A stretch of 64,000 bases of DNA. Origin: Candidatus Kaiserbacteria bacterium (GTDB taxonomy: Bacteria; Patescibacteriota; Minisyncoccia; Phycocordibacterales; UBA2100). A program made the position numbers and the translations under genes. This document shows, piece by piece, positions 1 through 64,000 of this stretch. Every line of letters begins with the position of its first letter. Within the stretch, counting starts at the first letter, position 1. The stretch is from NCBI GenBank assembly GCA_023267655.1, contig JAHFMV010000001.1, positions 31,954 through 95,953 on the forward strand. Direction: 5' to 3'. The notes below the pieces were generated by a model. That model did no database searches. It was not told where the DNA came from and was given only the letters and a program-made list of their open reading frames with translations.

Positions 1-409
1 ATACATTCGCGAACACAACCTCACCAACGTCGAACTGCGTCCGTCAATCACCCACGACAAAGTACCTGAAGCCATAAACTCCTTTGACATCTGCATCAGC
101 TACCCGTTGAAATTTCGCGATGGTGCGACATCGCCGTTCAAAATCTACGAATATCTCGCCTGCGGAAAACCGGTCGTGTCCTCGGATTTGAAAAGCATGC
201 GCGAGGAGTTCGGTGACATCCTCGCGTACGCCGAAGCCGAAAATGCGGAGTCACTCGCACGTACGCTCAAGAAATTGATTGACAACCCCGCAGCCCGAAG
301 CGCGGCCGGCGAAGCCGGCCGCGCCTTCGTTGAGAACGGCAGAAGCTGGAAATCCGTCGCAGGAAAGATCATTGCTTTGTATGCGGTAATCGAACAACCG
401 AACAGGTAA
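1..409 (+). CDS. glycosyltransferase family 1/4, C-terminal part (5' end lies outside the window)
   Basis: Frame 2 is open from base 2. The translation ...VELRPSITHDKVPEAINSFDICISYPLKFRDGATSPFKIYEYLACGKPVVSSDL... carries the EX7E-type 'E-Y-L-A-C-G-K-P-V' signature of GT1/GT4 C-terminal Rossmann domains. Stop TAA at 407-409. Confidence 0.7.
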   Translation, partial: YIREHNLTNVELRPSITHDKVPEAINSFDICISYPLKFRDGATSPFKIYEYLACGKPVVSSDLKSMREEFGDILAYAEAENAESLARTLKKLIDNPAARSAAGEAGRAFVENGRSWKSVAGKIIALYAVIEQPNR

Positions 410-426
410 CTGGTCGTTCCACTCGC

Positions 427-807
427 TTATTCCATGAGCGGCCTCATATCGTCAAAGGGAGGTACATACGATGTACCATGTGCTTGGAGATATACATGCA
501 ATTTTTCTTCAAGCCGCGGAATATTTTGGTGGGCGATTTTCCATATTGTCCCAAGTTCGAGCATAAAATAATCATGCGAAATGATATTGCGTAGTCCGAC
601 AATCATCTTCCACGGTGCGTCGATCTCGTTCTGTGTATCCGCATCCAGTTTTTTCGCGAGTTCCCCGATGACTTGCAGCTGCATGATAACGGCGCTTTGC
701 GTCTTGGAGTCCGACAGAAATGCTGGTTCATCGAATCCCGTGATATATTCCGTGGCTTTCTTGCAGGCAGCTATGATGAGATCAATGTAGACATTATTGT
801 CTTTCAT
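427..807 (-). CDS. hepT: HepT-like (DUF86) toxin of a type VII HepT/MntA toxin-antitoxin pair
   Basis: 126-aa ORF with the R-x4-H-x-Y motif (GLRNIISHDYF). It overlaps the 3' end of the upstream nucleotidyltransferase gene by 14 nt. Confidence 0.75.
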   Translation of the reverse strand: MKDNNVYIDLIIAACKKATEYITGFDEPAFLSDSKTQSAVIMQLQVIGELAKKLDADTQNEIDAPWKMIVGLRNIISHDYFMLELGTIWKIAHQNIPRLEEKLHVYLQAHGTSYVPPFDDMRPLME

Positions 808-1090
808 AGATGATCTTCAAATCGCGTTTGATGTAGGGGCGCATTCGGGCGACAACCTGTGTATCCGGCACCAGATCTACTTCAACCCCCAGGATATTTT
901 TAAGGTCTTCCTCCGCCTCTTGCTTTTCAAGAAAACTAATCGGATGTCCTTCGTCAGAGAACAAGAAATCCGCATCACTATCGGCTCGATTGTCTCCTCG
1001 TGCGCGCGAACCGAAGACGCCAACCTTGCGGAAGCCGTACTTCTTGAATATTGGCCGCGCCTTCTCGACAAGTGAATCTAGATCTTCCAT
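794..1090 (-). CDS. mntA: MntA-like minimal nucleotidyltransferase antitoxin
   Basis: G-S-x9-13-D-x-D motif (GVFGSRARGDNRADSDADF). Start chosen at MEDLDSL (ATG 1088-1090). The longer ORF-track start at 1189 reads through the duplicated glycosyltransferase segment in antisense and is probably not real. Confidence 0.7.
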   Translation of the reverse strand: MEDLDSLVEKARPIFKKYGFRKVGVFGSRARGDNRADSDADFLFSDEGHPISFLEKQEAEEDLKNILGVEVDLVPDTQVVARMRPYIKRDLKIIYERQ

Positions 1091-1147
1091 ACCCACGATG
1101 GTAGCATATTTTTCGCCATATCGCTGTATGTGGTTAGGCAGGATTTT

Positions 1148-1240
1148 GCGGCCGGCGAAGCCGGCCGCGCCTTCGTCGAAAATGGCCACAGCTGGCGTGC
1201 GGTTGCAGAAAAGATTCTCGCACTCACGAGCCTCTTTTGA
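1148..1240 (+). repeat. decayed duplicate of the glycosyltransferase 3' end (gene remnant)
   Basis: 29 nt identical to 303-331 (gcggccggcgaagccggccgcgccttcgt), then about 70% identity for a further 55 nt. It translates in frame to AAGEAGRAFVENGHSWRAVAEKILALTSLF*, against AAGEAGRAFVENGRSWKSVAGKIIALYAV... in the intact gene. Confidence 0.7.
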
Positions 1241-1251
1241 AGTGGTAACGA

Positions 1252-1542
1252 CTATCGGCGTGGGGATCCGAATACTTTTTCTTCGAGTTTGCCGAGGCGG
1301 ACTTCGGTCTTTGTGTCCCGCAGCTGCTGCTCGATTGAGTTGACCTGGGTCTGGAGTGCATATACCTGATCTTTGGTGGCAAGTCCGTCCATTCGTGCGT
1401 CAATGCGGGCTACATCTTCTGCGACGGCGCCGAAGCCCTTCTCCATCCGCGCATCAATGCCGACAACATCTTCGGCAATCGTCTCTACGAGCTTCGTCAA
1501 TTTGTCGATTTTGTTCTCGAGGGTTGGTTTTGCGGATTTCAT
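1252..1542 (-). CDS. hypothetical small coiled-coil protein with an internal tandem repeat (DV.GIDARM x2)
   Basis: ORF with ATG at MKSAKPTLENKIDKL. The repeat is visible in both nucleotide and peptide sequence (…EDVVGIDARMEKGFGAVAEDVARIDARMDGL…). Confidence 0.45.
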   Translation of the reverse strand: MKSAKPTLENKIDKLTKLVETIAEDVVGIDARMEKGFGAVAEDVARIDARMDGLATKDQVYALQTQVNSIEQQLRDTKTEVRLGKLEEKVFGSPRR

Positions 1543-1561
1543 ATGCGGCAGTATAGCATGG

Positions 1562-1732
1562 TCATTCTTTGGCATTACGCACCGCTTCAATCTTCTTGAT
1601 AGTACGCTCAAGCGCTGCTCCGCACGTGTTGCAGAGGCGCGCCTGATTGAAAAGGTAGCCGCGGCCGACGCTGTAGCCAGATTTTCTGTCGGGAATTTTC
1701 TTATTGCAGAGATCGCAGAGTTCGATGTTCAT
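1562..1732 (-). CDS. 56-aa zinc-ribbon protein (CxxC…CxxC)
   Basis: MNIELCDLCNKKIPDRKSGYSVGRGYLFNQARLCNTCGAALERTIKKIEAVRNAKE*. It is absent from the ORF track because it is under 60 aa. It sits immediately upstream of, and overlaps, the coiled-coil gene. Confidence 0.45.
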   Translation of the reverse strand: MNIELCDLCNKKIPDRKSGYSVGRGYLFNQARLCNTCGAALERTIKKIEAVRNAKE

Positions 1733-1893
1733 CGTGTGATGTTATCACGCATCGATTGCGCGCAAGATTGCGGAGCTGCCTTGATTGTTGTCGATCATGC
1801 ACAGGACGAAAATGAGGTGCAAATGTGGGGTGAAGTACACCGAGCTCGCGCCCGGGCGGTTCAAGAATTTTTGGGAGGATTGAGGACAGCCGG

Positions 1894-3087
1894 TTAGCGG
1901 CGCGGGACGAAGAGCGTGCGCGGAAAGAATTCGTTGTACTCCTCCTCGTTGAACCACGCGCACTTGATGTCGAAGAGCTTGAGACCGGGCACGAGGCGGG
2001 TGAGTGCGAGCGCGTAGATCGCGAGCTGCGCGATCGGCTTGTTGGTTCGTGCGTCCGGTTTGTAATCCAAGATATGCACGGCGCCATTGCGCACCTGCAA
2101 GAAATCGATGTGACCGGTGATGGATCGGTCGGCCGCGCCGGTGCGCGGTGCGAGCTCGATGTGGTGCTGTTGCTCGAGCGCGGTGATGTCCGTCTCCGCT
2201 AGCCAGATCGGGATCTCGATTGCAACCGTGACGCTGTCGTTGGTGAGCATGAACTTCTGCAGCGTCTCGTGTCGCAACTTGTTGTTGCCAACGGCCGGAA
2301 TGATGAGGCCGGCAATGCGGGTCGCGATGTTCTCCTTGCGGTTGACGATCACGCGCGTGATGTCCGCGAAGTCAGGCTGCGCTTGCGACGCGCGGCCGCG
2401 ATCTTCCGCACGAAAGAGGTCGTGCGGACAAATCAGTGGCACGGCCTCCAAGAAATTCGCGAGCGATGCGAAGCGCGTGTCGCCGTGGCGCTTCTCGTCG
2501 AGTTCACCACGACGGAGAAATTCTAGCTTCGGCCGGTGGAACGCGTAGCCATAGACCTGGCGGTGATAGAGCTTGATCGACCGAAGCGTTTGCTCGGGAG
2601 GGAAGAGATGCCGGCCGCGATCACGCAACCGCGAATAGCTCATGAGGTCATGATGCTGCGCGAGCCAGCTCGAGAGCGTCGAGGGAGCGATGTGGCGACC
2701 GCTCTTGGATTTGATGCGCGCTACCGTGTCCTCCAGCGAGTAGCCAAGATTGTAGGTTGAGAGCGCATCGATCACGGTGCGCAGCGGGTAGGTTTTGTTT
2801 TTGAGCGCGGCGGGGCCGGGCGTGAAGACGCGCTTGCACGATGCGCATCGCCACAGTTGCACGATCTCCAACTTCTTCTTGCGCGTGCCACGGCGCGTGA
2901 CGACGTGGCTGCCGCAGTGCGGACAGGCGTCGGGTTGCTTTGCGGTGAGCGGGACGCGGGCGATGCGGGGGATGGGGGACATACTATTGTATGTGTTCAC
3001 CGTATCATGCAGATCACGGATTTTGAATGGAGAGCTCACGAATTCTGGACGCGTGAGCGCACGCGTTTTGGATGCGGAGCGGCTCAC
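1894..3087 (-). CDS. N-terminal zinc-ribbon plus C-terminal PD-(D/E)XK-like nuclease-fold protein (possibly mobile-element associated)
   Basis: Zn ribbon CPHCGSHVVTRRG…WRCASCKRVF. The C-terminal region GHIDFLQVRNGAVHILDYKPD fits a D…(D/E)xK nuclease motif. The true start may be the internal ATG at 2982 (MSPIPRIARV…). Confidence 0.5.
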   Translation of the reverse strand: MSRSASKTRALTRPEFVSSPFKIRDLHDTVNTYNSMSPIPRIARVPLTAKQPDACPHCGSHVVTRRGTRKKKLEIVQLWRCASCKRVFTPGPAALKNKTYPLRTVIDALSTYNLGYSLEDTVARIKSKSGRHIAPSTLSSWLAQHHDLMSYSRLRDRGRHLFPPEQTLRSIKLYHRQVYGYAFHRPKLEFLRRGELDEKRHGDTRFASLANFLEAVPLICPHDLFRAEDRGRASQAQPDFADITRVIVNRKENIATRIAGLIIPAVGNNKLRHETLQKFMLTNDSVTVAIEIPIWLAETDITALEQQHHIELAPRTGAADRSITGHIDFLQVRNGAVHILDYKPDARTNKPIAQLAIYALALTRLVPGLKLFDIKCAWFNEEEYNEFFPRTLFVPRR

Positions 3088-3132
3088 GGATATTGAGCAA
3101 GAGGAGGCGCGCGGAGCGCGCGGTTGAGCCGA

Positions 3133-3570
3133 CTATTGGGTGCCGGTGTCGGGGAGTTCCGCTGGCTCCGGAGGAGCGTTGCCGTCATGCGACGACTGCT
3201 CCGCGCCCTGCGGTTGCGGGTTGTCGTTTGCTGCGGGTGGGATGAGCACCAATGGTGTTGACGAGGATACATCTAATAGAGAGGACGGTGCGACTGGGGG
3301 TGTGCTGGTCGCGGCATCAACCGGTGTGGTAGTGGTTGGGGTGTCCGCATGCATCTCCAATGCGGATGAGCCGCTCGGCGCCCCCGCGCCGTCTCCTACC
3401 GGCGTTGTGATGCTGGCGGCTGATGATTGGCTTCCTCGAAACACCGCTTCGAATTGCTCCGGCGTGACGCAGGTCGAGCCGACGCAGAGTTCGTCGGTGT
3501 TCACGCGGCCGAAATTTCCCACCTTGGCGAAGAAGTCGGTGATGCCGTCTGAGGCGGAAACCGAGCCACG
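3133..3570 (-). CDS. C-terminal tail module homologous to the C-terminus of the 1959-aa giant protein; possibly a frameshifted continuation of the 613-aa gene
   Basis: The frame is open from 3570 with a GTG start at 3522. The peptide …GITDFFAKVGNFGRVNTDELCVGSTCVTPEQFEAV…GAPSGSSALEMHADT…PPAANDNPQP aligns with the giant's tail …GIGEVFARVFRAKDALCINDTCVNEDQLKAM…GAPGGSSALEIHADT…PPAANDNEPN. A 40-nt stretch of nucleotide near-identity lies at 3341-3380 versus 5731-5770. Confidence 0.4.
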   Translation of the reverse strand, partial: RGSVSASDGITDFFAKVGNFGRVNTDELCVGSTCVTPEQFEAVFRGSQSSAASITTPVGDGAGAPSGSSALEMHADTPTTTTPVDAATSTPPVAPSSLLDVSSSTPLVLIPPAANDNPQPQGAEQSSHDGNAPPEPAELPDTGTQ

Positions 3571-3613
3571 TCACCAAGGCAACTTTGCAGACCTGCAAAA
3601 ATGCGTCGCTGAC

Positions 3614-5455
3614 TCAACTACAGTGGGCGAGTGAAGCACGTGTTCTAGGACCGACGGCGCCGTAGCCGGTCGTCGTCGAGGAACCGCTTGCGACAATTTC
3701 TTTGGAACGTTGGTACATCTGGACAGCGGTTTGTGTCAGCCTTCCAAAATAGCCGGTGTCGTTGCCCGGAACTAGAAGATGTCGTCCAATGAGATGCCGT
3801 TGCAGCATCGCCACGTCTGTGCCACGGAACCCAACGGAAAGATTGCGCGCGAGCACCGGACACGCGCCTGCGAGTTGCGGGGGAGAGGAGGAAGCGAGGA
3901 CCTGAACATCTGGAATTGCCGGCGGCGGCATTGTCAGCGGCATCGGATTGGATGAAGGCGGCGTGGCAGAAGAGGGAGGCGTTGCAATGGCTGGAACGGC
4001 AGGCGTACCCGGAGTCGGGGTAACCGGGCTCGAAGGTGATGCGGGCGTCAGCGACCGCCACCTGGCGTCATACTCTGCTTGCATGGCCGCGATCGTATCG
4101 CGCACCGACTTCGTGCCATATGCGGTCGTGATCACGTCGTCATAGCGATACGGAAAAATGACGTACTTCGCGTGGTAGGGATGCGGATCGACTGAAGAGC
4201 TTGGGCGCAGTGTGATCGTGTGCAGGTTCGCAAACTTGATGACTCCGTCGTTCGCTCCTTGCGCGACAGTGTACGAAACGGAGCGCGTATCATTCTTGAG
4301 CGTCGGGTCATAAAACCACGCGATCGTAACGTCGTCAGAAGAAGGACCGGAAGCGTTCTCAAACGTGACCCAGCGGAGGTCGATCTGAGGGAAGCCGGAG
4401 TTGTACCCCTGGTTCATTTGGGTGATTGAAGGGATCTCGACTTGCGCGACACCGCTCGGCGATGGCGTGAAGTACCGGCGATAGCCGCTGGTAAAGTAGA
4501 AGGTCGGCAGTTCAAAGAAGCCATTGCGCGTCTTTGCTCCTGCTCCCTTGTTCTCGATGGTGATGTCGTATGCGAGATAGTTGTCAGAAGCAGAGACGGA
4601 CTGTGCGAGATGCAACGTGTCTGCAGCATTCCAAGGTCCCGCATAACTCGGCCCGTAGTCCCAGTTCATCATGGTCATGTCGCCAAAGTCGACGTGGTTT
4701 TGCGCAAGGCTACATGATTGATCTGCAAAGCCGTCGCAGGTGATCGTGGGTGCGTTCGAGCCGGTCGCGACGATCGGAACCATGCTCGTTTGGTTGCCGA
4801 CGTACGTGCAGAAAGCACCGGCTTGAGTCGGATTCCAGTAGCCCTGATGCACGTCGCATGAACTTGCGGTGCCAACTGCACGCGCCATAGCGTTCGCGTC
4901 AGCTTCGTCCTGATCGTGGAACGCGACTTGCAAAGCGGCGCCCATGTTGGCGTGCAGGGCGTTGTGCGGCATCGGATCTTGCAGGGAGGTGCCGACGGCA
5001 CGTTTGCTGTAAAACTCGTAGGTCGCTCCGGTGTTGCGGTCGAGCTTCGCGCTGTAGGCCGACTTGTCGATCGATATCAGACGGTTTTCCGAAAATGCTG
5101 AGTAGTAGGGATCAAGCGTCACGGCCGACGAAACAAGGGTGTCCTTGAAGTCGGGGGGCGGCGCGAGCGTCGTACAGTCAGCTCCAATATCCCACAAGCG
5201 TACCAAGATGTTGGAGCCGGGCGTGCCGACCGGAAGCGGCTTCTTGAAGAGACATAATCCCGATCCGTGATCGGCGAGCGTGCAGCGATTTTGGAAATCG
5301 TTGGCGTCGGTGCCTACGAACCACACGTCTGCCGTGACTGGCGTATTTGGGCAGCCTGGGTACTGCGCCGCGAGCTGTGCTCCCACTGAATTGGCTCGTT
5401 GGGACAACAGGACCGGTTCAATCCAAGATGCTTGTGCAAAGGACGAGGCCGGCAC
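3614..5455 (-). CDS. secreted protein with a C-terminal peptidoglycan-binding domain (PG_binding_1-like) and a Pro/Thr-rich linker
   Basis: 613-aa ORF. The C-terminal LQRHLIGRHLLVPGNDTGYFGRLTQTAVQMYQ matches the PGBD consensus. An N-terminal signal-peptide-like stretch (…GTLILSSVIGATLVVPASSFA|QA) lies upstream of the track's GTG start and has no canonical ATG/GTG/TTG. Confidence 0.7.
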   Translation of the reverse strand: MPASSFAQASWIEPVLLSQRANSVGAQLAAQYPGCPNTPVTADVWFVGTDANDFQNRCTLADHGSGLCLFKKPLPVGTPGSNILVRLWDIGADCTTLAPPPDFKDTLVSSAVTLDPYYSAFSENRLISIDKSAYSAKLDRNTGATYEFYSKRAVGTSLQDPMPHNALHANMGAALQVAFHDQDEADANAMARAVGTASSCDVHQGYWNPTQAGAFCTYVGNQTSMVPIVATGSNAPTITCDGFADQSCSLAQNHVDFGDMTMMNWDYGPSYAGPWNAADTLHLAQSVSASDNYLAYDITIENKGAGAKTRNGFFELPTFYFTSGYRRYFTPSPSGVAQVEIPSITQMNQGYNSGFPQIDLRWVTFENASGPSSDDVTIAWFYDPTLKNDTRSVSYTVAQGANDGVIKFANLHTITLRPSSSVDPHPYHAKYVIFPYRYDDVITTAYGTKSVRDTIAAMQAEYDARWRSLTPASPSSPVTPTPGTPAVPAIATPPSSATPPSSNPMPLTMPPPAIPDVQVLASSSPPQLAGACPVLARNLSVGFRGTDVAMLQRHLIGRHLLVPGNDTGYFGRLTQTAVQMYQRSKEIVASGSSTTTGYGAVGPRTRASLAHCS

Positions 5456-5537
5456 GACAAGTGTTGCGCCAATGACGGACGAAAGAATGAGAGTGCCGTG
5501 GGTCAGATACCGAATATGGTATCACGCATCCGGGCAC

Positions 5538-8500
5538 TTACTCGTTGACAGCTGTGGGTGTGGCCACATCGACGTTGGGCTCATTGTCGTTCGCGGCTGG
5601 TGGAACAGGTGGATCATTCTCCACTGCTCCCTCCTCGCTTCCCGCAGTGCCATCTCCGGTCTCGGTCGGAGTGGTGGGGCCGGTGCTGGTTGCGGTCGGG
5701 GAACTATCCGTCGACGGCGTCGTTGACGCGGTGTCCGCATGTATCTCCAATGCGGATGAGCCGCCGGGCGCTCCAGCTGATCCTCCCGGTCCTGTTGTTG
5801 CAGCGCCGGCGGCTGATGCTGAGAGCATCGCTTTGAGCTGGTCTTCATTGACGCATGTGTCGTTGATGCAGAGTGCATCCTTTGCGCGGAAGACGCGTGC
5901 AAATACTTCGCCGATGCCGTTGGTGGCGTCGGCGAGCCACTGTGTCAGCCGCGCAAAGAGGGAAGCGAAGAAGCGGCTGGTGAAGGTGCCTTCCGGGATT
6001 TCGGGCGTGGTAGTCGCGAGGTCTTCGAGTTTGAGGTTGAGGTCTTGGATCGCCTTTGCGAGGAGGGGCGTGATGCGGCCGTAGTCAACGCTCCACGGCG
6101 TCGAGGTTGCCCCGAGCGGGTCGATGCCGTTGTCGCCGTTGGTGGTCACGGCCCACGGGAAGACCTGTTGCAATTCCTGCGCGATGAAGCCCGTGGTCGT
6201 CGCGTGTGCCGGGTCGGTGATGAAGTCGAAGTCGCGCACCGTGAGACGCATCAGCGCGTCCAGCCCCAGCGTCGTCGTCGCGATGTTCTCTTTGATGCGG
6301 CGATCCGAAGAGGTGTTGTAAGAGACGATGCTTTCATTTTGCGCGATGTTGCCTGCCACCCCGCCCGAGGTATTTAGGAACAACACCGACGAGCCGCTAT
6401 AACTGGCACTCGTGCTCCTCATTGTAATGGCTTGTTGTGTGCTAGCGTTCCAACTTAAATATAATTTTGATCCATCGGAAGTTGCGCCGATGCCGACGTT
6501 GCCGGCGCTGTTCGCGTTGAGCGAAAGTGTCGACCCTTCAATTGCAAGTGGCTTATATACGGCTCCCGCACGGTCGTAAGCGCGGACCTGGCCTGACGTT
6601 CCGTCCCACGTAAGCTCCGTGCCGACACCGTTCGTTGGTGCCACCTGACTCGTCGCGCGTATCGTGCCAAAGACGTCCAATTTTCCGGTTGGAGTAGTTG
6701 TGCCGATGCCGACGTTGCCGCCGCCCGTGACAACAAAATGCGTGGCGGTCGAGGAGCCGATCACAAATTCAGGGACGCCACTGCCGAGGGCATTTGGATT
6801 GACGGAGAGGAGGGCCCACGGACTTGTCGTGCCGATGCCGACGTTGCCGGCGTTCAATGTCATGACATCGCCACCGGTGCGGGTGTAGAGACGGATTTGA
6901 TCCGTTTGCGACGTGGGCCGGTAAATTCCTCCCGCTTCGAGACTATCCGACTGGAACGACAGTGCACTCAAAGATGCGTTAGGTGAATTTATAACTGAAT
7001 ACGTATTGCCTGTGCTCGAGACCACTAATGTCTTGGCGGGCGACGTGGTGCCGATGCCGACGTTGCCGCTGGAGTTAACGAGGAAGTAGGTGGCCGTGCT
7101 GGAGCCGATGGCGAAGGAGTTGATGCCTGCGGCTGCATGCACGCTCAGCTGCGCCCACGGGGACGTGGTGGCTATTCCGAATTTCCCGGCGCTGTATGCC
7201 GAGCCGTCGTTGTTCACCTGGAAGAGAGTAGTCGACGCGGAGTTCGCGACGAGGAATGATTGCGTTGAAGCCGATGTGTCAGAGCCCCAGAGCGTGAGTT
7301 TAGAGTATGGGGTGGAGGTGCCGATGCCGACGAGGTCGGTGCTATCGGCGAGGAATGATTGTGTGTTGTCGTTTTGCCAGCCGCCGGCGGTGGCGTTTAC
7401 GGGTGCGATGAGGGCGCCGGTGAAGTAGGTCGCAGCTGCAGTACCGTCAATTATTGTCCCGTCAGTAGTGCCACGTGCTTCGATATAGTCCGTTGTGCCG
7501 TTCATATCAACAACGGCTGTTGCCATGCCCGTGGCGTCAAAACTACTGCCGCGATAACGGCCAACCCCAACTGGGATCGCATTTTTGTATATTGATCCAT
7601 CGCAGTATGCGACTGAAACGGACTGGCCAAAATCTCCGCAACGAACCGAGAGAGTGATGATGTACTTGCCTGGGACTGTCGGCGTGAATTTGTTCGAGGC
7701 GAAATTGTTATTGGTGTCGAATGTCTCTGTGGACCAGGTCAAAGCAGTGTCGACGTTCGCCGACACCGTCTGATCCGTCCCGTTCTTGTTCACACTAAAA
7801 CTCGGCCCACTGGTAGCGGTCGTGACGCCCTGCCACGTGCCGCCGGAGTTCTTGAACTCGAGCATGCCCGCGTTGTCGCGGAAGCCGTAGCCCGAGGTGC
7901 CTTCGGTCGCGCCGAAGTTCAGATAACCGCTTGCCGGGAAAAGCGCGTTGCCGCTCGCCGTGAACGTCGTCGTCGCCGTGCCGCCGAAGTATGCGCTGTA
8001 TGCAGAGAGCATTGTCGTCGAAGCTCCGCCGTTGAAGAGCGTGAGCGTTGTTGTTGCGCTCGTCCCTGCGACCGCGTGGGTAAAGGGATCGCCGCCCGAG
8101 CCGGAGCCGCATGCGGACGCATTTGCCGAGACCGTGCCGTCGCTACCCACTTGCAAGCAGCGCGTTCCCGTCCCGCCTGTGTTCGAGATCACGAGCGCCG
8201 TCGTCGATGCGGTCGTAGCGGAGAGCATCGTTGTCGATGCGAAGGGGATTGAAAGTGCCGTGCCCGCGGGTGCGGCGAAGTTGATGGTGAGATTTGATCC
8301 GCCAACGAGTGCACCGGCAGTTCCGGAGAACGAAAGCGCGGTGCCGGCCGACAAGGAACTTGTCGCGACCGATTGATACGCAGTGCTACCGCCGTACAAG
8401 AGTTGTGAGACGGGAGCGGTCGTGGTGCCGGTACCACCTTTCGCGATTGTGAGCGTTCCCGTGATTGTCGAGAGCGTGGAGGTTGCGATCCACGACGGCT

Positions 8501-11417
8501 TGCCGTTTTGGAGCGTGAGCACCAGGCCGTCAGTGGAAGAGGCAAGCGTGGTGAGCGAGCTTGCGGAGTTCGCGTAGAGAAGATCACCGGAGGTGAACGA
8601 CGAGAGACCGGTGCCACCCTTGTTTGCGGCGATCGTCGTCGCGTTCCACGTGCCTGTCCCGATCGTTCCGAGCGTCGTGACGTTCGTTGACCCTGCCCAC
8701 GTCGAGAGCGCGGTGTTCTCGACGTTGTTGAGGGCGAGCGTTGACTTGAGATTTGCGGTTGAGGTGCCGGCGAGCGTACCGGTGCCGGATGCAAAGAGGA
8801 CATCACCAAGCGTGTAAGAGGTGAGGCCCGTGCCACCGGAGGCGACACCGAGCGTGCCGCTGATGTTCGCGAGCGTCGTGGTGGATACCCATGTTGGTGT
8901 TCCAGAGACGAGCCCAAGGACTTGGCCGTTGGTACCGGCTGATGTTGTCGCGACAGGGCCGGTACCGTTGCCGAGGACGACTGCACCGCTTGCGACGTTC
9001 GCCCAGCCGGTGCCGCCGTTTGATACGCCGAGGATGCCGGTGACATTCGACGCGAGATCGACGAGTGCGGTGGTGATCGATCCCGCAGTTGCTTTGAGAA
9101 ACCCGGAGAGTGCACCGATTGAGAGGTTGCCGAAGAAGCCGCTCGTTGATGAGGCGTACGTTGCGGAGAGGTTGGTGGTCGAGGCGGTGCCGAGTGTAGC
9201 CTTGCCGGTCACGTCGAGCGTGCCGGCGATCGCGACATTGCCTGCCGTGTCGATCGTCGTCGATGCGGTCGCACCGAACTTCGCTTGGAGGGCGGAGAGA
9301 AGTGTTGAAGATGCTTGTTGAATATTGGTGACGTACGTCGTGGTTGTCGGCGCGAGGAAGTTGCCGGAGACTTCCCACGACTTGCCGAAAAGAGATGACA
9401 CGGCAGCGTAATCCGTGCCGGCGACGGCCGAGGTGACTTGGCCTCCCGTTGTTGTTTTCAGGAGTGAGCCACTGTTGATGCCGGAGATCCACAAGTTGGT
9501 GGAGCTCGCGGTTGTTGCCGTGATCATTGTTGTGGAGGCGAAAGGAAGCGAGCTCGCGATGCCGTCGCCGCGGATTGTGGTGGTGGCGGTGCGGCCGATA
9601 GCGACGTAGTCGAAGGCATCGAGCCGCGTTGTTGTTGCGTTCGTCGCAACGAGGGTGGTGGATGTGAGGTTAGTGATTGTCGCCGCGACGGATGAGAGTG
9701 TGTCGATGATGCCCGTTGTGAAGCGGCCGAGTGTCGCGAAAAGATTTGTCGATGTCGCATTGGTCGCTGTGGCGTTGGTGAAATCCGCGTTCACGAAGTG
9801 CGAGGTCGATGAGGCGAAGAGACCGGATTGCGCCCAGATGATGGATGAGGTCGCGGCGGCGAGTTGTCCGTAGTTCGAAAGGAACGTGAAGGGTGACGCG
9901 GAACCGACCGCAGTGTCGTCCGATCCGCAGATCACATTGCCGTTTGCATCGGTCTGCAGAAGTTGTCCCGACGACGAGCAATCGAGGCCGGAGAGTGTGA
10001 GACCGCCGGCGAGACGGATGCCGTTTGCAAATGTCGATGTTGCTGTTGTTGACGTGACATTGAGTGCGGTTGTTTGCAGACCCGCGCCGAAGGTCGAGGT
10101 TGCGCTGCCGAGAATTGTTGTCGTTGCGGTGCGGCCGACAAAGATGCCATCCAGTGATGAGAGTGCGGTGGTTGATGCGCCGCCACCCAAGAGGACGAGT
10201 GAGGTGGTTGCGCTTTGTCCTGCGACCGCATGCGTCCACGCATCGTACGATGCAAGACCGCCACCACCGCTCGTGATGCCGAGCGATGAAGTGGCAGCAA
10301 GATTATAGCCGCCGGAAGAATTTCCCAATAACAGTTGACCGTATGTCGGAGACGCTGATGTTGCGGTGCCGCCTTTCGCGATTGCGAGAACGCCGGAGAA
10401 ATCCGTTGCCGTGATTGATCCGCCGGTGATCGTTGCACCACTGATCGTGCCGCCATCGATTGTGGGGGAGTGGAGTTTAGTGTCTGTGAGTTCTTCGATG
10501 CGACCGACGCTGCCTACGGTTTGGTAGATCGTCTGGCTTTCGGAATGTGATGCCGCGGCGACGCTCGCGATTTGTGATTGGAGCGATGTTGCGAGTGCGG
10601 TCATGCGTGCATCCAGTAGAGCGGCGTTGATCCCACCTTCGGTGACGGTGCGGACGGTTTCGCGGATGCGTTCGATGACCGGATTGTTGACCACTGTTAG
10701 AGAGCGCTGCGCCTCTAACGTGGCAGGTTTGGTTGTTGGGGATGACCCTTTCTCTGAAGAGGTTGAGAGCGTTGTTGCTGGTGGTGGCGGCGCTCCGGTT
10801 GGTGGTTGCAGATGTTGTTGCGTCGAAGGTGTTGCGATTTCTGTGGGCGAACAGTTTCCGATGATCGGGCACACCGCGTTGAAAACATTTGATGCAAGCG
10901 CATCGATCCACGGAAGCGATGCGACGGCTGCGAGTTGCGATTGGATATTTTCCGGTGCGTGTGTTGCTGCGTCGACGGCTGCGGCGAATTTTTGTGGCGC
11001 GATGTTTTGAAAGGCGAGGGCGCCGGATGCCATGACCGCGAAGAGCGTAAGTGTTGCGAGAAATGCAGTGCCCGCGGCACGCACGCGTTGTGCGCGTTTG
11101 ATGTGTTGTTTGAAGCGGTCGTTGAGTTCGCGGTGTGGTGCGACGGTGATTGGAGATGTTACGGCGTGGCCGTTGGCACGCTCCTCTTTGCGGAGTTCGC
11201 GAGTTCTCTCGCGCAATGCATCTTTTCGGCGGGCTTGGTTCGCGCGCCATTCTGAAAGTGACGCAGGATTGACGTACCACTCGCGGCCTTCAAGCCTGCC
11301 GTGGACGACGCCCTTGCGACATAGGCGGCTGATGTAGTCAGCGGAAATTTCGACACCAGTTGCGGCGTCTCTCACGGAAACGAAGCGCACACCGGCCACA
11401 ATAATTTCAGATGACAT
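5538..11417 (-). CDS. giant (1959 aa) membrane-anchored tail-fibre-like surface protein with N-terminal excisionase-like HTH, one TM helix, GNVGIGT(T/A)SP beta-repeats and a Peptidase S74 intramolecular-chaperone domain
   Basis: ATG at 11415-11417. Residues 1-60 resemble the HTH_17/excisionase fold (…VSVRDAATGVEISADYISRLCRKGVVHGRLEGREWYV…). TM helix AAGTAFLATLTLFAVMASGALAF. Four or more GNVGIG(T/A)TSP repeats. SSDRRIKENI…GFIAQELQQVFPWAV matches the phage endosialidase/tail-fibre chaperone (S74) autoproteolysis module, about 6310-5990 nt. Confidence 0.85.
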   Translation of the reverse strand: MSSEIIVAGVRFVSVRDAATGVEISADYISRLCRKGVVHGRLEGREWYVNPASLSEWRANQARRKDALRERTRELRKEERANGHAVTSPITVAPHRELNDRFKQHIKRAQRVRAAGTAFLATLTLFAVMASGALAFQNIAPQKFAAAVDAATHAPENIQSQLAAVASLPWIDALASNVFNAVCPIIGNCSPTEIATPSTQQHLQPPTGAPPPPATTLSTSSEKGSSPTTKPATLEAQRSLTVVNNPVIERIRETVRTVTEGGINAALLDARMTALATSLQSQIASVAAASHSESQTIYQTVGSVGRIEELTDTKLHSPTIDGGTISGATITGGSITATDFSGVLAIAKGGTATSASPTYGQLLLGNSSGGYNLAATSSLGITSGGGGLASYDAWTHAVAGQSATTSLVLLGGGASTTALSSLDGIFVGRTATTTILGSATSTFGAGLQTTALNVTSTTATSTFANGIRLAGGLTLSGLDCSSSGQLLQTDANGNVICGSDDTAVGSASPFTFLSNYGQLAAATSSIIWAQSGLFASSTSHFVNADFTNATATNATSTNLFATLGRFTTGIIDTLSSVAATITNLTSTTLVATNATTTRLDAFDYVAIGRTATTTIRGDGIASSLPFASTTMITATTASSTNLWISGINSGSLLKTTTGGQVTSAVAGTDYAAVSSLFGKSWEVSGNFLAPTTTTYVTNIQQASSTLLSALQAKFGATASTTIDTAGNVAIAGTLDVTGKATLGTASTTNLSATYASSTSGFFGNLSIGALSGFLKATAGSITTALVDLASNVTGILGVSNGGTGWANVASGAVVLGNGTGPVATTSAGTNGQVLGLVSGTPTWVSTTTLANISGTLGVASGGTGLTSYTLGDVLFASGTGTLAGTSTANLKSTLALNNVENTALSTWAGSTNVTTLGTIGTGTWNATTIAANKGGTGLSSFTSGDLLYANSASSLTTLASSTDGLVLTLQNGKPSWIATSTLSTITGTLTIAKGGTGTTTAPVSQLLYGGSTAYQSVATSSLSAGTALSFSGTAGALVGGSNLTINFAAPAGTALSIPFASTTMLSATTASTTALVISNTGGTGTRCLQVGSDGTVSANASACGSGSGGDPFTHAVAGTSATTTLTLFNGGASTTMLSAYSAYFGGTATTTFTASGNALFPASGYLNFGATEGTSGYGFRDNAGMLEFKNSGGTWQGVTTATSGPSFSVNKNGTDQTVSANVDTALTWSTETFDTNNNFASNKFTPTVPGKYIITLSVRCGDFGQSVSVAYCDGSIYKNAIPVGVGRYRGSSFDATGMATAVVDMNGTTDYIEARGTTDGTIIDGTAAATYFTGALIAPVNATAGGWQNDNTQSFLADSTDLVGIGTSTPYSKLTLWGSDTSASTQSFLVANSASTTLFQVNNDGSAYSAGKFGIATTSPWAQLSVHAAAGINSFAIGSSTATYFLVNSSGNVGIGTTSPAKTLVVSSTGNTYSVINSPNASLSALSFQSDSLEAGGIYRPTSQTDQIRLYTRTGGDVMTLNAGNVGIGTTSPWALLSVNPNALGSGVPEFVIGSSTATHFVVTGGGNVGIGTTTPTGKLDVFGTIRATSQVAPTNGVGTELTWDGTSGQVRAYDRAGAVYKPLAIEGSTLSLNANSAGNVGIGATSDGSKLYLSWNASTQQAITMRSTSASYSGSSVLFLNTSGGVAGNIAQNESIVSYNTSSDRRIKENIATTTLGLDALMRLTVRDFDFITDPAHATTTGFIAQELQQVFPWAVTTNGDNGIDPLGATSTPWSVDYGRITPLLAKAIQDLNLKLEDLATTTPEIPEGTFTSRFFASLFARLTQWLADATNGIGEVFARVFRAKDALCINDTCVNEDQLKAMLSASAAGAATTGPGGSAGAPGGSSALEIHADTASTTPSTDSSPTATSTGPTTPTETGDGTAGSEEGAVENDPPVPPAANDNEPNVDVATPTAVNE

Positions 11418-11889
11418 GATTATTCGGAAAGCCTAGGTATTGCCTAGAATTTCCGTCATTGGCTCATGATAGCGTGCCACCGTCTGGCAGTGTGCGGTTA
11501 TCCACTTTCAAGTGGAGCGCGGGATGGTATCGCGCTAGCTGGTACAGCGGAGCCGGAGTCCACATCGTGCATACCGTATGCGCCGATTTTCCTCGGAAAT
11601 GAGTGTCACCACGACCATCACGCGAAGCCTTCAGTCGATGTGGCTTGTGATCTCGACCAGCGGTTCTCGAGCGGCTTCTATCGCCAGCTTATGCGCACTT
11701 TACATCCGAGATTCGTTGTTCATATATACCCGGAATAGCTAGCATTTACATGATATCTCGGTATCTCGGGTCATAGTACGGGAGGCGGCCAAATTGCGGT
11801 GCACAACGCCATAACGCAATTGAGTGCGCCAGCGCTGGAGCGACACGCGCTCGTCGATTTGGAGTTGGCGGAAGTTACACTGTAGAGAT

Positions 11890-11930
11890 AAAGCAGGTGC
11901 ACGTTTTCCAGATGACGAGCGCCTTCATGG
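11890..11930 (+). repeat. decayed duplicate of the 3' end of the monooxygenase gene (12744-12790)
   Basis: Identical 21-mer gcacgttttccagatgacgag at 11898-11918 and 12748-12768, with about 85% identity over about 36 bp. The reverse translation MKALVIWKTCTCF… compares with GMDALVIWKTCIYLITNMF in the intact gene. Confidence 0.6.
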
Positions 11931-11955
11931 TGCGAAATCATGGTATAATCGCGAA

Positions 11956-12243
11956 ATGCGCATTACGGAAGCACAGGCACGGCTGCTGAAAGAAGGGGTC
12001 CGCGAATACCTGCCACAGGCGAGTGTGTATCTGTTCGGGTCGCGTGCGGACGATGCGAAGCGTGGCGGCGACATTGACGTGCTTGTCGTAGGGGAGCGGC
12101 CGCTTCAACCTTTAGAGAGCAGCCGCGTCAAGGCGAGATTTTATGAACGTTTCGGAGAGCAGAAAATCGACATTGTGAGTTTCGCAGAGGGCGAACATAC
12201 CACGTTCCGCGATCTGATAGAATCCGAGGCGGTGCCTCTCTGA
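11956..12243 (+). CDS. mntA: MntA-like nucleotidyltransferase antitoxin (second copy)
   Basis: MRITEAQARLLKEGVREYLPQASVYLFGSRADDAKRGGDIDVLVVGE carries the GS…D.D motif. It is preceded by TGgTATAAT at 11941-11949, only 6 nt before the ATG, which implies a leaderless mRNA. Confidence 0.7.
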   Translation: MRITEAQARLLKEGVREYLPQASVYLFGSRADDAKRGGDIDVLVVGERPLQPLESSRVKARFYERFGEQKIDIVSFAEGEHTTFRDLIESEAVPL

Positions 12244-12244
12244 A

Positions 12245-12700
12245 ATGCATATGCCCGATACCGCGAACATCAAACGCGCCCTCCTCGAGAATGTTGCATC
12301 GCTGCAGCGCGCGGGGCGCGTCTTGGCGCGTTCATACGAGAAATGCCGCACCATCACAGTTCCTTTCCCAGCCGAAGACGACGAGATGCTCGAAACCATA
12401 GAAGCGTTGACTTCGCGCTTCGCGCGCGCCTCCGATATCTTGACACAGCGAGTCGGCAAATCGATCGTCGCGCTTTCTCGCGAAGATGCGCCGTCTATTA
12501 TTGATAGGATACACCTCATGGAGAAAATCGGCGCGATCGCAAGCGAAAATACGCTCATCGCGATCCGAGACGTTCGCAATGAAATCGCGCACGAATATAC
12601 CGAAGAAGGCGTACAGAAAGTATTTGAAAAATGCATGCCGCTCGTACCGCAGCTCCTCGTGATGATTGATTCGGTCGCGAAGTACGCTGAGAAACTATAA
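12245..12700 (+). CDS. hepT: HepT-like (DUF86) toxin (second copy)
   Basis: R-x4-H-x-Y motif (IRDVRNEIAHEY). The start is 1 nt after the stop of the upstream mntA. Confidence 0.7.
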   Translation: MHMPDTANIKRALLENVASLQRAGRVLARSYEKCRTITVPFPAEDDEMLETIEALTSRFARASDILTQRVGKSIVALSREDAPSIIDRIHLMEKIGAIASENTLIAIRDVRNEIAHEYTEEGVQKVFEKCMPLVPQLLVMIDSVAKYAEKL

Positions 12701-12707
12701 GCGAAAA

Positions 12708-14057
12708 TCAGTGCGCTTTGCGAAACATGTTTGTGATGAGGTAGATGCACGTTTTCCAGATGACGAGTGCATCCATGCCAAAGAGCCGCGCTACGTGGCG
12801 CTCTTTGCGATAGCGTTTATAGGCGACCGCGTAGGACATCGTCGTGTGGACGACGAGTGTGTAGAGGGAATGGAAATTTTCGGGAAAATATTTCTCGAGG
12901 ATCATTTCGACGTTTGAGCGAGAGACAAACAGCGGCATTTCGTAGCGGTCTTTGAGGTCGATGAAGCGCGCTTTGCATACGTCGGCGAGAACGTCGGTGT
13001 CCGGCTTACGCCGCGCTTCGAAAATTTGGAACACGGTTTCGATGTCCGGGTAATACGTGTCGAGGCATTCGGCAAAAATGCGACAGTCTTCAAATGCAGC
13101 GTTGATTCCTTGACCATAAAAAATAGTGACCGCATGCGCGGCGTCTCCGAGCAGAATGCAAAAGTCACGGTAATACCATTTCGATGTGTAGAGCGAGGTG
13201 AACGGCGTCGATGGCTGCGTAAGGAAATCGTTGACGTGGGGTGCAAGATGCGGATACAAATCGGGGAAGTGTTCGGTACAAAATCTTTCGAATGATTCTG
13301 TCGATTGGATCGATTCAAAACTGTCCGGACCGGTAAGCGGAAGCGTGATCGTACAGGTAAAAAAGTTGCCTCGGTTCGGAATGCCGAAAATTGCTGCTTT
13401 TTTCTTTGACCATAGATGGAAGGCGTTCTTTTGGAACGGAATTGATCCGTCGGTCGGTGCTGGCACGTACATGTTTTTATACCCCCAATCCATGACGTCG
13501 AGTTTCGCACGGAGGTGCCCGGCCTGTTCCATTTCTTTGCGAACCACCGAATGGATGCCGTCCGCGCCGAGGAGGAGCTCTACTTTTTTCGTGGTATGCG
13601 CTTTTGTTAGTTGGTTTTCAAATTCTATTTCACGCGTCTCGAAATCAATGTGGACGCAGCGCTCATTGTAGTGCGTGTGAATCGAAGAATATTTTTTCAT
13701 TTCTCGGACGAGCGCGCAGTTTAAGTCATTGCGATTGATCGACCACTCGGCGAGTCCTTGCTTTTCGCCATAGGCCTGATACAGAAGTCCGTTTTTCTGG
13801 TGGATGATGCGGCCGGCTTCACGCGTGCAGAGTTTTTTCACTTCGTCCCACATCTGCACTTCCTGCAGCGCACGGATGCCGCGCACGCAGAGCGACTGGT
13901 TGATTGATTTGTACGAAACCACGGGGAGGTTTTCGATGCTTTCACGAGATTCATATATTTCGACGATGAAGTTTCTTCGCGCAAGATAGATCGCAAGCAG
14001 TGAGCCGCCCATGCCAGCGCCGATTATCGTGACCTTCTTGTCAGGTGTCTTTATCAT
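12708..14057 (-). CDS. FAD-dependent monooxygenase, kynurenine 3-monooxygenase-like
   Basis: N-terminal GAGMGGS dinucleotide-binding motif; SIN…RG, LLLGADGIHSVVR and LLGDAAHAVTIFYGQGINAAFEDC match KMO/UbiH-family blocks. Confidence 0.7.
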   Translation of the reverse strand: MIKTPDKKVTIIGAGMGGSLLAIYLARRNFIVEIYESRESIENLPVVSYKSINQSLCVRGIRALQEVQMWDEVKKLCTREAGRIIHQKNGLLYQAYGEKQGLAEWSINRNDLNCALVREMKKYSSIHTHYNERCVHIDFETREIEFENQLTKAHTTKKVELLLGADGIHSVVRKEMEQAGHLRAKLDVMDWGYKNMYVPAPTDGSIPFQKNAFHLWSKKKAAIFGIPNRGNFFTCTITLPLTGPDSFESIQSTESFERFCTEHFPDLYPHLAPHVNDFLTQPSTPFTSLYTSKWYYRDFCILLGDAAHAVTIFYGQGINAAFEDCRIFAECLDTYYPDIETVFQIFEARRKPDTDVLADVCKARFIDLKDRYEMPLFVSRSNVEMILEKYFPENFHSLYTLVVHTTMSYAVAYKRYRKERHVARLFGMDALVIWKTCIYLITNMFRKAH

Positions 14058-16174
14058 GCAATGAATGCGTTTTTGAACGCTGCCGAGAATTTCTGTACAT
14101 ATACTTCAAATTCATCGCGTGTCAGGTGGAATCCTGGCATCGGCGTTCCCGTTGTAAGATTGGCGTCGACTATGTAGAGTTTGCCGTCATCCGCGTCTCG
14201 TAGGCAATCGAGCGCACCGAAATCAATACCCATTTTGTTGCAAAAGAGCAGGATTTTCTGTTGCTCGTCCTTCGCGATGTAGTCATCAAGAGGCACCATC
14301 GTCGACGTCTGCGTGTTATCAAAGCGATCGAATGCCGAGCGAATGCGGTACATCATGAACGGAATTTTTCCACCAACTACTTTCACGCGAAGATCAGCGA
14401 CACGATCTCCTTCGCGATTGTTGATGAGTTTCTGATAGATGTAGCCCGGCTGCGGTTCAAGGGGTGCTAGAACAACTTTTCCGTCGTGCTGGGCATTTTC
14501 GTCAGACTTTTGGACGCACTCACCACGGTGCGTGCGCGGATCAATTTTCATGCCGTAGCCGAAGACTTCAGAAAATACTTCCTCTACTTTTTCCTTGCTA
14601 ATGTCGCGCGCTGCGCCGTTGATAAAGCGGCCGCGTCGCGCGAGTTCTTTTTCAGTTTCGTCCTCGGTGCGGATCGTAATGTCTTTGAAGGACATCGCGA
14701 TATCGTACTGCGTGGCCAGATCGTTCGTCATCCTAAGCCCAAGCTCATGGCAGATCGTGTAGTGGACATAGTAGTACTTCGGCAGATCAGGATAAAAGAG
14801 CATGGTGCCGGTTGCGCCGTTTTTGCGCGCGCGGCGGAATCGTTTCCAGCACGTGTATTTGACCCAGAGTTCGTAGGAAATTGCAGCGTAACGCTCTTTC
14901 AGTCGCAATGGGAATCGATACAAGAAAAGTCCGACAAGCGCCGCAGCGGCATTGCCGAGGATCCATGCGATGCCAATACCGGTAAGACCTTGCCCCGTTA
15001 GAAACCTTGTTTCTAACGGGGCGGGGGAAATAAATAAGTAACTTAATCCGATTGTTGTTGTCGCAAAGACGCTATTCACAATGATAAGCGACGTGGAATC
15101 CTTCTTAACTTGGAAGTACGAATTGATGATTGATGATGCGCTGACGACGAGGCCGGCGAGGGCGACGAGTATGAGGAACGTTGTGCCGCCCGCGGCATAC
15201 TGCGCGCCGAAAATATGCAGGATGAAATCGCTCGCGAAGATAAGGACGATGATCGCCGGTGCCATGAAGAGCGTGATGATGCGGATTGCGCTCCGGATAT
15301 GTGCGTCAAACGCCATCTCGTCGTTCGAGCCTTCTGCAAACAGTGCGCGTGTCGTTGCGTACGGGATGACATACAAAAGATTCCCGATCATCATCGCGAT
15401 GTAGTAGTACGCCGCAGGTGCGGGACCGAGTTTGTGTGTGATAAGAAGCGGAAGGACGCTTGCGGGGAGCAGGTTGAGCGAGCTTGCCGCATAATTGCCG
15501 GCCGAATAGTGCCAGACTCTCGCCATGATATCGGTATGGACTTTCAAGCTTGGCCGGTAGTCGAATTTCCACACCAGAGCGGCGATGCTCAAGAGAAATC
15601 CGATTCCTTGCGCGATGCCCGCCGCCGCAAAGATACCGATCGCGCCAAAAGAAACGAAGAAAAAAGGGAACAGCAGCCGTGAAGCCGTGAACAGCGTATT
15701 GATGCCGAGGATGAATTTCGTTTGCCGGCGCGAGAGGAACACAGAATCAGTCAGTGTGTTGAGTGCGGTGAGGATGGTGAATAGGATGAAGCCCGCGATG
15801 TACAGCGTGTTCGAGCGCAGAAAAAGCAGCTTTGGGGCAAGGAAGGGAATGAATACTACAAACAGCGTCGAGAGGATTCCGGCTGCGATCGCGACGAGCA
15901 CAAGCGCTGTGTTGATGGTGTCGCTCGGGCGCGTATCGCCGGGAAGGAAGCGCACGAGCGCGGCGTTGAAACCAATCAGACTGATGATGGATATCAGCGT
16001 CATCACCGAAATGAGCGTTGTCGCAAAGCCGACATCTTCCGTCGGATACAAGTGCGCATTGATGAGCCAGAAGAAAAAGCCGAACGCCGCGAGGACCGCG
16101 GTCGCGGACATCAAATAGATTGAGTTCCGGAAAAGACTGTCTTTAAAAAATTTGTGGAATAGAGAGAGAATCAT
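14054..16174 (-). CDS. polysaccharide flippase (MOP/Wzx-like, ~12-14 TM) fused to a C-terminal ATP-grasp-like domain
   Basis: 706-aa ORF. The N-terminal 430 aa are polytopic and match Wzx/polysaccharide_biosynthesis topology. The C-terminal ~270 aa contain …GKIPFMMYRIRSAF…MGIDFGALDCLRDADDGKLYIVDANLTTGTP…, consistent with an ATP-grasp C-domain. There is no stop between the two parts. Confidence 0.65.
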   Translation of the reverse strand: MILSLFHKFFKDSLFRNSIYLMSATAVLAAFGFFFWLINAHLYPTEDVGFATTLISVMTLISIISLIGFNAALVRFLPGDTRPSDTINTALVLVAIAAGILSTLFVVFIPFLAPKLLFLRSNTLYIAGFILFTILTALNTLTDSVFLSRRQTKFILGINTLFTASRLLFPFFFVSFGAIGIFAAAGIAQGIGFLLSIAALVWKFDYRPSLKVHTDIMARVWHYSAGNYAASSLNLLPASVLPLLITHKLGPAPAAYYYIAMMIGNLLYVIPYATTRALFAEGSNDEMAFDAHIRSAIRIITLFMAPAIIVLIFASDFILHIFGAQYAAGGTTFLILVALAGLVVSASSIINSYFQVKKDSTSLIIVNSVFATTTIGLSYLFISPAPLETRFLTGQGLTGIGIAWILGNAAAALVGLFLYRFPLRLKERYAAISYELWVKYTCWKRFRRARKNGATGTMLFYPDLPKYYYVHYTICHELGLRMTNDLATQYDIAMSFKDITIRTEDETEKELARRGRFINGAARDISKEKVEEVFSEVFGYGMKIDPRTHRGECVQKSDENAQHDGKVVLAPLEPQPGYIYQKLINNREGDRVADLRVKVVGGKIPFMMYRIRSAFDRFDNTQTSTMVPLDDYIAKDEQQKILLFCNKMGIDFGALDCLRDADDGKLYIVDANLTTGTPMPGFHLTRDEFEVYVQKFSAAFKNAFIA

Positions 16175-16279
16175 GAAGGAAGAGCCTCAAAATGTTAGAC
16201 TGTGCTCTTCCCTATGGAGCCACGAAATCGTACACTTTTTCGAGAGCGGAGTCAAAAAACGCGGCTCCAGAGGTTCGGA

Positions 16280-17473
16280 ATGCCGCTCATTGCTGGCGGT
16301 ATCGTGGTTCTTGTCGGGGTTGCGGGGTTTTTCGCCCCGTCTTCGCCTATCGAGCCGATCGAACCTGTGGCAACGACAACGCCCGTCATCCTGCCAGCAA
16401 GCACGAGCTCGCCGGCCGTACCTATGCCGGAGCCATTGATGCCATCGCATATTCCTGTGGCAACCCCGTCCGAATCGGGAAGCGTCGGTCTTTCGGTCGC
16501 GGAGACACTGACGGGATTAAGCGCGAGCGAACTTTCAAAACAGCTCGACGATATGCAGGCGCTACACACCACGTGGATTCGACTCGATTTCGATTGGGCG
16601 GTCATTCAGCGCGGTGGACCCGACTTCTATGATTGGTCGCGAGTTGATCGGGTTGTCGCGGCGACGAATAAGCGCGGATTCAAGTTGCTCCCGATCCTTG
16701 CATATACACCACGCTGGGCACGTAGCGAGGATTGTTCCGTCCGCTGCCCACCGACAGATCCGGCTACATTTGCGCATTTTGCCGCGGTCGCGGCGGAGCG
16801 GTATGCGCCACAGGGAGTTCACACGTGGGAAATTTGGAACGAGCCGAATGTCGCGTCATTCTGGCGACCGGGCGCAGATCCAGTGCAATATGCGGCGCTT
16901 CTGAAAGCCACGTATTTAAATATTAAAAATGTCGATCCGACGGCTGAAATTATTTCCGGCGGGCTTGCCGCAACTGATTCGCGCGGCGGCAATATGCCGG
17001 CGCGCGATTTTCTCTCCGGTATCTATGCCGCAGGAGCCGGGCCGTATTTTACGGCTGTCGGGATGCATCCGTATTCGTTTCCCGTGACCGCCTCGTACAA
17101 TGCTTCGTGGAATGCGTGGCAACAGATGGCGAACACGAACCCGAGTCTGCGCGATATCATGATCGCGAACGGCGATCGTGATAAGAAGATTTGGATTACG
17201 GAATACGGCGCGCCGACCGGTGGACCGGGGGAAGCGTCGGCGGCGTACGACCCGCACCAAAGTTCCGACCACGTGACGGAAGGGCGGCAGAAAGAAATGC
17301 TTGTTGATGCCATTGCAGATGCGGCGAAACACGATTGGCTCGGCCCCTTTTTCTGGTATTCCTACAAAGACATTGGCACGTCGCAAAGTTCAACCGAAAA
17401 TTTCTACGGCATCATTCGTGCCGACGGCTCGCACAAACCAGCGTACGATGCGCTGCACGAATTGTTAAAATAA
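16280..17473 (+). CDS. glycoside hydrolase family 5 (cellulase-like), N-terminally membrane-anchored
   Basis: Catalytic acid/base motif EIWNEPN and nucleophile motif WITEYG. N-terminal TM MPLIAGGIVVLVGVAGFF followed by a Pro/Ser linker. Confidence 0.8.
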   Translation: MPLIAGGIVVLVGVAGFFAPSSPIEPIEPVATTTPVILPASTSSPAVPMPEPLMPSHIPVATPSESGSVGLSVAETLTGLSASELSKQLDDMQALHTTWIRLDFDWAVIQRGGPDFYDWSRVDRVVAATNKRGFKLLPILAYTPRWARSEDCSVRCPPTDPATFAHFAAVAAERYAPQGVHTWEIWNEPNVASFWRPGADPVQYAALLKATYLNIKNVDPTAEIISGGLAATDSRGGNMPARDFLSGIYAAGAGPYFTAVGMHPYSFPVTASYNASWNAWQQMANTNPSLRDIMIANGDRDKKIWITEYGAPTGGPGEASAAYDPHQSSDHVTEGRQKEMLVDAIADAAKHDWLGPFFWYSYKDIGTSQSSTENFYGIIRADGSHKPAYDALHELLK

Positions 17474-17494
17474 TCCGCTCGCGGCGTCACGATT

Positions 17495-17600
17495 TCCAAA
17501 AACCGACGCCGCCGGAAAACCTCCTCTCGGTTGCGCTCCGGGCCGCTAGGCCAAGTCTTACAACCTCGCTGAGCTTTTCCGGCGTCGTTTTCGGTTTTTG
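17495..17600. terminator. long imperfect inverted repeat between convergent genes (bidirectional terminator candidate)
   Basis: aaaaccgacgccgccggaaaa … ttttccggcgtcgttttcggttttt. Confidence 0.4.
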
Positions 17601-17642
17601 AAAATCCGTCGCCGTCTCGCTGCAATTGGTAGAGAAATTTAT

Positions 17643-18965
17643 TCACCCCTCTTGTTCCAGATGTTGTGGAGGTTTCCAAGCGTGCATATATGCATCGGCG
17701 TGTCGATATTGAGATGGTTTAAGGAAGCAGGCTAGGGTTAAAAGTTCAAGTCGCGCTTCATACATAATATTCGGCCGATCGCCATACATCAAGTTGATAT
17801 AATCATTTGCACTTTCAATTCCGCGAGCCATACTTCTAAACTCTTTCACCAATTCTTTTTCCATTGACTCCACCCATGCAACTAGTTTTGGCTCGTTGGC
17901 ATGCCCCTTTTTAAAATTATCGAGCGCGCGGGAAATCTCTATTGTCTCAACGCCTGCGGTCTCAAATGTGCGCAAAAGCCTGTCGTGTCCACCTTTTTTC
18001 ATGCCAAGAAAGAGATGGAGAATTGCCTCGCCACCAGTAGTTGGTTTTTCAGAGGCGAAGTCTGTCTCGAACGCCTGTTCAAGCGCGGCGACAATCTCTC
18101 CATGCAACCCGTCAACGATATATTTGCCAGGTATTTTGCGACCGAGGGTAGTAAATACACGCCCACCCATAGTGGGGTACATCGTTTCCACAATACTAAG
18201 GACATTGGTAACATGCCGCAACGGATGACCGCGCAGCAATCCTTCCGTTACCGCGTGGAGGCGTTCATGATTTTCCGTCGCAATATCACGTACCGGACTT
18301 TCTTTGACAATGAAAACAGGACTGCCGCCGAAGAATATTCCGAGATTGCCTCTAAAGTGTTTCTCCATTGCGCTTGCTGAAATAGTCGCACGAACGGTAA
18401 ATGCGGTGTCGCGCCCTACTTCCATGATGTCATCTGAGACAAGATCTTGTACTCCTCTCTGTCGTAAAAAATTGAGGACATTTTTCCGCAAAGTATCACC
18501 TGTGCCGAGTTGTTCCGCTTGCTTGTACTTAGCAGTAAGGCTGGCTTGCATCACCTGAATATTTTCAAGGAAACGAAGCTCGTATCGCTTGTCTTCCTTG
18601 TAAATTTTTTCCCATCGATCGTAGAGAGGTTCGAGTGTGTTCATTTCCGCCTCCATGTCTTCCACAGCTTCCGTGTCTTCCATTTGCAATCGTTCGATCT
18701 CTTTTTCGACTTCCTGCAATTGCAGGAACCGCTCCTGCGTTTCGACTGAAGCCGATTCGTTGATTGCTCGTACTTTCGTATTCAAAATATCTAGAAATTT
18801 TTCCTTCGGGCAGGTGACTAGGTCTTCAACGAGGTTTCGTGTTGAACGGATCTGATCCGAAAGGGCAGAAAACAGAATCTCACTCTTTTTATCTTCGTAG
18901 TGAGAAAAACGCTCATCGCTCAACGGCATATGTCGCAAGTCTAACATGTCTTTTCCGTGGTACAC
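17643..18965 (-). CDS. hypothetical protein (440 aa), no recognisable domain
   Basis: Long ORF with coding-like composition; acidic coiled-coil-like N-terminus. Confidence 0.5.
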   Translation of the reverse strand: MYHGKDMLDLRHMPLSDERFSHYEDKKSEILFSALSDQIRSTRNLVEDLVTCPKEKFLDILNTKVRAINESASVETQERFLQLQEVEKEIERLQMEDTEAVEDMEAEMNTLEPLYDRWEKIYKEDKRYELRFLENIQVMQASLTAKYKQAEQLGTGDTLRKNVLNFLRQRGVQDLVSDDIMEVGRDTAFTVRATISASAMEKHFRGNLGIFFGGSPVFIVKESPVRDIATENHERLHAVTEGLLRGHPLRHVTNVLSIVETMYPTMGGRVFTTLGRKIPGKYIVDGLHGEIVAALEQAFETDFASEKPTTGGEAILHLFLGMKKGGHDRLLRTFETAGVETIEISRALDNFKKGHANEPKLVAWVESMEKELVKEFRSMARGIESANDYINLMYGDRPNIMYEARLELLTLACFLKPSQYRHADAYMHAWKPPQHLEQEG

Positions 18966-18973
18966 TCTATCCT

Positions 18974-19156
18974 ATGAAAGACTGGACGCATCTGTTCGAG
19001 AAATACCGTGGCAAGTGGGTGGTGCTTGAAAAGGACGAGGTCACCGTCCGCGCATCGGGCACCACTGCCCGCAAAGCATACGAAGCCGCGCACAAGCGCG
19101 GGATCTTGTATCGAGTGCCCGAGCGGCTTGAGAACTTCGCGGGCTATGGAATTTGA
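18974..19156 (+). CDS. small protein (60 aa) translationally coupled to the downstream aspartic protease
   Basis: MKDWTHLFEKYRGKWVVLEKDEVTV… Its stop overlaps the protease ATG (ATGGAATTTGA). Confidence 0.45.
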   Translation: MKDWTHLFEKYRGKWVVLEKDEVTVRASGTTARKAYEAAHKRGILYRVPERLENFAGYGI

Positions 19157-19592
19157 GTACAAGCGGTATCTCTATCCTGACGGTCGCATGATCGCACGGC
19201 CCGTGATCCCGATCCTTCTGCGCAATCCGCGTACCAGAGAATCGATCGAATACGAAGCTCTTGTCGACAGCGGCGCCGACCGCTGTGTTTTTCCGAGTGA
19301 GATCGGGGAGATGATCGGCATCGACATCGAGGCCGGCGATCGAGAATTCATCAGTGGTGCCGTGAGCGGAGAGACGCGCCCGCTCTATCTCCATCCCGTC
19401 GAGATCACACCGATGGGCGACGGCGCATCACGCAAATTACTTCTGCACGCGGGCTTCATGACCGACCTATCCGATAGCGGCCATGGCCTCCTCGGTCACC
19501 ACGGCTTCTTTGATGGGATTTTCTTCGTAAAGTTCCGATCACACAAAGGAATTCTTGAGATTGGCACGCGATTAAAGGTCGGCCGGACATAG
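19146..19592 (+). CDS. retropepsin-like (clan AA) aspartic protease
   Basis: ALVDSGAD matches the D-S/T-G-A catalytic motif. About 150 aa, the typical size of bacterial single-domain retropepsin-like proteins. Confidence 0.6.
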   Translation: MEFEYKRYLYPDGRMIARPVIPILLRNPRTRESIEYEALVDSGADRCVFPSEIGEMIGIDIEAGDREFISGAVSGETRPLYLHPVEITPMGDGASRKLLLHAGFMTDLSDSGHGLLGHHGFFDGIFFVKFRSHKGILEIGTRLKVGRT

Positions 19593-19600
19593 CGTTGCAT

Positions 19601-19726
19601 ATGAAAGTTATCAAATCACTCTCGTTCACCCTTTTTGTCTTCGGACTCCTCGGCTGGCTCTACATCGTCTTGAATTCCGCGATACACCCGTGGACTTTGG
19701 CGATGCCACTTTACACACTGCGTTAG
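19601..19726 (+). CDS. 41-aa single-TM peptide, paralog of 22985-23203
   Basis: MKVIKSLSFTLFVFGLLGWLYIVLNSAIHPWTLAMPLYTLR*. It shares about 80% nucleotide identity over about 85 bp with the other copy. Confidence 0.4.
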   Translation: MKVIKSLSFTLFVFGLLGWLYIVLNSAIHPWTLAMPLYTLR

Positions 19727-19733
19727 TGGCGAA

Positions 19734-20594
19734 TTAAAAATGCTTGCGAACAATCGCGTCTGTCAGTGTTGCGACTCTTTTCATTGCGGCGACGTCGTGG
19801 ACGCGGACGATATCGACACCTCGATCGATTAAAAGCGCGACCGCAGCCGCAGTTCCTTCAAGACGCTCGTGCGCGGGAAGGTTAAGAGTGTATCCGACAA
19901 ATGACTTACGCGATGGGCCGGCAAGGATAGGATAGCCAAGCTTTGTAAGCTCTCGGAAACGGTTCACCAGTTCCAGATTTTGCTCGACGGTTTTCCCAAA
20001 ACCGATTCCCGGATCGATAATAATATTTTCTTTTTTTATGCCTGCAGTGAGAGCGTCGTCGATTGAAACTTGTAACTCACGTTCTATATCCGTCATGAGA
20101 TCGCTGTATTCGACACCGGCATAACGTCCTCCAAGTGAATTGTGCTTAGTAACATCTTTCTCGCGACTACGATTGTGCATCACGACGATGGGTACCCCTT
20201 TGCTCGCAGCAACATGTGCCATGTTTTTGTCGCGTTGCAGACCCCACACGTCGTTAATCATACCCGCGCCTGCTTCAACCGCGTGTCGCGCAACTTCTGA
20301 TTTGTACGTGTCGATTGAAATGGGGATCCGTACTTTCGTCGCGAGACCTTGTATCACCGGGATCACTCGCGCAAGTTCTTCTTCTTGCGAAATCGGCACG
20401 CTGCCGGGGCGTGTGGATTCGCCGCCAACATCAAGAATATCTGCCCCTTCGGCTTCCAATCGTGCACCTTGTTCAATTGCCCCCGCGATCCAATTGTCAT
20501 CCTGAAGCACGCCATCCCCAGAAAAAGAATCAGGCGTGACATTAATGACGCCCATGATATATGTCTTCGAACCCCACGTGAAGTTTTTGTTCAT
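19734..20594 (-). CDS. folP: dihydropteroate synthase
   Basis: Pterin-binding DHPS blocks: MGVINVTPDSFSGDG, ADILDVGGESTRPG, ISIDTY, MINDV. Confidence 0.9.
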   Translation of the reverse strand: MNKNFTWGSKTYIMGVINVTPDSFSGDGVLQDDNWIAGAIEQGARLEAEGADILDVGGESTRPGSVPISQEEELARVIPVIQGLATKVRIPISIDTYKSEVARHAVEAGAGMINDVWGLQRDKNMAHVAASKGVPIVVMHNRSREKDVTKHNSLGGRYAGVEYSDLMTDIERELQVSIDDALTAGIKKENIIIDPGIGFGKTVEQNLELVNRFRELTKLGYPILAGPSRKSFVGYTLNLPAHERLEGTAAAVALLIDRGVDIVRVHDVAAMKRVATLTDAIVRKHF

Positions 20595-21076
20595 ATCTGG
20601 TGCGCAGTGCGAACGACCCCTCGTGATGAAATCTTTTTGAACAGATATCGCATCGTCAATCGCAGCCGTGGATGAACAAGATCGGGCGCGATATCGGTAA
20701 GAGGTGCAAGAACAAATGCGCGTTCATGCATCCGTGGGTGGGGGATCGTGAGTGAGGGAGAATCCATTTGCTGGTCGTCATACAGCACAATGTCGAGGTC
20801 AATGACACGCGGGCCATTGCGAAAAGTCTTCGTGCGTCCGACTGCCTCCTCTACACTCTTTAGATGCGCAAGGAGTTTTTCCGGCGACAAGTCAGTCCGC
20901 ACTCGCACAACCGCGTTGCAGAATGCCGGTTGTTCGCGTACATATTGCGGCTCGGTCTCATAGATCGGCGATAGTGCTTCAACCACCACGCCCGGCTCCA
21001 GCCTCTGTAGAGCTTCACGCATATGACGAGCCCGGTCGCCGAGATTTGAGCCGAGCGCTATGTATACGATCGCCAT
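20591..21076 (-). CDS. folK: 2-amino-4-hydroxy-6-hydroxymethyldihydropteridine pyrophosphokinase (HPPK)
   Basis: MAIVYIALGSNLGD…; GPRVIDLDIVLY; ERAFVLAPL. The stop overlaps the folP start (4-nt overlap). Confidence 0.85.
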   Translation of the reverse strand: MAIVYIALGSNLGDRARHMREALQRLEPGVVVEALSPIYETEPQYVREQPAFCNAVVRVRTDLSPEKLLAHLKSVEEAVGRTKTFRNGPRVIDLDIVLYDDQQMDSPSLTIPHPRMHERAFVLAPLTDIAPDLVHPRLRLTMRYLFKKISSRGVVRTAHQI

Positions 21077-21142
21077 GGACATCAAGCCTATCATTACGCT
21101 GCGATTTTGCGGAAATACCACCGATGCTATAGTGCGGGCACT

Positions 21143-21847
21143 ATGCAGGTAAAGGCTGTACGGACACGCATTTTTAAAGAGGGGGAAGATCTTCTCACCT
21201 TCATTCGTGCCCATATTCCATCGCTCAAGGATGGTTCAATACTTTGCGTTACGTCGAAGATTGTGGCGCTTTCAGAAGGGCGGACAGCGCCGGTCGCGCA
21301 TAAAACAAAACTCATAGCCGAAGAAAGTGAATGGGCTATGCCAACGAAATATGCGTGGTTAACGATTAAAGATGGCACGGTGATGGCGACCGCAGGAATC
21401 GATGAATCGAATGCGAATGGAAAGATAATTCTTTTGCCAAAAGATAGTTTTGTCACCGCAAGTTCCTTGAGAAAAAGATTGCTAAAACTATACGGCATCA
21501 AACATCTCGGAATGATGATCACTGATAGCCGAGTATTGCCGCTTCGTTCTGGCGTGACCGGAGTTGCCGTCGGCTACGCGGGATTTAAAGGCGTCATGGA
21601 CTATCGGGGACAAGCGGATATTTTTGGCCGGAAATTGAAAATGACGCAAGTGAATGTCGCTGATGCTCTTGCGACGTTTGCGGTTCTCGAAATGGGCGAA
21701 GGGAATGAGCAACGCCCACTCGCGGTCGTGAGCGGAGCATCCGTGGTTTTCGTCGTAAAAGTAAATCGCAATGAATTGAAAATCGATATTCAGGATGACT
21801 TATATCGCCCACTTTTCGACAAGTTGCCGAAAAAAGTACGCCGTTGA
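21143..21847 (+). CDS. CofE-like gamma-glutamyl ligase family protein (candidate FolC2-type dihydrofolate/folylpolyglutamate synthase)
   Basis: MQVKAVRTRIFKEGEDLL…CVTSKIVALSEGR…AGIDESN… matches F420-0:gamma-glutamyl ligase family blocks. It is divergently adjacent to folK-folP. Confidence 0.65.
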   Translation: MQVKAVRTRIFKEGEDLLTFIRAHIPSLKDGSILCVTSKIVALSEGRTAPVAHKTKLIAEESEWAMPTKYAWLTIKDGTVMATAGIDESNANGKIILLPKDSFVTASSLRKRLLKLYGIKHLGMMITDSRVLPLRSGVTGVAVGYAGFKGVMDYRGQADIFGRKLKMTQVNVADALATFAVLEMGEGNEQRPLAVVSGASVVFVVKVNRNELKIDIQDDLYRPLFDKLPKKVRR

Positions 21848-21934
21848 CCTTTTATGCATCCTACGATAGGTTTCGAGCGAGACTTCTTCTTGTTGCAGGA
21901 GATCAGGGTGAAAAAGAAAGCCAAGGGGCCGATC

Positions 21935-22912
21935 ATGGCCCATATTCTTCGTAAAATCGCGCCACGAATCGGTGCAAAGGTCGTGATGGAGCCGAAATGG
22001 GGTATTGTCGGGCAAATCAATTTTGCGAGTGGTAGGAGACGATACTTTCGCTTTTCGAGTATTGATTTGAATTCGCTTGGGGCGACGGAAATCGCGAAAG
22101 ACAAGGACTACGCAAGCTTTTTCCTGAAGCGCATGGGATATCCAACTATTCAGGGCAAGACGTTTTACGCGAAGACTTTTTGCGAGCAAATCGGATCCGA
22201 CCAAGATATCGACGCGGCATACTTGTATGCCCGAAAAATCGGCTTTCCCGTAATCGTTAAGCCCAACAGTGCGAGTCAGGGAAAAGGCGTTGCGCTCGTA
22301 CATACGCGCCGTGAATTTTACCGGCGTATGCGTGCAATCTTCAGAATCGATCGTGTTGCGCTCGTGCAGAGGCCGGTCGCTGGAAATGATTACCGTATTG
22401 TAGTCCTGGATACGAAGGTAATATCGGCATATGAGCGGATTCCGCTCAATGTCACCGGCGACGGCGTCTCAACAATCCGGCAACTGCTCGAGAAGAAGCA
22501 GGACGCGTTCATTCGAAGTGGGAGAGATACGAAACTCAAGTTTGATGATCCTCGGATATCTGCAAAGCTTTCTCGCGTGAAATTGAGGGTAGATTCTGTT
22601 CTTGAGAAGGGTCGGAAAATATATCTACTCGATAATGCAAATCTTTCTGCTGGTGGTGATTCTGTCGACGTGACATCGCAGATGCATCCCGAGTTCAAAG
22701 AACTCGCGATACGAATTACAAAAGATATGGGACTGCGTCTGTGCGGCGTCGACCTGATGGTCGTAGGGGATATTTCGCATCCCGTGAAGAAGTATTGGAT
22801 CCTTGAGATAAATGCCGCTCCAGGGCTTGACCACTATGCCGCAAGCGGCAAACAACAAGAGAAGATCGTGGAGGATCTGTACCTTGAAGTTCTTAAGAGT
22901 ATGGACGCATGA
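21935..22912 (+). CDS. ATP-grasp ligase (RimK/cyanophycin-synthetase-like glutamate ligase family)
   Basis: VIVKPNSASQGKGV, NDYRIVVLD, LCGVDLMV…ILEINAAPGL. Confidence 0.7.
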   Translation: MAHILRKIAPRIGAKVVMEPKWGIVGQINFASGRRRYFRFSSIDLNSLGATEIAKDKDYASFFLKRMGYPTIQGKTFYAKTFCEQIGSDQDIDAAYLYARKIGFPVIVKPNSASQGKGVALVHTRREFYRRMRAIFRIDRVALVQRPVAGNDYRIVVLDTKVISAYERIPLNVTGDGVSTIRQLLEKKQDAFIRSGRDTKLKFDDPRISAKLSRVKLRVDSVLEKGRKIYLLDNANLSAGGDSVDVTSQMHPEFKELAIRITKDMGLRLCGVDLMVVGDISHPVKKYWILEINAAPGLDHYAASGKQQEKIVEDLYLEVLKSMDA

Positions 22913-22917
22913 CCGCG

Positions 22918-22950
22918 AGGCGCCGGAGCAATCCGGCGCCGCTTTTTATT
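22918..22950 (+). terminator. rho-independent terminator
   Basis: ggcgccggagcaatccggcgcc followed by gcttttta. Confidence 0.5.
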
Positions 22951-22984
22951 TGCCACTACAGTATTCATACCATATAGTCTATTT

Positions 22985-23203
22985 ATGAGAATTCTTAAAG
23001 CCGCATCCTTTACACTTTTTGTCTTCGGACTCTTGGGATGGCTGTATATCGTCCTCAATTCGGAGATACATCCGTGGACGCTTTCGATGCAGCTCACTCA
23101 TTTTCTGCCGTTTCCGCGCGAGGATACGGCGGGGGAGATTAGTTTTGTCGTGTCGCTCGTTTCTTTCTTTGTTTGGAATCTCGTGAAAGATGGCCAGCGA
23201 TAA
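22985..23203 (+). CDS. small single-TM protein, paralog of 19601-19726
   Basis: MRILKAASFTLFVFGLLGWLYIVLNSEIHPWTLSMQ…. Confidence 0.4.
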   Translation: MRILKAASFTLFVFGLLGWLYIVLNSEIHPWTLSMQLTHFLPFPREDTAGEISFVVSLVSFFVWNLVKDGQR

Positions 23204-23278
23204 GAACCTAGCGCTCACGCCACTTTCATAATCACTACGCATACTTTATGTGTGGTTATCAGTTAACCTTTAGATTTT

Positions 23279-23431
23279 ATGTTAACAATCGCAGCATTGC
23301 TCGTTGGGCTTTGGTTCTTCGCGCTGATGATGTCATTTACGCTCGGCGGATTTATCCACCTTCTCTTAGTTGTCGCAGTCGTGATGGCGCTCGTGCGCGT
23401 AATCGAGGGGGAAAATCCTCTGCAGGCGTAG
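23279..23431 (+). CDS. lmo0937-family small membrane protein (50 aa)
   Basis: MLTIAALLVGLWFFALMMSFTLGGFIHLLLVVAVVMALVRVIEGENPLQA*. Size and pattern (G-G-x-IHLLLV) match the lmo0937 family. Confidence 0.5.
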   Translation: MLTIAALLVGLWFFALMMSFTLGGFIHLLLVVAVVMALVRVIEGENPLQA

Positions 23432-23466
23432 TTGGGCGACTCTCTGCAGAGTGGTAAAATACGGAA

Positions 23467-24189
23467 ATGGCGCTTCTTGCAGTCTCATTTATCGCCGGCA
23501 TTCTCACCGTCCTTGCGCCGTGCATTTTGCCGCTCTTGCCGGTGGTGATCGGATCATCGGCGACAGGACGCTCGCGCGCGACGCCGTACATCGTTGTCGG
23601 CTCGCTCGCCGCATCGATCATTCTCTTTACCTATCTCCTCAAAGTTTCTTCGCTCTTTATTGATGTCCCGCCGCAATTCTGGACGTATCTCTCGGGTGGT
23701 ATTTTGGTTCTCTTTGGACTCGTTCTCGTCTTTCCGTCGCTCTGGGAAAATCTACCGGGGATCAATCGCCTCATGCGATCGTCCAATGCACTTGTCGGAA
23801 AAGGGTATCAAGAGAAAAGCTTTTGGGGCGATGTCTTGATCGGCGCTGCACTTGGGCCTGTCTTTTCTTCGTGCTCGCCGACGTATTTTGTCATTCTTGC
23901 GTCAGTCTTGCCCGCATCGTTCGTTCTGGGCACGATCTATTTGCTTGCTTACGTCCTCGGCCTCTCGCTCGTACTCCTGTTCATCGCGCTTCTCGGCGAC
24001 AAGCTTGCGTCGCGGCTTTCATATGCCGCGGATTCGCACGGATGGGTCAAGCGCCTCGTCGGCGTTATATTCGTTATTCTCGGACTACTCATCTTTTCCG
24101 GTTCGGAAGCGGGATTTGAAAAATGGCTGCTTGATCATGGCGTCGACCTAATTCCGCTTGAACAGCGAATATTACAAATGTCACAGTAA
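23467..24189 (+). CDS. ccdA: cytochrome c-type biogenesis / thiol:disulfide electron-transfer membrane protein CcdA (DsbD family)
   Basis: Two conserved Cys in TM helices (LAPCILPLLP and SSCSP); six TM helices. Confidence 0.8.
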   Translation: MALLAVSFIAGILTVLAPCILPLLPVVIGSSATGRSRATPYIVVGSLAASIILFTYLLKVSSLFIDVPPQFWTYLSGGILVLFGLVLVFPSLWENLPGINRLMRSSNALVGKGYQEKSFWGDVLIGAALGPVFSSCSPTYFVILASVLPASFVLGTIYLLAYVLGLSLVLLFIALLGDKLASRLSYAADSHGWVKRLVGVIFVILGLLIFSGSEAGFEKWLLDHGVDLIPLEQRILQMSQ

Positions 24190-24193
24190 TACT

Positions 24194-25240
24194 ATGCGTC
24201 CCGTACTTGCACTCGGTATCATCATCGCTGGACTTGCCGGAGGAGCATTTCTTTACATTTGGTCATCGGGTAATGCGAGTGCCGTTAAAATGTCGCTCAC
24301 GGGCACCGAACCGTACCGCGAAATAGTGAATCCGTCGGGCTTTGTAAACAGCGATCCCTTTACGCTCCAATCGCTCATCGGCAAGAAAGTTATCCTTCTC
24401 GATTTTCTCACCTACAGCTGCATCAACTGTCAGCGCACGTTTCCGGCACTTAATGCATGGTACAGCGCCTACGAAAAAGACGGGCTCGAAATCATCGGCA
24501 TCCACACGCCGGAATTTTCGTTCGAGAAGAATCTCGACAACGTCCGCGCGGCGGCTGCGCAATTCGGCATTAAATTTCCGCTTGTGCTCGACAACGACTA
24601 CTCGACATGGAATTCTTATGGCAACCAATACTGGCCACACAAGTATCTGATTGATATACACGGCAACATTATCTACGACCATATCGGCGAAGGCGGCGAC
24701 AGGGAAACGGAAGCGGAAATCCGGAAGGCGCTCGATGAGCGCGCGTCGGTTCTTGGCCAGAACGTTACGCTCCCGCAGCCGGTGAGCGCGGGCGACGGCC
24801 TTGATGTCACAGCACTTTCTCGCTCACAAGAAATTTATTTCGGCGCGGAACGCAATTCATTCCTCGCGAACGATCCCGGGATGCTCGGCGAATCAGATTT
24901 CATGCTTCCGGATTCATTCAAGCTCAATAGCCTCTATCTCGGCGGGAAATGGAATATCACACCCGAATATGCGGAAGCGAAGGCAGGTGACATGATCGCG
25001 GTACGGTACCGCGCCAAAGAAGTGTATTTTGTGGCGAACGCGCCGTTAGGAGTTGTCATCCACGTGTTCCAAGATGGCAAGCTGCTCGACACACCGGCGA
25101 AAGACGTCGTGAAAGGCGCCGCGACAATTAAAGAGGATCGCTTGTACACGATCATCCAGAATTCGAACATTGAGGAACACGTACTCGAAATCCGTATCGA
25201 AGGTGACGGCCTCAAGGCGTATACACTCACGTTTGGTTGA
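24194..25240 (+). CDS. membrane-anchored thioredoxin-fold thiol-disulfide oxidoreductase (TlpA/ResA-like) with a C-terminal beta-rich extension
   Basis: CxxC active site (YSCINCQ) in a redoxin/AhpC-TSA context; N-terminal TM helix. It is adjacent to ccdA, the classic CcdA-ResA arrangement. Confidence 0.75.
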   Translation: MRPVLALGIIIAGLAGGAFLYIWSSGNASAVKMSLTGTEPYREIVNPSGFVNSDPFTLQSLIGKKVILLDFLTYSCINCQRTFPALNAWYSAYEKDGLEIIGIHTPEFSFEKNLDNVRAAAAQFGIKFPLVLDNDYSTWNSYGNQYWPHKYLIDIHGNIIYDHIGEGGDRETEAEIRKALDERASVLGQNVTLPQPVSAGDGLDVTALSRSQEIYFGAERNSFLANDPGMLGESDFMLPDSFKLNSLYLGGKWNITPEYAEAKAGDMIAVRYRAKEVYFVANAPLGVVIHVFQDGKLLDTPAKDVVKGAATIKEDRLYTIIQNSNIEEHVLEIRIEGDGLKAYTLTFG

Positions 25241-25803
25241 TCGATATGGCGTGGAAAATATTTCTCGGGGTTGGTGCGATCTTTGCGATACATGCAGTTG
25301 TGTTGTGGTTGCTCGGTCAACCCATAATCTGCGCGTGCGGGTATGTCCAGGTGTGGCACGGTAGTGTACTCGATGCGGGAAACTCGCAGCACCTGTTCGA
25401 CTGGTACTCGCTCTCGCATGTCATTCACGGTCTCTTGTTCTACGCGCTGTTCACCTACCTCTTTCCACGACTGCCGCTTGCGCACCGACTGCTGCTATCG
25501 GTCGGTCTCGAAGCCGCATGGGAAATTGTTGAAAACACTCCGGCGGTGATTAATTACTATCGCGAACAAGCGCTTGCCCAGGGATATTCCGGCGACAGCA
25601 TCATCAATTCGCTGAGCGACGCAGTCGCCGCTCTGTGTGGATTTCTTTTCGCTTCACGGGCCCGCACGTTGACGAGCGTCATAGTCGCGCTCTTCCTAGA
25701 GTGCCTCGCACTCTATATGATCCACGACAATTTGACGCTCAATATTATGCAATTTTTCTGGCAGCCGGACTTTTTAGCGCAGTGGCAGTCGCAGATACAA
25801 TGA
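25237..25803 (+). CDS. DUF2585/UPF0314-like polytopic membrane protein
   Basis: Four hydrophobic helices, HGLLFY and EN.P motifs; ATGA overlap with the upstream gene. Confidence 0.55.
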   Translation: MIDMAWKIFLGVGAIFAIHAVVLWLLGQPIICACGYVQVWHGSVLDAGNSQHLFDWYSLSHVIHGLLFYALFTYLFPRLPLAHRLLLSVGLEAAWEIVENTPAVINYYREQALAQGYSGDSIINSLSDAVAALCGFLFASRARTLTSVIVALFLECLALYMIHDNLTLNIMQFFWQPDFLAQWQSQIQ

Positions 25804-25897
25804 AAGAGAAAGGTATCCACAGCCATGTCGTTACCTCTCTTTACAGAGGAGAATATGCGCTACAATGCAGGCATTACGTAGGGAAACTTTATTTATT

Positions 25898-26287
25898 ATG
25901 GATCTTTCGATATTTCTCGCACAGTTGTTCGGCCTTTATTTCTTAATCGCGGGCGGCATCATCATGATGCGCCAAAAGTCATACATGCACATCATGATGG
26001 ATGTGCTCGGTAACAAAGGCCTCCTTACGGTGGTTGCTGCGTGCCAGCTCATCGCCGGCCTCGCACTGGTAATCGCGCATCCTATTTTCACTACAGATTG
26101 GCAAGGTCTCATTACGCTGATTGGTGTGTGGATTGCAGTCGAAGGCGTCTTTTATCTCGCGGCTCCGTACACGAAAGTCATGAAATTTGTGCGGATGTTC
26201 AACAATTCGACGTGGTTTACTTCCGGTGGGCTTCTTGCAGTCGTTCTTGGAGCCTACTTAGCCGGCAAAGGCTTTGGCTTCTGGTAG
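25898..26287 (+). CDS. hypothetical small membrane protein
   Basis: MDLSIFLAQLFGLYFLIAGGIIMM… with 3-4 TM segments. Confidence 0.45.
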   Translation: MDLSIFLAQLFGLYFLIAGGIIMMRQKSYMHIMMDVLGNKGLLTVVAACQLIAGLALVIAHPIFTTDWQGLITLIGVWIAVEGVFYLAAPYTKVMKFVRMFNNSTWFTSGGLLAVVLGAYLAGKGFGFW

Positions 26288-26319
26288 GAAACCAATACAA
26301 AAGCGTTGTATCATATAGC

Positions 26320-26724
26320 ATGCGCTTTGTTGCGATAACTGCCATCTTTCTTGCATTGATAGCCGCCGGGATGGTGTTCATCAATCATTCGACAGACCAA
26401 AGCATCGCGGCGCGCATACAAATCCTCGGCATCTGGCGCAGTACGCAAGATTCGAAATTCACGCGTGAATTTAAAAATGACGGCAAGGTCATCGATGCCT
26501 ACGAGGGATCTTCGCTCAATTCCGACGGACGATGGGTGATTTTTACTAAACAGATGCCGATTGATGCGCTTCCGGAGGCCCTCGAGGATGGTGCAGTCTA
26601 TCTCTCAATAGCGGCACCAGAGAGCGAAGCACAATATTTTAAGATCGCATCAATCAATTCGCACGAATTGCAGCTTGTATATTTGGATCGCGGCGGTATC
26701 ATCTCGTTCACGAAAATCCAGTGA
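26320..26724 (+). CDS. hypothetical membrane-anchored/secreted protein
   Basis: MRFVAITAIFLALIAAGMVFINH… N-terminal anchor, then a soluble domain. Confidence 0.45.
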   Translation: MRFVAITAIFLALIAAGMVFINHSTDQSIAARIQILGIWRSTQDSKFTREFKNDGKVIDAYEGSSLNSDGRWVIFTKQMPIDALPEALEDGAVYLSIAAPESEAQYFKIASINSHELQLVYLDRGGIISFTKIQ

Positions 26725-26757
26725 TCCCTTTGGTTTCGCACCATGTGCAGCTAGTAT

Positions 26758-27741
26758 GTGCGGATGCAGGATACGATAGCGGCATACGCGCTCGAGGCGA
26801 TTACAAGGCGCGTCTTTCCTGGGTGCGTAGTCGGGGTGACAAAAAAGGGTACTCGAGAAGTGGCGTTCTGTGGTAGACACACATACGATCCCAAAACTCC
26901 AGAAGTTACTCCTGATTCACTGTACGATTGCGCTTCAATTACGAAGTCGGTTCCGACCGCGATGCTTGCGTTGCAGTTGATCGATGAAGGGAAACTCTCG
27001 CTTGACGACCAGCTAACACAATACATCCCCGAATTCCGTACCTCGCACCGCAACGAAGTCCGTATTCGCCATCTCCTCACCTATACGCTCGGCAATACGG
27101 TGCCGCTTTCGAGCTTGAAAGAAAAAACCCCCGATGAGATTCTCAACGCCGTATACACGGATGATGGAAATGAGCCTGGTACCGTATTTTCGTACTCCAA
27201 TGCTCCAGCGCTTCTTCTTGGGGTGGTTATTGAACGCATTCTCGCCGCCTCGCTTCAGGGCGCCGCGCGGGAGCGGATTTTCAAACCACTCGGTATGTCG
27301 GCAACTGCATTCATGCCGCATGGCGCCGTACCCACAGAAGAAGATGTGCAGGACGTAGTACACGACGAAAGCGCGCGCGTATTTTCGCGCGCAGGTCGGG
27401 CAGTCGGCCATTCGGGACTTTTCTCGACGGTTCCCGATCTTTTGAAATTCTGCGAACACCTTCTCAAAAATCCCGATGAACGGCTCTGCACGAATCAGAT
27501 CGCGCACCTCGGAAATTCGACGGCTCTCGGATGGGAACTCGATCAGCCGTGGATGGGCGGGAAACGTTCGCCGAAAACCTTTGGCAAGACGGGTTTTACC
27601 GGCACGAGCATCGTGTGCGATTTCGATCGAGAAACCGCTATCGTCATTCTCTCGAATCGTACCTATCCGAAAGCCACAGCCGATCGTACCGCTATCAACA
27701 CGTTCCGCTGCGAAATTAGTGATATAGTATTCCGGTCATGA
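26758..27741 (+). CDS. serine hydrolase, beta-lactamase/PBP (class C-like) family
   Basis: S-x-x-K motif (CASITKS), YSN motif (FSYSNAPALLLG), KTG-like (GKTGFTGT). Confidence 0.75.
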   Translation: MRMQDTIAAYALEAITRRVFPGCVVGVTKKGTREVAFCGRHTYDPKTPEVTPDSLYDCASITKSVPTAMLALQLIDEGKLSLDDQLTQYIPEFRTSHRNEVRIRHLLTYTLGNTVPLSSLKEKTPDEILNAVYTDDGNEPGTVFSYSNAPALLLGVVIERILAASLQGAARERIFKPLGMSATAFMPHGAVPTEEDVQDVVHDESARVFSRAGRAVGHSGLFSTVPDLLKFCEHLLKNPDERLCTNQIAHLGNSTALGWELDQPWMGGKRSPKTFGKTGFTGTSIVCDFDRETAIVILSNRTYPKATADRTAINTFRCEISDIVFRS

Positions 27742-28106
27742 CGAATGCAATCTCGACAGGCATCGGCGTTCTTCTCATCCTCGTCGTCGGAGGATTCGTC
27801 TATCAACAAAAGATCGCTCGTGATCGCGCACGACTTACATCGGCGAGCCATGGAATACTGGTACAGGCGGGGGCCGTGACGCTCGCAGATATTGCAAAGC
27901 ACGCTGATCGTTCAAGTTGCTGGAGCACCATCAACGGCGGCGTGTACGACCTCACTGCATGGATCCCGAAGCATCCGGGCGGTGAACAGGCTATTCTTTC
28001 GATCTGCGGTATCGACGGCTCGGCGCGGTTCAATGCGCAGCACGGCGGGGCATCGTTGCAGCAAAAGATTCTCGCGGGATTTAAAATAGGGACGGTTTCC
28101 CAGTAG
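27738..28106 (+). CDS. membrane-anchored cytochrome b5-like heme-binding domain protein
   Basis: …CWSTINGGVYDLTAWIPKHPGG… matches the cyt-b5 fold motif; N-terminal TM. Confidence 0.65.
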   Translation: MTNAISTGIGVLLILVVGGFVYQQKIARDRARLTSASHGILVQAGAVTLADIAKHADRSSCWSTINGGVYDLTAWIPKHPGGEQAILSICGIDGSARFNAQHGGASLQQKILAGFKIGTVSQ

Positions 28107-28243
28107 GACAATTTGGCATTGCCTTTGTTGAAATCAATCGCGATATTATCAAACCAATCACGAGCGTTAATGACTTCTATGTATCAGACAATATCAGCGG
28201 CAGAAACGATGCCAAATTGTACTAACTGGGCTAGCAAAATAAT

Positions 28244-28639
28244 ATGCAGATGACGCAAGAACAATGGGGAATACTTATTCTGCGCCTCGGCCTCGCCGCG
28301 CTTTTTCTGTGGTTCGGCTTTTCGCAGCTTCTTGATGGTGTTAACTGGACGTCATGGGTGCCGATGTGGGCAGTGAATCTCTTGCATCTCCCACCCGCGA
28401 TGATTGTGCTCGCAAACGGCTCATTTGAAGTCGTCGCGGGCTCGCTTCTCGCTCTCAATATCTGGGTTCGGTGGGCAGCGCTCCTCCTCGCGCTCCATTT
28501 GGCAGTCCTTGTCTTTGACATCGGTCCCAATCCAATCGGCATCCGTGATTTCGGCATCATGATGGCAACGTTTGCACTTGTACTACTTACAGAAAAGCGC
28601 CCCATACAGAACGAGGCGCCTTCAAGCGAGGAGATTTAG
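28244..28639 (+). CDS. DoxX family membrane protein
   Basis: LRLGLAALFLWFGFSQL… with a 4-TM DoxX pattern. Confidence 0.65.
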   Translation: MQMTQEQWGILILRLGLAALFLWFGFSQLLDGVNWTSWVPMWAVNLLHLPPAMIVLANGSFEVVAGSLLALNIWVRWAALLLALHLAVLVFDIGPNPIGIRDFGIMMATFALVLLTEKRPIQNEAPSSEEI

Positions 28640-28851
28640 TGCAACTGCTTGCGTAGCGTATCTTTTTGCACTTCCGCAACGACGGCGCGCACGAACTCGC
28701 GAAGCGCTTTCGCATCATATTTCTTGCCGTTATTTTTAAACGAGGCAAGCATATTTCTCTCAAGCCAATCAACTGAAGTCTTCTTGTCTAGATGATGCGC
28801 AACGAACATCTTGTACAACTCCAGAGCGATCGTCTTTTGGCCGTCCGTCAT
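28636..28851 (-). CDS. hypothetical small protein (71 aa)
   Basis: ORF downstream of metK on the same strand. Confidence 0.35.
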   Translation of the reverse strand: MTDGQKTIALELYKMFVAHHLDKKTSVDWLERNMLASFKNNGKKYDAKALREFVRAVVAEVQKDTLRKQLH

Positions 28852-28903
28852 GACTTTGGTCTCCCGATTATCCTTTCTCTTTATACCTCAAGAGACGCTA
28901 ATC

Positions 28904-29956
28904 TCAAATCTTAATAACTTTCTCCCAGCTGCGTCCTTCAACACCAAAGTGTCCATACGTTGCTGTTTCGCGGAAGATGGGTTTGCGGAGCTCCAGTCGT
29001 TTGATGATTTCTTGCGGGCGGAAGTTGAAGTGTTTGTGGACGATTTTTGAGAGGTCTTTGCCTTTGTCGTTGAATGCTTCAACCATAACCGGGTCAACGC
29101 GACCGATCGCATAAGCGACCGAGACGAGCACTTTTTTACCGTAACCGTTGGCAACGAGATTCTTCGCGACGAAGCGGCACATATACGCGGCCGAACGATC
29201 AACCTTTGTCGAATCTTTGCCGGAGAATGCGCCACCACCGTGCGGCATGAGGCCGCCGTAGGTATCCACCATGATCTTGCGACCGGTGAGGCCGGCGTCG
29301 GCAGCAAAGCCGCCGACCTCGAATTTGCCGGTCGGGTTTACGAGGATTTCGATGTTTTTCAAATCGCCGAGGACTGGTTTGAACAAATGCTTAATCAAAT
29401 CCTTGCGAATTTGTTCCTGCGACACATTTTTCGCATGCTGCGTCGAGCAAAGCGCTGTCACGACTTTGCCATCTTTAATCGTCACTTGCGTTTTCCCGTC
29501 AGGCTTAATCCACGACAAAGTCTTTTCACGGCGGAGCTTTTCAAGTCGACGCGCGAGTTTGTTCGCAAGTACAACTCCAAGCGGCAGCATTTCATCCGTC
29601 TCGTCCGTCGCGTAGCCGTACATAATGCCTTGATCACCCGCACCGCCGGTATCGACGCCTTGCGCGATGTTCTGGCTTTGTTTTGCGACGGTGTTTAAAA
29701 TTTTCAATTTCTCCGTGTAGCCGATTGATTTGTAGACATTGGCCGCGATTTTCGCGAAATCAACTTTCGCATTTGTCGTAACTTCGCCGCCGATCATAAG
29801 TGTTCCGTGCGAGCCAAAGGTCTCCACGGCGACACGCGAGCGCGGATCTTGCTCTAAACACGCGTCTAAAATTGCGTCAGAAATCTGGTCACATACTTTG
29901 TCCGGATGTCCGGATGTTACGGATTCAGTCGTGTACGTCTTTAAAAGATGAAGCAT
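28904..29956 (-). CDS. metK: S-adenosylmethionine synthetase (archaeal-type/short bacterial form)
   Basis: ESVTSGHPDKVCDQISDAILDACL, GGGAFSGKDSTKVDRS. Confidence 0.9.
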   Translation of the reverse strand: MLHLLKTYTTESVTSGHPDKVCDQISDAILDACLEQDPRSRVAVETFGSHGTLMIGGEVTTNAKVDFAKIAANVYKSIGYTEKLKILNTVAKQSQNIAQGVDTGGAGDQGIMYGYATDETDEMLPLGVVLANKLARRLEKLRREKTLSWIKPDGKTQVTIKDGKVVTALCSTQHAKNVSQEQIRKDLIKHLFKPVLGDLKNIEILVNPTGKFEVGGFAADAGLTGRKIMVDTYGGLMPHGGGAFSGKDSTKVDRSAAYMCRFVAKNLVANGYGKKVLVSVAYAIGRVDPVMVEAFNDKGKDLSKIVHKHFNFRPQEIIKRLELRKPIFRETATYGHFGVEGRSWEKVIKI

Positions 29957-29961
29957 AGTTA

Positions 29962-30105
29962 TATGTATAAATTAAATAATCTCCCTGCAGGGAGATTCTT
30001 GACGAGAGTATCTGCCCCTTTCGGGTCTGGGGGCACCGTTTCTTTCGAAGGTTGCCAGCGGGTCTACGAGCCAGTTCTCTCTCCGCACTCTGGATACGAT
30101 ATGGG
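29962..30105 (-). ncRNA. SAM-I riboswitch (S-box) with intrinsic terminator, in the 5' leader of metK
   Basis: Minus-strand RNA …AUCCAGAGUGCGGAGAGAGAACUGGCUCGUAGACCCGCUGGCAACC…GGUGCCCCCAGACCCGAAAGGGGCAGAUACUCUCGUC… aligns with the S-box consensus (…AUCaAGAGnGGcGGAGGGAcUGGCCCgaUGAaaCCCgGCAACC…GGUGC…AGAU…). It is followed by the terminator hairpin cucccugcagggag plus a U-tract just upstream of the metK ATG. Confidence 0.75.
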
Positions 30106-30181
30106 GCGTGTCATGAAAATATAACCCCCACCGGTTATTAGCGCAAGCGGGTGTCGTCGGCTATGATGTGGACTACCTGAT

Positions 30182-31126
30182 ATGAAAAAAGTCGTACGAA
30201 TCGGCGGCGGCTCAAGCGGCTATACGATCCTGCGCGGTCTAAAGCAATACCCCTTAGATATCACGGCGATTGTCAACATGTTCGATTCGGGTGGTTCTGC
30301 AGGAGTGCTTCGCGACGAGCTCGGTATTTTACCTCCCGGCGATGTTCGTCGCGCACTTGCCGCACTTGCCGACGGCAAGCAAGGCACAATTCTGCGTGAA
30401 TTGTTTAACTTCAGATTTAAAGAGGAAGGGTCGGTGAATGGTCATAGTTTCGGCAATCTGTTCCTCGCGGCACTTTCGTCAATCTACGGTAGCGATATTG
30501 AAGCGATTCGCAAGGCATCACAAATTCTCAATCTCAAAGGGAAAGTCTTGCCGGTCTCACTCGATAAATCGCATATTCATGCGACACTTGAAGATGGCAC
30601 AAAAATAGTCGGCGAGACCAATATTGATATCCCCAAACACGACGGTAGCATTCCAATCAAAAAAATATTCCTAGAACCACCCGCAAAAATTTTTGATGAA
30701 GCGAAACAGGCAATTCTCGATGCTGATATTATTGTCATCGGCCCCGGCGATTTGTATACGTCAATCATTCCGAATCTTCTCGCGAAAGGCGTCCCCGAAG
30801 CATTGCAAAAGAGTAAGGCGAAGAAAGTGGTGGTCTGTAACCTCATGACCAAGTGGGGAGAAACCCACGGTTTTTGCGCGTCCGACATGGTCAAGGAACT
30901 CTTGCGCTATAGCGGACTCAAACGATTTGATTATGCGATTTGTAACACGAAAGAGCCGAGCCAGAAACTCATCAAGGCCTACGAAAAAGAAAAGAAGTAT
31001 CCAATGAAATGCGATGCCGACCTTTCAAAATACGCAAAAGAAATAGTCACCGGCGACTTTTTCTCCGAGGCCGATATCGCGCGTCATGATGCGGATAAAT
31101 TGGCGAAAGTAATCGCAGATCTTTGA
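30182..31126 (+). CDS. YvcK/CofD-family protein (UPF0052; gluconeogenesis factor / 2-phospho-L-lactate transferase-like)
   Basis: MFDSGGSAGVLRDELGILPPGDVRR is the family signature. Confidence 0.8.
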   Translation: MKKVVRIGGGSSGYTILRGLKQYPLDITAIVNMFDSGGSAGVLRDELGILPPGDVRRALAALADGKQGTILRELFNFRFKEEGSVNGHSFGNLFLAALSSIYGSDIEAIRKASQILNLKGKVLPVSLDKSHIHATLEDGTKIVGETNIDIPKHDGSIPIKKIFLEPPAKIFDEAKQAILDADIIVIGPGDLYTSIIPNLLAKGVPEALQKSKAKKVVVCNLMTKWGETHGFCASDMVKELLRYSGLKRFDYAICNTKEPSQKLIKAYEKEKKYPMKCDADLSKYAKEIVTGDFFSEADIARHDADKLAKVIADL

Positions 31127-31548
31127 TGATTCCGTTCATCGTACTCGCACTTGCTGCTTTTCTACTGCATCTCGCGTGGGAGCGTGTGCACGTCCAGCTG
31201 TATACGGGATATGAAAAAATGGAAGGCCTCCTTCCCGTGTACGTGTTTGCAACGATCGGGGATGTTGCCTACACGCTCTGTGCCGTCTTTTTTGTGGCGA
31301 TCCTTGCGCGTGATCTTGCATGGTTTGTGCGCGGCGTAAGCACGGGTGAGTATCTGCTCCTCGCTCTACTCGGATTTTGCATCGCGCTTTTTGTCGAATA
31401 CAAAGCGAAGTATTATAAGAAATGGGAATATCTGCCCGAAATGCCGATCATTCCGTTTCTGCGCGTCGGGCTCTCGCCGATCGCGCAGATGACAGTGTTG
31501 TTGCCATTCTCCGTCTTTATTACTACTATCATCCTCATACATCTATGA
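31123..31548 (+). CDS. hypothetical polytopic membrane protein
   Basis: 141 aa with 4 TM segments; ATGA overlap with the upstream gene. Confidence 0.45.
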   Translation: MMIPFIVLALAAFLLHLAWERVHVQLYTGYEKMEGLLPVYVFATIGDVAYTLCAVFFVAILARDLAWFVRGVSTGEYLLLALLGFCIALFVEYKAKYYKKWEYLPEMPIIPFLRVGLSPIAQMTVLLPFSVFITTIILIHL

Positions 31549-32003
31549 ATACATCAAAATTGCTGGTCATCCTTGTGGTCGTTGGTCTCGTGGTTGCAGG
31601 TGTCTGGTTTGGCACACGTCGTGCGACTCCGCCACTGGTGACCGTGCCGCCTACCGTGGAAGCAACTTACGTGAACGCATCGGCCGATCTTGTTGTCGTT
31701 TCGAGTCCGCTCCCGGGAGCAACCGTACCCGCGATGTTTACCGTCACCGGACAAGCGCGCGGTACGTGGTATTTCGAAGCGTCATTTCCTCTTGAAGTCG
31801 TTTCGGCGTCGGGAGAGCAGCTCGTACAAATGCCGGTGCAAGCACAGGGTGAGTGGATGACGACAAACTTCGTACCGTTTAGTGCACAAATAACATTGCC
31901 AGCGACCTACAAAGGCGCAGCGAAAATTATCCTCCGCAACGACAATCCATCGGGCCTGCCAGAAAATGAGAAACGTCTGACGATTCCCGTTGTCATTCAA
32001 TAA
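31545..32003 (+). CDS. secreted/anchored hypothetical protein (Gmad2 Ig-like-domain-like)
   Basis: MNTSKLLVILVVVGLVVAGVWF… then a beta-rich domain. Confidence 0.5.
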   Translation: MNTSKLLVILVVVGLVVAGVWFGTRRATPPLVTVPPTVEATYVNASADLVVVSSPLPGATVPAMFTVTGQARGTWYFEASFPLEVVSASGEQLVQMPVQAQGEWMTTNFVPFSAQITLPATYKGAAKIILRNDNPSGLPENEKRLTIPVVIQ

Positions 32004-32007
32004 ATCA

Positions 32008-32040
32008 GAAGGGCGGCCGCTTACGCGTCCGCCCTCTTTT
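32008..32040. terminator. bidirectional rho-independent terminator
   Basis: gggcggccgcttacgcgtccgccc followed by tctttt. Confidence 0.5.
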
Positions 32041-32056
32041 CACAACGGTGTGATGC

Positions 32057-32449
32057 TCACATGGCGGGTGGGAGAAATATACAGATCAGCCGGAACGACC
32101 ACCCAGTTCCTACCCAGGTTTTCCCGATACACACATGCATGTTGTTGTCCCTCGATTCTCGCTTTGGAAAATTTGCCGGCACGAAGACGCTTTGTCCTCG
32201 CTCGTCCGTAACTTCCATACCAAGCATGGTGGTTGCATTCGCGGACGGGCCGGGCAGCGTCACGGTCTTGCTCACCGGTATTGCCGTCACGACCTTAGAA
32301 CAGTCCATTCCGGAACAACATTCCATGGGATACCAGTCATGTGCCGATACCGTCATGTGGACAACGACCGGTATCACGAACGTGAAGAAAAACAGTGTCG
32401 CCACGAAGACCAGCATGGCCAGTAGACGCTTTCGGATTTTTCGGGACAT
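32057..32449 (-). CDS. hypothetical small Cys-containing membrane-anchored protein
   Basis: N-terminal TM (LLAMLVFVATLFFFTFVIPVVV), then a domain with a CC…C…C pattern. Confidence 0.45.
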   Translation of the reverse strand: MSRKIRKRLLAMLVFVATLFFFTFVIPVVVHMTVSAHDWYPMECCSGMDCSKVVTAIPVSKTVTLPGPSANATTMLGMEVTDERGQSVFVPANFPKRESRDNNMHVCIGKTWVGTGWSFRLICIFLPPAM

Positions 32450-32594
32450 ACCCGGCTCCTTTCGTGTTGAGGGGAAACTCGTTTCTATGCAAAATTCATT
32501 CTATTTTCACCTTACGCCTCTTTCGAAAATACGCAAGCTGTTGAAAACAAAGTACTGTGATACGGTGCAATAAGTAGCCACTTGGAGAGCGATC

Positions 32595-33164
32595 ATGTTC
32601 GACACACCCTTCGTTCTTTTGGATACCGAATATACAGCGTGGGAAGGCAGTAGGGAGAGCGCGTGGAGCGGCTCTGGCGAATATCGGGAGATGATCCAGA
32701 TCGGCGCGATCATTGTGGATGAAAATCTGCGAGAGAGGTCGCCGTTCATGTGCTATGTGCGACCGGTGAAGAATCCGATCCTCTCGGATTTCATCATCGA
32801 GTTGACGGGCATCTCGCAGGAGATGGTCGATGTACGGGGAATTTCGCTCGACCAGGCACTGAAAGTCCTCTCGGTCGCAGTGCAAGGATTGCCGATCTAT
32901 TGTTACGGCAGGGACGGGCAATTTTTACGAGAAAATTGTGCGCTGCTTGGAATCCATTTCCCGTTTGAGCCTGAACGCTTCATCGATATTCGTCCGTATC
33001 TGAAGGCACCGCTCGCAGTAGAACATATCGACATTACGCAGTATTCAAGCGGAGAACTTGTACAAGCCTTCGGACTCGAGGGGGGACGGGCGCACGATGC
33101 GCTCAATGATGTTCAAAACCTGCTCAAGATAATTCAAGTACTACGCTCTCGCGGCCGCTTATAG
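32595..33164 (+). CDS. DEDDh 3'-5' exonuclease (DnaQ-like)
   Basis: Exo I LLDTEYT, Exo III HDALNDV. Confidence 0.7.
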   Translation: MFDTPFVLLDTEYTAWEGSRESAWSGSGEYREMIQIGAIIVDENLRERSPFMCYVRPVKNPILSDFIIELTGISQEMVDVRGISLDQALKVLSVAVQGLPIYCYGRDGQFLRENCALLGIHFPFEPERFIDIRPYLKAPLAVEHIDITQYSSGELVQAFGLEGGRAHDALNDVQNLLKIIQVLRSRGRL

Positions 33165-33186
33165 CGGCCGCATCCTTTATGCTACG

Positions 33187-33858
33187 ATGCGGCGGATGAA
33201 AAAAGAGACGGAGAGGAAAGAGCGGATGACGAAGATCCTGAAATACCTCAAAAAGACGTACCACACGCCGAAGACGGAGCTGCGCTACTCAACACCGTTC
33301 CAGCTTGTTGTTGCAGTCATGCTCTCGGCGCAGTGCACGGATAAATTGGTGAATAGAGTGACAGAGAAACTTTTTAAAAAATACAAAACGCCGAAAGATT
33401 TTGCGACGGCGAACCTCGCCGAATTCACTAGGGAGATTTCGAGCGCTTCTTTTTTCCGGAATAAGGCGAAGCATGTCATTGCTGCCGCGAAAATCGTCGC
33501 AGACGATTTTCGCGGCCACCTCCCCCGCACGGCAGAAGAACTCCAAAAACTCCCCGGCGTTGGCTACAAAACCGCGCACGTCATCCTCGGCGAACTGTAC
33601 GAAATCTGGGAAGGCATCCCGACCGACACGCATGTAAAGAGATTCGCCCGCAAATTCGACCTCACCGACAACACCGATCTTAAAAAAATTTCCCACGATC
33701 TCGAACGCCTCGTCCCGAAAAAGAATTGGAAATACGTCAACAATGGCTTCGTCCTCTACGGCCGTTACGTCTGCAAAGCCAACAAGCATGACTGCGCGCA
33801 GCATCCGCTTACAAAACTGTGGCCAGCGGCTGGAAGCCGCTGGCCGAAAACGAAATGA
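33187..33858 (+). CDS. nth: endonuclease III (HhH-GPD DNA glycosylase/lyase)
   Basis: LVVAVMLSAQCTDKLVNRVT, LPGVGYKTAHVIL, and a C-terminal Cys cluster CKANKHDCAQHPL (partial FeS motif). Confidence 0.8.
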   Translation: MRRMKKETERKERMTKILKYLKKTYHTPKTELRYSTPFQLVVAVMLSAQCTDKLVNRVTEKLFKKYKTPKDFATANLAEFTREISSASFFRNKAKHVIAAAKIVADDFRGHLPRTAEELQKLPGVGYKTAHVILGELYEIWEGIPTDTHVKRFARKFDLTDNTDLKKISHDLERLVPKKNWKYVNNGFVLYGRYVCKANKHDCAQHPLTKLWPAAGSRWPKTK

Positions 33859-34205
33859 TCTACTTTGCACCCATGTGCGGACGATCGAAATTTTCTGGGA
33901 TCGGCGAGCGTGCCGGAAGATCTCGCTCATTTTCGCACGTTTCGCACGACAAGGTGCCGTCGGTCTGAAGCCCTTTCCCTCGCTGGTGTTTGGCGCAAAA
34001 ACCGGTTGACGTCGGGGCGCACACCGCGCATGCGAGTATCAAGCTATCACCGTGATAGATCTCGACGACTTTGCCCGTCATGCCTGTGCATCCATCTTTC
34101 ACTCGCAGACCGCATCCTTGCATGTCACACTCCCTGGTTGCCAGTCCCGACTATACCTCTGTCAACGAATTTCTGCAAAACCGTGCCTCATAGTAGGATT
34201 CAAAC

Positions 34206-34898
34206 ATGAAAAGCGTGCAAAAAGTCGCCGTGTTCGACATTGACGGCACGATCATCCGCTCGTCGCTGTTTGTAGAACTCACTGAAGAACTCGTGAGGCG
34301 CAAAATTCTGCCGCACATAGCAAAAGATGAATACGAAGCACAGCACAAAAGGTGGATCGAACGCGAAGGGAATTATGACGACTACATTTGGGCGATGGTG
34401 CGATCGTTCAAGAAAAATATCAAAGGTGTGTACTACGGCGATGTCGCAGACACCGCAAAAGATGTTGTGAAAGAACAGAAAAAACGCACATATCGCTACA
34501 CGCGCGATCTCATTCAGGATTTAAAAAAGAAAGGGTACTTTCTCCTCGCGATTTCTCATTCACCGAAAACCATCCTCGATTATTTCTGTCCGACCATGGG
34601 TTTCGACAAGGCCTACGGATTTCTCTACGACATCGGTCCGGAGGATAATTTTACGGGCGAGGTCATTGACGAGCACCTGATGGCGAACAAGGCAAACATC
34701 CTGAAGCGTGCCATCGAAAAACAAGGCCTCACCCTCAAAGGATCCATCGGTGTCGGCGATACGGAGAGCGACATCGCATTCTTAGAACTTGTCGAAAACC
34801 CCATCTGCTTTAATCCGAATTCAAAGTTGTATCGTCATGCGAAGCGGGAGAAATGGAGAGTCGTCGTTGAACGCAAGGATGTTGTCTACGAGCTTTAA
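34206..34898 (+). CDS. HAD-superfamily hydrolase (subfamily IB, phosphoserine-phosphatase-like)
   Basis: DxDGT motif (VAVFDIDGTI), motif III K, motif IV GVGDTESD. Confidence 0.75.
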   Translation: MKSVQKVAVFDIDGTIIRSSLFVELTEELVRRKILPHIAKDEYEAQHKRWIEREGNYDDYIWAMVRSFKKNIKGVYYGDVADTAKDVVKEQKKRTYRYTRDLIQDLKKKGYFLLAISHSPKTILDYFCPTMGFDKAYGFLYDIGPEDNFTGEVIDEHLMANKANILKRAIEKQGLTLKGSIGVGDTESDIAFLELVENPICFNPNSKLYRHAKREKWRVVVERKDVVYEL

Positions 34899-34955
34899 AT
34901 ATGGCATATTGCACCTAGCGGCTGTTGACCGCGCAGACCAAAGAGGACAAGACAA

Positions 34956-35155
34956 TGAAGCCATGTGAAGCCCTCAAGGCCCTTCGATCCAGAGCGTTTG
35001 AAGATTCGCACAAGGTAGGATCTGAGCATCCTATTGCACTAGTGCCGAACGAAGATGGGAGTCTGTCGCTGATAGACAGGAATTCCTCAAAGCCAACCAA
35101 GCCTGTCATGTCAGCGCGGGAGGTCAATCAGTTTTTTGGAGTTTGGTCGCGATAG
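34956..35155 (+). CDS. hypothetical small protein
   Basis: ATG preceded by AGAGGA; 66 aa. Confidence 0.3.
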
Positions 35156-35216
35156 CGGTCGGGCTCGAAGCGCAAACGAGGGTGGACGATGTCCACCCTC
35201 TCTCTATAATAATCAA

Positions 35217-36068
35217 GTGAGAAATAAAGAATCAGATTTTGTCCAGTTAGTTTTGAAATATTTCCGAGTTAGCGGTCGCAACGCGTTACCATGGCGCGCG
35301 ACTCGTGCTCCGTACAAAATCCTCGTCTCTGAAATCATGCTGCAGCAGACGCAGGTGGATAGAGTGATTCCTTACTTTACGAAGTGGATGAAGAAATTTC
35401 CGACGGTGCAATCACTTGCAAAAGCACCACTCTCTGATGTTTTGAAGGAATGGAGCGGGCTTGGATATAACCGCCGAGCGAAGTTATTGCGGGAGTGTGC
35501 CAAAGAAATCGTGGAAAAGCACGGCGGAAAAGTCCCGAAGGACTTTTCCGCCCTCGTGGGATTGCCCGCCATCGGCCCTTACACCGCCGGAGCCATCCGC
35601 GCATTCGCATTCAACGAACCGGAGGTATTCATCGAAACCAACATCCGTGCAGCACTCATCCACCATTTTTTCCCGCGGTCGAAAAAAGTACCTGACACAA
35701 AACTCATCCCGATCTTGAAATTGTTACTCCTTAATCCCGACAGTCTGACTATCGGTACCGATAGTCAGACTGTCGGGATTGGTTCGCGGGAGTGGTATAG
35801 CGCACTCATGGACTACGGCGCACATATCAAAAAAACCAATCCCAACCCATCACGCCGCAGCACGCATCACACCCGCCAATCGCCGTTTGAAGGCAGTCTT
35901 CGCCAATACCGCGGCATTATCTTACGCCGTCTGCTTGATGGTCCGATTGCTCACGAGGTGCTTCTTAAAGTCGAAACGGAACAATCATATTTTCTCGAAC
36001 TCGCGCTTCGTGATTTGGAACGAGAAGGAATGATAAAAAAGAAAAAAGGAAAATGGTGGATTGCATGA
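35217..36068 (+). CDS. MutY-like HhH-GPD adenine DNA glycosylase homolog (no recognisable FeS-cluster loop)
   Basis: …ALPWRATRAPYKILVSEIMLQQTQVDRVIPYFTKWMKKFPT… is the MutY N-terminal signature; GLGYNRRAKLL, GLPAIGPYTAGAI. Start uncertain (GTG at 35217; the track's TTG is at 35136). It contains the 48-bp palindrome listed below. Confidence 0.65.
   Translation: MRNKESDFVQLVLKYFRVSGRNALPWRATRAPYKILVSEIMLQQTQVDRVIPYFTKWMKKFPTVQSLAKAPLSDVLKEWSGLGYNRRAKLLRECAKEIVEKHGGKVPKDFSALVGLPAIGPYTAGAIRAFAFNEPEVFIETNIRAALIHHFFPRSKKVPDTKLIPILKLLLLNPDSLTIGTDSQTVGIGSREWYSALMDYGAHIKKTNPNPSRRSTHHTRQSPFEGSLRQYRGIILRRLLDGPIAHEVLLKVETEQSYFLELALRDLEREGMIKKKKGKWWIA
35733..35780. repeat. perfect 48-bp palindrome inside the mutY-like CDS
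   Basis: aatcccgacagtctgactatcggt|accgatagtcagactgtcgggatt is an exact reverse complement around a central GGTACC. It is in frame (NPDSLTIGTDSQTVGI) and falls in a loop before the conserved …EWYSALMDYGA helix. Confidence 0.9.
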
Positions 36069-36074
36069 AAGATG

Positions 36075-36102
36075 ATGCGGCACGGGAGCAATCCGTGCCG
36101 CA
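36075..36102. terminator. hairpin terminator between convergent genes
   Basis: gcggcacgg-gagcaa-ccgtgccgc then aataaa. Confidence 0.45.
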
Positions 36103-36108
36103 ATAAAT

Positions 36109-36378
36109 CTAGGCCGCTTGTGCTTCCTCGCGTAGCCTAAGCGCTGCACTTGCGATAATTTGGTGCGCGCGACGACCTATGACAACACGAAAGGCCGCGA
36201 CAAGTTCCTCCTCTCCTCCGAAGATGCTACGCATGCCACCTGAGTTCAAAATGCCGTATTCGTCGGCATCTTCTTCTGCTCGCTTGACGACTGCCTGCGC
36301 CACCTCTTGTTTGATGATCCAGTTTCCATAGAGAAACTGGTCAGAAAAGAACTTCTTTACGTTCTCCACTGTATACAT
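36109..36378 (-). CDS. hypothetical protein co-transcribed downstream of rnj
   Basis: ATG preceded by GGAGGA (MYTVENVKKFFSDQ…); the ORF track extends it to a TTG overlapping the rnj stop. Confidence 0.45.
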   Translation of the reverse strand: MYTVENVKKFFSDQFLYGNWIIKQEVAQAVVKRAEEDADEYGILNSGGMRSIFGGEEELVAAFRVVIGRRAHQIIASAALRLREEAQAA

Positions 36379-36434
36379 TGGATCCTCCGTGAGTATGAGA
36401 GCGTGAAGGGAATCTACCACGCGTGGCGTAATTC

Positions 36435-38390
36435 TCAAACACTCACAATCACCGGAATAACGATCGGACGCTTTTGCGTTTTCATCAGGAGGAATCGTGA
36501 GACATTTTCGGCGAGGTCTTCGCGGGCCATGTCGAGGTCCGCTGCGCGCGGGTTTTTCATCGACTGCTCGACTGATTTGCGGATGATGAGGCGCGTCTGG
36601 TCCATGAGATCTTTGTTATCGCGCAAGTACACGAATCCACGCGAAATGATGTCGGGGGATTTGTGGAGGCGTCCCGTGCGACGATCGACGGTTGCGACGA
36701 CGACGCAGAAACCTTCTTGCCCGAGCGCTTTGCGATCGCGCATGAGGACGTCGGAGAGTTCCGAGACCGTGTGACCTTCGACGACACGCAATTCATTCGG
36801 CGCTTTGACCGCAAGTGCCTTGATCTTCTCGCCGTCGGTAATTTCCACGATCGATGAATTGTCGGCGATGACAATATTCTGCCGCGCGACGCCGAGTTCT
36901 TCTGCAACATCAGCGTGCACACGGAGCATGAAGTGGTAGCCGTGAACAGGCACGAAGAATTTTTCTTTGACCTGTTTGTGGATCCACACCGCTTCTTCGC
37001 GGTTACCGTGGCCGGACGCGTGCACGTCAGATGCGTGGTACGTGATGATACGCGCGCCTTGTCGAGAGAGGTTGTCTTTCAACTTCTGCACCGCGCGTTC
37101 GTTGCCGGGAATGACCGACGATGAGAGCACGATGGTGTCCGTCGGCTGCAAGCGGATGTATTTGTGCGATTTGTTGCCGATGCGAGCGAGCGACGCGAAC
37201 TCGTCGCCTTGTGCGCCGGTCGCAAGAATCACGACTTTTTCCGGCGGAAATCGGTCGAGGTCTTCGACATTAATCACCGTCTCGTCACGGTACTTGATGA
37301 GGCCGAGCTCGCGGGCGATCTCGATATTTGTGCGCATCGAGCGGCCGTCGATGACCACCTTTTTCGCATTCTCTTCGGCGAACATCATGACACGGATGAG
37401 GCGCTCCAAGTGCGATGCGAACATCGCGATAATGAGCCGTCCCTTCGCTTCTGTGATGATTTTCTCGAGGGTTACATACACAGTCGATTCAGGAATAGAA
37501 AATCCCGGCTGCCAGACGTTGGTTGAGTCCATAAGGAGCGCGAGTACTTTGCGATCTTTAAAGATTGCAAATTCGCGCTGTTCTTCGGCCGACGGAATGC
37601 CATCTTTGTGATTGAGTTTGATGTCACCGGTAAAGACGACGTCGCCCCATTTGGTTTCGATGATTATACCCATCGAATCAGGAACCGTGTGCGTGACACC
37701 AAAGAAGCGCAACGTGTGATCGCCGAGCTTGATGACTTCATCCTTTTCGACTTCACGGATTTGCACCGGCACTGCCTGCGCAAATTCCTCTTGGCGTTTC
37801 TTGATCATCATGCCGGTGAGGCGACGCGTGTAGATCATGGGGTTTCCGATGCGGTCGATGATGTACGGAATGCCACCGATGTGGTCGAGGTGACCGTGCG
37901 AGATGAGGAGTCCGCGCACTTTGTCGCGGCGCTCTTCGAGGTAGCCGGTGTTTGGCAAGATGTAATCAATGCCCGGGGTGTCGTCTTCTTTAAATTGGAA
38001 TCCGGCATCTAGGACAAAGATGTCGTTGCCGACTTCGATTGCGGTCATATTGCGGCCGATTTCTTCAACGCCGCCGAGCGGGATGATGCGCACGACGTTA
38101 TCCGCGATTGGCGGAATTGGCGCGTTCGGGCGCTGTCTCTCGCGTGTCGTCGGAGACGCGTGCTCGACGCGCACTTTTTGGTTGCGTCGCGGTCGTGGGC
38201 GCATCGATCCGCCGCCAAAGCGACGTCCGCCGCCCGGGCGCGGACCATGTGGTCCGGCTGGTCGCGGGCCGTGTGGGCGCGGAGTGAACGGACCCGCTGG
38301 TCGCGGTCCATGGGGTCGAGGAGAAGTCGCGGGCGCGGGCATTGGTGCGGGCGCGCCGGAATTCTGGGGTTCAGGTGTAAACATGTTCAT
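36435..38390 (-). CDS. rnj: ribonuclease J (metallo-beta-lactamase/beta-CASP) with an ~110-aa R/G/P-rich N-terminal extension
   Basis: HGHLDHIGG motif, beta-CASP and RNA-metabolising MBL blocks. The N-terminus carries PRPHGPRPAGP x3 encoded by tandem nucleotide repeats at 38230-38340. Confidence 0.9.
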   Translation of the reverse strand: MNMFTPEPQNSGAPAPMPAPATSPRPHGPRPAGPFTPRPHGPRPAGPHGPRPGGGRRFGGGSMRPRPRRNQKVRVEHASPTTRERQRPNAPIPPIADNVVRIIPLGGVEEIGRNMTAIEVGNDIFVLDAGFQFKEDDTPGIDYILPNTGYLEERRDKVRGLLISHGHLDHIGGIPYIIDRIGNPMIYTRRLTGMMIKKRQEEFAQAVPVQIREVEKDEVIKLGDHTLRFFGVTHTVPDSMGIIIETKWGDVVFTGDIKLNHKDGIPSAEEQREFAIFKDRKVLALLMDSTNVWQPGFSIPESTVYVTLEKIITEAKGRLIIAMFASHLERLIRVMMFAEENAKKVVIDGRSMRTNIEIARELGLIKYRDETVINVEDLDRFPPEKVVILATGAQGDEFASLARIGNKSHKYIRLQPTDTIVLSSSVIPGNERAVQKLKDNLSRQGARIITYHASDVHASGHGNREEAVWIHKQVKEKFFVPVHGYHFMLRVHADVAEELGVARQNIVIADNSSIVEITDGEKIKALAVKAPNELRVVEGHTVSELSDVLMRDRKALGQEGFCVVVATVDRRTGRLHKSPDIISRGFVYLRDNKDLMDQTRLIIRKSVEQSMKNPRAADLDMAREDLAENVSRFLLMKTQKRPIVIPVIVSV

Positions 38391-38402
38391 AAGGGTAGGT
38401 AT

Positions 38403-38426
38403 TAGCCACTAGGGTTTAGCCACTAG
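38403..38426 (-). promoter_or_regulatory. tandem CTAGTGGCTA motif in the rnj 5' UTR (shared with groES and groEL)
   Basis: In gene sense: ccctagtggctaaaccctagtggctaa, 12 nt upstream of the rnj ATG. Confidence 0.45.
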
Positions 38427-38517
38427 GGAAATACGATTTAATAATGCGATTAATAATTTTTTCTAATAATTTTGTAACAATTGAATTTTCTAGAAGCTAG
38501 AAGCTTGTCGCTAGAAG

Positions 38518-40362
38518 CTATTTTGAAAATATATTCCACACACGCTCAGTGTCGCGGTACCACCGGTACACGTCATTGAAACGATCCGACGGGACGGTCA
38601 GTGTCCCGATGTCCACGCCGTGGATTCGGGAAGGAACGATGTAGGCAAGTTGTGGTGAGTAGAGAAACACGGCAGGCCTATCCGAGTCAATAGCTGCGAG
38701 AAATTGCTGGAAATATGCTTCGCGCTGTTTCGGATCGGTTTCTGCGCGCGCGAGGGCAAGTTCTTTGTCTGCTGCCGTTGAAGTGTAGAGCGCCAAATTC
38801 AATCCCGGATCGTTGCGTTGTGATGAATGCCAGAAGGCAAACAAGTCGAGCGAACGACCGACGACTTCGCCAAAGAGAATCGCATCGTACGCACGCGGTC
38901 GCAAGATCGTCGTGTTAAATTCTGACAGAGGATACACCTGCACGCTTGTCTGTATACCGATCGCATTCCACGCGTCCGCGACTGCGTGCGCGGTTGCAAC
39001 CAATTCTTCTGTATCCGGCGTTGCGAGCGCGAGCGAGAGTTCTTGTTTGTCTTTTTTCCACACACCATCGGGGGCCTGTCCCGTGGAACCCGTCTGTTCA
39101 ACTGGGGTCGTACTCGACGTTGCCGTGAATTTCCATCCGCCATTTATGAGTGCTTGCTTTGCGGCTTCCGGATCGGCCGCAGCTACACTCGATGACGCTT
39201 CGCCGGAGAAAAGTCCGGGCGGGATCGGACCACCCAGCGCATCGCCGTAGCCGCCGAGCACCTGGTTGATGATCGTATTTTTATCAACCGCGAGTGTGAG
39301 AGCTTTTCGAACCGCGGCATTCGCGAGAACCGGCGCATGGTTTTGGTTTAAGAAAACGCCAAACGTGCGCGCGAGCGAAATTTTCTTCAAATCCGCGCTC
39401 TCTTGCAAGCCGCGCGAAAGGTTTTTCGGCGACGACGCGACCAAACTTTCGATATCGCCGTTTTCATATGCGGCGACAAGGTCGTCGTCATTGGCGTACG
39501 TGCGATACGTTATTTTGGAAATATTCGGCTCGCCGAGCGCAAATTTGGCAAACGACGCGAGTTTGTATTCGTTCGGCGCACCGGTCGCATCGAGGCTTAC
39601 GCTGGTCGCACGATACGGACCGCTCCCGACAGGATGTGTGTTCAAAGAACTAAATGCGAATTCGTCGGCAGATACGTTTTCCCACAGCGCCTTCGGCAGG
39701 ATGCCGAGCGTTGCGTTCTCGCGAAATGGCGCATAGGCGTGGGGAAGTGTAAAGACGACCGTGCGCGCATCCGGTGCTGATGCCGAGACACCTTCCCAAT
39801 CGGCACGGCGCGGACTTTTCGTGTCAGGGTTTTGCGCGAGATCGACGGTAAAGAGAACATCAGCGGAGGTAAGCGGCGTCCCGTCGTGGAAGGTGAGGTT
39901 TGGCCGCAAATGGAACGTGTACACGGTGCCATCGGCCGAAATATCCATGCTCTCGGCAATATCCGGCGTATAGACGCCATCATTTCCTGCGCGCAGAAGT
40001 CCCGAGTACACAAGTGCGGTCAAATCTTCGTCAGTTTGCGAGGCGGCGAGAAGCGGATTGATGAAGCGGGGCGTGCCCACGGCGCCTTCGGTGAGAGAGC
40101 CGCCACGAGTCGGTACTTCGGTCGAGACTGCTTGGTTCACGTTTGCGAGCAAGATAAATGCGCTGATCGCGAGCGCGATGGAACAGACATACAAAAAGAG
40201 GCGCTCGGACGGCGAGAAGGTGCGAAGCAACACGTCGAGACCTTTCAGCGGCCGGCGCCACGATGATTGTGCGCGTATCGTAAGTGGTTCGCTCTCCAAA
40301 GGGATGCGACCGGCCTCACGGTTTTTTATAGCTTCAAGTGAAAGCTGTATTTCTGGTTCCAT
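38518..40362 (-). CDS. ABC transporter substrate-binding protein, family 5 (oligopeptide/nickel OppA/DppA-like), membrane-anchored
   Basis: 614 aa; N-terminal TM then SBP_bac_5 blocks (…GGSLTEGAVGTPRFINPLLA…YSGLL…, …FNDVYRW…). Confidence 0.75.
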   Translation of the reverse strand: MEPEIQLSLEAIKNREAGRIPLESEPLTIRAQSSWRRPLKGLDVLLRTFSPSERLFLYVCSIALAISAFILLANVNQAVSTEVPTRGGSLTEGAVGTPRFINPLLAASQTDEDLTALVYSGLLRAGNDGVYTPDIAESMDISADGTVYTFHLRPNLTFHDGTPLTSADVLFTVDLAQNPDTKSPRRADWEGVSASAPDARTVVFTLPHAYAPFRENATLGILPKALWENVSADEFAFSSLNTHPVGSGPYRATSVSLDATGAPNEYKLASFAKFALGEPNISKITYRTYANDDDLVAAYENGDIESLVASSPKNLSRGLQESADLKKISLARTFGVFLNQNHAPVLANAAVRKALTLAVDKNTIINQVLGGYGDALGGPIPPGLFSGEASSSVAAADPEAAKQALINGGWKFTATSSTTPVEQTGSTGQAPDGVWKKDKQELSLALATPDTEELVATAHAVADAWNAIGIQTSVQVYPLSEFNTTILRPRAYDAILFGEVVGRSLDLFAFWHSSQRNDPGLNLALYTSTAADKELALARAETDPKQREAYFQQFLAAIDSDRPAVFLYSPQLAYIVPSRIHGVDIGTLTVPSDRFNDVYRWYRDTERVWNIFSK

Positions 40363-40570
40363 GCCCGGTTAGTACAATTTCGAATAATTCCTGCGGCGGC
40401 AAAATGCTCGGCAGGTTCGAAGGTCTAATAATGTTGCAGATATTTTCTTTACGTCGTTTTTCATCATAATGAGCGATTCGAAATTGTCCTACCGGGTATG
40501 CAAACGAAATGAAAGTGCGGAAGATTTTTCCGCAACAAGCGAGTAGCCCTAATAACGGAGGCCTGCTTGA

Positions 40571-40801
40571 TTAACTAATGAGTAAGTGAATGAGTGCCGA
40601 CAAGGCAAAGAGGACAGCGATAACAATGGTAGCGCGGAAAAGGGTCTTTTCCAACCCCCTACGTGTGTGGAAACCGGAGCTGAAGTTGTCAGCCCCAAAG
40701 GCGCCTCCCAAGGACGCTCCAGTTCGCTGCAATAGCACGCAAACCATGAGGAGTACCGAGAGGACGATCTGCACATATGGCAGTACCGTCGCGAGTTCCA
40801 T
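40571..40801 (-). CDS. secG: preprotein translocase subunit SecG
   Basis: MELATVLPYVQIVLSVLLMVCVLLQ…G..GGAFG…FRATIVIAVLFALSALIHLL. Confidence 0.8.
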   Translation of the reverse strand: MELATVLPYVQIVLSVLLMVCVLLQRTGASLGGAFGADNFSSGFHTRRGLEKTLFRATIVIAVLFALSALIHLLIS

Positions 40802-41370
40802 GGGGAAGATAGTATCAAATTGTAGATTGGTGGTCAAGGATGGCGCTCGCGGCACTGCGGCGCATGCCTCTCTCGGGTCGCTATCTGCGCGTGCTCGCGC
40901 AGCGCTCGGGCTCGGCCTCGTCAGGCCTGCGCAGACCCTCGCGAAGCACGACGCCGCACTGCCGTCTCGCTTCTTCCGATTTCGTAGTAGTAAAGTTGAA
41001 GCCGGCCTCGCGCTTCGCGCTCGGCCGGCTCCCGCGTCCTATGGGCCATCATATTTAATGACATCTTACGTAGAGTCTGTCAAGAGTGCACAACTGCTTT
41101 GACTTCACTTCGGGGCAGGAGTACCGTATCTGCTACTCGGATATGGTGCCGAGCATGTTCTGGAGGGTTCATGCACAAGCATAAACAGAGGCGAGCGCGT
41201 AGGACGTTTATGGCATGGTATCGGGCTAATCAGCGGAGGCGCCGTCCACGAGCGCGGGTGCACATAGAAACGGCTCCGGTTTTCACGTTGTTCTGGCGTA
41301 AGTTGGTTCAGCTTTTTAGGGTCGAAAGACCGCGTCGGCGAATGGCCTAGCGCAAAGAGGCGAGAAGATT

Positions 41371-41400
41371 GGCGGCGTCCACGAGGCGCCGCTGTTTTTT
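41371..41400 (+). terminator. rho-independent terminator (+ strand) with no annotated upstream + gene
   Basis: ggcggcgtccacgaggcgccgc followed by tgtttttt. Confidence 0.5.
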
Positions 41401-41401
41401 G

Positions 41402-41430
41402 TTGACACCGGGGTAAATTTCGTAAATAAT
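41402..41430 (+). promoter_or_regulatory. sigma70-like promoter for groES-groEL
   Basis: TTGACA-N17-TAAATA(AT). Confidence 0.45.
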
Positions 41431-41452
41431 ACCCGCGATTTATAAGTATCTG

Positions 41453-41483
41453 CTAGTGGCTAAACCCTAGTGGCTAGTGGCTA
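41453..41483 (+). promoter_or_regulatory. three CTAGTGGCTA units in the groES 5' UTR
   Basis: ctagtggctaaaccctagtggctagtggcta, ending 5 nt before the groES ATG. Confidence 0.45.
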
Positions 41484-41488
41484 TTTTT

Positions 41489-41863
41489 ATGGCAAAAAAC
41501 AAGAAGAAAGCAAAAAAGTCGAAGAAACCAGTCAAGAAAACTATCCGCAAAGTGGTCGCACAATTTGGCATTCAGCCGGTCGGCGACAAGGTGCTCGTGA
41601 GACCGCAAGAGGTGGAACAGAAAACTCCTTCTGGCCTTATCATCCCGGACACCGTTAAAAAGGACAAAATGATGACGGGCGTTGTCGTTGCCGTCGGCAC
41701 CGGCCGCGTGAGCGAAACAGGCGCACGCATTCCACTTTCTGTTTCTGAAGGCGACGTGATTTATTTCAGCCGCGGATGGGACGAGGAGGGCAGCAAATTT
41801 CCGTGGAAAGGCGAAGACTATTATCTCGTGTCGGAAAGCGACATCAAAGCAGTTATTAATTGA
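41489..41863 (+). CDS. groES: co-chaperonin GroES with a ~25-aa lysine-rich N-terminal extension
   Basis: MAKNKKKAKKSKKPVKKTIRKVVAQF-GIQPVGDKVLVRP… (the canonical GroES begins at I-x-P-L-G-D-R-V-L-V); ends GEDYYLVSESDIKAVIN. Confidence 0.85.
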   Translation: MAKNKKKAKKSKKPVKKTIRKVVAQFGIQPVGDKVLVRPQEVEQKTPSGLIIPDTVKKDKMMTGVVVAVGTGRVSETGARIPLSVSEGDVIYFSRGWDEEGSKFPWKGEDYYLVSESDIKAVIN

Positions 41864-41869
41864 ATTTCC

Positions 41870-43567
<1,698 letters not shown>

Positions 43568-43589
43568 ATCTTCTCAACAGTACGGGGAG

Positions 43590-43625
43590 CCGGCCGCGCG
43601 AAAGCACGGCCGGCTCCTTTATACT
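43590..43625 (+). terminator. rho-independent terminator after groEL
   Basis: ggagccggccgcgcgaaagcacggccggctcc followed by tttata. Confidence 0.5.
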
Positions 43626-43632
43626 GTAGGCA

Positions 43633-46218
43633 ATGGCATCCGCTCTTCGCGTAGGTCTTTTTGCGTCGTTACTGTTCGTCGCTTGTGTAATCGCGTATCC
43701 GACTATTTCGCGCGCGACCGGCACCCAAGCAGATCAGCAATGCCAGCCCGGCGGGAAAATTGGCCAGAAGTGCACTGACAACACTCATGGATACAAGACA
43801 CAAGGAAAGTGCGCGTATGTGTACGTCTGCAAAGCAGACAGTGTCCCCAGCAACGAACCACCGCTGTGTACCGGCGGCGGGAAAGACTGTCCCGTTGGCG
43901 GACCGTCACCATCAAATTTCAATCCGTACCCCAAGGCGATCAAAATTGCATCGGGTTCGCCATCCATCCCGACTTCGAGCATCTCTGATCTTGAAAAAGG
44001 AGTCCTTGGTGCTGCATTTGCATCTGATGAAGCGACGCCGACCGACCTTGCAGATTTAAGTGCCTCCGCCAACGTGTCGTTGAAAACGATATTGGATGCG
44101 CAAGGAGAAGACTCGAGCGATGCGCTCGCATTCGTCCCCGAATCATTTCAAAAAGAAACGAGCACGCTTTTTGCAGGACTGCGCGAAAATGCGGTAACGC
44201 TCGGACCCGGGCAAAAGCCAACCGTCGCCGTGGATGCGTTAGGAAATGTGCGTCTCGCGTTTCCATCGAATGATGGCACATCGTTCGGTGCGACTTTCGA
44301 TGCATCCAGCGATGAAAATTCTACCGGCATATCTTTTGCAGACGATCTGATACTCGCCGCCACCAATGCACCGCGGCATTTCGCGCTCGGTTTCTATCAC
44401 GCGGGACAAGCCGCGCTCATGGTTGTGCTTGCGGATTTTTCGAGTGCGCGGGCAGAGTGGAATGTGGCGACCGAAAATTTGACGTCCGCAGCCGAGGATT
44501 TGTGGAATGTACTTCGCGCACTGTGGGAGATGCTCGTGCAGTTTATCCAGCGGTCCGTGACAGCCTATGCACAAGAGGACGATGCAAATGCCGATTGCAC
44601 ACCAGGTGAGTATCGATACGAATACACGAAACGCGACGCTCCGTGTGACAAAGAGAAATGCATGTTGCACGCGCCATGTGCCGGCTCATTTGCGCGTGGC
44701 ATCTGCGCGAGCGAAGGGAAATGCAACGCAACGAGCGTGAAAATATGCGATTCAAATTCGGGAACGTGTTCGTGGACAACGCCGCAACAAACAGCGCTCC
44801 CCGGCAGTACCGCAACGCCAAGCACCCCGCTTCCGCCGCCGGTGACTGGCGATCAGCCGCTTCCGATCAGCCCCGAATTACAAAATGCATTTTCAGATAA
44901 CGCGAAACAACAGGCAGACGCGCAGGCGCGCATCGACGCGGCACAGCAAAAATTGATGGAAGCGTTCAATAATTTGCAAAATGATCCGCAGAATTATTCA
45001 GCGCGATTTGACGACGTACGGAGCGCACAAAAAGAACTGTTAGATGCGCAGCGTGCGCTCAATCCGACACTCAAAGATTACCTGCTGCAAAATGTCGCGC
45101 CGCGCATGACGCCGACGGAACTTCTGCCTGACGGGAATTCAGCACCGATTATGCGGTATGAATGGATCAACAATCTCGGTTCAGCGCCTGCCCCGTTCGA
45201 GGCCGTAGGCTCTCAAACGGGGTTCGCGCCGTTTAAGGTGGCGCAATTAGGAGACGGCCCACCGATTCCGCTGTTGTCCGACGAAGCGCTCCAGAATGAG
45301 CTCGAACTGCGTAAGCTTTCGATCGACGCGGCAAATGAACTTCGCGGCGGCATGTATGCACCGAATGGCGTCAGTCCATTTTCCTTTGCACCACCCGGTT
45401 CGCTCACTATGCCGCCGGAAGAGCCGCTCACGGTGACAAACTATTCGTTTGATTCGATCAGCGATGCGGTTACGGCTGGCGTGAAGTGTCTCTTTGGCAC
45501 GTGTCCGACGCCGCTTTCTAATTCAGTGCCATTTGGCGGTTTAAATTCCATTGCAGATTTCGGACTGACCGAGCCGTTTGTCGTGAGCGGTAATTTAACC
45601 GAGCCACAGACGCCACCATGGACAGGCGAGACCTCGCTTACCGAACCCGAATTGAAAAAGCTGCTTGAGCAAGAGGGAAAGGGTCCGCCGCTTCCTACAG
45701 CGCCCACACCGACCGAGACCGCGCAACCTTCACCGAAGCCGCAAAATCCTCAGACACAAACGCCGCAGCCGACTCCACAACCACAAACTCCAGAGCGACC
45801 GGCAACACCAAGCGCCGCTCCGTCAGGTAAAACGAATGCGGGCACGGGCGGATTTTCATTACAGTCGTTGCTGCCATCACTCTGGAGCGTTCTCGCGAAT
45901 CTTTTTAACTATCTTCGAGACGGAAATGCGGCAAATACCAATCCTTCAACCCCTCAAAATCCTCCAGCACCCGCCCCCACCGCATCGCTCTCAATCGATC
46001 CGTCGCGCATTTCAATAGGCACCGTCACGCGCCTCATGTGGTCGTGTACGAATGCCGATTCCAGCGTCATCTATCTTTCCGATGGCACCGCCTATATTCG
46101 CGACGGTGTAAACGGCACTGCGACCACCTCACCGCTTTCTGTCACCACCACTTTCCGCCTCGTCTGCTCGGGCCACGGCGGCTCCGCCGAAAATTCTTCG
46201 ACGGTCACGGTGCAATAA
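43633..46218 (+). CDS. secreted 861-aa Cys-rich / Pro-rich protein with a C-terminal Ig-like domain shared with the 5021-aa giant
   Basis: Signal peptide MASALRVGLFASLLFVACVIAYPTISRATG. Cys-rich N-terminal modules. The C-terminal ~85 aa SLSIDPSRISIGTVTRLMWSCTNADSSVIYLSDGTAYIRDG…TFRLVCSGHGGSAENSSTVTVQ parallels …VTLTAKPTSVDSGKTAQLSWSGENIANCTIYGPG…FGIACSGSDGTSITSATVTVKV in the giant. Confidence 0.7.
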   Translation: MASALRVGLFASLLFVACVIAYPTISRATGTQADQQCQPGGKIGQKCTDNTHGYKTQGKCAYVYVCKADSVPSNEPPLCTGGGKDCPVGGPSPSNFNPYPKAIKIASGSPSIPTSSISDLEKGVLGAAFASDEATPTDLADLSASANVSLKTILDAQGEDSSDALAFVPESFQKETSTLFAGLRENAVTLGPGQKPTVAVDALGNVRLAFPSNDGTSFGATFDASSDENSTGISFADDLILAATNAPRHFALGFYHAGQAALMVVLADFSSARAEWNVATENLTSAAEDLWNVLRALWEMLVQFIQRSVTAYAQEDDANADCTPGEYRYEYTKRDAPCDKEKCMLHAPCAGSFARGICASEGKCNATSVKICDSNSGTCSWTTPQQTALPGSTATPSTPLPPPVTGDQPLPISPELQNAFSDNAKQQADAQARIDAAQQKLMEAFNNLQNDPQNYSARFDDVRSAQKELLDAQRALNPTLKDYLLQNVAPRMTPTELLPDGNSAPIMRYEWINNLGSAPAPFEAVGSQTGFAPFKVAQLGDGPPIPLLSDEALQNELELRKLSIDAANELRGGMYAPNGVSPFSFAPPGSLTMPPEEPLTVTNYSFDSISDAVTAGVKCLFGTCPTPLSNSVPFGGLNSIADFGLTEPFVVSGNLTEPQTPPWTGETSLTEPELKKLLEQEGKGPPLPTAPTPTETAQPSPKPQNPQTQTPQPTPQPQTPERPATPSAAPSGKTNAGTGGFSLQSLLPSLWSVLANLFNYLRDGNAANTNPSTPQNPPAPAPTASLSIDPSRISIGTVTRLMWSCTNADSSVIYLSDGTAYIRDGVNGTATTSPLSVTTTFRLVCSGHGGSAENSSTVTVQ

Positions 46219-46273
46219 TATACGTGTAGTGACAATGTATTGACATACCACGTAACGAGTATATACTCGCCAT

Positions 46274-46546
46274 ATGACCACTATTCAAATTCGTATCGAC
46301 GAAAAGACGAAACGCAAGGCGAGCAAAGTATTTGGCAAAATGGGGCTCAACGTTTCGAGCGGTATCAAGGTGTATCTTACCCGTGTCGCACAAGACGAAG
46401 CGATGCCTTTTGTGGTACGTACTGAAAATGGCTACACCCAGGAAGAAGAGCGACAGTTGATCAAGGAAGCAGAGTATGCGGAGAAACATGGTAAGCGATA
46501 CACCTCTGCCCGCGAGGCTCTGGACGATATTTTACGTAAGAAATAA
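46274..46546 (+). CDS. dinJ: RelB/DinJ-family antitoxin
   Basis: MTTIQIRIDEKTKRKASKVFGKMGLNVSSGIKVYL… (IRID.E.K..A, GL..S.AI..FL pattern). The promoter TTGACA-N16-TATACT lies directly upstream. Confidence 0.7.
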   Translation: MTTIQIRIDEKTKRKASKVFGKMGLNVSSGIKVYLTRVAQDEAMPFVVRTENGYTQEEERQLIKEAEYAEKHGKRYTSAREALDDILRKK

Positions 46547-46553
46547 AGAAATT

Positions 46554-46835
46554 ATGTATTCGCTGGTTTTTGCGGCAAAAGCGAAGCGATCATTACGGAA
46601 ATATAAAAAGAGCGGGATATTTCCACAGGAAAAATTTGAGGCGGCGGTCGCTCTCTTGTGTGTGGGGAAACCTTTGCCGCCCTCATACGATGATCATGCC
46701 CTCAGAGGTGAGCTGGTGAGTTTTCGAGAATTCCACCTCGGGTATGACCTTCTGGTCAAATATCGGCGGCGTGCTGAATTACAAGTCATTAACATCGTTG
46801 CGATAGGAACCCATAGCGAACTTTTCGGCGGTTGA
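46554..46835 (+). CDS. yafQ: YafQ/RelE-family mRNA interferase toxin
   Basis: …LLCVGKPLPPSYDDHALRGELVSFREFHLGYDLLVKYRRRAELQVINIVAIGTHSELF matches YafQ blocks (PLP..Y.DH.L.G…R.LHI..D.LL.Y…GTHS.LF). Confidence 0.7.
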   Translation: MYSLVFAAKAKRSLRKYKKSGIFPQEKFEAAVALLCVGKPLPPSYDDHALRGELVSFREFHLGYDLLVKYRRRAELQVINIVAIGTHSELFGG

Positions 46836-46845
46836 GCTCGTCCAA

Positions 46846-47118
46846 GCGCTCTCAACATCCCCATGAAGCTGCGCCATTTTGCGGCGCAAAAACGTACTCC
46901 ACCCCGTGAGATAAGAGTGTAAAAATTTTGTAAAAAAATAAGCGGATTGATATACCCAAAATGTGGCGGTCTAAGGCAATCGTCGCTATCTCACGGGGTA
47001 TAATACGAGTAATGATAGGCGCCAACAGGGCTACAGCCCGCTCCGCTCGCCCGAATAGGGCCGCGTATTTTCGTGTGGGCACAACTCTCTTTTTTGCTGT
47101 TTATTCCGCGTTCATTTC
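46846..47118 (+). repeat. copy A of the giant-gene 5' leader/start module (promoter plus signal-peptide start), with two internal insertions and a truncated ORF
   Basis: gcgctctcaacatcc…gcgccattttgcggcgcaaaaacgtact…tataatacgagtaATGataggcgccaacaggg…ggccgcgtattttcgtgtgggcacaactctcttttttgctgttt aligns with 48532-48670. It encodes MIGANRA…AAYFRVGTTLFFAVYSAFISRF and then a stop. Confidence 0.7.
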
Positions 47119-47160
47119 TCGATTCGATGTTGATAGCTTTGCATGGTATACTCATAGTCA

Positions 47161-47391
47161 ATGACTAAGACGCTCGAAATAATCCTTGAAAAAGCATCCG
47201 CATGGCCAAAGGAAGCCCAAGATGAGCTCGTGCGCGCTGCCAAACAGATCGAAGAAGCGCAAAGCGCGAGTGCGTATACGGCGACAAACGAAGAACTCAA
47301 GGCGATAGACGAAGGGTTATCGCAAATGAGGCGTGGAGAGTTTGCTTCTAAGAAAGAAGTCGATGCATTTTTCAAAAGTCGCAAGCCATGA
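47161..47391 (+). CDS. putative antitoxin (addiction-module component) paired with the downstream RelE/ParE toxin
   Basis: 76 aa, acidic, helical; ATGA overlap with the toxin gene. It is preceded by TGgTATACT with an 8-nt spacer before the ATG. Confidence 0.5.
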   Translation: MTKTLEIILEKASAWPKEAQDELVRAAKQIEEAQSASAYTATNEELKAIDEGLSQMRRGEFASKKEVDAFFKSRKP

Positions 47392-47738
47392 GAGTTGAGT
47401 ATTCGTCGCGTGCACTTAGTGACGTGCGCGCGATTTTCGCGTATACCTATGGACGTAATCCAACGGCAGCCCGGCGGGTGAAGGTGTATATCAAGCAGGC
47501 GGCAACCAAACTGGGCGATATGCCGGGGAAGAGTGTAACGCTTAAACAGCGTCCTGGTGTCAGTCGAATTGTGCTGACACGCTACCCATACGCGTTGTAT
47601 TATGCGACCGAGGCTGACACGGTCGTTATACTCCATATTCGGACAGTGCCCGAAAACTACCAAAAACAAAGGATTTTTAAGTCGAGCTTTCATGCGGCTC
47701 TCAACACCTTCCCGAAGGTGCGCCATTTTGCGGCATAA
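47388..47738 (+). CDS. RelE/ParE-family toxin
   Basis: …RYPYALYYATEADTVVILHIRTVPEN… matches the RelE/ParE C-terminal block (Y.I.Y….V.IL.I.H). The ORF reads on into repeat copy B. Confidence 0.65.
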   Translation: MRVEYSSRALSDVRAIFAYTYGRNPTAARRVKVYIKQAATKLGDMPGKSVTLKQRPGVSRIVLTRYPYALYYATEADTVVILHIRTVPENYQKQRIFKSSFHAALNTFPKVRHFAA

Positions 47739-47790
47739 AAACGTACTACAATACGAGTAATGATAGGCGCGAACAGGGCCGCGTATTTTC
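47694..47790 (+). repeat. copy B of the giant-gene 5' leader/start module (truncated ORF MIGANRAAYFLIW…*)
   Basis: The 70-mer gcgccattttgcggcataaaaacgtactacaatacgagtaatgataggcgcgaacagggccgcgtatttt at 47719-47788 is identical to 48557-48626. Confidence 0.8.
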
Positions 47791-47820
47791 TCATATGGAA
47801 AAGCAGTGCGTCGATGTTCT

Positions 47821-48189
47821 CTAGTTCTTGTTTCCGAAAGTCCGAATACGGCCCGGTTCAATGATGAAGCCGTTGCCTCGCAAAGATTCCGGAGTCTGAC
47901 GTCCGAAGAATTCCTTACATTCGCGGATCAGGGACTCTCGACTAAAATTCTCAACATATACGATGATGAGACCTGCCGTGTCAGCGGGATCGAATGTACG
48001 GATGTCACCGAAACCATGATCGGAAGTAAACAGGATCAATTTGTGCTCACGTGCATGCTGAAAGATCGTCGGATCTGGTGCCGTGGCCAGTTCGATGTCG
48101 CCGGTGTACGTCAGATCAATGTTGGAAAGTTCTCGCAGCGCGTCCCGCAAATCGCGGTTGATACACTGGTCCGCGAGGACGTGGAGCAT
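47821..48189 (-). CDS. DUF5615-family PIN-like (Mut7-C-like) nuclease, toxin partner of DUF433
   Basis: MLHVLADQCINRDLRDALRELS…LILFTSDHGFGDI… matches the DUF5615 pattern. Confidence 0.6.
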   Translation of the reverse strand: MLHVLADQCINRDLRDALRELSNIDLTYTGDIELATAPDPTIFQHAREHKLILFTSDHGFGDIRTFDPADTAGLIIVYVENFSRESLIRECKEFFGRQTPESLRGNGFIIEPGRIRTFGNKN

Positions 48190-48195
48190 ACCGCG

Positions 48196-48429
48196 TTAGG
48201 CGTGCGCAACACGGGCGAGAATCTGAGCGGGGCTCTCAAGAACGCCGCTCGCGAACTCGATTGCGGCATCGACGTCTTCTTTAGTAATGCCTTCATATTG
48301 TCCGGGAATTTCGTCGAGAGCATAACCGGCGCGGATAAGATTGAGAATATCGGCAACCGCGATGCGCGTCCCACGGATCGTAGGTTTCCCAAAGCGAACG
48401 TCTCCATTGATGGTGATGCGTTTGTTCAT
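48196..48429 (-). CDS. DUF433-family protein, antitoxin partner of DUF5615
   Basis: ITINGDVRFGKPTIRGTRIAVADILNLIRAGYALDEIPGQYEGITKEDVDAAIEFA matches the DUF433 consensus. Confidence 0.65.
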   Translation of the reverse strand: MNKRITINGDVRFGKPTIRGTRIAVADILNLIRAGYALDEIPGQYEGITKEDVDAAIEFASGVLESPAQILARVAHA

Positions 48430-48531
48430 GGCAGGAAGTATAGCATGCGCTCAGGTGTACAACAAAGGCTTCTCAGCTGTGTGGTTGGACAATGGAGACT
48501 TAAACAGATACAAAATCCGACATTCGGGATA

Positions 48532-48670
48532 ACGCTCTCAACACCCCACAGAACCTGCGCCATTTTGCGGCATAAAAACGTACTACAATACGAGTAATGA
48601 TAGGCGCGAACAGGGCCGCGTATTTTTGTGTGGGTGCAACTCTCTTTTTTGCTGTTTTTTGTGCATTCAT
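48532..48670 (+). promoter_or_regulatory. native 5' leader/promoter and start of the 5021-aa gene (copy C of the triplicated module)
   Basis: TTTTGCGG…TACAAT then acgagta then ATG at 48597. The -10-like hexamer sits only 7 nt from the ATG, which implies a leaderless or near-leaderless transcript. Confidence 0.55.
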
Positions 48671-51600
48671 TTTAATTTCAGGAACAGTGGATGCGCTTGG
48701 GACCGCGAGCGGAAGTGCGGGTAGCGGAGCGGATAAAACATGCAAATGGAATCCGACGACAAAAAAGTACGAAGATAACGGATGTATTGCAGAAAAAGGG
48801 AAGTGTAACGACAAAGGAAAATGTGAACTGCAAAAAGATTCAGGAGGGGCTGCAAACTGCAAAGACGCTGCAGGGCAAACTGGCTGCGGAGGACTTAATC
48901 AACCCGGGAGCGTGCAGCCCGCGAGCCAACCTTCAACGCTTCAACCAACTCCGTCGATTTTGGACAATCCGCTCCCGCCGCAACCCTCGACAATTGATCC
49001 GACAAAGGCATTTAATGACTCGAGCGCATATAACGATCCAAACGCTTTGACTCCGGCGACAGAAAACAAACCTATCTGGCAACGCGCATGGGACTATCTG
49101 ACCAAGCCTCAACCCGTACCCGCGTCTCCGGGTTATATCAACGGATCTGAAGATTTTGGTGCGCCATCAGGTAGTGATGCGAAAACGTTGCAGCCGGTGA
49201 ATCCGCTGGACGCAAACGACCCGCGAAATCAACTCGTCCCTCCGCCTGGGCAACAAGGAAGCACGTTCGGGCCCGATGAATCTGGGATGATAACTGGTTC
49301 AAATGAAATAGCTGATGCATCGTACCTGGATCGGATTGAAAAGAAAATAGCCGATTCCGCGGAGAAATTCGTTAATTGGCTGACAGCACCGGCCGAGCCG
49401 GTGTACGGGCCGACGGACTCGGGGGAGCAATTGAAGCAGTCTCCATTTCCGCAGCGAGAAGTATATCAAGACGCCGATGGAATGTTCAGGTATCGAGATA
49501 CGGGCGAGCTTGCCTCGGAAACAGACGTGGCACGAGTGCCTTCGGAAACATCCAAACCCTTTGAAACTCGTCCGCCGGAAGAGCTTACAAAACCATACGA
49601 CGATGCAGTCGATAAACTTCGGGGTGCGCGGGAGAAATATGTCGACGAATTAAAAAAGATTGAAGGGTATCAGAAACAAGCCGAAGCTGATGCGGCGAAG
49701 CTTCAAGCGATGAAAGATAAAGGAACCCAGACGGTACCCTACGAAGGAGGTGCAACGAAGAATATAAATGATGCAATCCGAGACAACAATGCACGACTCG
49801 AGCGTATCGCGAATGCTTATAACGATGTCGACGGCCGCATTAATGGGATCGATGATCGTATTGATGCGGCAGCAGTCGGTAAGCAAGATGCAATAGATCG
49901 ATGGGGAGCACTTCAGGACGGAACGAAGCCAACGCTCGCTTCCGAGGTTAATGCCGCGGCGTTTCGGGCTCTCGATAAAATGACTGCAGATTTGAATGCA
50001 CAATATCCTGACGAAATGACCGGATCGGTATCGCCGGAAGGATACAATAAATTACAAGAAGGCTTGCAAAAGGTGGAGACGCTTCGCGAAGTTGTTGCTG
50101 CTCCACCAGGTAATCGACCCGACATCGTTCTTCAAGTAGAACGATTCAAATACAGCGCCTATTTTGCGGAAGCGCAGCAGAACGCGAAAGAACTCCAAGC
50201 AGAATATAATCGATTGACAGCACTCGATGGTCTTGAAGGGGGATCATCACCGGAAACGCTACGCGCAAAAGCCTCGCTCGCGGCGGCGCAAGAAGATTTA
50301 AAACAGCGAACCATCATGGCGGTCGGTGTGAGCGAGCTCTCGCGACAATATCAGGATTTGCAAGGAGCAGCGCTTGCAGCAGCACAAGGTACAGATTCTA
50401 AGGTCCTCGAAGATATTCAGGCAAGAATGGCAAAAATCGAATCAGTCATTCCGCAACTCCAGATGGGAGATATTGCGCCCGATCCGCGGTACGCGGAACT
50501 CCAAAAACAACTGCAACTTGAAGCAGAAAATATTTCGAAAATCGCTAACGCATCATCGTTTCAACCTGATGGGAGTATTTTACCCTCGTCTGACCTTGCT
50601 GATGCGCAAAAAAGGCAGGCTGACCTACAGGCGGAGTTAAAAAGTATAAACGGAACTCTGTACAATCGGTTAGAGAATTTAGCCGTGGGTCGCGCATTGG
50701 AAGACGCGCGTGTTCAGCAGGTTCGGTACGAATTTGGAAATGCGGCAAACGCACCAAGCCTCAAGGATCCGACGGCACTGAAGGCATCGGATTGGTATAC
50801 TCTCGCGGGAATTTCAGGTAATCAGGTAGGACATATTGCAGACAGACTCTCGGACATTGCCACCAATGACGCCGTAACAATACTTCAGCACAATCCCTTC
50901 GAATTTAACACTGGCAATAAGTTCCTCGATTTCTTTGCAAATCAACCAGCTGGAATTTACGAATCATTCGCAAATGTCTTTTCACTTGGCAAGTTGTCGA
51001 CGGATCCGGCGCAACAACTTGGGTTGTATACGGGCACGGAACAAGCTATCAAATACGGTATTGATGGGGTAAATGTCGGACTGACCCCGTTTCTCATACG
51101 CGACATTGCGGCTGTTACTGTCGGTCTTGGTAGACTTGGTTACGAAGGCTTGGCTGCCCGACTTGGCACCGAGGATTTGAGCGCGCTTGAAATTGCCTCA
51201 GCTGCGGATGCTCGACTTCTCGGAGAAAATCTCGCGCGAGCAGAAACACGCGTGCTGGATTCGACGGGGCTAGCTGATTACGGCGCGAACGTTGCCGCGC
51301 GTGATCTTGCCGTGCAAGAGCTTAAACAAGCAAACCTCGGGCTCAGCGTAAAAGGCGACGTTGTCGATCTGAATACAGGCCAGACGCTCTCGTTCCGCGA
51401 TGCAGCGGGCCGATATTCGGAAATAGGATCTGCGGAAGCTGATGCCGTCGCAGCCCTCCGAACCGAAGAACTTCGTCCATCGGTATTCTCAAAAGACTTT
51501 TATACAAACTTGTCAAATGACGTCAGAAACTTTTTTGCAAAGCCCACCGACGAGCAGTTACTGGCAAATGCAGAGACTCGTGTACAGTCGCTAGAGCGAA

Positions 51601-54600
51601 TGAATACAGAACTCGACAAGCGAGCAACGATTGTGGAAGGGAATCGTGGGAAAGCTACGGAACAGGCGACCGATACGCTGAGGTCAGATCCAAAGTTTAC
51701 GCCAGATCGGCAGCAAGTAAGAGATATTGCCCGTCGCGATGCGGAATTGACCAGTGCGCGCTTAAAAGAGATTGAGGCACAAAAGATTGCAAATAATGAA
51801 GCACTTGTTGGTGCCCGAGAGGAATTGGCGCGGTTGCAAAAGCTCGCAGAATCACGGCAACCATCAACAGCACCGGTGCGTGATACCGCCGAACGAACAG
51901 AATCAGCGGCCGGCAGGCCTGCGGCGTCTGTCGAACCATCGTCTCTGCCTCCAACACGGTTGCAGCAATTTGCAGGCGATGTACGTGCATATCTTGCCGA
52001 TCGGATTCCAACACCACTGCAAAACGCATGGGCCGCGGCTCGTGACTGGTATGCGAATGCTTCTCTGGTCCCTAGACCTTCAGGCGGTTTTGCACGTGTA
52101 TTAAATATTGGGGCACTTGCGTCGCAGTTGTTAGGTACGCCACTGCCCGGACTCGCGGCACGAGAATCGACATCGCTTGGTCAGAGCGCGAGTAGAGTAG
52201 TTACTACACAAACTGGCCGCGAAGTATTTTCTGGAGGACGCGTAGTCATTGAACGGCAAATTTCTCCTTTTGATTTTGGTGCAGAATTTCGAGAACCGGT
52301 GGCTCCGACGGTACGGATAGGTGAGCTAAGCGACGTCACGACTCGACCGGTAGGTGAGCTGAGAGAGACGCCACCGGTTCGCAATGGTGATTCTTTGTCT
52401 CCGTCAGAAAATGCGCCGACTGCTCTTGAAAACGGTGCAGTACCGCGAGAAGTGCTTCCGGGAACACAGATTTCTGTTGACCAAGTAACACCTGCACCAA
52501 TACAGTCTCCCCCCACGTCTCCCTTTGCGATTGTCGCGCCAGCACTTACGGCGAATCCATTTTCGAATCCAACGGATTCGGCTGCCCCTTCGACAGTAGA
52601 TTTCACCACTGGAATTGATATTGCCCGCGGGCTGCCGTCAAATCCGTTCCTTTCGATTGATGGTTCCACGGTCCATATCGATATTCCAACAAACGTAAAT
52701 TCGCGAAGCGTTTCGCCGTTCTCGCTTGCTATTGCACCCGGAATTGTTCTCGCACCGATACCTGCGGCGCCCGCGCCCGTAGTTAACCCGAGAAATTCAG
52801 AGGATCAAGTGGCGCCAAACGGGCCTCAAGTTCCTGCAGCACCTGCGCCTCAAGCCAGCCGAAATGGTTCGCCAGCCCCTTCTCAAATCGCACCAACCCC
52901 CGCCGCAAATCTTGCCCCGCCCGTTCCTTCGTCGATTGCTCCCGTCACTAATCAACCAGTTCTCCTCGCACGGCGACTTGCGAATTGGTGGAATAACACA
53001 CCTCAAACGGGTGCAAATCCGACCCCACAATGGATACGGGAACTGATCTTTTATGCGACAGAACCCTATCACTACTATGGGGCCGATCAGATCAGTCTGA
53101 ACAACGCGATTCTAGGTATCACTTCAGGCCAACATTTCACCCTGTCTCCCGATTTTTATAAAAACGACAAATCTCTCGGGAGGAATACGCCGGAATATGT
53201 ACAAGGTCTTCTTGACCCATGGCGAGTATATCTGGGACTGCCGCAGCTTTATGGCACGTTGTCTGTATCGCAGTTTAAGCCGACTGTTAATTCAGGCGAC
53301 CAACAAAATAAGCAATATTACAAAATCAATAACTTCCTGGATAATTACGCAAAAAATAGCACCATATCACAGACAAGTGCAGAAGCCATTAAAATAATGG
53401 TCAACCAAGTCCAGCTATTTGGTAAAAAGACCGGTACAGGGCTTTCAGTTATTGAAAATGATTTCGGCCAAAGCGGAATTATGGGTGGCTATACTCTTTC
53501 GCTCGGCGAAGATGCCAGTGGGAAATATATTTCGTACTACGACAATTGGAAACTGGCATCGAGCGATGGAAGGGGTTCCCTTGAAGGCACAAGCGGCCTC
53601 GTCGGCACGCCATTTGAAATCTACGACCGCATTTATTACAACCCCGACACCTTTGAACCGATCACCGATGTAAATCTCGCAAAAGCGACGGCGGCTGATA
53701 CCGCACTTCTTGCCTCCGGCGACTTCGGCGTCGGCGCCGCACAGCCTGCGACAACTATTGCAACACTCCCGATGCAAACTCTGTCATTCCTCCCGATTCT
53801 GCAAGCTGTTACGCAACCACTCACCTCGGCCGTGGGAAATATATTTAAAATCCTCGCCAACAACGTCATCTCAACCCCCGCCCAAGGTCAGCCGGCACAA
53901 ATCAACGCGAACAATGCATTTGCTCTTGCAAAACCAACGGACGTGGCGCAGTTGAATCAGTATCTGGTGAAAAGTCCGCTCGGACTTCTGGGCGGAAGAC
54001 TTGAAGCAGGGATGGGCGAAGCGGTTAGTATAAGAATAAATCCGACACCCAATCGATGGAATGCGAGCATGGGAGATTACGGCCAATATATTGCAAATGT
54101 TCTTAGAGCAGCCGGCGATCCGCAAGCGAGCTATAATCCATCGACACAAAGACTCACGCTATCGCGAGGTCTCAACAACATTACCGTCACGGGGCTGTTG
54201 AGATTTGCAACGGCACTTAAAGATCAGGGAATCACCTTCGGTCTTCAAAATGCCTTTCGTGACGAGGCGGCGCAGCGAGCGGCGGGAAGCGATCCTGCTG
54301 TCGCGAGCGATCATCCGCTTGGCAGAGCAGCCGATGCTGATTTGCGTTGTAATTCCTGCAAGGGCACCCAAGGATCTTCGGAATGGAAGACCGACTTTGA
54401 AAAGCGAATCATGAAAGCCGCGATTACTGCCGAGGTTCAACAAATAGACATGTACGGTTTTGGTGTTAGAGATACGAGTCTTGGCGCGAAAAATCTTGTG
54501 TATGCGGTGCATGTGGGGTGGAGTGAGTTTAGAAACGGTGGCATCGAGTCGACAGGCGCATTCGCAAATACGCATCGCAATGGATATGCGGGGGCGCAAG

Positions 54601-57600
54601 TGGGAGTGCCGGGGACGCTCTCCGGCGCAACGGCGCAAGATCCAGAAGCGCAAGCACTGTGGAAACAACTGAATGACGCATCGCGTTTGCCAAAAGATTC
54701 AGCGTCATTATATGCGGCGATACAAAAACAAGATGCAACACAATTAGTCGCTCTGCTTTCAAAGCAGCCGAAACCGATACAGCCGACGTATGCCAGTTTC
54801 TTTAGACCTTCTTCAGCTCCGAAAAGTGCATATGATAAGGCGATCGACCTGGGGTACAACCTTAGCGGAATGAAAGATCTCGTCATTGATCCTGATGGGT
54901 TTGCACGCAATGGCACATTTCGTATGAGCCTCATTAAAGCCGCGGTCGGTCTCGACGGACTGAATGGTGTGAAAGTAGGGCAAGGTGGCGAAAAATACGT
55001 GAAATTCAAAACGCCGGGTCAAGGTCTTGCGGCAGATGTGATTTTGACTCAAGGGTATATTGCGATCGGCCTCAATACGCCACGCAAGATTGCAATGGGG
55101 GGGTACCTAGCGTCTGATCCGGACCATCCTGTTTCTGAAGCTGATATGCCAAAAGAAATAGTAGCATATCTTACGCGACTGAAAACAGGCGGAGGCGAAC
55201 CAGACGTAGTCCTAGATCCAAATAATCTCGATCAGCTTATCCGTAATGCCGATGCACGAGCGTGCGCTGAAGAAGGACAGTTCGGTTTTTGCACTGGTTC
55301 GATTCGTTCGGCAGCGGATAAGGAAGAAGCAAAGAAAATAGTTGCACGCGCAGCGGTCATAACGCAGTTACAACCCGAGTTTACGCCGAACGCGATTCCA
55401 AAGGGTCCCGTTGCTGCTGCGCAATTGCCACAATTGAAGCCCGCGACTATCGCGGCTCTCGATGGTAAGCCGACACAGCCGGCTGGTCCGCAAGTGACCG
55501 AGTCAAAAGCAAAAGCGGCAGCCGATGCAGGGGTTGCAAAAAAAGCGGCTGAGGCAAAAGCGGCTGCAGACGCAAAAGCGGCGGAAGGGGCGAAAATTCT
55601 TGCCGATGCGGCGGCGAAACCAAGCTTGCGCGATCGTGCAAAGGAAATTGCAGAGCGAATTGATACGAATGAGCAAAAAGCAAAACTCGCGAATAATGCA
55701 AAGACATTTACCGACCTTGGTATATCCGCAAAGATGATCACGAACAGCCCGTGGCAGACGACACTCATGTCAACGTATGGATATACGGGAGATCGCAGCG
55801 CGGGATCAATAAAGACTGCATCGGGTGTGATACGAAACAACACTTTATACTCTGTTGCTCACAAGACCCTCGACTTTGGCACAATCCTTGAAGTAGAACG
55901 CGAAGCTGGAGGAAAAGTATATATTGAATTAGCGGTGGTCAACGAACGCGGACCATACGTCGCGGGGCGCGGATTAGACGCAGTGCCCGCATTTTCAAAA
56001 GCAATGGGACTTTCTGGCGATCGCAACGCTGACGTCGTTGAAGTGCGATTTCGCATCGTGGGGCAACTTGTTGGATCCGGATATAGCAACAGTATCGCTG
56101 GCTTCAAGCCCGAACAGTCGAAACAATTGATCGCCGGTCTCCAGCTCGGTCCTTCTGCCCCCAACCTCCCCGGGGAAAGGGTTGCGGAAAAAGCTCGTGA
56201 GACGGTGCCGAAGGTTGTGGAAGTTGCGAAGCGGGAAATCGGAAAGATTGCGGGGATTGCGCGACCGGCCTCACCGTCGCGCTCGGCGACGCCGGACATT
56301 TCGGTTGTGACGCCTGTTCTCACCCGCGTTGTACAGCAAGGTGTTGATGCAGGAAAATTGCCGACGGACTTAATCGTTTCGCTCGATAATGGAGCACTGC
56401 GCGGGCTCTCGGCTTCCAAACCCGATCTCACATTCACTTTTGACGTGCGCGGTGCGAGTGCCGGCCAATCAATCGCGAAATCACAATGGGAATTTGCTCG
56501 CAATTATTCCAGCGACGCATCGAAGCCCGAAGGCCGTATTTACAGCAAAGATGAATACAACCAATTTGTCGCACAAATACAAAAAGATGGTGGTCCGAGC
56601 CTGATCTCATTTGATAGCTTGCCGCCGGCCGCACGACAACTCGTTGGCACGACTCCAAAAAGTCTTGGTGGTGTAAAGCTCGGGCTAAGCAAAGAAGCGA
56701 TTGTGAAGCAGTCAGCAGTGTATTTTGCTATACAGGAACTTTCTGGAAAGAAAGTAGCCATCGGACCGTCGATGCTTCGCCCTGACGTGAATACGTACAG
56801 CAGCAGGCAATCTGCACATGGTCCCTTGGATTCGAATCCTCGTTCGCGATTTACCGCGATGGATCTCTTCATAGCACCGGAATATATGGATACGGCGATC
56901 CGGCTCGCGAACAATATTGGTATCCGCGGTATCAATATTTATGACGGTACGTATGATCAAGTTGGGCCGGGGTACAAACAAATTCATCTCGATATGGGTT
57001 CCGTATGGACAGGTACCGCGAGCCGTACCTATAGCGACTTGAAAATCCGCACGATGCTTCTCGCGCATGCTGCGGGTCAGAAACTCTCACTTTCGGACCA
57101 AGTCGTCGCATACATCAACAACAGCAAGCCAGTGCCTGCAAGTGCGCAGCAGATTGTCGTACTACAATCGTCTATCTTGGCAGGAAAATCGATCGTTGCT
57201 GGCTTGAGGCCATCGAGTGCCGAAGTCTTTACGTACACGCTCGCGGCAGATGATCCTGCGCTCGCACAAGGTGTGCTCGCGGCAAAGGCGCCAGCTTCGG
57301 GAACGCCCGGTAATCCACTTTCCATCGCATCGCTTGGCGATTATCTGAAAGCCAAAGACATTGCTTTCACTGAAATAAAACCTGATACTGATGGCAGTTT
57401 GATTGTGATTTTGCAGAATGGTACTCAAATCCCCGTGCAGCAAACGGCGGCAGCAACACAAGCCATTACACTCGAGCCAGAAAAGAATTATTCATTGAGT
57501 TATTTGCGTTCATTGAATCAGCCTAGCTTGAAACTTTTCCTTTCCGCCGCGAATGGCGTGTCGGGTGATCGGTTTATCAACGGACGAATGCTAGGTGTCG

Positions 57601-60600
57601 TCATGCCGATTATCGCTGAATACAATACGAAATTTGGCTCTCCGCCGATTATCAACGGTATCGGCCGCAGCCCCGCGGTTAATTCGGCAGTCGGCGGTGC
57701 TTCTAACAGCGATCATCTCACTGGTCGTGCGATCGATTTCAAGACCGTTGATCAGCCATCCGATCGAGTCGCCGCGCTTATTAGCATGCTACGAGCGAAA
57801 AACATTGATCTCATCACAAGGACGCACGGACAAGGTCCGCATACGCACGCTTCTCTGCGACGGGCACCGACTGTACAAGAGCTGGCAAACTTAAGGTTCC
57901 AAACATCGGCGCAACCACAATATGCACTCATTAATCCATCCACCAACCAAACCATCGCAAGCTTCACGCCGAAAGACCTTGTCGCACGACCAGTTGTGGT
58001 TGTCGCAGGCTCTGGTGCACCATCGGTAGCGCCACAATCGCCTGCGATCGCATGGCTGACGCAACGCGGAAATATCATTGCGAAAAATTTGAATACCGTG
58101 CGAAGCGCTGTAGGGCTCGGCGGATCATCGGCACCAGCGCAGACTGCACAGAATGTCCCGCCGCAAACACCGCAACCACAACAAGTCGCGCAACCGACAG
58201 TCGTCAAATCCGAGTTTAATACAAGTTTTACGAGCGCGCCCAAAGCAGGCCATCCCGTATTCCTTTCTGCACCCGCTGGCCTCAATCCGAACCAGAAAAT
58301 ACTCAAAGTAGTCTATTTGCACGGCGACCTTGAATCGACATTTCCACTCACTATCGTACGACAACGCGTATCCGAACAGGTCGTTGGCTCTGATTTGAAT
58401 GCGGTGGCAATTGCTCCGTATTTTGGTTCCACCGTTGCAAATAACGTCGGCCGATTTGATGGACAGGGAGCGTTTAAGAGTTTCCTTGCAGAATCGGATC
58501 AAAAACTTGCTGCCTTGACCGGTCTTCCTGTCAGCGCGTTTTCCGGAGGTCCGGTCGTCATTGTTGATTACAGCGGTGGATACGGGCCGCTTGGGGCGGT
58601 GATTGCTCGCGGTGATGCCAATGATCTCGTGCAAGGAATCATCATGATGGACGCGGGGTATGGGGTGAAAACAACACTCCCGGCGGTCGCGGCGTGGGTC
58701 GCACAGAACCCGTCGAAATTCCTCGTCAGTGCCTACACCGGATCAACCGCAAGCGGAAATGCCGTTTTGAAGAACTTGTTGGGGAACAAACTTACCACGA
58801 CCGCTGCGCTTCCGGCAGGCGAGACTATGAGGCCTGGTACGGTTGCCGTGATTAAGGCGCAGGGAACTTCGCTTACGCCGCATCGGAATTTCGTTACGAC
58901 GGCGGGCGTGACGACGGGAGGAAAAGAAGATCCGATCACCGCGCTCTTGAAGATTCTCCCCGCATCGAGCGGCGCCGTCGCGCGTGCGCCTACCCCGCCG
59001 TCGAGCGAAGTTGCTGTCGTCAAACCACCAGCACCGGCGCCAATACAAGCCGGTGGTGCTCTGCCTGCGGCGAGACCACCGACTGAAGGGCAAGCGCCGA
59101 CTCTTTTCGAGCAGATGTATACCTGGTGGCTGCATTCGCGTGACGTGTGGAATGAGAAAATAATGAGTCGCCTTGCACGTGCGCCGCAGGCTCCAGTGGC
59201 ACAAGCGCCTACACCACAAGTGGTAACGCCTGCGCCAACAGCACCTGCTCCTTTGCCACTACCTACGGCGCCTGCAGCGAAACCCGCACCGACCGCACCG
59301 GCAGCAATTCCCGCGCAAAAACCAGCCGCTCAAACGCCGGCGAAAGGGAACGCAAATACGCAGGCGCTTCAAGAACAGATCACCATTGCGCAACGCGCAC
59401 TTGAAGCTCTCCGCGCGGCACGAACGGCAAGTCAAGGTTCGCAAACTCAAGCGGTAGCTCAACAGGCTCGAAGCGCAGCCGCGCAGCTCATCACCGCGAC
59501 CGACAAGATTGCAAAAAATCCGGAAGTTTCTGTGCTCTCACGCGACGCACTCCGTGTTCAACAACAATCAATGACCACGAATCGTGGAACGCTCGAGGGT
59601 GCCGTTTCGGCCGGAAATATTTCTGGTGCACAACGCGCCGCCGACCGTATTGATTCCGCAGCGACACAATTCCTGACGACTGCACGAAGCGCCGCGCAAG
59701 CAGCTGCATCGCGAGCACAGTTGCAAGCAACAGCCGCAAAGGTACCCGGTACAATACTTGTCTTTGCGGGTACTCCGGCAAATGCATATGACACGGTGAC
59801 GCGACGCTTCAACACAGTTGCACCAGTCATTGTCTCACCGTTTGGGTACGCTTCTTCGATCGAGTCTGCATATATCGCGTCTCTCGGCGCCCGACAACTT
59901 CGATATGGAGAAAATGCATCGCTTGAGCAACAAGTTGCTGTCGCGCGAGCACGAGAGATGGGGTTAGAGTTTATGATGAAGCGCTACTTCGGGATCTCCT
60001 CAATTGCTGAAATGCCTCTTTCACCAATTAACGGATACTATTTAAGTGCCGAGCGAGCGGATTATCTCGAGGCGCGAGCAGAGAGGGTCAATTTGGAAAT
60101 ACAACGCACCCAAGGGGAAATACAAGCATTGACACTATTGCCGCAGCGCTTCACCGACCCCGTCTTGCGCGCGCGCTTTGATGCGCTTGCAAACCAATTG
60201 GCAGCACAGGAAAAAGATTTGGCAGATACCGAAGCGATGAAGACGCTCGCGTATGAGAATTTCCTCAAGGAACGTGCGAAGAAATTCAGTTCGCGTGCAG
60301 ACTTACTTTCGAAAATCCAGATACGGAATGCCGATTTGGAAGAACGTATCGGGATTGGGTATCAAAATATTAATGTGAAGATCGCCCAATTTGACTTGTC
60401 AACGAAAGCAACCATTGTCGATGTTCAAATTGACCGCGATATTCTCAAGCGTGTCGACGAAGGTACATTAACGCTTGGGCCTGTAAACCAATCAAGCGAC
60501 GCGTTGGGTATCTTTGAACGCTCACTCGCATGGGTGGCAAACAAAATAAATGGACGTCAAACGCCAATTGCCCAGGCGCCGCAAGAGCCGATTGGTATCG

Positions 60601-63600
60601 GCCCGAACGGCGAATATATTTATCCGAGCCTGCAGAGTTACGATACCGGCGCGCCACAATATGTACCGTCAGTCGCAGAGACAAAACCAACGACTCCCGC
60701 GCCAGCGACCCCTAAAATAGTGCCGCCTTCTCCGGCGCCAACCATTTCGAAACCTGCACCTGTGCCTTCAGCGAAACCTACGACCTTGCCGAATAACCCG
60801 GTGATCAGTCTGCAGACCAAGGTTAATGGTGTATACGTTACGGCACAACGATTAGTGAATTCTGGGGACGCCATGGCAGCAGCGGGCGCTGCGAAGAATT
60901 GGAGCGGCGTGCAAGCAGCTAATGCGTCGCGTAAAGTCATTTACAATACGATTCGGGCACAACTAGTCACGGCGATGAACGACTCTTTGACCCCAACGGC
61001 GGTGAAAGAAGAAATTGCCGCACAATTGAGTCGCGCCGACGCCTATAACAGACCTCTGAATGCCGATGCGCGACTCTCCGAACTCGGCGTATTTTTCAGC
61101 GGTGTCGATGCTGTTGCAAACCGCATGGCCGTGAATGGTCTTGGATTCAAGAGTGCGGTCAATACCGCGGTATCACTCGCTGATCGTCTTGTTACTGATG
61201 CGACCAATGAGGCCATTGCGAACCAGACGCTTCCGCCGGAAACCGTAACCGGCATTATGGGGCGTCTTACAGAGGCGAAGACACTTTTGGAGCAGGCGGA
61301 AAAAGATGTAGAAGTGGCACGGGACGCGGGCAATTTAGCAGGTGTACGTCTCGCGCAAGATCGCGTGAGTAAAATCGTAAATACGCGTATAGCGCCTGCA
61401 GTGCGCGAGCTTGTCGCTCTTCCTGAAGTGCTGCCGACGAATAAAGAGATCATGAATACAAGACTTGTGGAGGCACTTGGAAATGTGGCGGAGATTGATA
61501 CCGGACTTACGTCATTTGCCTCAAAGTCACCACTGGAAAAAGCAAAGGCGCGCGATGACCTTGCTGCGACCCTCTCGGTAGAGGCACAAGCTCTCAAACA
61601 AAACTTGACGGCATTACGTGGCCCTGATGCACTGGTCATGCTCTCGTCAATCCCGACAAACACATTACCGGCTAAAATACAGAAAGAGATCCAAGACTTG
61701 ATTGCAGCCACGAAAGAGATGTCGGCAGCACAGAAAGAGCTCGAAGATGCGGGGAACCTCACAGATGAGGGGGCGCAAAAGACAGCGGCGATTGCCGCGA
61801 ACGTAAAATTTCAAAAGGCATTCACGGCGCACGACCTTGCGGTTTCAAATCTGATTGCAGAGGACTTTATTTCTATTGAATTGATTAGTCAGATTGCTGG
61901 TGCGGTGGACATCATCGCCGGCCAGATGACGCAAGTCAACAATTTACTTGGTGGCGGAAATGTTTTCACCCTTGCCGGCTTTAAGATAAGCGGCGTACCG
62001 ACTAACATTTCCGCACAACTGATAGGTCTCGTCCTCGCGGTCCAGCAGAACACGGCGGAGATCAACCGCGGCCTTGCTGATGCCGTTCGTGCAAAATTCA
62101 AGCTGGGCGGAATTTCAACAGGCGATTTGAAATTTAGCGGTGTTGCACCAACACCATCATCAAATCTCGATACGGCGATCGTCGTGAGCGGTGGAGGCGT
62201 TGCGGTGTCCGGAACCGGTTTTCTCTTGTCGAAGTATGGTGGTGCAATTCTCGCCGCTATAAAGAATGGGTTGCAGGCTACGATTGCTCGAATAACGCCA
62301 GCTCCACGCGCTCAAGTCATTCCTGCAAATGTCGGCGTGAAAAACCCTGCGGGTATTACAAAGTTGGTATCTCAACTGGGAACTACCCCAGCGAACCCGA
62401 CACCGAACCCCGCAACAAATCCGCAACCAGCACCGACTTCTCCAGCCGCGACTAAGCCAGGGACAAGTGCGCCGACACCGGCGGCACCTGTGCCGGCAAA
62501 ATCCCCAACGTCGCCGATTCGACGGATTGCATCGCAAATGAAATCGTCTGCGGAAAATATTCTTAACAAATTTAAGACCGGAACGAATGCTGCCGGTGCA
62601 GGCACTCCTCCGGTTCAACTAGAGCTACCTCTTGAAGGTGGAAGTACGAATACAAAAACATCAGCGCGAACTTCGTATGTACGAAACGCATGGGATGCGT
62701 GCAAGCGGTATCCAATTATCTGTGGCGGCTTGATTGTTGCAGGCATTGGCACGCCGCTCGCGCTTCTTGTCACCGATTGGGATTCGAGCCCGCCCGCAAC
62801 CGCAAAACCTGAAGCAGAAACTGCCACGCCTCCAGGCGCTTCGCCAGATGCATCGAAACTGCCGCCTGGTACTCCTGATCCGAATGCGGGGAAGAATGCC
62901 CCGAATCCGGGAGCGGCAAAAACCGGTCCAACGGGGAATGGTTCCGATGCAAGTAAAGATGGAAAATCTGCCTCTGGAGGCGGTGCGGGTGGACTCGGAA
63001 ATCTTCTCCAGAATGCTCTCAAAGCACTGGCACCTATCTTGCCGCAATTGTGGAACTCACTCTTTGGACCGAAACCACCGGAGACGCCGAAACCTGTCGT
63101 GCCGAGCGTCACACTGACTGCGAAGCCAACATCGGTTGATTCTGGAAAGACCGCGCAACTTTCATGGTCAGGAGAAAATATTGCGAACTGCACTATCTAT
63201 GGCCCGGGAAATTCCACGCTTACTTCCGGCGGTGTGAGTGGCACGGTTGCGACGCCAGCGCTCAAGCGATCGAAAGAATTCGGCATCGCATGCTCCGGAT
63301 CGGACGGGACATCGATCACGAGCGCGACGGTGACGGTGAAAGTAAATGGCGATAGCCAGACGCCGATCTCTGTCGTATTTCCCGATGGTTCTTCGAGTGG
63401 TTCGTCACTCTCAACCCCGCAACAAGGAACGCAAGGAACACCAAATGGTCAGGGAACGACACAAAACCAAGGGACGGGTGGCACGCCCAACGTCGGTACC
63501 AACGGGGGGACGAACGAAGCGCCCGTGACGCCACCAGTTACCGGGCATGATGATAAGGGAAATAACGTGTCACCGTATTGCGACCCTGGCCTGCCGATGG

Positions 63601-63662
63601 ATGCATTCGTGCAGTGTCTATGCCGTCTTGATCCGACAGGATGCAAGCCGTGGAAGAAGTAG
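48597..63662 (+). CDS. giant (5021 aa) secreted multidomain protein: signal peptide, long alpha-helical/Ala-rich and Pro-rich regions, two M15 (VanY/LAS) zinc-peptidase motifs, RlpA-like double-psi beta-barrel domain, possible alpha/beta-hydrolase-like region, C-terminal Ig-like domain and Cys-rich tail
   Basis: Single uninterrupted 15-kb ORF. Signal peptide MIGANRAAYFCVGATLFFAVFCAFILISGTVDALG. M15 motif S-x-H-x-x-G-x-A-x-D twice: SDHPLGRAADAD (~54307-54345) and SDHLTGRAIDF…GPHTHAS (~57706-57850). RlpA-like DPBB TASGVIRNNTLYSVAHKTLDFGTILEV…VVNERGPYVAGRGLDAVPAFSKAMGLSGD…VEVRF (~55815-56050). C-terminal Ig-like domain ~63095-63350; tail CDPGLPMDAFVQCLCRLDPTGCKPWKK. Confidence 0.9.
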   Translation: MIGANRAAYFCVGATLFFAVFCAFILISGTVDALGTASGSAGSGADKTCKWNPTTKKYEDNGCIAEKGKCNDKGKCELQKDSGGAANCKDAAGQTGCGGLNQPGSVQPASQPSTLQPTPSILDNPLPPQPSTIDPTKAFNDSSAYNDPNALTPATENKPIWQRAWDYLTKPQPVPASPGYINGSEDFGAPSGSDAKTLQPVNPLDANDPRNQLVPPPGQQGSTFGPDESGMITGSNEIADASYLDRIEKKIADSAEKFVNWLTAPAEPVYGPTDSGEQLKQSPFPQREVYQDADGMFRYRDTGELASETDVARVPSETSKPFETRPPEELTKPYDDAVDKLRGAREKYVDELKKIEGYQKQAEADAAKLQAMKDKGTQTVPYEGGATKNINDAIRDNNARLERIANAYNDVDGRINGIDDRIDAAAVGKQDAIDRWGALQDGTKPTLASEVNAAAFRALDKMTADLNAQYPDEMTGSVSPEGYNKLQEGLQKVETLREVVAAPPGNRPDIVLQVERFKYSAYFAEAQQNAKELQAEYNRLTALDGLEGGSSPETLRAKASLAAAQEDLKQRTIMAVGVSELSRQYQDLQGAALAAAQGTDSKVLEDIQARMAKIESVIPQLQMGDIAPDPRYAELQKQLQLEAENISKIANASSFQPDGSILPSSDLADAQKRQADLQAELKSINGTLYNRLENLAVGRALEDARVQQVRYEFGNAANAPSLKDPTALKASDWYTLAGISGNQVGHIADRLSDIATNDAVTILQHNPFEFNTGNKFLDFFANQPAGIYESFANVFSLGKLSTDPAQQLGLYTGTEQAIKYGIDGVNVGLTPFLIRDIAAVTVGLGRLGYEGLAARLGTEDLSALEIASAADARLLGENLARAETRVLDSTGLADYGANVAARDLAVQELKQANLGLSVKGDVVDLNTGQTLSFRDAAGRYSEIGSAEADAVAALRTEELRPSVFSKDFYTNLSNDVRNFFAKPTDEQLLANAETRVQSLERMNTELDKRATIVEGNRGKATEQATDTLRSDPKFTPDRQQVRDIARRDAELTSARLKEIEAQKIANNEALVGAREELARLQKLAESRQPSTAPVRDTAERTESAAGRPAASVEPSSLPPTRLQQFAGDVRAYLADRIPTPLQNAWAAARDWYANASLVPRPSGGFARVLNIGALASQLLGTPLPGLAARESTSLGQSASRVVTTQTGREVFSGGRVVIERQISPFDFGAEFREPVAPTVRIGELSDVTTRPVGELRETPPVRNGDSLSPSENAPTALENGAVPREVLPGTQISVDQVTPAPIQSPPTSPFAIVAPALTANPFSNPTDSAAPSTVDFTTGIDIARGLPSNPFLSIDGSTVHIDIPTNVNSRSVSPFSLAIAPGIVLAPIPAAPAPVVNPRNSEDQVAPNGPQVPAAPAPQASRNGSPAPSQIAPTPAANLAPPVPSSIAPVTNQPVLLARRLANWWNNTPQTGANPTPQWIRELIFYATEPYHYYGADQISLNNAILGITSGQHFTLSPDFYKNDKSLGRNTPEYVQGLLDPWRVYLGLPQLYGTLSVSQFKPTVNSGDQQNKQYYKINNFLDNYAKNSTISQTSAEAIKIMVNQVQLFGKKTGTGLSVIENDFGQSGIMGGYTLSLGEDASGKYISYYDNWKLASSDGRGSLEGTSGLVGTPFEIYDRIYYNPDTFEPITDVNLAKATAADTALLASGDFGVGAAQPATTIATLPMQTLSFLPILQAVTQPLTSAVGNIFKILANNVISTPAQGQPAQINANNAFALAKPTDVAQLNQYLVKSPLGLLGGRLEAGMGEAVSIRINPTPNRWNASMGDYGQYIANVLRAAGDPQASYNPSTQRLTLSRGLNNITVTGLLRFATALKDQGITFGLQNAFRDEAAQRAAGSDPAVASDHPLGRAADADLRCNSCKGTQGSSEWKTDFEKRIMKAAITAEVQQIDMYGFGVRDTSLGAKNLVYAVHVGWSEFRNGGIESTGAFANTHRNGYAGAQVGVPGTLSGATAQDPEAQALWKQLNDASRLPKDSASLYAAIQKQDATQLVALLSKQPKPIQPTYASFFRPSSAPKSAYDKAIDLGYNLSGMKDLVIDPDGFARNGTFRMSLIKAAVGLDGLNGVKVGQGGEKYVKFKTPGQGLAADVILTQGYIAIGLNTPRKIAMGGYLASDPDHPVSEADMPKEIVAYLTRLKTGGGEPDVVLDPNNLDQLIRNADARACAEEGQFGFCTGSIRSAADKEEAKKIVARAAVITQLQPEFTPNAIPKGPVAAAQLPQLKPATIAALDGKPTQPAGPQVTESKAKAAADAGVAKKAAEAKAAADAKAAEGAKILADAAAKPSLRDRAKEIAERIDTNEQKAKLANNAKTFTDLGISAKMITNSPWQTTLMSTYGYTGDRSAGSIKTASGVIRNNTLYSVAHKTLDFGTILEVEREAGGKVYIELAVVNERGPYVAGRGLDAVPAFSKAMGLSGDRNADVVEVRFRIVGQLVGSGYSNSIAGFKPEQSKQLIAGLQLGPSAPNLPGERVAEKARETVPKVVEVAKREIGKIAGIARPASPSRSATPDISVVTPVLTRVVQQGVDAGKLPTDLIVSLDNGALRGLSASKPDLTFTFDVRGASAGQSIAKSQWEFARNYSSDASKPEGRIYSKDEYNQFVAQIQKDGGPSLISFDSLPPAARQLVGTTPKSLGGVKLGLSKEAIVKQSAVYFAIQELSGKKVAIGPSMLRPDVNTYSSRQSAHGPLDSNPRSRFTAMDLFIAPEYMDTAIRLANNIGIRGINIYDGTYDQVGPGYKQIHLDMGSVWTGTASRTYSDLKIRTMLLAHAAGQKLSLSDQVVAYINNSKPVPASAQQIVVLQSSILAGKSIVAGLRPSSAEVFTYTLAADDPALAQGVLAAKAPASGTPGNPLSIASLGDYLKAKDIAFTEIKPDTDGSLIVILQNGTQIPVQQTAAATQAITLEPEKNYSLSYLRSLNQPSLKLFLSAANGVSGDRFINGRMLGVVMPIIAEYNTKFGSPPIINGIGRSPAVNSAVGGASNSDHLTGRAIDFKTVDQPSDRVAALISMLRAKNIDLITRTHGQGPHTHASLRRAPTVQELANLRFQTSAQPQYALINPSTNQTIASFTPKDLVARPVVVVAGSGAPSVAPQSPAIAWLTQRGNIIAKNLNTVRSAVGLGGSSAPAQTAQNVPPQTPQPQQVAQPTVVKSEFNTSFTSAPKAGHPVFLSAPAGLNPNQKILKVVYLHGDLESTFPLTIVRQRVSEQVVGSDLNAVAIAPYFGSTVANNVGRFDGQGAFKSFLAESDQKLAALTGLPVSAFSGGPVVIVDYSGGYGPLGAVIARGDANDLVQGIIMMDAGYGVKTTLPAVAAWVAQNPSKFLVSAYTGSTASGNAVLKNLLGNKLTTTAALPAGETMRPGTVAVIKAQGTSLTPHRNFVTTAGVTTGGKEDPITALLKILPASSGAVARAPTPPSSEVAVVKPPAPAPIQAGGALPAARPPTEGQAPTLFEQMYTWWLHSRDVWNEKIMSRLARAPQAPVAQAPTPQVVTPAPTAPAPLPLPTAPAAKPAPTAPAAIPAQKPAAQTPAKGNANTQALQEQITIAQRALEALRAARTASQGSQTQAVAQQARSAAAQLITATDKIAKNPEVSVLSRDALRVQQQSMTTNRGTLEGAVSAGNISGAQRAADRIDSAATQFLTTARSAAQAAASRAQLQATAAKVPGTILVFAGTPANAYDTVTRRFNTVAPVIVSPFGYASSIESAYIASLGARQLRYGENASLEQQVAVARAREMGLEFMMKRYFGISSIAEMPLSPINGYYLSAERADYLEARAERVNLEIQRTQGEIQALTLLPQRFTDPVLRARFDALANQLAAQEKDLADTEAMKTLAYENFLKERAKKFSSRADLLSKIQIRNADLEERIGIGYQNINVKIAQFDLSTKATIVDVQIDRDILKRVDEGTLTLGPVNQSSDALGIFERSLAWVANKINGRQTPIAQAPQEPIGIGPNGEYIYPSLQSYDTGAPQYVPSVAETKPTTPAPATPKIVPPSPAPTISKPAPVPSAKPTTLPNNPVISLQTKVNGVYVTAQRLVNSGDAMAAAGAAKNWSGVQAANASRKVIYNTIRAQLVTAMNDSLTPTAVKEEIAAQLSRADAYNRPLNADARLSELGVFFSGVDAVANRMAVNGLGFKSAVNTAVSLADRLVTDATNEAIANQTLPPETVTGIMGRLTEAKTLLEQAEKDVEVARDAGNLAGVRLAQDRVSKIVNTRIAPAVRELVALPEVLPTNKEIMNTRLVEALGNVAEIDTGLTSFASKSPLEKAKARDDLAATLSVEAQALKQNLTALRGPDALVMLSSIPTNTLPAKIQKEIQDLIAATKEMSAAQKELEDAGNLTDEGAQKTAAIAANVKFQKAFTAHDLAVSNLIAEDFISIELISQIAGAVDIIAGQMTQVNNLLGGGNVFTLAGFKISGVPTNISAQLIGLVLAVQQNTAEINRGLADAVRAKFKLGGISTGDLKFSGVAPTPSSNLDTAIVVSGGGVAVSGTGFLLSKYGGAILAAIKNGLQATIARITPAPRAQVIPANVGVKNPAGITKLVSQLGTTPANPTPNPATNPQPAPTSPAATKPGTSAPTPAAPVPAKSPTSPIRRIASQMKSSAENILNKFKTGTNAAGAGTPPVQLELPLEGGSTNTKTSARTSYVRNAWDACKRYPIICGGLIVAGIGTPLALLVTDWDSSPPATAKPEAETATPPGASPDASKLPPGTPDPNAGKNAPNPGAAKTGPTGNGSDASKDGKSASGGGAGGLGNLLQNALKALAPILPQLWNSLFGPKPPETPKPVVPSVTLTAKPTSVDSGKTAQLSWSGENIANCTIYGPGNSTLTSGGVSGTVATPALKRSKEFGIACSGSDGTSITSATVTVKVNGDSQTPISVVFPDGSSSGSSLSTPQQGTQGTPNGQGTTQNQGTGGTPNVGTNGGTNEAPVTPPVTGHDDKGNNVSPYCDPGLPMDAFVQCLCRLDPTGCKPWKK

Positions 63663-63728
63663 CGGCATTGGCGTGATAGAGTGGGGCAAGAAGATAGGAT
63701 ATACTTGTGCTATGGAAGGAGTATCTAG

Positions 63729-64000
63729 TATGAACGAGAAACAACCACGGCGCGCGGAGCGTGGAGCGATGCGTTGGGTGCGGATGAGCGGCAGAGCCCT
63801 TCACGATCTTATACTCGCAGGAGCTGCGGTTGCGTTCATCTACGGGACTGGTGACCGTGTCGTCGATACTATAAAGAAGGACATACGCAGCGGCGATGCA
63901 AAGCATGCAGCTGCAAGACTTGCGGAAAAGCAAAAACAAACAGCAGGCCCCGTATTAGGGAAGCCTGGGCTCACCGATTACACATACCTGCAGGTACAGG
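63729..64000 (+). CDS. hypothetical protein (3' end outside the window)
   Basis: ATG preceded by GGAAGGAG; open to the window end (MNEKQPRRAERGAMRWVRMSGRALHDLILAGAAVAFIYG…). Confidence 0.3.

Follow-up and report, generated by a model that had tools for sequence, protein, structure and literature searches.

A predicted MntA–HepT toxin–antitoxin cassette flanked by two diverged copies of a glycosyltransferase gene end in a Candidatus Kaiserbacteria genome

It has long been puzzling how chromosomal toxin–antitoxin (TA) modules manage to move without the machinery of mobile elements, and the question is raised anew by a 64,000-nt stretch of Candidatus Kaiserbacteria DNA (the window), in which a predicted MntA–HepT pair is bracketed by a repeat of the 3′ end of a glycosyltransferase (GT) gene. 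The window starts within this GT4-family gene (Pfam Glyco_trans_1_2 and Glycos_transf_1), whose 3′ part occupies positions 1–409 of the + strand and whose full-length product, as read from L001, counts 406 aa. The left, in-gene repeat copy (302–394, + strand) consists of a 29-nt core (302–330; GCGGCCGGCGAAGCCGGCCGCGCCTTCGT) and a tail (tail A), after which the gene continues for 15 nt up to its stop codon at 407–409. The right, orphan copy (1148–1240, + strand) consists of the identical core (1148–1176) and a different tail (tail B) with its own stop codon (1238–1240). The core, which occurs exactly twice in the window (both times on the + strand), opens a ~93-nt second copy of the GT 3′ end, with both copies in frame (the in-gene copy ending in AAGEAGRAFVENGRSWKSVAGKIIALYAVIEQPNR and a stop, the orphan reading AAGEAGRAFVENGHSWRAVAEKILALTSLF and a stop). 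Gap-free homology amounts to 81% over 68 nt (i.e., 302–369 vs. 1148–1215) and fades toward the orphan stop codon, and 28 of the 60 nt downstream of the core differ between the tails. A first, sequence-only reading of this DNA had already described the 29 identical nucleotides and the in-frame second copy with its own stop, and the alignment bears out both; the ~70% identity it gave for the remainder holds for the first ~40 nt only and not beyond.

Chance similarity or an assembly artefact can practically be dismissed as the source of this repeat. GC richness and a few conserved codons would be its only support, since the longest exact match between five orthologous GT tails and the repeat region is the 14-nt GGCCGCGCCTTCGT, coding GRAFV. 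With 14 of the 29 core bases conserved in the orthologues, about half of the 29-mer can be ascribed to coding constraint, while the remaining 15 nt cannot. The similarity between the copies therefore exceeds that seen among orthologous GT genes, and is not simply what unrelated GT genes would show, as the sequence-only reading had allowed. In 100 shuffles the expected number of occurrences of the 29-mer repeat was zero. Moreover, the same structure is found in independent assemblies (L002 from Logan and L051 from ENA), which argues against an assembly artefact, and the copies are diverged and thus not collapsed or duplicated reads. Nor is the repeat a dispersed multi-copy element, with two copies in 64 kb and a sequence that is the 3′ coding part of GT.

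The inserted unit between the two copies (410–1147, 738 nt) carries mntA and hepT as its only genes. The hepT gene (427–807, − strand) encodes a predicted 126-aa toxin with a HepT-like (DUF86) HEPN domain (Pfam PF01934, 79 bits vs. a cut-off of 23.5) and an Rx4HxY motif within GLRNIISHDYF, and many homologues of equal length are 60–81% identical to it. The mntA gene (794–1090, − strand) is located upstream of hepT with an overlap of 14 nt (794–807), and encodes a predicted 98-aa nucleotidyltransferase antitoxin (Pfam PF01909/PF18765) with the minimal nucleotidyltransferase motif GSRARG...DSDAD. The mntA upstream region (1091–1147, − strand), in which a −10-like box is conserved in an alignment of five cassettes, forms the last part of the unit. 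In type VII TA systems of the HepT/MntA (HEPN/MNT) kind, MntA AMPylates HepT and HepT cleaves RNA; the cassette shares with them the HepT-like and NTP_transf_2 domains, the Rx4HxY and GS...DxD motifs and the antitoxin-first, overlapping gene order. Both products score above the Pfam gathering scores, but differ from the characterised HepT/MntA proteins in matching the NCBIfam equivalogs (HepT_toxin and MntA_antitoxin) at 39.9 and 41.6 bits, below the cut-off of 60. The pair is a predicted family member by Pfam rather than an equivalog of the characterised proteins, and its toxin and antitoxin activities are likewise predicted. It is intact, and lies between the two GT copies as originally proposed. 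Carriage by a phage or a close plasmid relative was considered and rejected, as a search of viral contigs for relatives of the cassette yielded no match, and plasmid-borne HepT homologues (one of them on the Shewanella oneidensis MR-1 megaplasmid) are below 40% identical, with a maximum of 37%.

The proposal that the cassette was inserted behind the GT gene is corroborated by the genomic context. In five related Kaiserbacteria-like genomes (L004/L143, L006, L009, L141 and L142), the GT gene adjoins a convergent FAD-dependent monooxygenase gene, the two overlapping or being at most 183 nt apart, whereas 12.3 kb separate them in the window; the FAD, Polysacc_synt and cellulase side is collinear with the window. 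An insertion has thus occurred next to the GT gene end, and the left copy completes and still serves the GT gene, as had been claimed, while the right copy is orphaned. The FAD gene (12708–14057, − strand; assigned via Pfam) is 80% identical to its GT-adjoining orthologue in L006, while the GT orthologues share 53–58% protein identity, and homologue searches returned nothing above 58% (GT) or 82% (FAD) protein identity. Since the nearest relatives share just 53–82% protein identity, the single-copy GT target is something we infer rather than see. All contigs of the source organism that span the site carry the cassette, and exact-protein look-ups with HepT and the downstream coiled-coil ORF revealed no cassette-less allele, excision product or circle. 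The 183-nt GT–FAD spacer of the closest relative (L141) holds hairpins only and no orphan fragments, and no repeat flanks a GNAT/95-aa insertion that is located upstream of the GT gene, beyond the window. The idea that the GT gene itself is a foreign outlier was rejected, given that its divergence from L006 (53% identity) is similar to that of DUF2206 (57%) and Polysacc_synt (62%), with FAD (80%) being more conserved.

This same context weighs on the possibility that a paralogous GT gene, tandem or imported, left the orphan behind when most of it was deleted or replaced by the cassette. Tail B does resemble the C-terminus of a functional GT, and the GHSW motif of the GT family is present in it. 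However, each of the five relatives has a single GT gene with FAD directly or almost directly after it, and the independent paralogue that the sequence-only reading had named as a potential objection was not seen there. The homology, moreover, begins abruptly at the identical block, and the pattern is seen again at further genes and around MntA–HepT cassettes elsewhere (see below), which makes a paralogue remnant very improbable.

Within the window, the architecture was indeed found again at the two other places that had been pointed out. A second repeat pair (11887–11929 and 12735–12777) surrounds an MNT/HEPN pair at the end of the FAD gene, and repeats at 46848, 47697 and 48534 surround two TA pairs that precede a giant gene. 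In addition, repeats at 19601 and 22985 surround a four-gene folate cassette (folP-folK-CofE-like-ATP-grasp). At the FAD site, an orphan copy of the FAD-monooxygenase 3′ end (11875–11931, − strand; MKALVIWKTCTCFISTV and a stop) is followed by the second MNT/HEPN-like pair (11956–12700, + strand), composed of an MNT ORF (11956–12243; Pfam NTP_transf_2) and a 151-aa ORF (12245–12700) with an RNEIAHEY motif and no Pfam match, and then by the in-gene copy (12708–12779).

The recurrence extends far beyond the window. Homologous MntA–HepT cassettes reside in contexts that are all different and unrelated, and locus-specific direct repeats of 28–245 nt bracket 18 of the 48 cassette loci vs. 8 of 116 shifted control windows (p = 4e-6). 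This is the outcome anticipated in the suggestion that the same cassette be sought in other contexts with different flanking duplications. Among relatives that are at least 41% identical, flanking direct repeats accompany 12 of 18 cassettes (p = 4e-8). The repeats often cover the stop or start codon of the neighbour gene, and they are different at each site, both in the window and in ~19 contexts elsewhere.

What kind of process could have produced these loci is constrained by the ends of the cassette. In the alignment of five cassettes, DNA homology runs from the −10 box to the hepT stop codon, with the mntA side starting at the ATG at 1090, and there are no conserved ends, inverted ends or att-like sites. 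Neither the cassette nor any of the window ORFs that were scanned encodes an integrase or transposase domain. An integron gene cassette was rejected on these grounds (no conserved non-coding end, no integrase, and junction hairpins in just 3–4 of 18 repeat pairs), as was a DNA transposon or MITE (no conserved or inverted ends, and repeats of 28–245 nt instead of a duplication of <15 bp). The claim that the architecture reflects a mechanism by which TA cassettes are specifically mobilised therefore stands as far as the strong association with the MntA–HepT family is concerned, but not as regards specificity, since the folate cassette shows the same architecture and neither conserved ends nor a recombinase are present.

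A miniature integrative element, bringing a surrogate gene end and relying on an integrase in trans with the 29-nt block as att core, might still mimic part of this picture. Prophage e14 and phage 21 integrate into the 3′ end of icd and supply a surrogate gene end; there, as here, the gene end is present twice, with an identical core, a diverged in-frame replacement that keeps the ORF and an orphaned displaced end. The core is also associated with a strong palindrome (296–330; 14-bp stem, GAA loop, DNA fold of −20.6 kcal/mol, z of −5.4), within the left arm of which the repeat begins. On the other hand, e14 and phage 21 encode their own integrase and use one fixed att site, whereas the unit here is ~740 bp long without an integrase of its own or one among the other window ORFs scanned, and each site has its own repeat. 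The orphan copy keeps just the inner 9-bp stem of the palindrome, and hairpins at the junctions, which are limited to the window, L069, L079 and (borderline) L053, are ruled out as a general rule. With cassette ends that are not conserved either, such an element seems quite improbable.

The sequence-only reading took the repeat as a true duplication of the target gene end at insertion, with the right copy decaying. Staggered breaks or template switching might have generated such a duplication, the orphan then decaying neutrally, and published restriction-modification (RM) cases have been read in this way in the literature. Some related repeat pairs are in line with it by being near-identical (L053, 96% over 100 nt; L074, 94.5%; L107, 90% over 245 nt), and the orphan of the FAD pair, which lacks a selective signal (P = 0.65) and looks shortened compared with its orthologues, fits plain duplication and decay. 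The GT tails, however, have kept 11 of 20 residues despite the 28 nucleotide differences, with neither a frameshift nor a premature stop. Under a model in which the orphan evolves neutrally and the gene copy accepts synonymous change only, this retention has P = 0.003–0.004 (on 20 codons only), and the same neutral-orphan model gives P = 8e-5 for the repeat pair at the fol site. With substitutions at 13 of 54 nt, the L080 pair retained 16 of 18 residues (P < 5e-5). Indels and premature stops are absent in spite of 24–47% nucleotide divergence, and divergence of the GT pair is very uneven (29/29 identical, then ~53%). The substitution pattern is thus allele-like, and the GT tails look like two functional alleles rather than a fresh duplicate and its decaying counterpart, so that the claim of a decaying right copy is not supported. 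Duplication with subsequent decay appears unlikely as the full account, yet target duplication may have been the primary event, with allelic exchange afterwards. A weak hint as to which copy is native might lie in base composition, with the GC content of tail A (0.47) being that of the cassette (0.46), and that of tail B (0.53) being that of the GT body (0.53).

The closest known parallel is the insertion with long target duplication described for units of RM genes (Nobusato et al. 2000, Gene 259:99; Furuta, Abe & Kobayashi 2010, PMC2853133), in which flanking target duplications of 30–420 bp often cover start or stop codons, mostly in naturally competent species (PMC2853133). In a 2013 review (PMC3874152), RM systems are the only ones to which this mode is assigned, and a literature search for TA cassettes with long target duplications found nothing. 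As in the RM cases, a small addiction-type unit that lacks mobility genes lies between direct repeats, which are particular to each locus and tens to hundreds of bp long; where they cover a start or stop codon, as they often do, the neighbour gene stays intact. Set against the criteria of Furuta 2010, the direct repeats measure 68–93 nt (vs. >30 bp), the insert measures 738 nt without mobility genes (vs. <20 kb), and five relatives have one FAD-adjoining GT tail, but at 53–58% GT identity are too diverged to show an empty site at the nucleotide level. The copies depart from the ~93–100% identity of published RM cases, with 81% over 68 nt for the GT pair and 65–96% overall, the coding ones differing like functional alleles. 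The host also differs, being a CPR bacterium, and so does the cargo: RM units cut DNA, whereas here it consists of a type VII TA pair (with a toxin family annotated as RNase) and, in the same window, a folate cassette, so that the DNA-breaking driver proposed for RM units is absent.

Taken together, the cassette was probably acquired via the RM-like mode of insertion with long target duplication, carried out by host recombination, with one of the two copies being a diverged allele. In this scenario, a ~740-bp type VII TA cassette (its own −10 box, mntA and hepT) would have entered the GT 3′ end at the ancestral junction with the convergent FAD-monooxygenase gene, leaving the last ~31 GT codons on both sides, the left set completing the gene and the right one orphaned. 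Because the cassette has neither recombination machinery nor defined ends, the event would have been the work of the host's own DNA repair or recombination, and may plausibly have followed the uptake of foreign DNA. Natural competence is assumed for CPR bacteria, and genes for competence and homologous recombination are present in Patescibacteria (PMC12455944). Since the copies differ like functional alleles, one of them would either have been imported with the cassette or overwritten later. The former could have been a Campbell-type, homology-anchored event, in which a diverged relative supplied one copy together with the cassette and crossover took place in the identical 29-nt block; the latter would involve homologous recombination with a diverged allele. 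Campbell-type insertion-duplication, known from laboratory insertion-duplication mutagenesis in competent bacteria, starts from circular DNA with one homologous segment and leaves the insert flanked by direct repeats of that segment, the copies being donor/recipient chimeras. Flanking repeats are likewise present here, but no circular intermediate or donor was observed, and the Campbell model alone does not explain the first insertion at a new site. No consistent mismatch polarity was found within the 18 repeat pairs (127 vs. 130), which, with hairpins not being general, means that no single crossover geometry is supported. Both the recombination route and the identity of the native copy are points that we infer.

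Long target duplication around RM genes had been the sole comparable pattern and was tentatively tied to DNA-breaking cargo. Here the same architecture surrounds cargo without known DNA-cleaving activity (i.e., the HepT RNase family and folate enzymes), and it does so frequently for a single TA family in a large number of uncultured genomes, which suggests that a host process is responsible. It is conceivable, though tentative, that CPR/Patescibacteria routinely gain small accessory cassettes by recombinase-independent, homology-anchored insertion that leaves a displaced allelic start or end of the neighbour gene, and, as part of that same tentative reading, that the cargo consists chiefly of TA pairs and of metabolic genes too. 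If so, orphan fragments would be "fossil alleles" recording each acquisition, and long target duplication at RM units would be a product of host recombination and not a property of their DNA-cutting cargo. Orphan gene ends with allele-like divergence also constitute a sequence signature that can be mined at scale, and would offer a means of dating and tracing the gene acquisitions of CPR bacteria, which are streamlined and probably naturally competent.

Finally, the MntA/HepT cassette is located at one edge of the 12.3-kb insertion, whose opposite edge is occupied by the mirror-image MNT/HEPN cassette together with the orphan FAD end, an arrangement absent from the sequence-only reading. The 10.6-kb island in between (1241–11874), with the orphan GT and FAD ends at its edges, encodes a coiled-coil protein, a Zn-ribbon protein, a Zn-ribbon/PD-(D/E)XK protein, a PG-binding protein and a 1959-aa surface protein, and has a GC content of ~60% (at 1900–11400) vs. 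~50% in the flanks.

At the end of the glycosyltransferase (GT) gene, the 29-mer GCGGCCGGCGAAGCCGGCCGCGCCTTCGT occurs at two sites in the window (302–330 and 1148–1176) and at no third, the chance expectation for such a repeat being none. Homology extends past this block without gaps (68 nt at 81% identity), and weaker similarity to the GT end runs on as far as the stop codon of the second copy (1238–1240). Read in the GT frame, the in-gene copy ends in AAGEAGRAFVENGRSWKSVAGKIIALYAVIEQPNR followed by its stop, and the orphan copy reads AAGEAGRAFVENGHSWRAVAEKILALTSLF followed by its own, confirming the duplicated, in-frame GT 3′ end that a sequence-only reading had described around a HepT/MntA toxin–antitoxin (TA) pair. 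Since orthologous GT tails match the repeat region over at most 14 consecutive bases (the GRAFV codons), the repeat exceeds family resemblance, although half of the 29-mer is coding-constrained. The structure was identical in independent assemblies, and the repeat starts within a strong palindrome (296–330). A MEGAHIT contig of the same organism (L001) ends at window position 1105, 43 nt short of the orphan copy, even though the assembler's k-mer exceeds the GT repeat in length; this contig end may reflect strain heterogeneity at the cassette/orphan junction.

The host is a Kaiserbacteria-like CPR bacterium, and the best homologue of its GT other than itself is at most 58% identical. Five related loci (L004/L143, L006, L009, L141 and L142) share a common order, i.e., DUF2206, GT, a convergent FAD-dependent monooxygenase gene (FAD), Polysacc_synt and cellulase, in which the GT and FAD 3′ ends overlap by 4–29 nt or are separated by no more than 183 nt. 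The FAD orthologue of the window (12708–14057, minus strand) shares 80% identity with that of L006, and the genes after it are the same as in the relatives. Since GT and FAD abut in relatives and the window FAD keeps these neighbours, gene order indicates that ca. 12.3 kb was inserted between them. The layout is mirror-symmetric, running from the GT with its tail A through hepT and mntA, the orphan GT end (tail B; 1148–1240), a GC-rich island (1241–11874), an orphan FAD end (11875–11931), and an MNT and a HEPN-like gene to the FAD gene end. That the orphan GT end might instead be the 3′ end of an independent, tandem paralogue is backed by no relative, the five related loci carrying GT and then FAD.

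Another contig from this organism (L051) extends beyond the left edge of the window; at 3942–4886 it carries a 95-aa ORF and a GNAT acetyltransferase, which may form a TacAT-like TA pair, between DUF2206 and GT, two genes that are adjacent in relatives; no flanking repeat was found around this pair. Adjoining the orphan GT end, a 397-aa protein (1894–3087, minus strand) has both a zinc ribbon of the IS1/IS1595 type and, at its C-terminus, a PD-(D/E)XK (AddA-like) nuclease domain, and matched no named family. Integrase and transposase domains were absent from the window ORFs scanned, this protein being the nearest oddity. Next to it, a 129-aa ORF (3133–3522, minus strand) resembles the C-terminal ~120 aa (5538–5900, minus strand) of a 1959-aa surface protein (47% over 64 aa, E = 4e-6), a 613-aa PG-binding gene (3614–5455) separating the two; this may be a further gene end on either side of an inserted gene.

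Both HepT (427–807, minus strand) and MntA (794–1090, minus strand) scored above the Pfam gathering threshold and under the NCBIfam equivalog cut-offs, and carry the expected motifs. In public assemblies, gene callers choose GTG 1189 as the mntA start (131 aa), reading antisense through the orphan GT end (1091–1189, minus strand). This extension is probably an annotation artefact, because MntA homologues measure 96–104 aa and DNA homology begins at ATG 1090. When five cassettes were aligned, DNA homology was confined to the stretch bounded by a –10-like box and the stop codon of hepT, with no conserved or inverted cassette ends. No relatives were found on viral contigs, and plasmid homologues were <40% identical. 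HepT has many homologues of the same length at 60–81% identity, which exceeds the identity of the host GT to its orthologues.

Four HepT homologues were followed to their contigs, where the neighbours were all different and GT was absent nearby. Each cassette was bracketed by a direct repeat of locus-specific sequence, i.e., 36 nt at 78% (L052, spacing 749), 100 nt at 96% (L053, spacing 847), 61 nt at 75% (L054, spacing 806) and 104 nt at 85% (L057, spacing 854), compared with a spacing of 846 in the window; the unique insert in most loci was ~655–760 nt. A metagenome scan yielded 80 further HepT loci, 48 of them testable, and a flanking repeat (E ≤ 1e-3) was present in 18 of these 48, whereas shifted windows used as controls gave 8 in 116 (Fisher p = 4e-6); among relatives with at least 41% identity the figure rose to 12/18 (p = 4e-8). 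Many of these repeats cover the stop or start codon of the adjacent gene. In L054 (3027–4381) and L067, two back-to-back MntA-HepT pairs have a GroEL-side gene block on one flank and a giant gene on the other, recalling the TA array of the window between GroEL (41909–43567) and a 5021-aa gene (48597–63662); these arrays may mark a conserved insertion hotspot.

At this 5021-aa gene, the upstream region and first codons are present in triplicate (46848–47117, 47697–47789 and 48534–48672), with two gene pairs, ParD/ParE and DUF433/DUF5615, between the copies and RelB/YafQ preceding copy 1. The last 14 codons of ParE come from copy 2, the YafQ stop lies four codons ahead of copy 1 in the same frame, and copy 1 contains in-frame insertions. 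Likewise, a folate-type cassette of four genes (19734–22912; folP, folK, CofE-like and ATP-grasp) has on either side a copy of the opening 36 codons of a gene for a small membrane protein (19601–19726 and 22985–23203), the left copy being an orphan of 41 codons that ends in a stop of its own. The architecture thus extends beyond TA cargo, and the proposal of a TA-specific mechanism was unsupported as worded. The broader claim, that insertion between duplicated gene ends recurs beyond coincidence, held and now extends to other genomes. Across 39 other loci, short direct repeats of >75% identity at such spacings were rare. Elsewhere in the window, a perfect 48-nt palindrome (35733–35780) lies within an HhH-GPD ORF (35136–36068), and inverted repeats (38388–38458 versus 41424–41491 and 41853–41900; 73–82% identical) flank an SBP_bac_5 gene region.

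The right GT copy had been described as decaying, which was likewise not borne out in that form. Under a null model in which the orphan mutates at random and the gene copy, evolving at that same neutral rate, accepts synonymous changes alone, the GT tails after the identical block kept 11 of 20 residues despite 28 changes in 60 nt (P = 0.003–0.004), with no indel or premature stop. The fol-site copies were strongly synonymous-biased (28/108 nt changed, 28/36 residues kept, P = 8e-5). In L080, another genome with the same TA family, NRALSASEVLQLYRMGK and NRALSASEVKQLYRMGR, each followed by a stop, differ at 13/54 nt (P < 5e-5 with all changes placed at random). The FAD tails gave no signal (P = 0.65), and their orphan appears shorter than orthologues. 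Residue retention at the GT, fol and L080 sites thus indicates that at least some orphans spent most of their divergence time inside functional genes.

Integration by an integrase that leaves a surrogate gene end, as with e14 and phage 21 at icd, looks similar; for the window it fails on both the integrase and the reuse of a single att site. A closer likeness is the 'insertion with long target duplication' described for restriction-modification (RM) units by Kobayashi's group, in which repeats of 30–420 bp often include start or stop codons, mobility genes are absent, naturally competent species are more often affected, and the mechanism is unknown, with DNA breakage by the cargo tentatively proposed (PMC2853133). 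A 2013 review attributes such insertions solely to RM systems (PMC3874152), and our literature search found no report of it around TA cassettes. Patescibacteria are regarded as competent and recombination-proficient (PMC12455944). The window differs from the RM cases in host phylum, in its more diverged copies, in the allele-like nature of this divergence, and in a cargo (HepT-family RNase toxin, folate enzymes) without known DNA-cleaving activity.

Two scenarios are compatible with the allele-like divergence. In one, a diverged donor would have supplied a homeologous gene end that integrated jointly with the cassette, in a Campbell-type event whose crossover fell within the identical block; in the other, a true duplication would have come first, and homologous recombination would later have replaced the sequence of the gene copy with that of a diverged allele. 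Same-organism contigs and searches for GT and FAD homologues yielded no circle, no polymorphism and no empty site at nucleotide level, so the mechanism can only be inferred. The broader, testable hypothesis raised is gene acquisition without a recombinase in CPR bacteria. Neither mismatch polarity nor junction hairpins singled out one crossover geometry, and GC content, in segments that are short, hints that tail A pairs with the cassette whereas tail B matches the gene.

Follow-up and report, generated by a model that had tools for sequence, protein, structure and literature searches.

How five toxin-antitoxin (TA) modules came to lie within 64 kb of a groundwater Patescibacteria genome (the stretch analysed, here called the window), most of them between copies of the ends of neighbouring genes, is the question that this locus raises. 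A preliminary description had seen in it a recurrent insertion mechanism for TA cassettes; the observation is confirmed by the analysis reported here, and the interpretation is partly supported. The displaced gene-end copies are most likely the scar of recombination with DNA of diverged relatives, rather than the work of a dedicated TA insertion mechanism.

All five modules are real. The first (TA1), on the minus strand, consists of a HepT toxin gene (427-807; PF01934, E 2.6e-22), which is convergent with a glycosyltransferase (GT) gene with 17 nt between the two stops, and an MntA nucleotidyltransferase antitoxin gene (794-1090; PF01909) whose longest ORF reaches a GTG at 1189. In TA2, on the plus strand, an MNT (MntA-like) antitoxin gene (11956-12243) with its own TGnTATAAT-type -10 element at 11940-11948 is followed by the gene for a 151-aa HEPN toxin bearing the motif RNEIAHEY (12245-12700), convergent with an FAD-oxidoreductase gene with 7 nt between stops. 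The 151-aa protein itself has no Pfam match; its family shows an invariant R-x4-H-x-Y motif and a HepT-like match in 27 of 51 members, and the family profile matches solved HEPN toxins. The other modules are RelB (46274-46546) with YafQ (46554-46835), on the plus strand behind a TTGACA-16-TATACT promoter at 46240-46267; an antitoxin (47161-47391) with ParE (47388-47738), also on the plus strand; and, on the minus strand, a DUF5615 PIN-like toxin (47821-48189) with a DUF433 antitoxin (48196-48429). RelB/YafQ has no flanking repeat, and its orthologue in the related loci L004 and L011 is a remnant at the same position.

The other four modules do lie, as first described, between direct repeats; these measure 43-139 nt, each derives from the terminus of the neighbouring gene, and in every pair one copy completes an intact ORF while the other is a decaying remnant. 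Their length and divergence are far too great for target-site duplications, which had already been rejected; they differ completely from site to site, as had been noted, and they are fragments of gene termini rather than members of an intergenic repeat family unrelated to the genes. The flanking repeats exceed what chance would give, since self-BLAST of the 64 kb shows no dispersed direct repeats other than five gene-terminus pairs, the internal repeats of the two giant genes aside.

Two of the pairs concern the GT and FAD-oxidoreductase genes. The intact 3' end of the GT gene (copy A, 302-409, plus strand, ending AAGEAGRAFVENGRSWKSVAGKIIALYAVIEQPNR before the stop), which starts within a strong palindrome (z -5.8), recurs as a displaced remnant at 1148-1240 on the same strand (AAGEAGRAFVENGHSWRAVAEKILALTSLF, then stop), with the frame kept and residues that fit the family consensus; the DNA identity is 81% over 68 nt (302-369 vs 1148-1215), and the protein-level match reaches 1249. 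On the minus strand, a displaced FAD-oxidoreductase 3' end (11860-11929; MKALVIWKTCTCFISTV, then stop) corresponds to the intact one (12708-12779) of the gene at 12708-14057, with 84% identity over 43 nt (11887-11929 vs 12735-12777). In three relatives the GT and FAD genes converge directly and overlap; in the window a lineage-specific region of 12.3 kb (410-12707) separates them, with a GC content of 0.58-0.63 in its core against 0.50-0.53 in the flanks. TA1 and TA2 stand in mirror image at the edges of this region, with repeat spacings of 846 and 848 nt, a layout that two independent events leave unexplained, and they are the two edges of one insertion rather than independent sites. The four sites come down to two hotspots, with TA1 and TA2 bracketing a single 12.3-kb insertion.

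Nor is the signature confined to TA modules, as had been supposed: two of the five gene-terminus repeat pairs enclose other cargo, which makes two non-TA units among the six that are flanked. In one, on the minus strand, a 613-aa protein with a peptidoglycan-binding domain (3614-5455) is encoded between the intact 3' end of a 1959-aa gene (5538-5960; Peptidase_S74 chaperone domain at aa 1704-1757) and a displaced C-terminal remnant of a gene of the same type (3133-3560), which matches the intact gene at aa 1831-1945 with 44% identity and contains a DNA block (3340-3387) 90% identical to it. In the other, a displaced 5' remnant of a small membrane-protein gene (19601-19726, plus strand; 41 codons, then a stop) is separated from the intact 72-aa gene (22985-23203, plus strand), whose 5' end is 80% identical to 19622-19706, by a folate/F420 block (19734-22912) of DHPS and HPPK on the minus strand and F420-glutamyl ligase CofE and a RimK-like ATP-grasp protein on the plus strand.

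The second hotspot lies upstream of a 5021-aa giant gene (48597-63662, plus strand), where three plus-strand copies of that gene's promoter and first codons are found. R3 (48534-48672) holds the functional promoter (-10 TACAAT), whose transcript is probably leaderless, and the signal-peptide codons. R2 (47697-47789), displaced, comprises the promoter and codons 1-10, is 94% identical to R3 with its last 71 nt identical, and is entered by the ParE ORF. R1 (46848-47117; promoter and codons 1-25), the oldest displaced copy, is decayed, with a 30-nt internal insertion and a slippage-type internal duplication, and is split by a 97-nt insert at 46902-46998 that has 12-bp terminal inverted repeats; the earlier statement that no transposase, integrase or inverted repeats are visible holds for the enzymes but not for this insert. 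R has the same left boundary (GCTCTCAACA) in every copy and across five lineages, and three cassettes stand head-to-tail upstream of one gene; both features could reflect the use of conserved termini as att sites by a site-specific recombinase supplied in trans, be it an integron-like enzyme or a tyrosine or serine integrase with its gene elsewhere. We regard such an enzyme as highly improbable. In L017, L018 and L004, loci empty at this point, the boundary is merely the start of a conserved promoter region just past the upstream terminator; the fold of R is not significant (z -1.1 and +0.9), R read directly contains no RYYYAAC/GTTRRRY cores, every cassette has its own promoter, the repeats are wholly different between sites and the right ends of R vary (codons 10, 25 and 36-40), and a domain search detected no integrase or transposase domain in any large ORF of the 64-kb window.

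The way in which the copies differ bears on whether they were made in place, by replication template switching or a staggered-cut insertion that duplicated the resident end of the gene, with later decay of the spare copy. In favour of this, the direct repeats lie near each other, one site begins in the palindrome noted above, a classical kind of slippage or breakage hotspot, and the internal duplication in R1 is of slippage type. The mismatches, however, fall mostly at third codon positions ([5,3,11] by codon position for the GT end and [12,8,21] for the small membrane gene), with 20 synonymous codon changes in these two pairs and a third-position excess of p=0.001; remnants retain consensus residues, and that of the GT gene agrees with the consensus of 30 homologues no less well than the intact end. 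By this pattern the copies diverged while they were functional genes. In-place copying also leaves the origin of the cargo unexplained.

A natural before-and-after pair of strains at the giant-gene locus also bears on the point. In L004 the site is empty, with a single R that continues directly into the giant gene. In the filled L003 and L011, the sequence upstream of the insert is 97.6-99.3% identical to L004, and the resident R is 99.3% identical and truncated near codon 36-40; after it come RelB/YafQ, another small-gene promoter with 80% identity to the resident one, an IS30 gene, a terminator and a second R. This second R is only 81.6% identical, and the giant-gene allele 3' of it shows 76% identity to L004 for 347 nt, beyond which L011 and L004 have no nucleotide similarity for more than 4 kb. 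The new R is thus a diverged allele, and to judge from these comparisons it was imported rather than made in place; the imported block of L011 reproduces in full the native arrangement of the corresponding locus in the relative L018, the RelB promoter included. The 8 mismatches that separate the resident R of L003/L011 from L004 all lie within the last ~50 nt, and L004 may not be the exact recipient strain. With the new copy 18% diverged and the strains differing by 0.7-2.4%, duplication in place is largely refuted and we hold it to be very unlikely; the template switch of the preliminary description finds no support, and template switching and integron-like mechanisms alike are disfavoured. 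No donor or empty-site relative was found for the window's own events, and the event of L011 vs L004 is the one that can be reconstructed.

Tandem joining of strain variants during assembly is scarcely credible as a source of the repeats: some contigs do stop in or beside them (L002 at 47159, L003 inside the second R), but contigs of different assemblers and different runs are 100% identical across the junctions, the GT pair being covered by L005 and L007 and the FAD pair by L009 and L010, and L011, L012 and L013, which come from three Hainich samples, each run through both copies of R. The R1 to R3 junctions are covered by L001 only. The interval that separates the 861-aa gene from the giant gene is empty in L017 and contains one TA module in L018 and several in L004/L011 and in the window; the locus of RelB/YafQ, antitoxin/ParE and DUF5615/DUF433 is therefore a hotspot, occupied by TA genes in related species as well. 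In L004/L011, MntA/HepT has replaced the 5' half of the resident RelB, an insertion-deletion that agrees with the classical product of homology-facilitated illegitimate recombination (HFIR; PMC3240628).

The best explanation, in which we place moderate confidence, is out-of-register recombination, anchored by homology, with the DNA of diverged relatives. DNA of such a relative, probably a linear fragment taken up by natural competence, would pair with the chromosome through a conserved gene that serves as the homologous anchor, and would bring the donor version of that gene's end (or start) together with the DNA adjoining it in the donor, often a TA operon that carries its own promoter. The second joint would form out of register, within the terminus of the resident gene and not past it, so that the donor terminus completes the gene and the resident terminus ends up beyond the cargo, where it decays; a second joint past the anchor would give insertion and deletion without a repeat, the outcome also seen at the same hotspot. 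The driver would be host recombination, with TA modules neither encoding the process nor forming its specific cargo. They may predominate through being common in the flexible DNA beside conserved genes, and addiction would select against their loss by recombination between the flanking repeats. Patescibacteria have been reported to keep genes for homologous recombination and competence (PMC12455944). On this account a TA module moves only between homologous loci of relatives, and spread beside new host genes, as once suggested, is not borne out.

Counting against this explanation, besides the mirror-image layout of TA1 and TA2 and the doubt over L004 as the recipient, HFIR in experiments usually yields deletions, duplication of the homologous segment being the hallmark of circular single crossover (PMC3240628), and the perfect-identity blocks beside two junctions (29 nt at 302-330/1148-1176; 71 nt in R2/R3) are what homologous crossover there would leave. 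The last two points favour small circles, each a TA cassette with a captured host-gene terminus, that integrate by Campbell-type single crossover in short homology; the fragment would be duplicated on both sides of the cassette, and recombination between the repeats could free the circle again. The terminus-cargo-terminus structure is exactly an insertion-duplication product, duplications of 109-950 bp of a homologous locus have been obtained from circular single crossovers (PMC3240628), identity blocks of 22-71 nt in or beside the repeats could be crossover sites, and an imported, diverged copy fits as well as with linear DNA. Circles fit the structures, yet they are not favoured, and we keep them as a tentative possibility. 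The stretches available for pairing are very short and diverged (43-108 nt at 81-84%; for the 1959-aa gene end, only 44% at the amino-acid level), the different giant-gene allele extending more than 4 kb past the new copy in L011 needs an extra coincident event, and the imported block there is a whole native locus and no minimal cassette. Elsewhere the cargo runs to four housekeeping-type genes in a 3.2-kb block, circles cannot yield the insertion-deletion of MntA/HepT over RelB, and competence imports linear single strands. The earlier proposal of integration by short homology was therefore right as to its homology-guided class, with the cargo arriving beside a foreign gene-end copy, and doubtful in its small-circle form.

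Among known systems, islands inserted by an integrase at a gene's 3' end bring a replacement for that end, and here too the target gene stays intact through an incoming substitute terminus, with the old terminus at the far junction; the present sites differ in having no integrase, no att core common to them and cargo down to 0.74 kb. In rhs and cdiA loci, a new 3' end with one or more adjacent genes displaces the old 3' end, which is left downstream, and repeated events build arrays of orphan C-terminal/immunity modules. The site of the 1959-aa gene, the 613-aa gene and the remnant at 3133-3560 (frag129) has this look, but the displaced ends here follow no toxin/immunity logic, the genes hit include a glycosyltransferase, an oxidoreductase and a small membrane protein, and 5' ends are displaced too. 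Campbell-type insertion-duplication likewise leaves two copies of a homologous segment, one from the donor and one from the recipient, around the cargo; the experimental homologies are much longer and less diverged (PMC3240628), and the gene downstream in L011 is a foreign allele. The TA "islets" of Photorhabdus (PMC13617665) are, as here, small chromosomal loci without mobile-element genes, patchy among relatives and eroded by deletion and pseudogenisation; they were gained by homologous recombination at flanking core genes, through in-register double crossovers, or are flanked by res-site palindromes, and displaced gene-terminus repeats are not described for them. In HFIR, known from naturally transformable S. 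pneumoniae, A. baylyi and P. stutzeri (PMC3240628), one homologous anchor in a conserved gene brings adjacent foreign DNA into the chromosome, as proposed here, with no involvement of recombinase or mobile-element functions and with insertion-deletion as an outcome (MntA/HepT over RelB in L004/L011). Its classical products lose recipient DNA, whereas at the present loci the second joint would fall inside the anchor's terminus, with the resident terminus kept as a direct repeat.

The direct repeats that the preliminary description had placed around toxin-antitoxin (TA) modules are present there, and they derive, as it had proposed, from the termini of adjacent genes. One pair (302-369 and 1148-1215, 81% identical) codes for the C-terminal ~35 residues of a glycosyltransferase (GT), and a second (11887-11929 and 12735-12777, 84% identical) for the final ~23 residues of a FAD-dependent oxidoreductase (FAD; 12708-14057, minus strand). 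The third set, termed R, comprises three copies (R1, 46848-47117; R2, 47697-47789; R3, 48534-48672) of the promoter and first 10-25 codons, encoding a signal peptide, of a giant 5021-aa gene (48597-63662). One copy of each pair completes an intact ORF, no transposase or integrase domain is found in any sizeable ORF of the 64 kb, and no inverted repeats lie at the cassette ends, all in agreement with the earlier reading. So, too, is the distinction from transposon target-site duplications, which are short (2-14 bp), identical, and accompanied by terminal inverted repeats and a transposase. The repeats here, of 43-139 nt and 81-94% identity, show none of these hallmarks, and such duplications are excluded. 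A structured RNA or tRNA target is rejected as well, as Rfam (at gathering thresholds) and ARAGORN returned nothing for the window. Assembly chimerism is unlikely because the repeat-cassette junction sequence recurs at 100% identity in ENA and Logan assemblies made independently from several runs.

All five TA modules previously listed are real, being adjacent, co-oriented small genes of known toxin or antitoxin families, the arrangement of type II and type VII systems. Pfam recognizes HepT with NTP_transf_2, RelB with YafQ, ParE, and DUF433 with DUF5615. The 151-aa partner of the second nucleotidyltransferase, in the module designated TA2 (11956-12700, plus strand), has no direct Pfam match. 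Among the 666 representatives of its family, R111, N112 and H116 are nearly invariant and Y118 is invariant; Pfam assigns 27 of 51 members to HepT-like and 20 of 51 to NTase_sub_bind, and the family profile retrieves HI0074 and solved HEPN toxins. The TA2 toxin is accordingly classed as a predicted HEPN protein only through its family. The 76-aa partner of ParE has no family match, and only its position and the overlapping stop/start codons mark it as a putative antitoxin. Carriage by phage is rejected, as IMG/VR holds no relatives of HepT1, from the HepT/MntA module TA1 (427-1090, minus strand), or of a PD-(D/E)XK protein encoded nearby, and no match to the R pattern.

Self-BLAST of the window, excluding repeats internal to two giant genes, yields only five sets of dispersed direct repeats. 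All five are of the gene-terminus type, and two of them enclose cargo other than TA genes, so the proposal of a TA-specific insertion signature is not sustained. The C-terminal end of a 1959-aa gene is present in two versions, intact and displaced, on either side of a 613-aa gene (3614-5455) with a peptidoglycan-binding domain; the displaced version, a 129-aa ORF (3133-3522), is a diverged copy (44% identity over 124 aa, E 1e-12). A four-gene block (19734-22912; DHPS, HPPK, F420-glutamyl ligase and a RimK-like protein) is bracketed by two forms of the same gene start: a 5' copy truncated to 41 codons (19601-19726) and an intact 72-aa membrane-protein gene (22985-23203). The topology is constant: an intact terminus on its gene, then cargo, then the displaced terminus. 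TA units are still enriched among flanked units in the window, four of the five being flanked in this way as opposed to 2 of ~37 other units (Fisher p = 6e-4), although these trials are not independent because the events cluster in hotspots. Six units show duplication; the single deletion, of MntA/HepT over RelB, is found in related strains.

The four TA insertion sites, which had been taken as separate, are likewise not independent: TA1 and TA2 are the two edges of a single region. Three separate relatives share the order DUF2206 / GT-> <-FAD <-polysaccharide synthase / GH5->, and in all three GT and FAD are convergent and overlap by 4-29 bp. Housekeeping genes and their relatives assign the window to a lineage of groundwater Patescibacteria: the nearest GT homologue with a name belongs to Candidatus Kaiserbacteria, and a Patescibacteria MAG recovered from the Hainich aquifer is the sole match among GTDB species representatives. 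The two genes stand 12.3 kb apart in the window (410-12707), the interval comprising from left to right TA1, the GT-end remnant, a core of six genes or gene fragments with a GC content of 0.58-0.63 (0.50-0.53 in the flanks), the FAD-end remnant and TA2. From this layout between GT and FAD, TA1 and TA2 are the outer edges of one lineage-specific region, within which the 613-aa gene event is nested. The region also encodes (1894-3087, minus strand) a 397-aa protein with a PD-(D/E)XK (Cas4/RecB-like) nuclease domain and an IS1/IS1595-type zinc ribbon. In one Kaiserbacteria-type relative (L028, 19625-20196), different genes (dehydrogenases, an HTH and 119-aa pair) are found between GH5 and DsbD/thioredoxin, which suggests that this interval is another variable region.

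The repeat spacings at TA1 and TA2 are nearly equal, 846 and 848 nt (302/1148 and 11887/12735), in mirror-image layouts at the region edges. The two modules are nevertheless rejected as copies of one element, their proteins being unrelated beyond motifs and their insert lengths differing (738 and 778 nt); given those lengths, the near-equal spacing is probably a coincidence. The GT-end copies are identical over their first 29 nt and ~67% identical in the remainder, and the repeat starts within a strong GC-rich palindrome, GCGGCCGGC-GAA-GCCGGCCGC (295-335, 1148-1176), of ~15 bp in the intact copy. This palindrome may be a hotspot of breakage or crossover. As a general feature of the junctions palindromes are rejected, since only the GT site is significant (z -5.8; FAD z -0.99, the others also not significant).

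The remaining three TA modules (46274-48429) sit between an 861-aa gene and the giant gene, an interval that is a hotspot across species. It is empty apart from a small peptide gene in one relative (L017), holds one RelB/YafQ module in another (L018), and in a pair of related strains (L004 and L003/L011) holds MntA/HepT, a RelB remnant, DUF5615/DUF433 and RelB/YafQ. Between species R is ~80% conserved, with 861-aa proteins just 44-49% identical. In L004, L011, L017 and L018 the upstream gene's terminator is closely followed by the constant left edge of R (GCTCTCAACA), a motif also present in a further relative, L019; judged from this placement, the edge is no more than the point where the giant gene's conserved promoter region begins. 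That gene is leaderless by appearance, with a -10 element TACAAT ending 7 nt before the ATG (48580-48600), an arrangement kept in the same five loci.

An integron cassette array is very unlikely for this interval. The attC sites of integrons are imperfect palindromes that fold as single strands, and their cassettes, unlike those here, which have promoter-like sites of their own, are mostly promoterless. As a single strand R does not fold beyond the level of shuffled sequences (z -1.08 and +0.89); it has no Rfam match and, read directly, lacks RYYYAAC/GTTRRRY cores. No IntI-type integrase is encoded in any large ORF of the 64 kb, though a copy could lie elsewhere in the genome.

Several smaller features accompany the array. 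R1 is split by a 97-nt insert (46902-46998) with perfect 12-bp terminal inverted repeats (CCCCGTGAGATA...TATCTCACGGGG) around a 73-nt interior; it folds well (z -4.1), has no other copy within the window, and is possibly a MITE-like element or else a long hairpin. A 67-aa ORF derived from the displaced giant-gene start in R1 (46961-47164, plus strand) terminates with ATGA, which takes in the ParE antitoxin's start codon at 47161; the displaced promoter may drive the antitoxin/ParE cassette, with the R1 remnant as leader. The ParE ORF continues into R2 (47697-47738). The two genes that bracket the array share a domain, the C-terminal ~120 aa of the 861-aa protein (45814-46215) being homologous to a near-C-terminal part of the 5021-aa protein (63006-63341; 31%, E 1e-10). 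Short CTAG-rich repeats (CTAGTGGCTAG...) occur in both orientations around groES, downstream of an SBP gene (38396-38444, 41453-41487, 41853-41904), and straight after YafQ in L018 (about 7930-7970).

Exact-protein look-ups of window proteins retrieve the same strain only, and consequently there is no empty-site relative for the window's own events. An event of this kind can be reconstructed in the related strains, where L004, the empty-site strain, and L003/L011, with the insert, are 97.6-99.3% identical over the upstream 5 kb. L004 has a single R that runs straight into its giant gene. Within a 1127-nt alignment the resident R of L003/L011 is 99.3% identical to L004, all 8 mismatches falling in the last ~50 nt, and it is truncated near codon 36-40. 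Next come RelB/YafQ, another small-gene promoter that shares 80% identity with its resident counterpart, an IS30-family gene, a terminator and a second R of just 81.6% identity. Beyond this, the giant-gene allele is 76% identical to that of L004 for 347 nt and then shows no nucleotide similarity over more than 4 kb. The inserted block has the order of the native L018 locus (RelB/YafQ, small-gene promoter, terminator, R), with a homologous RelB promoter, and starts just downstream of the expected end of the donor's 861-type gene. From this divergence pattern and L018-like block order, the second R is an imported, diverged allele of the same locus set in tandem and did not arise by copying in place. 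A foreign, diverged segment, consisting of the new copy and its downstream allele, is thus contiguous with a homologous anchor, as in homology-facilitated illegitimate recombination (HFIR).

Insertion of the Campbell type, from a circular donor, would leave recipient-type sequence past the distal copy. The gene beyond the new copy in L011 differs from the L004 allele, but L004 may not be the true recipient; a homologue search with the N-terminus of the L011 giant allele found neither donor nor recipient of the event. The IS30-family gene lies inside the imported block, away from its boundaries, and is frameshifted in L011. The L003/L011 lineage has also lost 490 bp, including a YafQ fragment (L004 3843-4333 versus L003 12370-12391), between two 22-nt direct repeats (ACATTTTGGGG[A/G]AGAA), an example of TA erosion by short-repeat deletion.

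The repeats in the window point the same way. Mismatches at first, second and third codon positions number 5, 3 and 11 for the GT end and 12, 8 and 21 for the membrane-protein gene, with 20 synonymous codon changes and a combined third-position excess of p = 0.001. The GT remnant departs from the intact copy at five positions, and at these its residues occur in the family (GHSWRAVAEKIL). This third-position bias and the family residues show that both copies evolved as working gene ends before they met. No codon-position bias is found in the older or shorter pairs (the FAD end; R1 against R3, R1 carrying insertions), which fits decay after displacement. A replication-template-switch process, as had also been suggested, or other in-place duplication is unlikely in view of the imported allele in L003/L011, the third-position mismatches and the retained family residues.

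It had been proposed that the cassettes integrate through homology, and this much stands; specificity for TA modules and independence of the sites do not. Integration would be guided by homology to a conserved neighbouring gene, the donor supplying that gene's terminus and the adjacent cargo. In a linear form of the process, a linear fragment would undergo one-ended homologous recombination, with the second joint made out of register. Import of this kind has about an even chance of being correct. In its favor, what was imported in the reconstructed event is an entire locus running on into a foreign allele; the homology of the repeats is very short and diverged, and gene bodies offer kilobase-scale anchors; and Patescibacteria are reported to retain competence and recombination genes (PMC12455944). 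Moreover, at the same hotspot MntA/HepT replaced the 5' half of a resident RelB and left no repeat, an insertion-deletion of the sort described as a classical HFIR outcome (PMC3240628) and one that a circle is unable to produce.

A single Campbell-type crossover of a circularised fragment, as originally put forward, would give the same product, and a homologous segment is indeed duplicated on both sides of the insert. Three points stand against the linear variant. In a study of E. coli, duplications of homologous segments arose from circular single crossovers, and HFIR gave deletions (PMC3240628). Blocks of perfect identity, 29 and 71 nt long, adjoin two of the junctions, and L004 may not be the exact recipient. 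With the RelB replacement against it, the circular route is a tentative, rather doubtful alternative to linear import. Under either variant the process is run by the host recombination system. All it can do is carry a gene-TA adjacency that already exists from one relative to the homologous locus of another, and it does not explain the first arrival of a TA module next to a host gene. The predominance of TA cargo plausibly reflects the abundance of these modules in flexible DNA, together with addiction, which would counter-select deletion between repeats. It is improbable that TA modules of Patescibacteria are recombinase-free, homology-addressed mobile cassettes that use the captured end of a conserved host gene as address, alternate between a circle and an integrated state through host recombination at the flanking repeats, capture the host gene's displaced promoter or terminator, and so constitute a general route of TA spread in organisms lacking classical mobile elements.

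The main value of these observations is a searchable footprint of integrase-independent gene gain. The direction of an event can be read from it, the imported terminus being the one joined to the gene, and the extent to which the two copies have diverged is a rough measure of donor distance. For the streamlined, uncultured Patescibacteria, poor in mobile elements, the share of the flexible genome (TA modules included) that enters by host recombination with DNA from relatives would become directly testable from metagenomes, as would the locations of hotspots, through the displaced-terminus signature. Over-representation of TA cargo between such repeats across the genome would amount to evidence from the field for a stabilising effect of addiction against repeat-mediated deletion of DNA.

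The nearest known processes are HFIR, Campbell-type insertion-duplication and the displacement of "orphan" 3' ends at rhs/cdi loci. A fourth is proposed for TA islets free of mobile elements, whose movement would proceed by recombination at the core genes on either side (PMC13617665). The TA genes of Microcystis described as "fenced by direct repeats" (PMC7935541) are not equivalent, as those are identical 152-bp intergenic repeats with inverted repeats, and not gene ends. In the portion of the literature covered, there is no description of displaced gene termini recurring as a signature, whether around TA modules or within Patescibacteria. In HFIR the illegitimate joint forms at 3-10 bp of microhomology and recipient DNA is usually deleted, whereas here the outcome is mostly duplication.

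Follow-up and report, generated by a model that had tools for sequence, protein, structure and literature searches.

An orphan fibre tail downstream of a giant S74 fibre gene in a Kaiserbacteria genome, probably left by C-terminal displacement

Displaced gene ends and S74 fibres

Rhs/YD-repeat and CdiA toxins are known for orphan C-terminal tips, the result of so-called 'C-terminal displacement', integrative elements can carry a replacement for the 3' end of a gene (e.g., the icd duplication at e14/phage 21), and the pilS copies of Neisseria are a point of comparison for silent cassettes. The locus described here belongs to a 64,000-nt stretch of Candidatus Kaiserbacteria DNA (the window). Compared with the Rhs and CdiA systems as generally known, that is by layout, it shows the same arrangement of a full-length gene and, behind it in the same orientation, a start-less copy of its C-terminal part alone, which starts inside or just before the conserved junction region and keeps part of it, with one unrelated gene interleaved and arrays of remnants present elsewhere (loci L004 and L050). 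In contrast to those toxins, the displaced part consists of a small helix-hairpin-helix core and low-complexity sequence without domain match, has neither a toxin domain nor a cognate immunity gene, and, by prediction, does not remain on the mature protein after cleavage, while an S74 chaperone end forms the junction instead of a PxxxxDPxGL or VENN motif. With the displaced 3'-end elements it shares an expressed gene having a 'new' 3' end and a start-less 'old' end beyond the inserted DNA; however, neither an integrase nor an identical att core at the two boundaries is present here, and the inserted segment would carry only the giant's own tail (tail A) and a 613-aa gene.

The SDxxxK catalytic motif of S74 chaperone fibres, which are represented by phage tail fibres and spikes and by the MAT fibres of Bdellovibrio, has been defined previously (PMC10769870). 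The giant protein of our locus carries this motif (SDRRIK) after a long repetitive fibre. However, the chaperone domain is the last part of the phage profiles and, as described, of the MAT S74 proteins, whereas the giant has approximately 150 further residues, the tail module, with no PHROG or IMG/VR match, and its N-terminus is HTH_17-like with a transmembrane (TM) segment and not a phage attachment domain.

The fibre protein and its tail module

All genes of the locus are located on the minus strand (Table 1). The 1959-aa giant protein is composed of the HTH_17-like N-terminus, one TM segment, the repetitive fibre, Peptidase_S74 and its own tail. Peptidase_S74 (PF13884) was detected at aa 1704–1757 with 45.2 bits against a cut-off of 22, the SDRRIK motif (in NTSSDRRIKENI) being placed at the start of the chaperone domain. 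Phage tail-fibre PHROG profiles matched the chaperone region and ended at the residue where the tail begins; among solved structures, the S74 part gave a marginal match to the T5 fibre 6f45 (E = 0.3). Because the module is located downstream of the SDRRIK self-cleavage motif, it would, according to the predicted cleavage, leave together with the chaperone fragment.

Table 1. Coordinates of the features at the fibre locus (positions in the window)
Feature	Position	Strand	Basis or remark
PD-(D/E)XK nuclease + IS1/IS1595-type Zn-ribbon 'transposase-like' gene	1894–3087	-	Pfam, NCBIfam
Orphan (displaced) fibre tail, complete post-chaperone extension module in two frames	3133–3613	-	homology
60-nt block ANDNPQPQGAEQSSHDGNA	3172–3231	not assigned	near-identical in five loci
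59-nt direct repeat, partner copy at 5719–5777	3329–3387	not assigned	
Orphan conserved core in the tail frame, SASDGITDFFAKVGNFGRVNTDELCVGSTCVTPEQFEAVF	3439–3558	-	core HMM
T-run with one extra T, +1 frameshift within the conserved core	3558–3560	-	
Start of the orphan (18 codons, same frame as the 613-aa gene), VSDAFLQVCKVALVTWLG	3560–3613	-	aligned to family helix ffaslkarLtawlA
613-aa gene, ORF	3614–5455	-	canonical start GTG 5455, stop TGA 3616–3614
613-aa gene including homolog-aligned start ATT 5515–5513	3614–5515	-	homolog alignment
PG_binding_1 of the 613-aa gene	3683–3826	-	Pfam
1959-aa giant fibre gene	5538–11417	-	ORF
Giant's own tail (tail A)	about 5541–5990, core 5823–5984	-	
Peptidase_S74 of the giant, SDRRIK motif	6147–6308	-	

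The homology of the downstream tail to the extreme C-terminus of the giant (its last ~125 aa), recognized already in the first-pass annotation, was confirmed by composition-adjusted BLASTP (E = 2e-7, 41% identity over 82 aa) and by tblastn without composition adjustment (E = 5e-21, 43% over 124 aa). At the nucleotide level the two tails are 59% identical over 371 aligned columns. The ~40-nt stretch of ~90% identity reported before is contained in a longer direct repeat of 59 nt, which is 83% identical, encodes GAPxGSSALE[MI]HADT and includes the longest exact match between the tails (22 nt, at 3353/5743). A third copy of the tail was absent from the 64-kb window.

The module defines a family of 1835 protein clusters. 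The intact order is fibre, S74 chaperone with SDxxxK, a core of ~55 aa, and 60–260 aa of low complexity, sometimes with an Ig-like or PG-binding domain or an LPxTG-like end. The core consists of an amphipathic helix, the NGIxDFFA motif, a Cys-bracketed (C-x4-9-C) beta-hairpin and a second helix. It ended not more than 264 aa from the C-terminus in all 55 listed family proteins of at least 600 aa, and in 26 genome loci, 24 of them from metagenome-assembled genomes (MAGs) of the candidate phyla radiation (Patescibacteria), it was found 60–160 aa before the end of ORFs of 620–2500 aa, with Peptidase_S74 approximately 100 aa upstream in 8 out of 10 tested. The proposal of a conserved module with a C-terminal position elsewhere was, therefore, correct. 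Its other part, a module shared by two adjacent surface proteins, had to be abandoned: the 613-aa gene is not fused to the tail, so the module is not common to both, and the giant alone carries it. Tail A is placed behind S74 in a large protein, not more than ~260 aa from its C-terminal end, and its core scored 93.2 bits with the core HMM.

No match to the module was obtained in Pfam, NCBIfam and PHROG, and a sequence search of solved structures gave nothing for the tail. A monomer model (AF2, shallow alignment) was of low overall confidence (pLDDT 59.5), with block-mean pLDDT values of 68–88 in the core elements H123–154, E160–167 and H169–183. A phage origin of the module was considered and rejected, as the core, the PD-(D/E)XK gene and the 60-nt block are all without relatives in IMG/VR. 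The tail module is an uncatalogued family located beyond a phage-type self-cleaving chaperone domain.

The orphan ends with ...ELPDTGTQ and many relatives with ...LPATGT[EQ], similar to an LPXTG sorting signal. In contrast to such signals, these proteins stop two residues past the Gly and have no hydrophobic segment and no basic tail, and the giant's own tail ends with TPTAVNE. The LPxTG-like end is confined to the high-GC subclade, in which GAPGGSSA is a conserved peptide motif. No ORF for a TLxTC-type sortase was present in the 64-kb window. The role as a sorting or anchoring signal suggested in the first-pass annotation is putative. Some family members end in PG_binding_1 or LPxTG-like termini, an observation which counts against loss of the module with the chaperone fragment.

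The 613-aa gene, the orphan tail and the downstream neighbour

The 613-aa gene is sandwiched between the two tails and unrelated to them. The PG-binding domain previously noticed at the C-terminus of its product was recovered by Pfam above the gathering score as PG_binding_1 (PF01471; aa 544–591, E = 5.8e-7, 30 bits against a cut-off of 23). The assignment of this protein as secreted held in part: the in-frame sequence further upstream codes for a signal peptide, with an ATT aligned to the ATG of the homologs, but this peptide is absent from the product of GTG 5455, the only canonical start of the ORF. The exact sequence of the 613-aa product was not found on record. The gene is complete at its 3' end, the PG_binding-bearing homologs P0002 and P0003 and the PG-binding end of P0078 sharing its stop position (...TGYGAVGPxTRxxxxxC[NS]). 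A frameshifted 613-aa gene, as suspected in the first-pass annotation, is contradicted by the full-length homologs, which stop at the same residue, and by the TGA of the tail frame (3571–3573) downstream of the 613 stop, because of which one shift cannot join the gene with the tail. A regular association of the 613-aa family with fibre genes was also rejected, since neither a fibre gene nor a tail is located near its closest homologs (L001, L002). Neither a promoter-like nor a minus-strand terminator-like site was found between the 613-aa gene and the orphan.

The tail frame is one base off the 613 frame. It opens past TGA 3573–3571, with a gap of 43 nt to the 613 stop, and continues for 145 open codons from 3570 to TAG 3135–3133, in agreement with the ~145-aa peptide initially seen in another frame after the 613 stop. 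By our own estimate, the chance of such an open frame in random DNA of the same composition is ~1%, which indicates that the remnant is either young or constrained. The homology to the family core sets in 1–5 codons past the 613 stop, still in the 613 frame, and then crosses a +1 shift, which falls at WLG / SASDGITDFFA, in the most conserved motif of the orphan. Deletion of one T from the T-run produced a continuous core match (TWLGSASDGITDFFAKVGNFGRV) and a core-HMM score of 73.2 bits, compared to 59.9 bits for the native sequence (native range 57.7–59.9). Adding the 18 upstream codons to the downstream part increased the score from 61.1 to 74.2 bits, and the score with the real upstream peptide was reached by none of 2000 shuffles and by 4 out of 2000 random peptides from the window. 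A second assembly, whose k141 contig L032 shows 100% identity over 9845 bp, also has this TTT. GTG 3522, the only canonical start in the tail frame, is located inside the core, past the conserved NGIxDFFA motif. The combination of a core homology beginning in the 613 frame, its crossing of the +1 shift and a mid-core start argues against the clean independent small gene that had been offered as the other option for the tail. No S74 domain was found upstream of the orphan in any frame, nor in the orphan itself; as neither a fibre nor an S74 domain precedes it, in contrast to the position of the module in the family, it is called an orphan here.

The PD-(D/E)XK/Zn-ribbon gene follows 46 nt downstream of the orphan. 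It has more than 1400 homologs and is 77–81% nucleotide-identical to copies in proteobacterial-type integrative elements. In L034/L036, L061 and L085, homologs of this gene follow intact tails at a distance of 0–1.4 kb and in the same orientation, so that the orphan occupies the place where the 3' end of a fibre gene would be expected. The giant gene, the PD-(D/E)XK gene and housekeeping genes share one NCBI contig of 160.5 kb. The 60-nt block inside the orphan is 89–97% identical in five otherwise unalignable loci and missing from the giant's own tail; it did not fold better than shuffled sequences (z = -0.42) and had no Rfam match. A known RNA or tRNA target site was rejected, with no Rfam match in 2900–6100 and no tRNA in 1–13000. 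Att-like repeats longer than 12 nt flanking the GC-rich island were not detected.

All 12 orphan or split tails found, many of the related orphans being from short and possibly error-prone metagenome contigs, are located in DNA with a GC of at least 0.56, the same composition as this island. In L004, a fibre with its own core (7684–7857) is followed by a caspase/FGE-sulfatase gene on the opposite strand and an orphan (10064–10729), and L050 contains an orphan, a cyclase/FHA gene and a shortened orphan. Further internal orphans are present in L005, L033, L045, L053, L068, L081 and L091. The interleaved genes (for the PG-binding protein, caspase/FGE-sulfatase and cyclase/FHA) are mutually unrelated. 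Orphans in the other loci start at or near the same domain boundary and not randomly, a pattern equally compatible with decay and with a cassette or recombination hot-spot. The displaced tails in related DNA hint at a cassette-like turnover of fibre ends.

Origin of the displaced tail

The region 3133–3613 is probably an orphan fibre tail, a start-less and frameshifted 3' remnant left by C-terminal displacement. An older fibre tail would have been severed from its fibre and chaperone domain and moved downstream by insertion or replacement at the chaperone/extension boundary, so that the old tail would now be preceded by tail A, a different one that is part of the 1959-aa fibre, and by the 613-aa gene, while the PD-(D/E)XK/Zn-ribbon gene would still be its 3' neighbour as before. 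We infer this order of events, since no recombinant or ancestral version of the locus was found; a 5' relic of a second fibre gene was absent from the window, which counts against it. The orphan itself is most likely an untranslated, decaying relic that serves at most as a recombination substrate, and the appropriate annotation is that of a pseudogene fragment and not of an extension of the 613-aa gene by frameshift.

Among the other explanations, a functional silent cassette, a start-less copy retained as a reservoir, with the fibre tail swapped by gene conversion or by homologous recombination deleting the 613-aa gene, agrees with the position of the orphan 2 kb behind the expressed gene in the same orientation, with its open frame, with the retained conserved 5' core that could guide recombination, with similar arrays in L004 and L050 and the clustering of orphan starts at or near the module boundary, and with the 59-nt stretch of 83% identity and its 22-nt exact match, both resembling traces of gene conversion. 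We nevertheless consider it unlikely: two sequences of 59% identity with no exact match above 22 nt are a poor substrate for homologous recombination, the frameshift falls inside the conserved core, and no recombinant form was seen; moreover, with the tail behind the S74 cleavage motif, its swap should leave the mature fibre unchanged, and genes as unrelated to each other as the interleaved ones offer no immunity-like partner. An independent small gene for a secreted or wall-associated protein ending in LPDTGTQ, of 129 aa from GTG 3522 or of ~155 aa from TTG 3598 with a programmed +1 shift, would explain the 145-codon open frame, and many database entries of the family are indeed small ORFs, one of them (P0027) with a plausible Met start. 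Most of these entries, however, begin at contig ends or have out-of-frame N-termini, and well-assembled genomes always show the module as the C-terminus of large proteins. Taken with the mid-core position of GTG 3522, by our reading without a Shine-Dalgarno-like sequence, the lack of a signal peptide and a GGT TTC C that is no known slippery site, this renders the small gene improbable.

The remaining readings are more distant. Both an assembly chimera and the template/variable repeat of a diversity-generating retroelement appear highly improbable, even though the contig of the second assembly ends at 3270, just before the 60-nt block repeated in other loci, and such retroelements likewise have a surface gene followed by a copy of its own 3' end. 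The two assemblies do not differ at the 613/orphan junction or at the right border of the island, and the 160.5-kb contig unites the giant, PD-(D/E)XK and housekeeping genes; the retroelement was rejected because the ORFs of at least 150 aa in the 64 kb all lack a reverse-transcriptase YxDD motif and the mismatches between the tails, at 59% identity, extend over all four bases with no adenine bias. The least credible is a single gene of the 613-aa protein and the tail, split by a programmed or mutational frameshift, which is already contradicted. The two are adjacent on the same strand with a gap of 43 nt, and in P0078 a tail core and a PG_binding domain of this type occur together, but there the core precedes PG_binding, the reverse of the order in this locus, the 613-aa homologs end at the same residue, and with the tail frame's own TGA following the 613 TGA both a readthrough and a shift would be required.

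Beyond the single locus, a tentative and rather doubtful extension of C-terminal displacement is that tail cassettes are exchanged among S74 fibre genes of Patescibacteria and co-occurring Alphaproteobacteria-like genomes, whereby a tail with one cargo gene would insert after the chaperone, older tails would accumulate as orphan arrays in Rhs-like fashion, and the PD-(D/E)XK/Zn-ribbon gene may either drive the exchange or hitch-hike, crossing phyla. The identity of the 60-nt block, the 77–81% identity of the PD-(D/E)XK gene and the presence of all orphans in the high-GC subclade fit this picture as side observations.

The alternation of displaced tails with unrelated genes suggests cassette-like recombination as the way in which fibre ends are replaced. 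Such recombination of C-termini is known for the Rhs and CDI toxins; for S74 fibre ends full-text literature searches gave no description of cassette-like turnover, nor is one known to us. Giant surface fibres are prime candidates for host recognition and attachment by ultra-small episymbiotic bacteria, and the wall-binding devices on the module (PG_binding_1, the LPxTG-like end and Ig-like domains) provide a testable handle on how such fibres are assembled and anchored.

Gene layout of the fibre locus

All relevant genes in the ORF list of the window were located on the minus strand (table), inside a GC-rich island at ~1836-11500 (GC 0.58–0.62 vs 0.50–0.52 in the flanks) of a Patescibacteria (Minisyncoccia-type) contig. 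The island contains a PD-(D/E)XK gene, an orphan tail (a copy of the extension that follows the S74 chaperone domain of fibre proteins, here with no fibre or S74 domain upstream), the 613-aa gene and the gene of the giant fibre protein. It looks horizontally acquired, although a tRNA search of 1-13000 and a search for flanking repeats longer than 12 nt were both negative. Putative two-gene modules of an MNT-type nucleotidyltransferase and a small partner, the latter presumably HEPN-like in both cases, flank it on either side (427-1189 and 11824-12700); the domain hits of the right-hand enzyme, as encoded in L032 (a contig of a second assembly), were NTP_transf_2 and Polbeta.

Features of the fibre locus and occurrences of the 60-nt block (window positions unless another locus is named)
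Feature	Position	Strand	Domains
Giant fibre ORF, 1959 aa	5538-11417	-	Peptidase_S74 aa 1704-1757, weak N-terminal HTH_17 (Pfam)
613-aa ORF	3614-5455	-	PG_binding_1 aa 544-591 (Pfam)
Tail frame, open for 145 codons	3570 to TAG 3135-3133	-	
397-aa ORF	1894-3087	-	PD-(D/E)XK + IS1/IS1595-type zinc ribbon (Pfam, NCBIfam)
60-nt block, window	3172-3231		
60-nt block, L003	10520-10579		
60-nt block, L004	10572-10642		
60-nt block, L092	5751-5807		
60-nt block, L095	7031-7086		

The N-terminus of the giant (10428-11417) combines an HTH_17-like (excisionase/MerR-type) DNA-binding domain with one following TM segment, a topology that is unusual among surface fibres. In locus L004 the HTH_17 part was called as a small gene of its own upstream of the fibre, and further matches to this N-terminus were present in L011, L056 and L057. 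A second giant ORF (48597-63662, plus strand, 5021 aa) contains low-complexity stretches rich in P/T/G and, towards the C-terminus, a hydrophobic segment; it had neither an S74 domain nor the tail core, and its tblastn matches were only weak and of low complexity.

The 613-aa gene and the extent of the orphan tail

The first-pass annotation had considered either a frameshift of the 613-aa gene into the tail or a tail that is a small gene. The 613-aa gene terminates at TGA 3616-3614, and the tail frame, offset from it by one base, has its own TGA (3573-3571) ahead of its opening, so that a single frameshift cannot fuse the two. Homologs of the 613-aa protein numbered only 11 in a large protein collection. 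Two of them, P0002 and P0003 (Ca. Paceibacterota MAG), share its C-terminal PG_binding domain and terminate at the same residue (...TGYGAVGPKTRIAISRCN and ...TGYGNVGPRTRAAIAALCEH vs ...TGYGAVGPRTRASLAHCS in the window); the related protein P0078, with the same domain at its end, stops at the equal position. The coincident homolog ends and the additional TGA rule out the frameshift, and the gene is complete at its 3' end. The loci with the closest homologs (L001 and L002) were inspected for an adjacent fibre gene or a tail nearby and had neither, which makes the 613-aa gene an unrelated neighbor and not a carrier of the module. Of the conserved C-terminal module proposed as a common signal of two adjacent surface proteins, the module proved real, while its sharing did not, since the 613-aa protein lacks it.

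In P0001, the closest homolog (70% over aa 1-489), SH3/fn3 takes the place of the PG_binding domain. P0078 (L033 1314-2021) is an orphan tail adjoining an H-NS gene and ending in PG_binding_1, which is 58% identical to the 613-aa C-terminus, compared with 47% for the corresponding domain of the family member encoded in L001. It would seem that the PG-binding module has moved among surface proteins, tails included. At the 5' end, the signal peptide of the 613-aa protein (IRYLTHGTLILSSVIGATLVVPASSFA/QAS) is encoded ahead of GTG 5455, the sole canonical start (window 5455-5524), and the codon aligned with the ATG of P0001 and P0002 is ATT 5515-5513: translation would begin at the rare start codon ATT, or else the start codon has mutated and the protein would stay unsecreted.

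The tail frame had zero Pfam matches. A core HMM of 55 positions, built from relatives with the orphan left out, scored 59.9 bits on the native tail frame and 73.2 bits after deletion of one T of 3558-3560, the latter alignment beginning at FLQVCKVALVTWLG in the 613 frame, five codons past the 613 stop. In a control on the same HMM, addition of the 18 real upstream residues gave 74.2 bits vs 61.1 without them, a score equaled by 0 of 2000 shuffles and by 4 of 2000 random window peptides. The scores and controls support the upstream residues, so the homologous unit is 3613-3133 with an internal +1 frameshift, positioned at the most conserved motif, WLG/SASDGITDFFA. A k141 contig from a second assembly (L032) was 100% identical over 9845 bp, frameshift site included; we take its name to denote a short-read assembly, which makes a long-read homopolymer error at 3558-3560 unlikely. 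GTG 3522, the one canonical start that the tail frame has, is located past the motif, and neither a promoter-like nor a minus-strand terminator-like site was found between the 613-aa gene and the orphan. With a start inside the core and no signal peptide, an independent small gene is unlikely, and the tail is no clean gene either.

A post-chaperone tail family

The homology of the orphan to the extreme C-terminus of the giant, noticed already at first pass, was confirmed by BLASTP (E=2e-7), by tblastn without composition correction (43% identity over 124 aa, E=5e-21) and by a 59-nt DNA stretch (3329-3387 / 5719-5777) of 83% identity that includes a 22-nt exact core; overall the two tails were only 59% identical at the DNA level. 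No third copy was detected by tblastn in the 64 kb.

With both window copies as queries, a profile search yielded 34 small ORFs, most of them visibly 3' ends of S74 genes (...ITPLLAKAIQDLNLKLEDLATTT...SRFFASLFARLTQWFADATNGIxDFFA...ELCVGSTCVTEDQ...). An exhaustive HMM search recovered the core in 1835 clusters (477 at E<=1e-10). Among the best 150 of these, the median distance from the core end to the C-terminus was 104 aa, and the core was in the last 21% of all 55 proteins of at least 600 aa, bearing out the conserved C-terminal module sensed at first pass. In species-representative genomes the core was present in 26 loci: 24 in CPR (Patescibacteria) MAGs spanning Paceibacterota, Parcubacteria, Nomura-, Kaiser-, Magasanik- and Gottesmanbacteria, Saccharibacteria and Minisyncoccia, and two in Xanthobacteraceae and Rhodoplanes MAGs. 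The ORFs that carry it in the CPR loci were 620–2500 aa long, and it lay 60–160 aa short of their ends; in 8 of the 10 tested, Peptidase_S74 preceded it by ~100 aa. Phage tail-fibre PHROG profiles covered the chaperone region of the giant and ended at ...LNLKLEDLATTT, the exact module start, while the module itself had no match in PHROG, Pfam or NCBIfam and was absent from IMG/VR. It is an uncatalogued post-chaperone tail of S74 fibres.

The AF2 model was poor overall (pLDDT 59.5); its core begins with a long helix, continues as a short beta-hairpin between the two invariant cysteines and closes with a further helix (block-mean pLDDT 68–88), after which the sequence is disordered. The motifs stressed at first pass, SSALE[IM]HADT and PPAANDN, are conserved, but, like the LPATGT[EQ] ends, only in a high-GC subclade and not family-wide; the low-GC CPR tails are P/T/E-rich, some with a Bact_surface_Ig-like domain. 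The S74 self-cleavage motif is SDxxxK (PMC10769870). In the giant it reads SDRRIK and the module is located behind it, so the module should be released together with the chaperone fragment. Occasional PG_binding_1 (P0078) or LPxTG-like ends make a role in wall association possible.

Probable displacement of tails and possible exchange of tail DNA

The window feature is an orphan copy of this tail module. In L034/L036, L061 and L085, intact tails are followed after 0–1.4 kb, on their own strand, by homologs of the PD-(D/E)XK/Zn-ribbon gene, and in the window this gene begins 46 nt past the orphan stop; by this synteny the orphan sits where the normal fibre 3' end belongs. Comparable arrangements were present in L004 (a fibre gene including a core of its own at 7684-7857, an opposite-strand caspase/FGE-sulfatase gene, an orphan tail) and, on one strand, in L050 1095-3227 (an orphan, an adenylate-cyclase/FHA-type gene, a shortened orphan), with more internal orphans in L005, L033, L045, L053, L068, L081 and L091. 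Of the non-redundant instances of the core, 75 in number, 12 were orphan or split; every one of these 12 was in DNA of GC at least 0.56, and none belonged to the 54 instances in low- or mid-GC loci.

In the simplest history, a tail with its adjacent gene would have come to lie upstream of an older tail, either through an insertion where chaperone and extension meet or because the fibre body was replaced, and the older tail would then have been left stranded; this order of events is what we infer. Such a pattern in Rhs and CdiA loci is named C-terminal displacement. The fibre loci would resemble these in having a newer tail and gene upstream of a stranded old C-terminal end, but differ in the absence of a toxin/immunity pair and in interleaved genes that are mutually unrelated.

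Several loci had peculiarities of their own. The 2606-aa fibre gene of L004 (72-8061) shifts frame within the S74 domain, with its core in another frame; the shift may be genuine, or the assembly of L004 may have an indel error there. The second L050 orphan is a deletion derivative, its core joined almost directly to ...PAEELPATGTE. In L027 1175-2845, from a Xanthobacteraceae MAG, one frame contains both a short S74 fibre gene and a tail without start codon. Only a TAA within the last chaperone helix (ISPIVSAI-stop-GIANVTSSFQQNLIAWLG) stands between them, which is a nonsense mutation or a readthrough site.

The open frame, the position on the strand of the fibre gene and the starts of orphans at or near the module boundary would also fit an active silent cassette; the frameshift, the low nucleotide identity between the tails and the tail's expected loss from the mature fibre make it the less probable reading. 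A DGR template repeat was ruled out, as no ORF of at least 150 aa in the 64 kb had an RT motif and the mismatches were not adenine-specific. Nor is the locus likely to be an assembly chimera: the 613/orphan junction and the island's right border are the same in two assemblies, and the giant, PD-(D/E)XK and housekeeping genes are on one 160.5-kb NCBI contig of a Patescibacteria MAG.

The PD-(D/E)XK family comprises >1400 proteins, frequently labeled 'transposase-like'. The window copy (homology unit 1836-3098) was 77–81% identical in nucleotides to copies in L092-L095, and its protein 84–87% identical to P0204, P0211 and P0215 and 83% to P0209. These four contigs (GC 0.60–0.64) encode integrases, ArdC, ParA, AlpA, H-NS, an OMP beta-barrel and TRAP/Tct transporters, a content that looks proteobacterial and integrative-element-like, and in three of them (L092, L093, L095) tail fragments were located 2.4–4.2 kb upstream of the PD-(D/E)XK gene on the same strand. 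Fibre tails are thus linked with this gene family in both CPR and proteobacterial-type loci. Furthermore, a block of 55–60 nt encoding ANDNPQPQGAEQSSHDGNA was 89–97% identical across five loci with unalignable flanks. It was absent from the giant's own tail and had no Rfam match, fold signal or IMG/VR match; the contig of the second assembly ends 39 nt before it. Together, the PD-(D/E)XK identity, the upstream tail fragments and the 60-nt block suggest that a Patescibacteria genome and Alphaproteobacteria-like genomes have recently exchanged fibre-tail DNA, perhaps in connection with the nuclease gene. The orphan tail would matter more if both the cassette reading and that of cross-phylum exchange were true.
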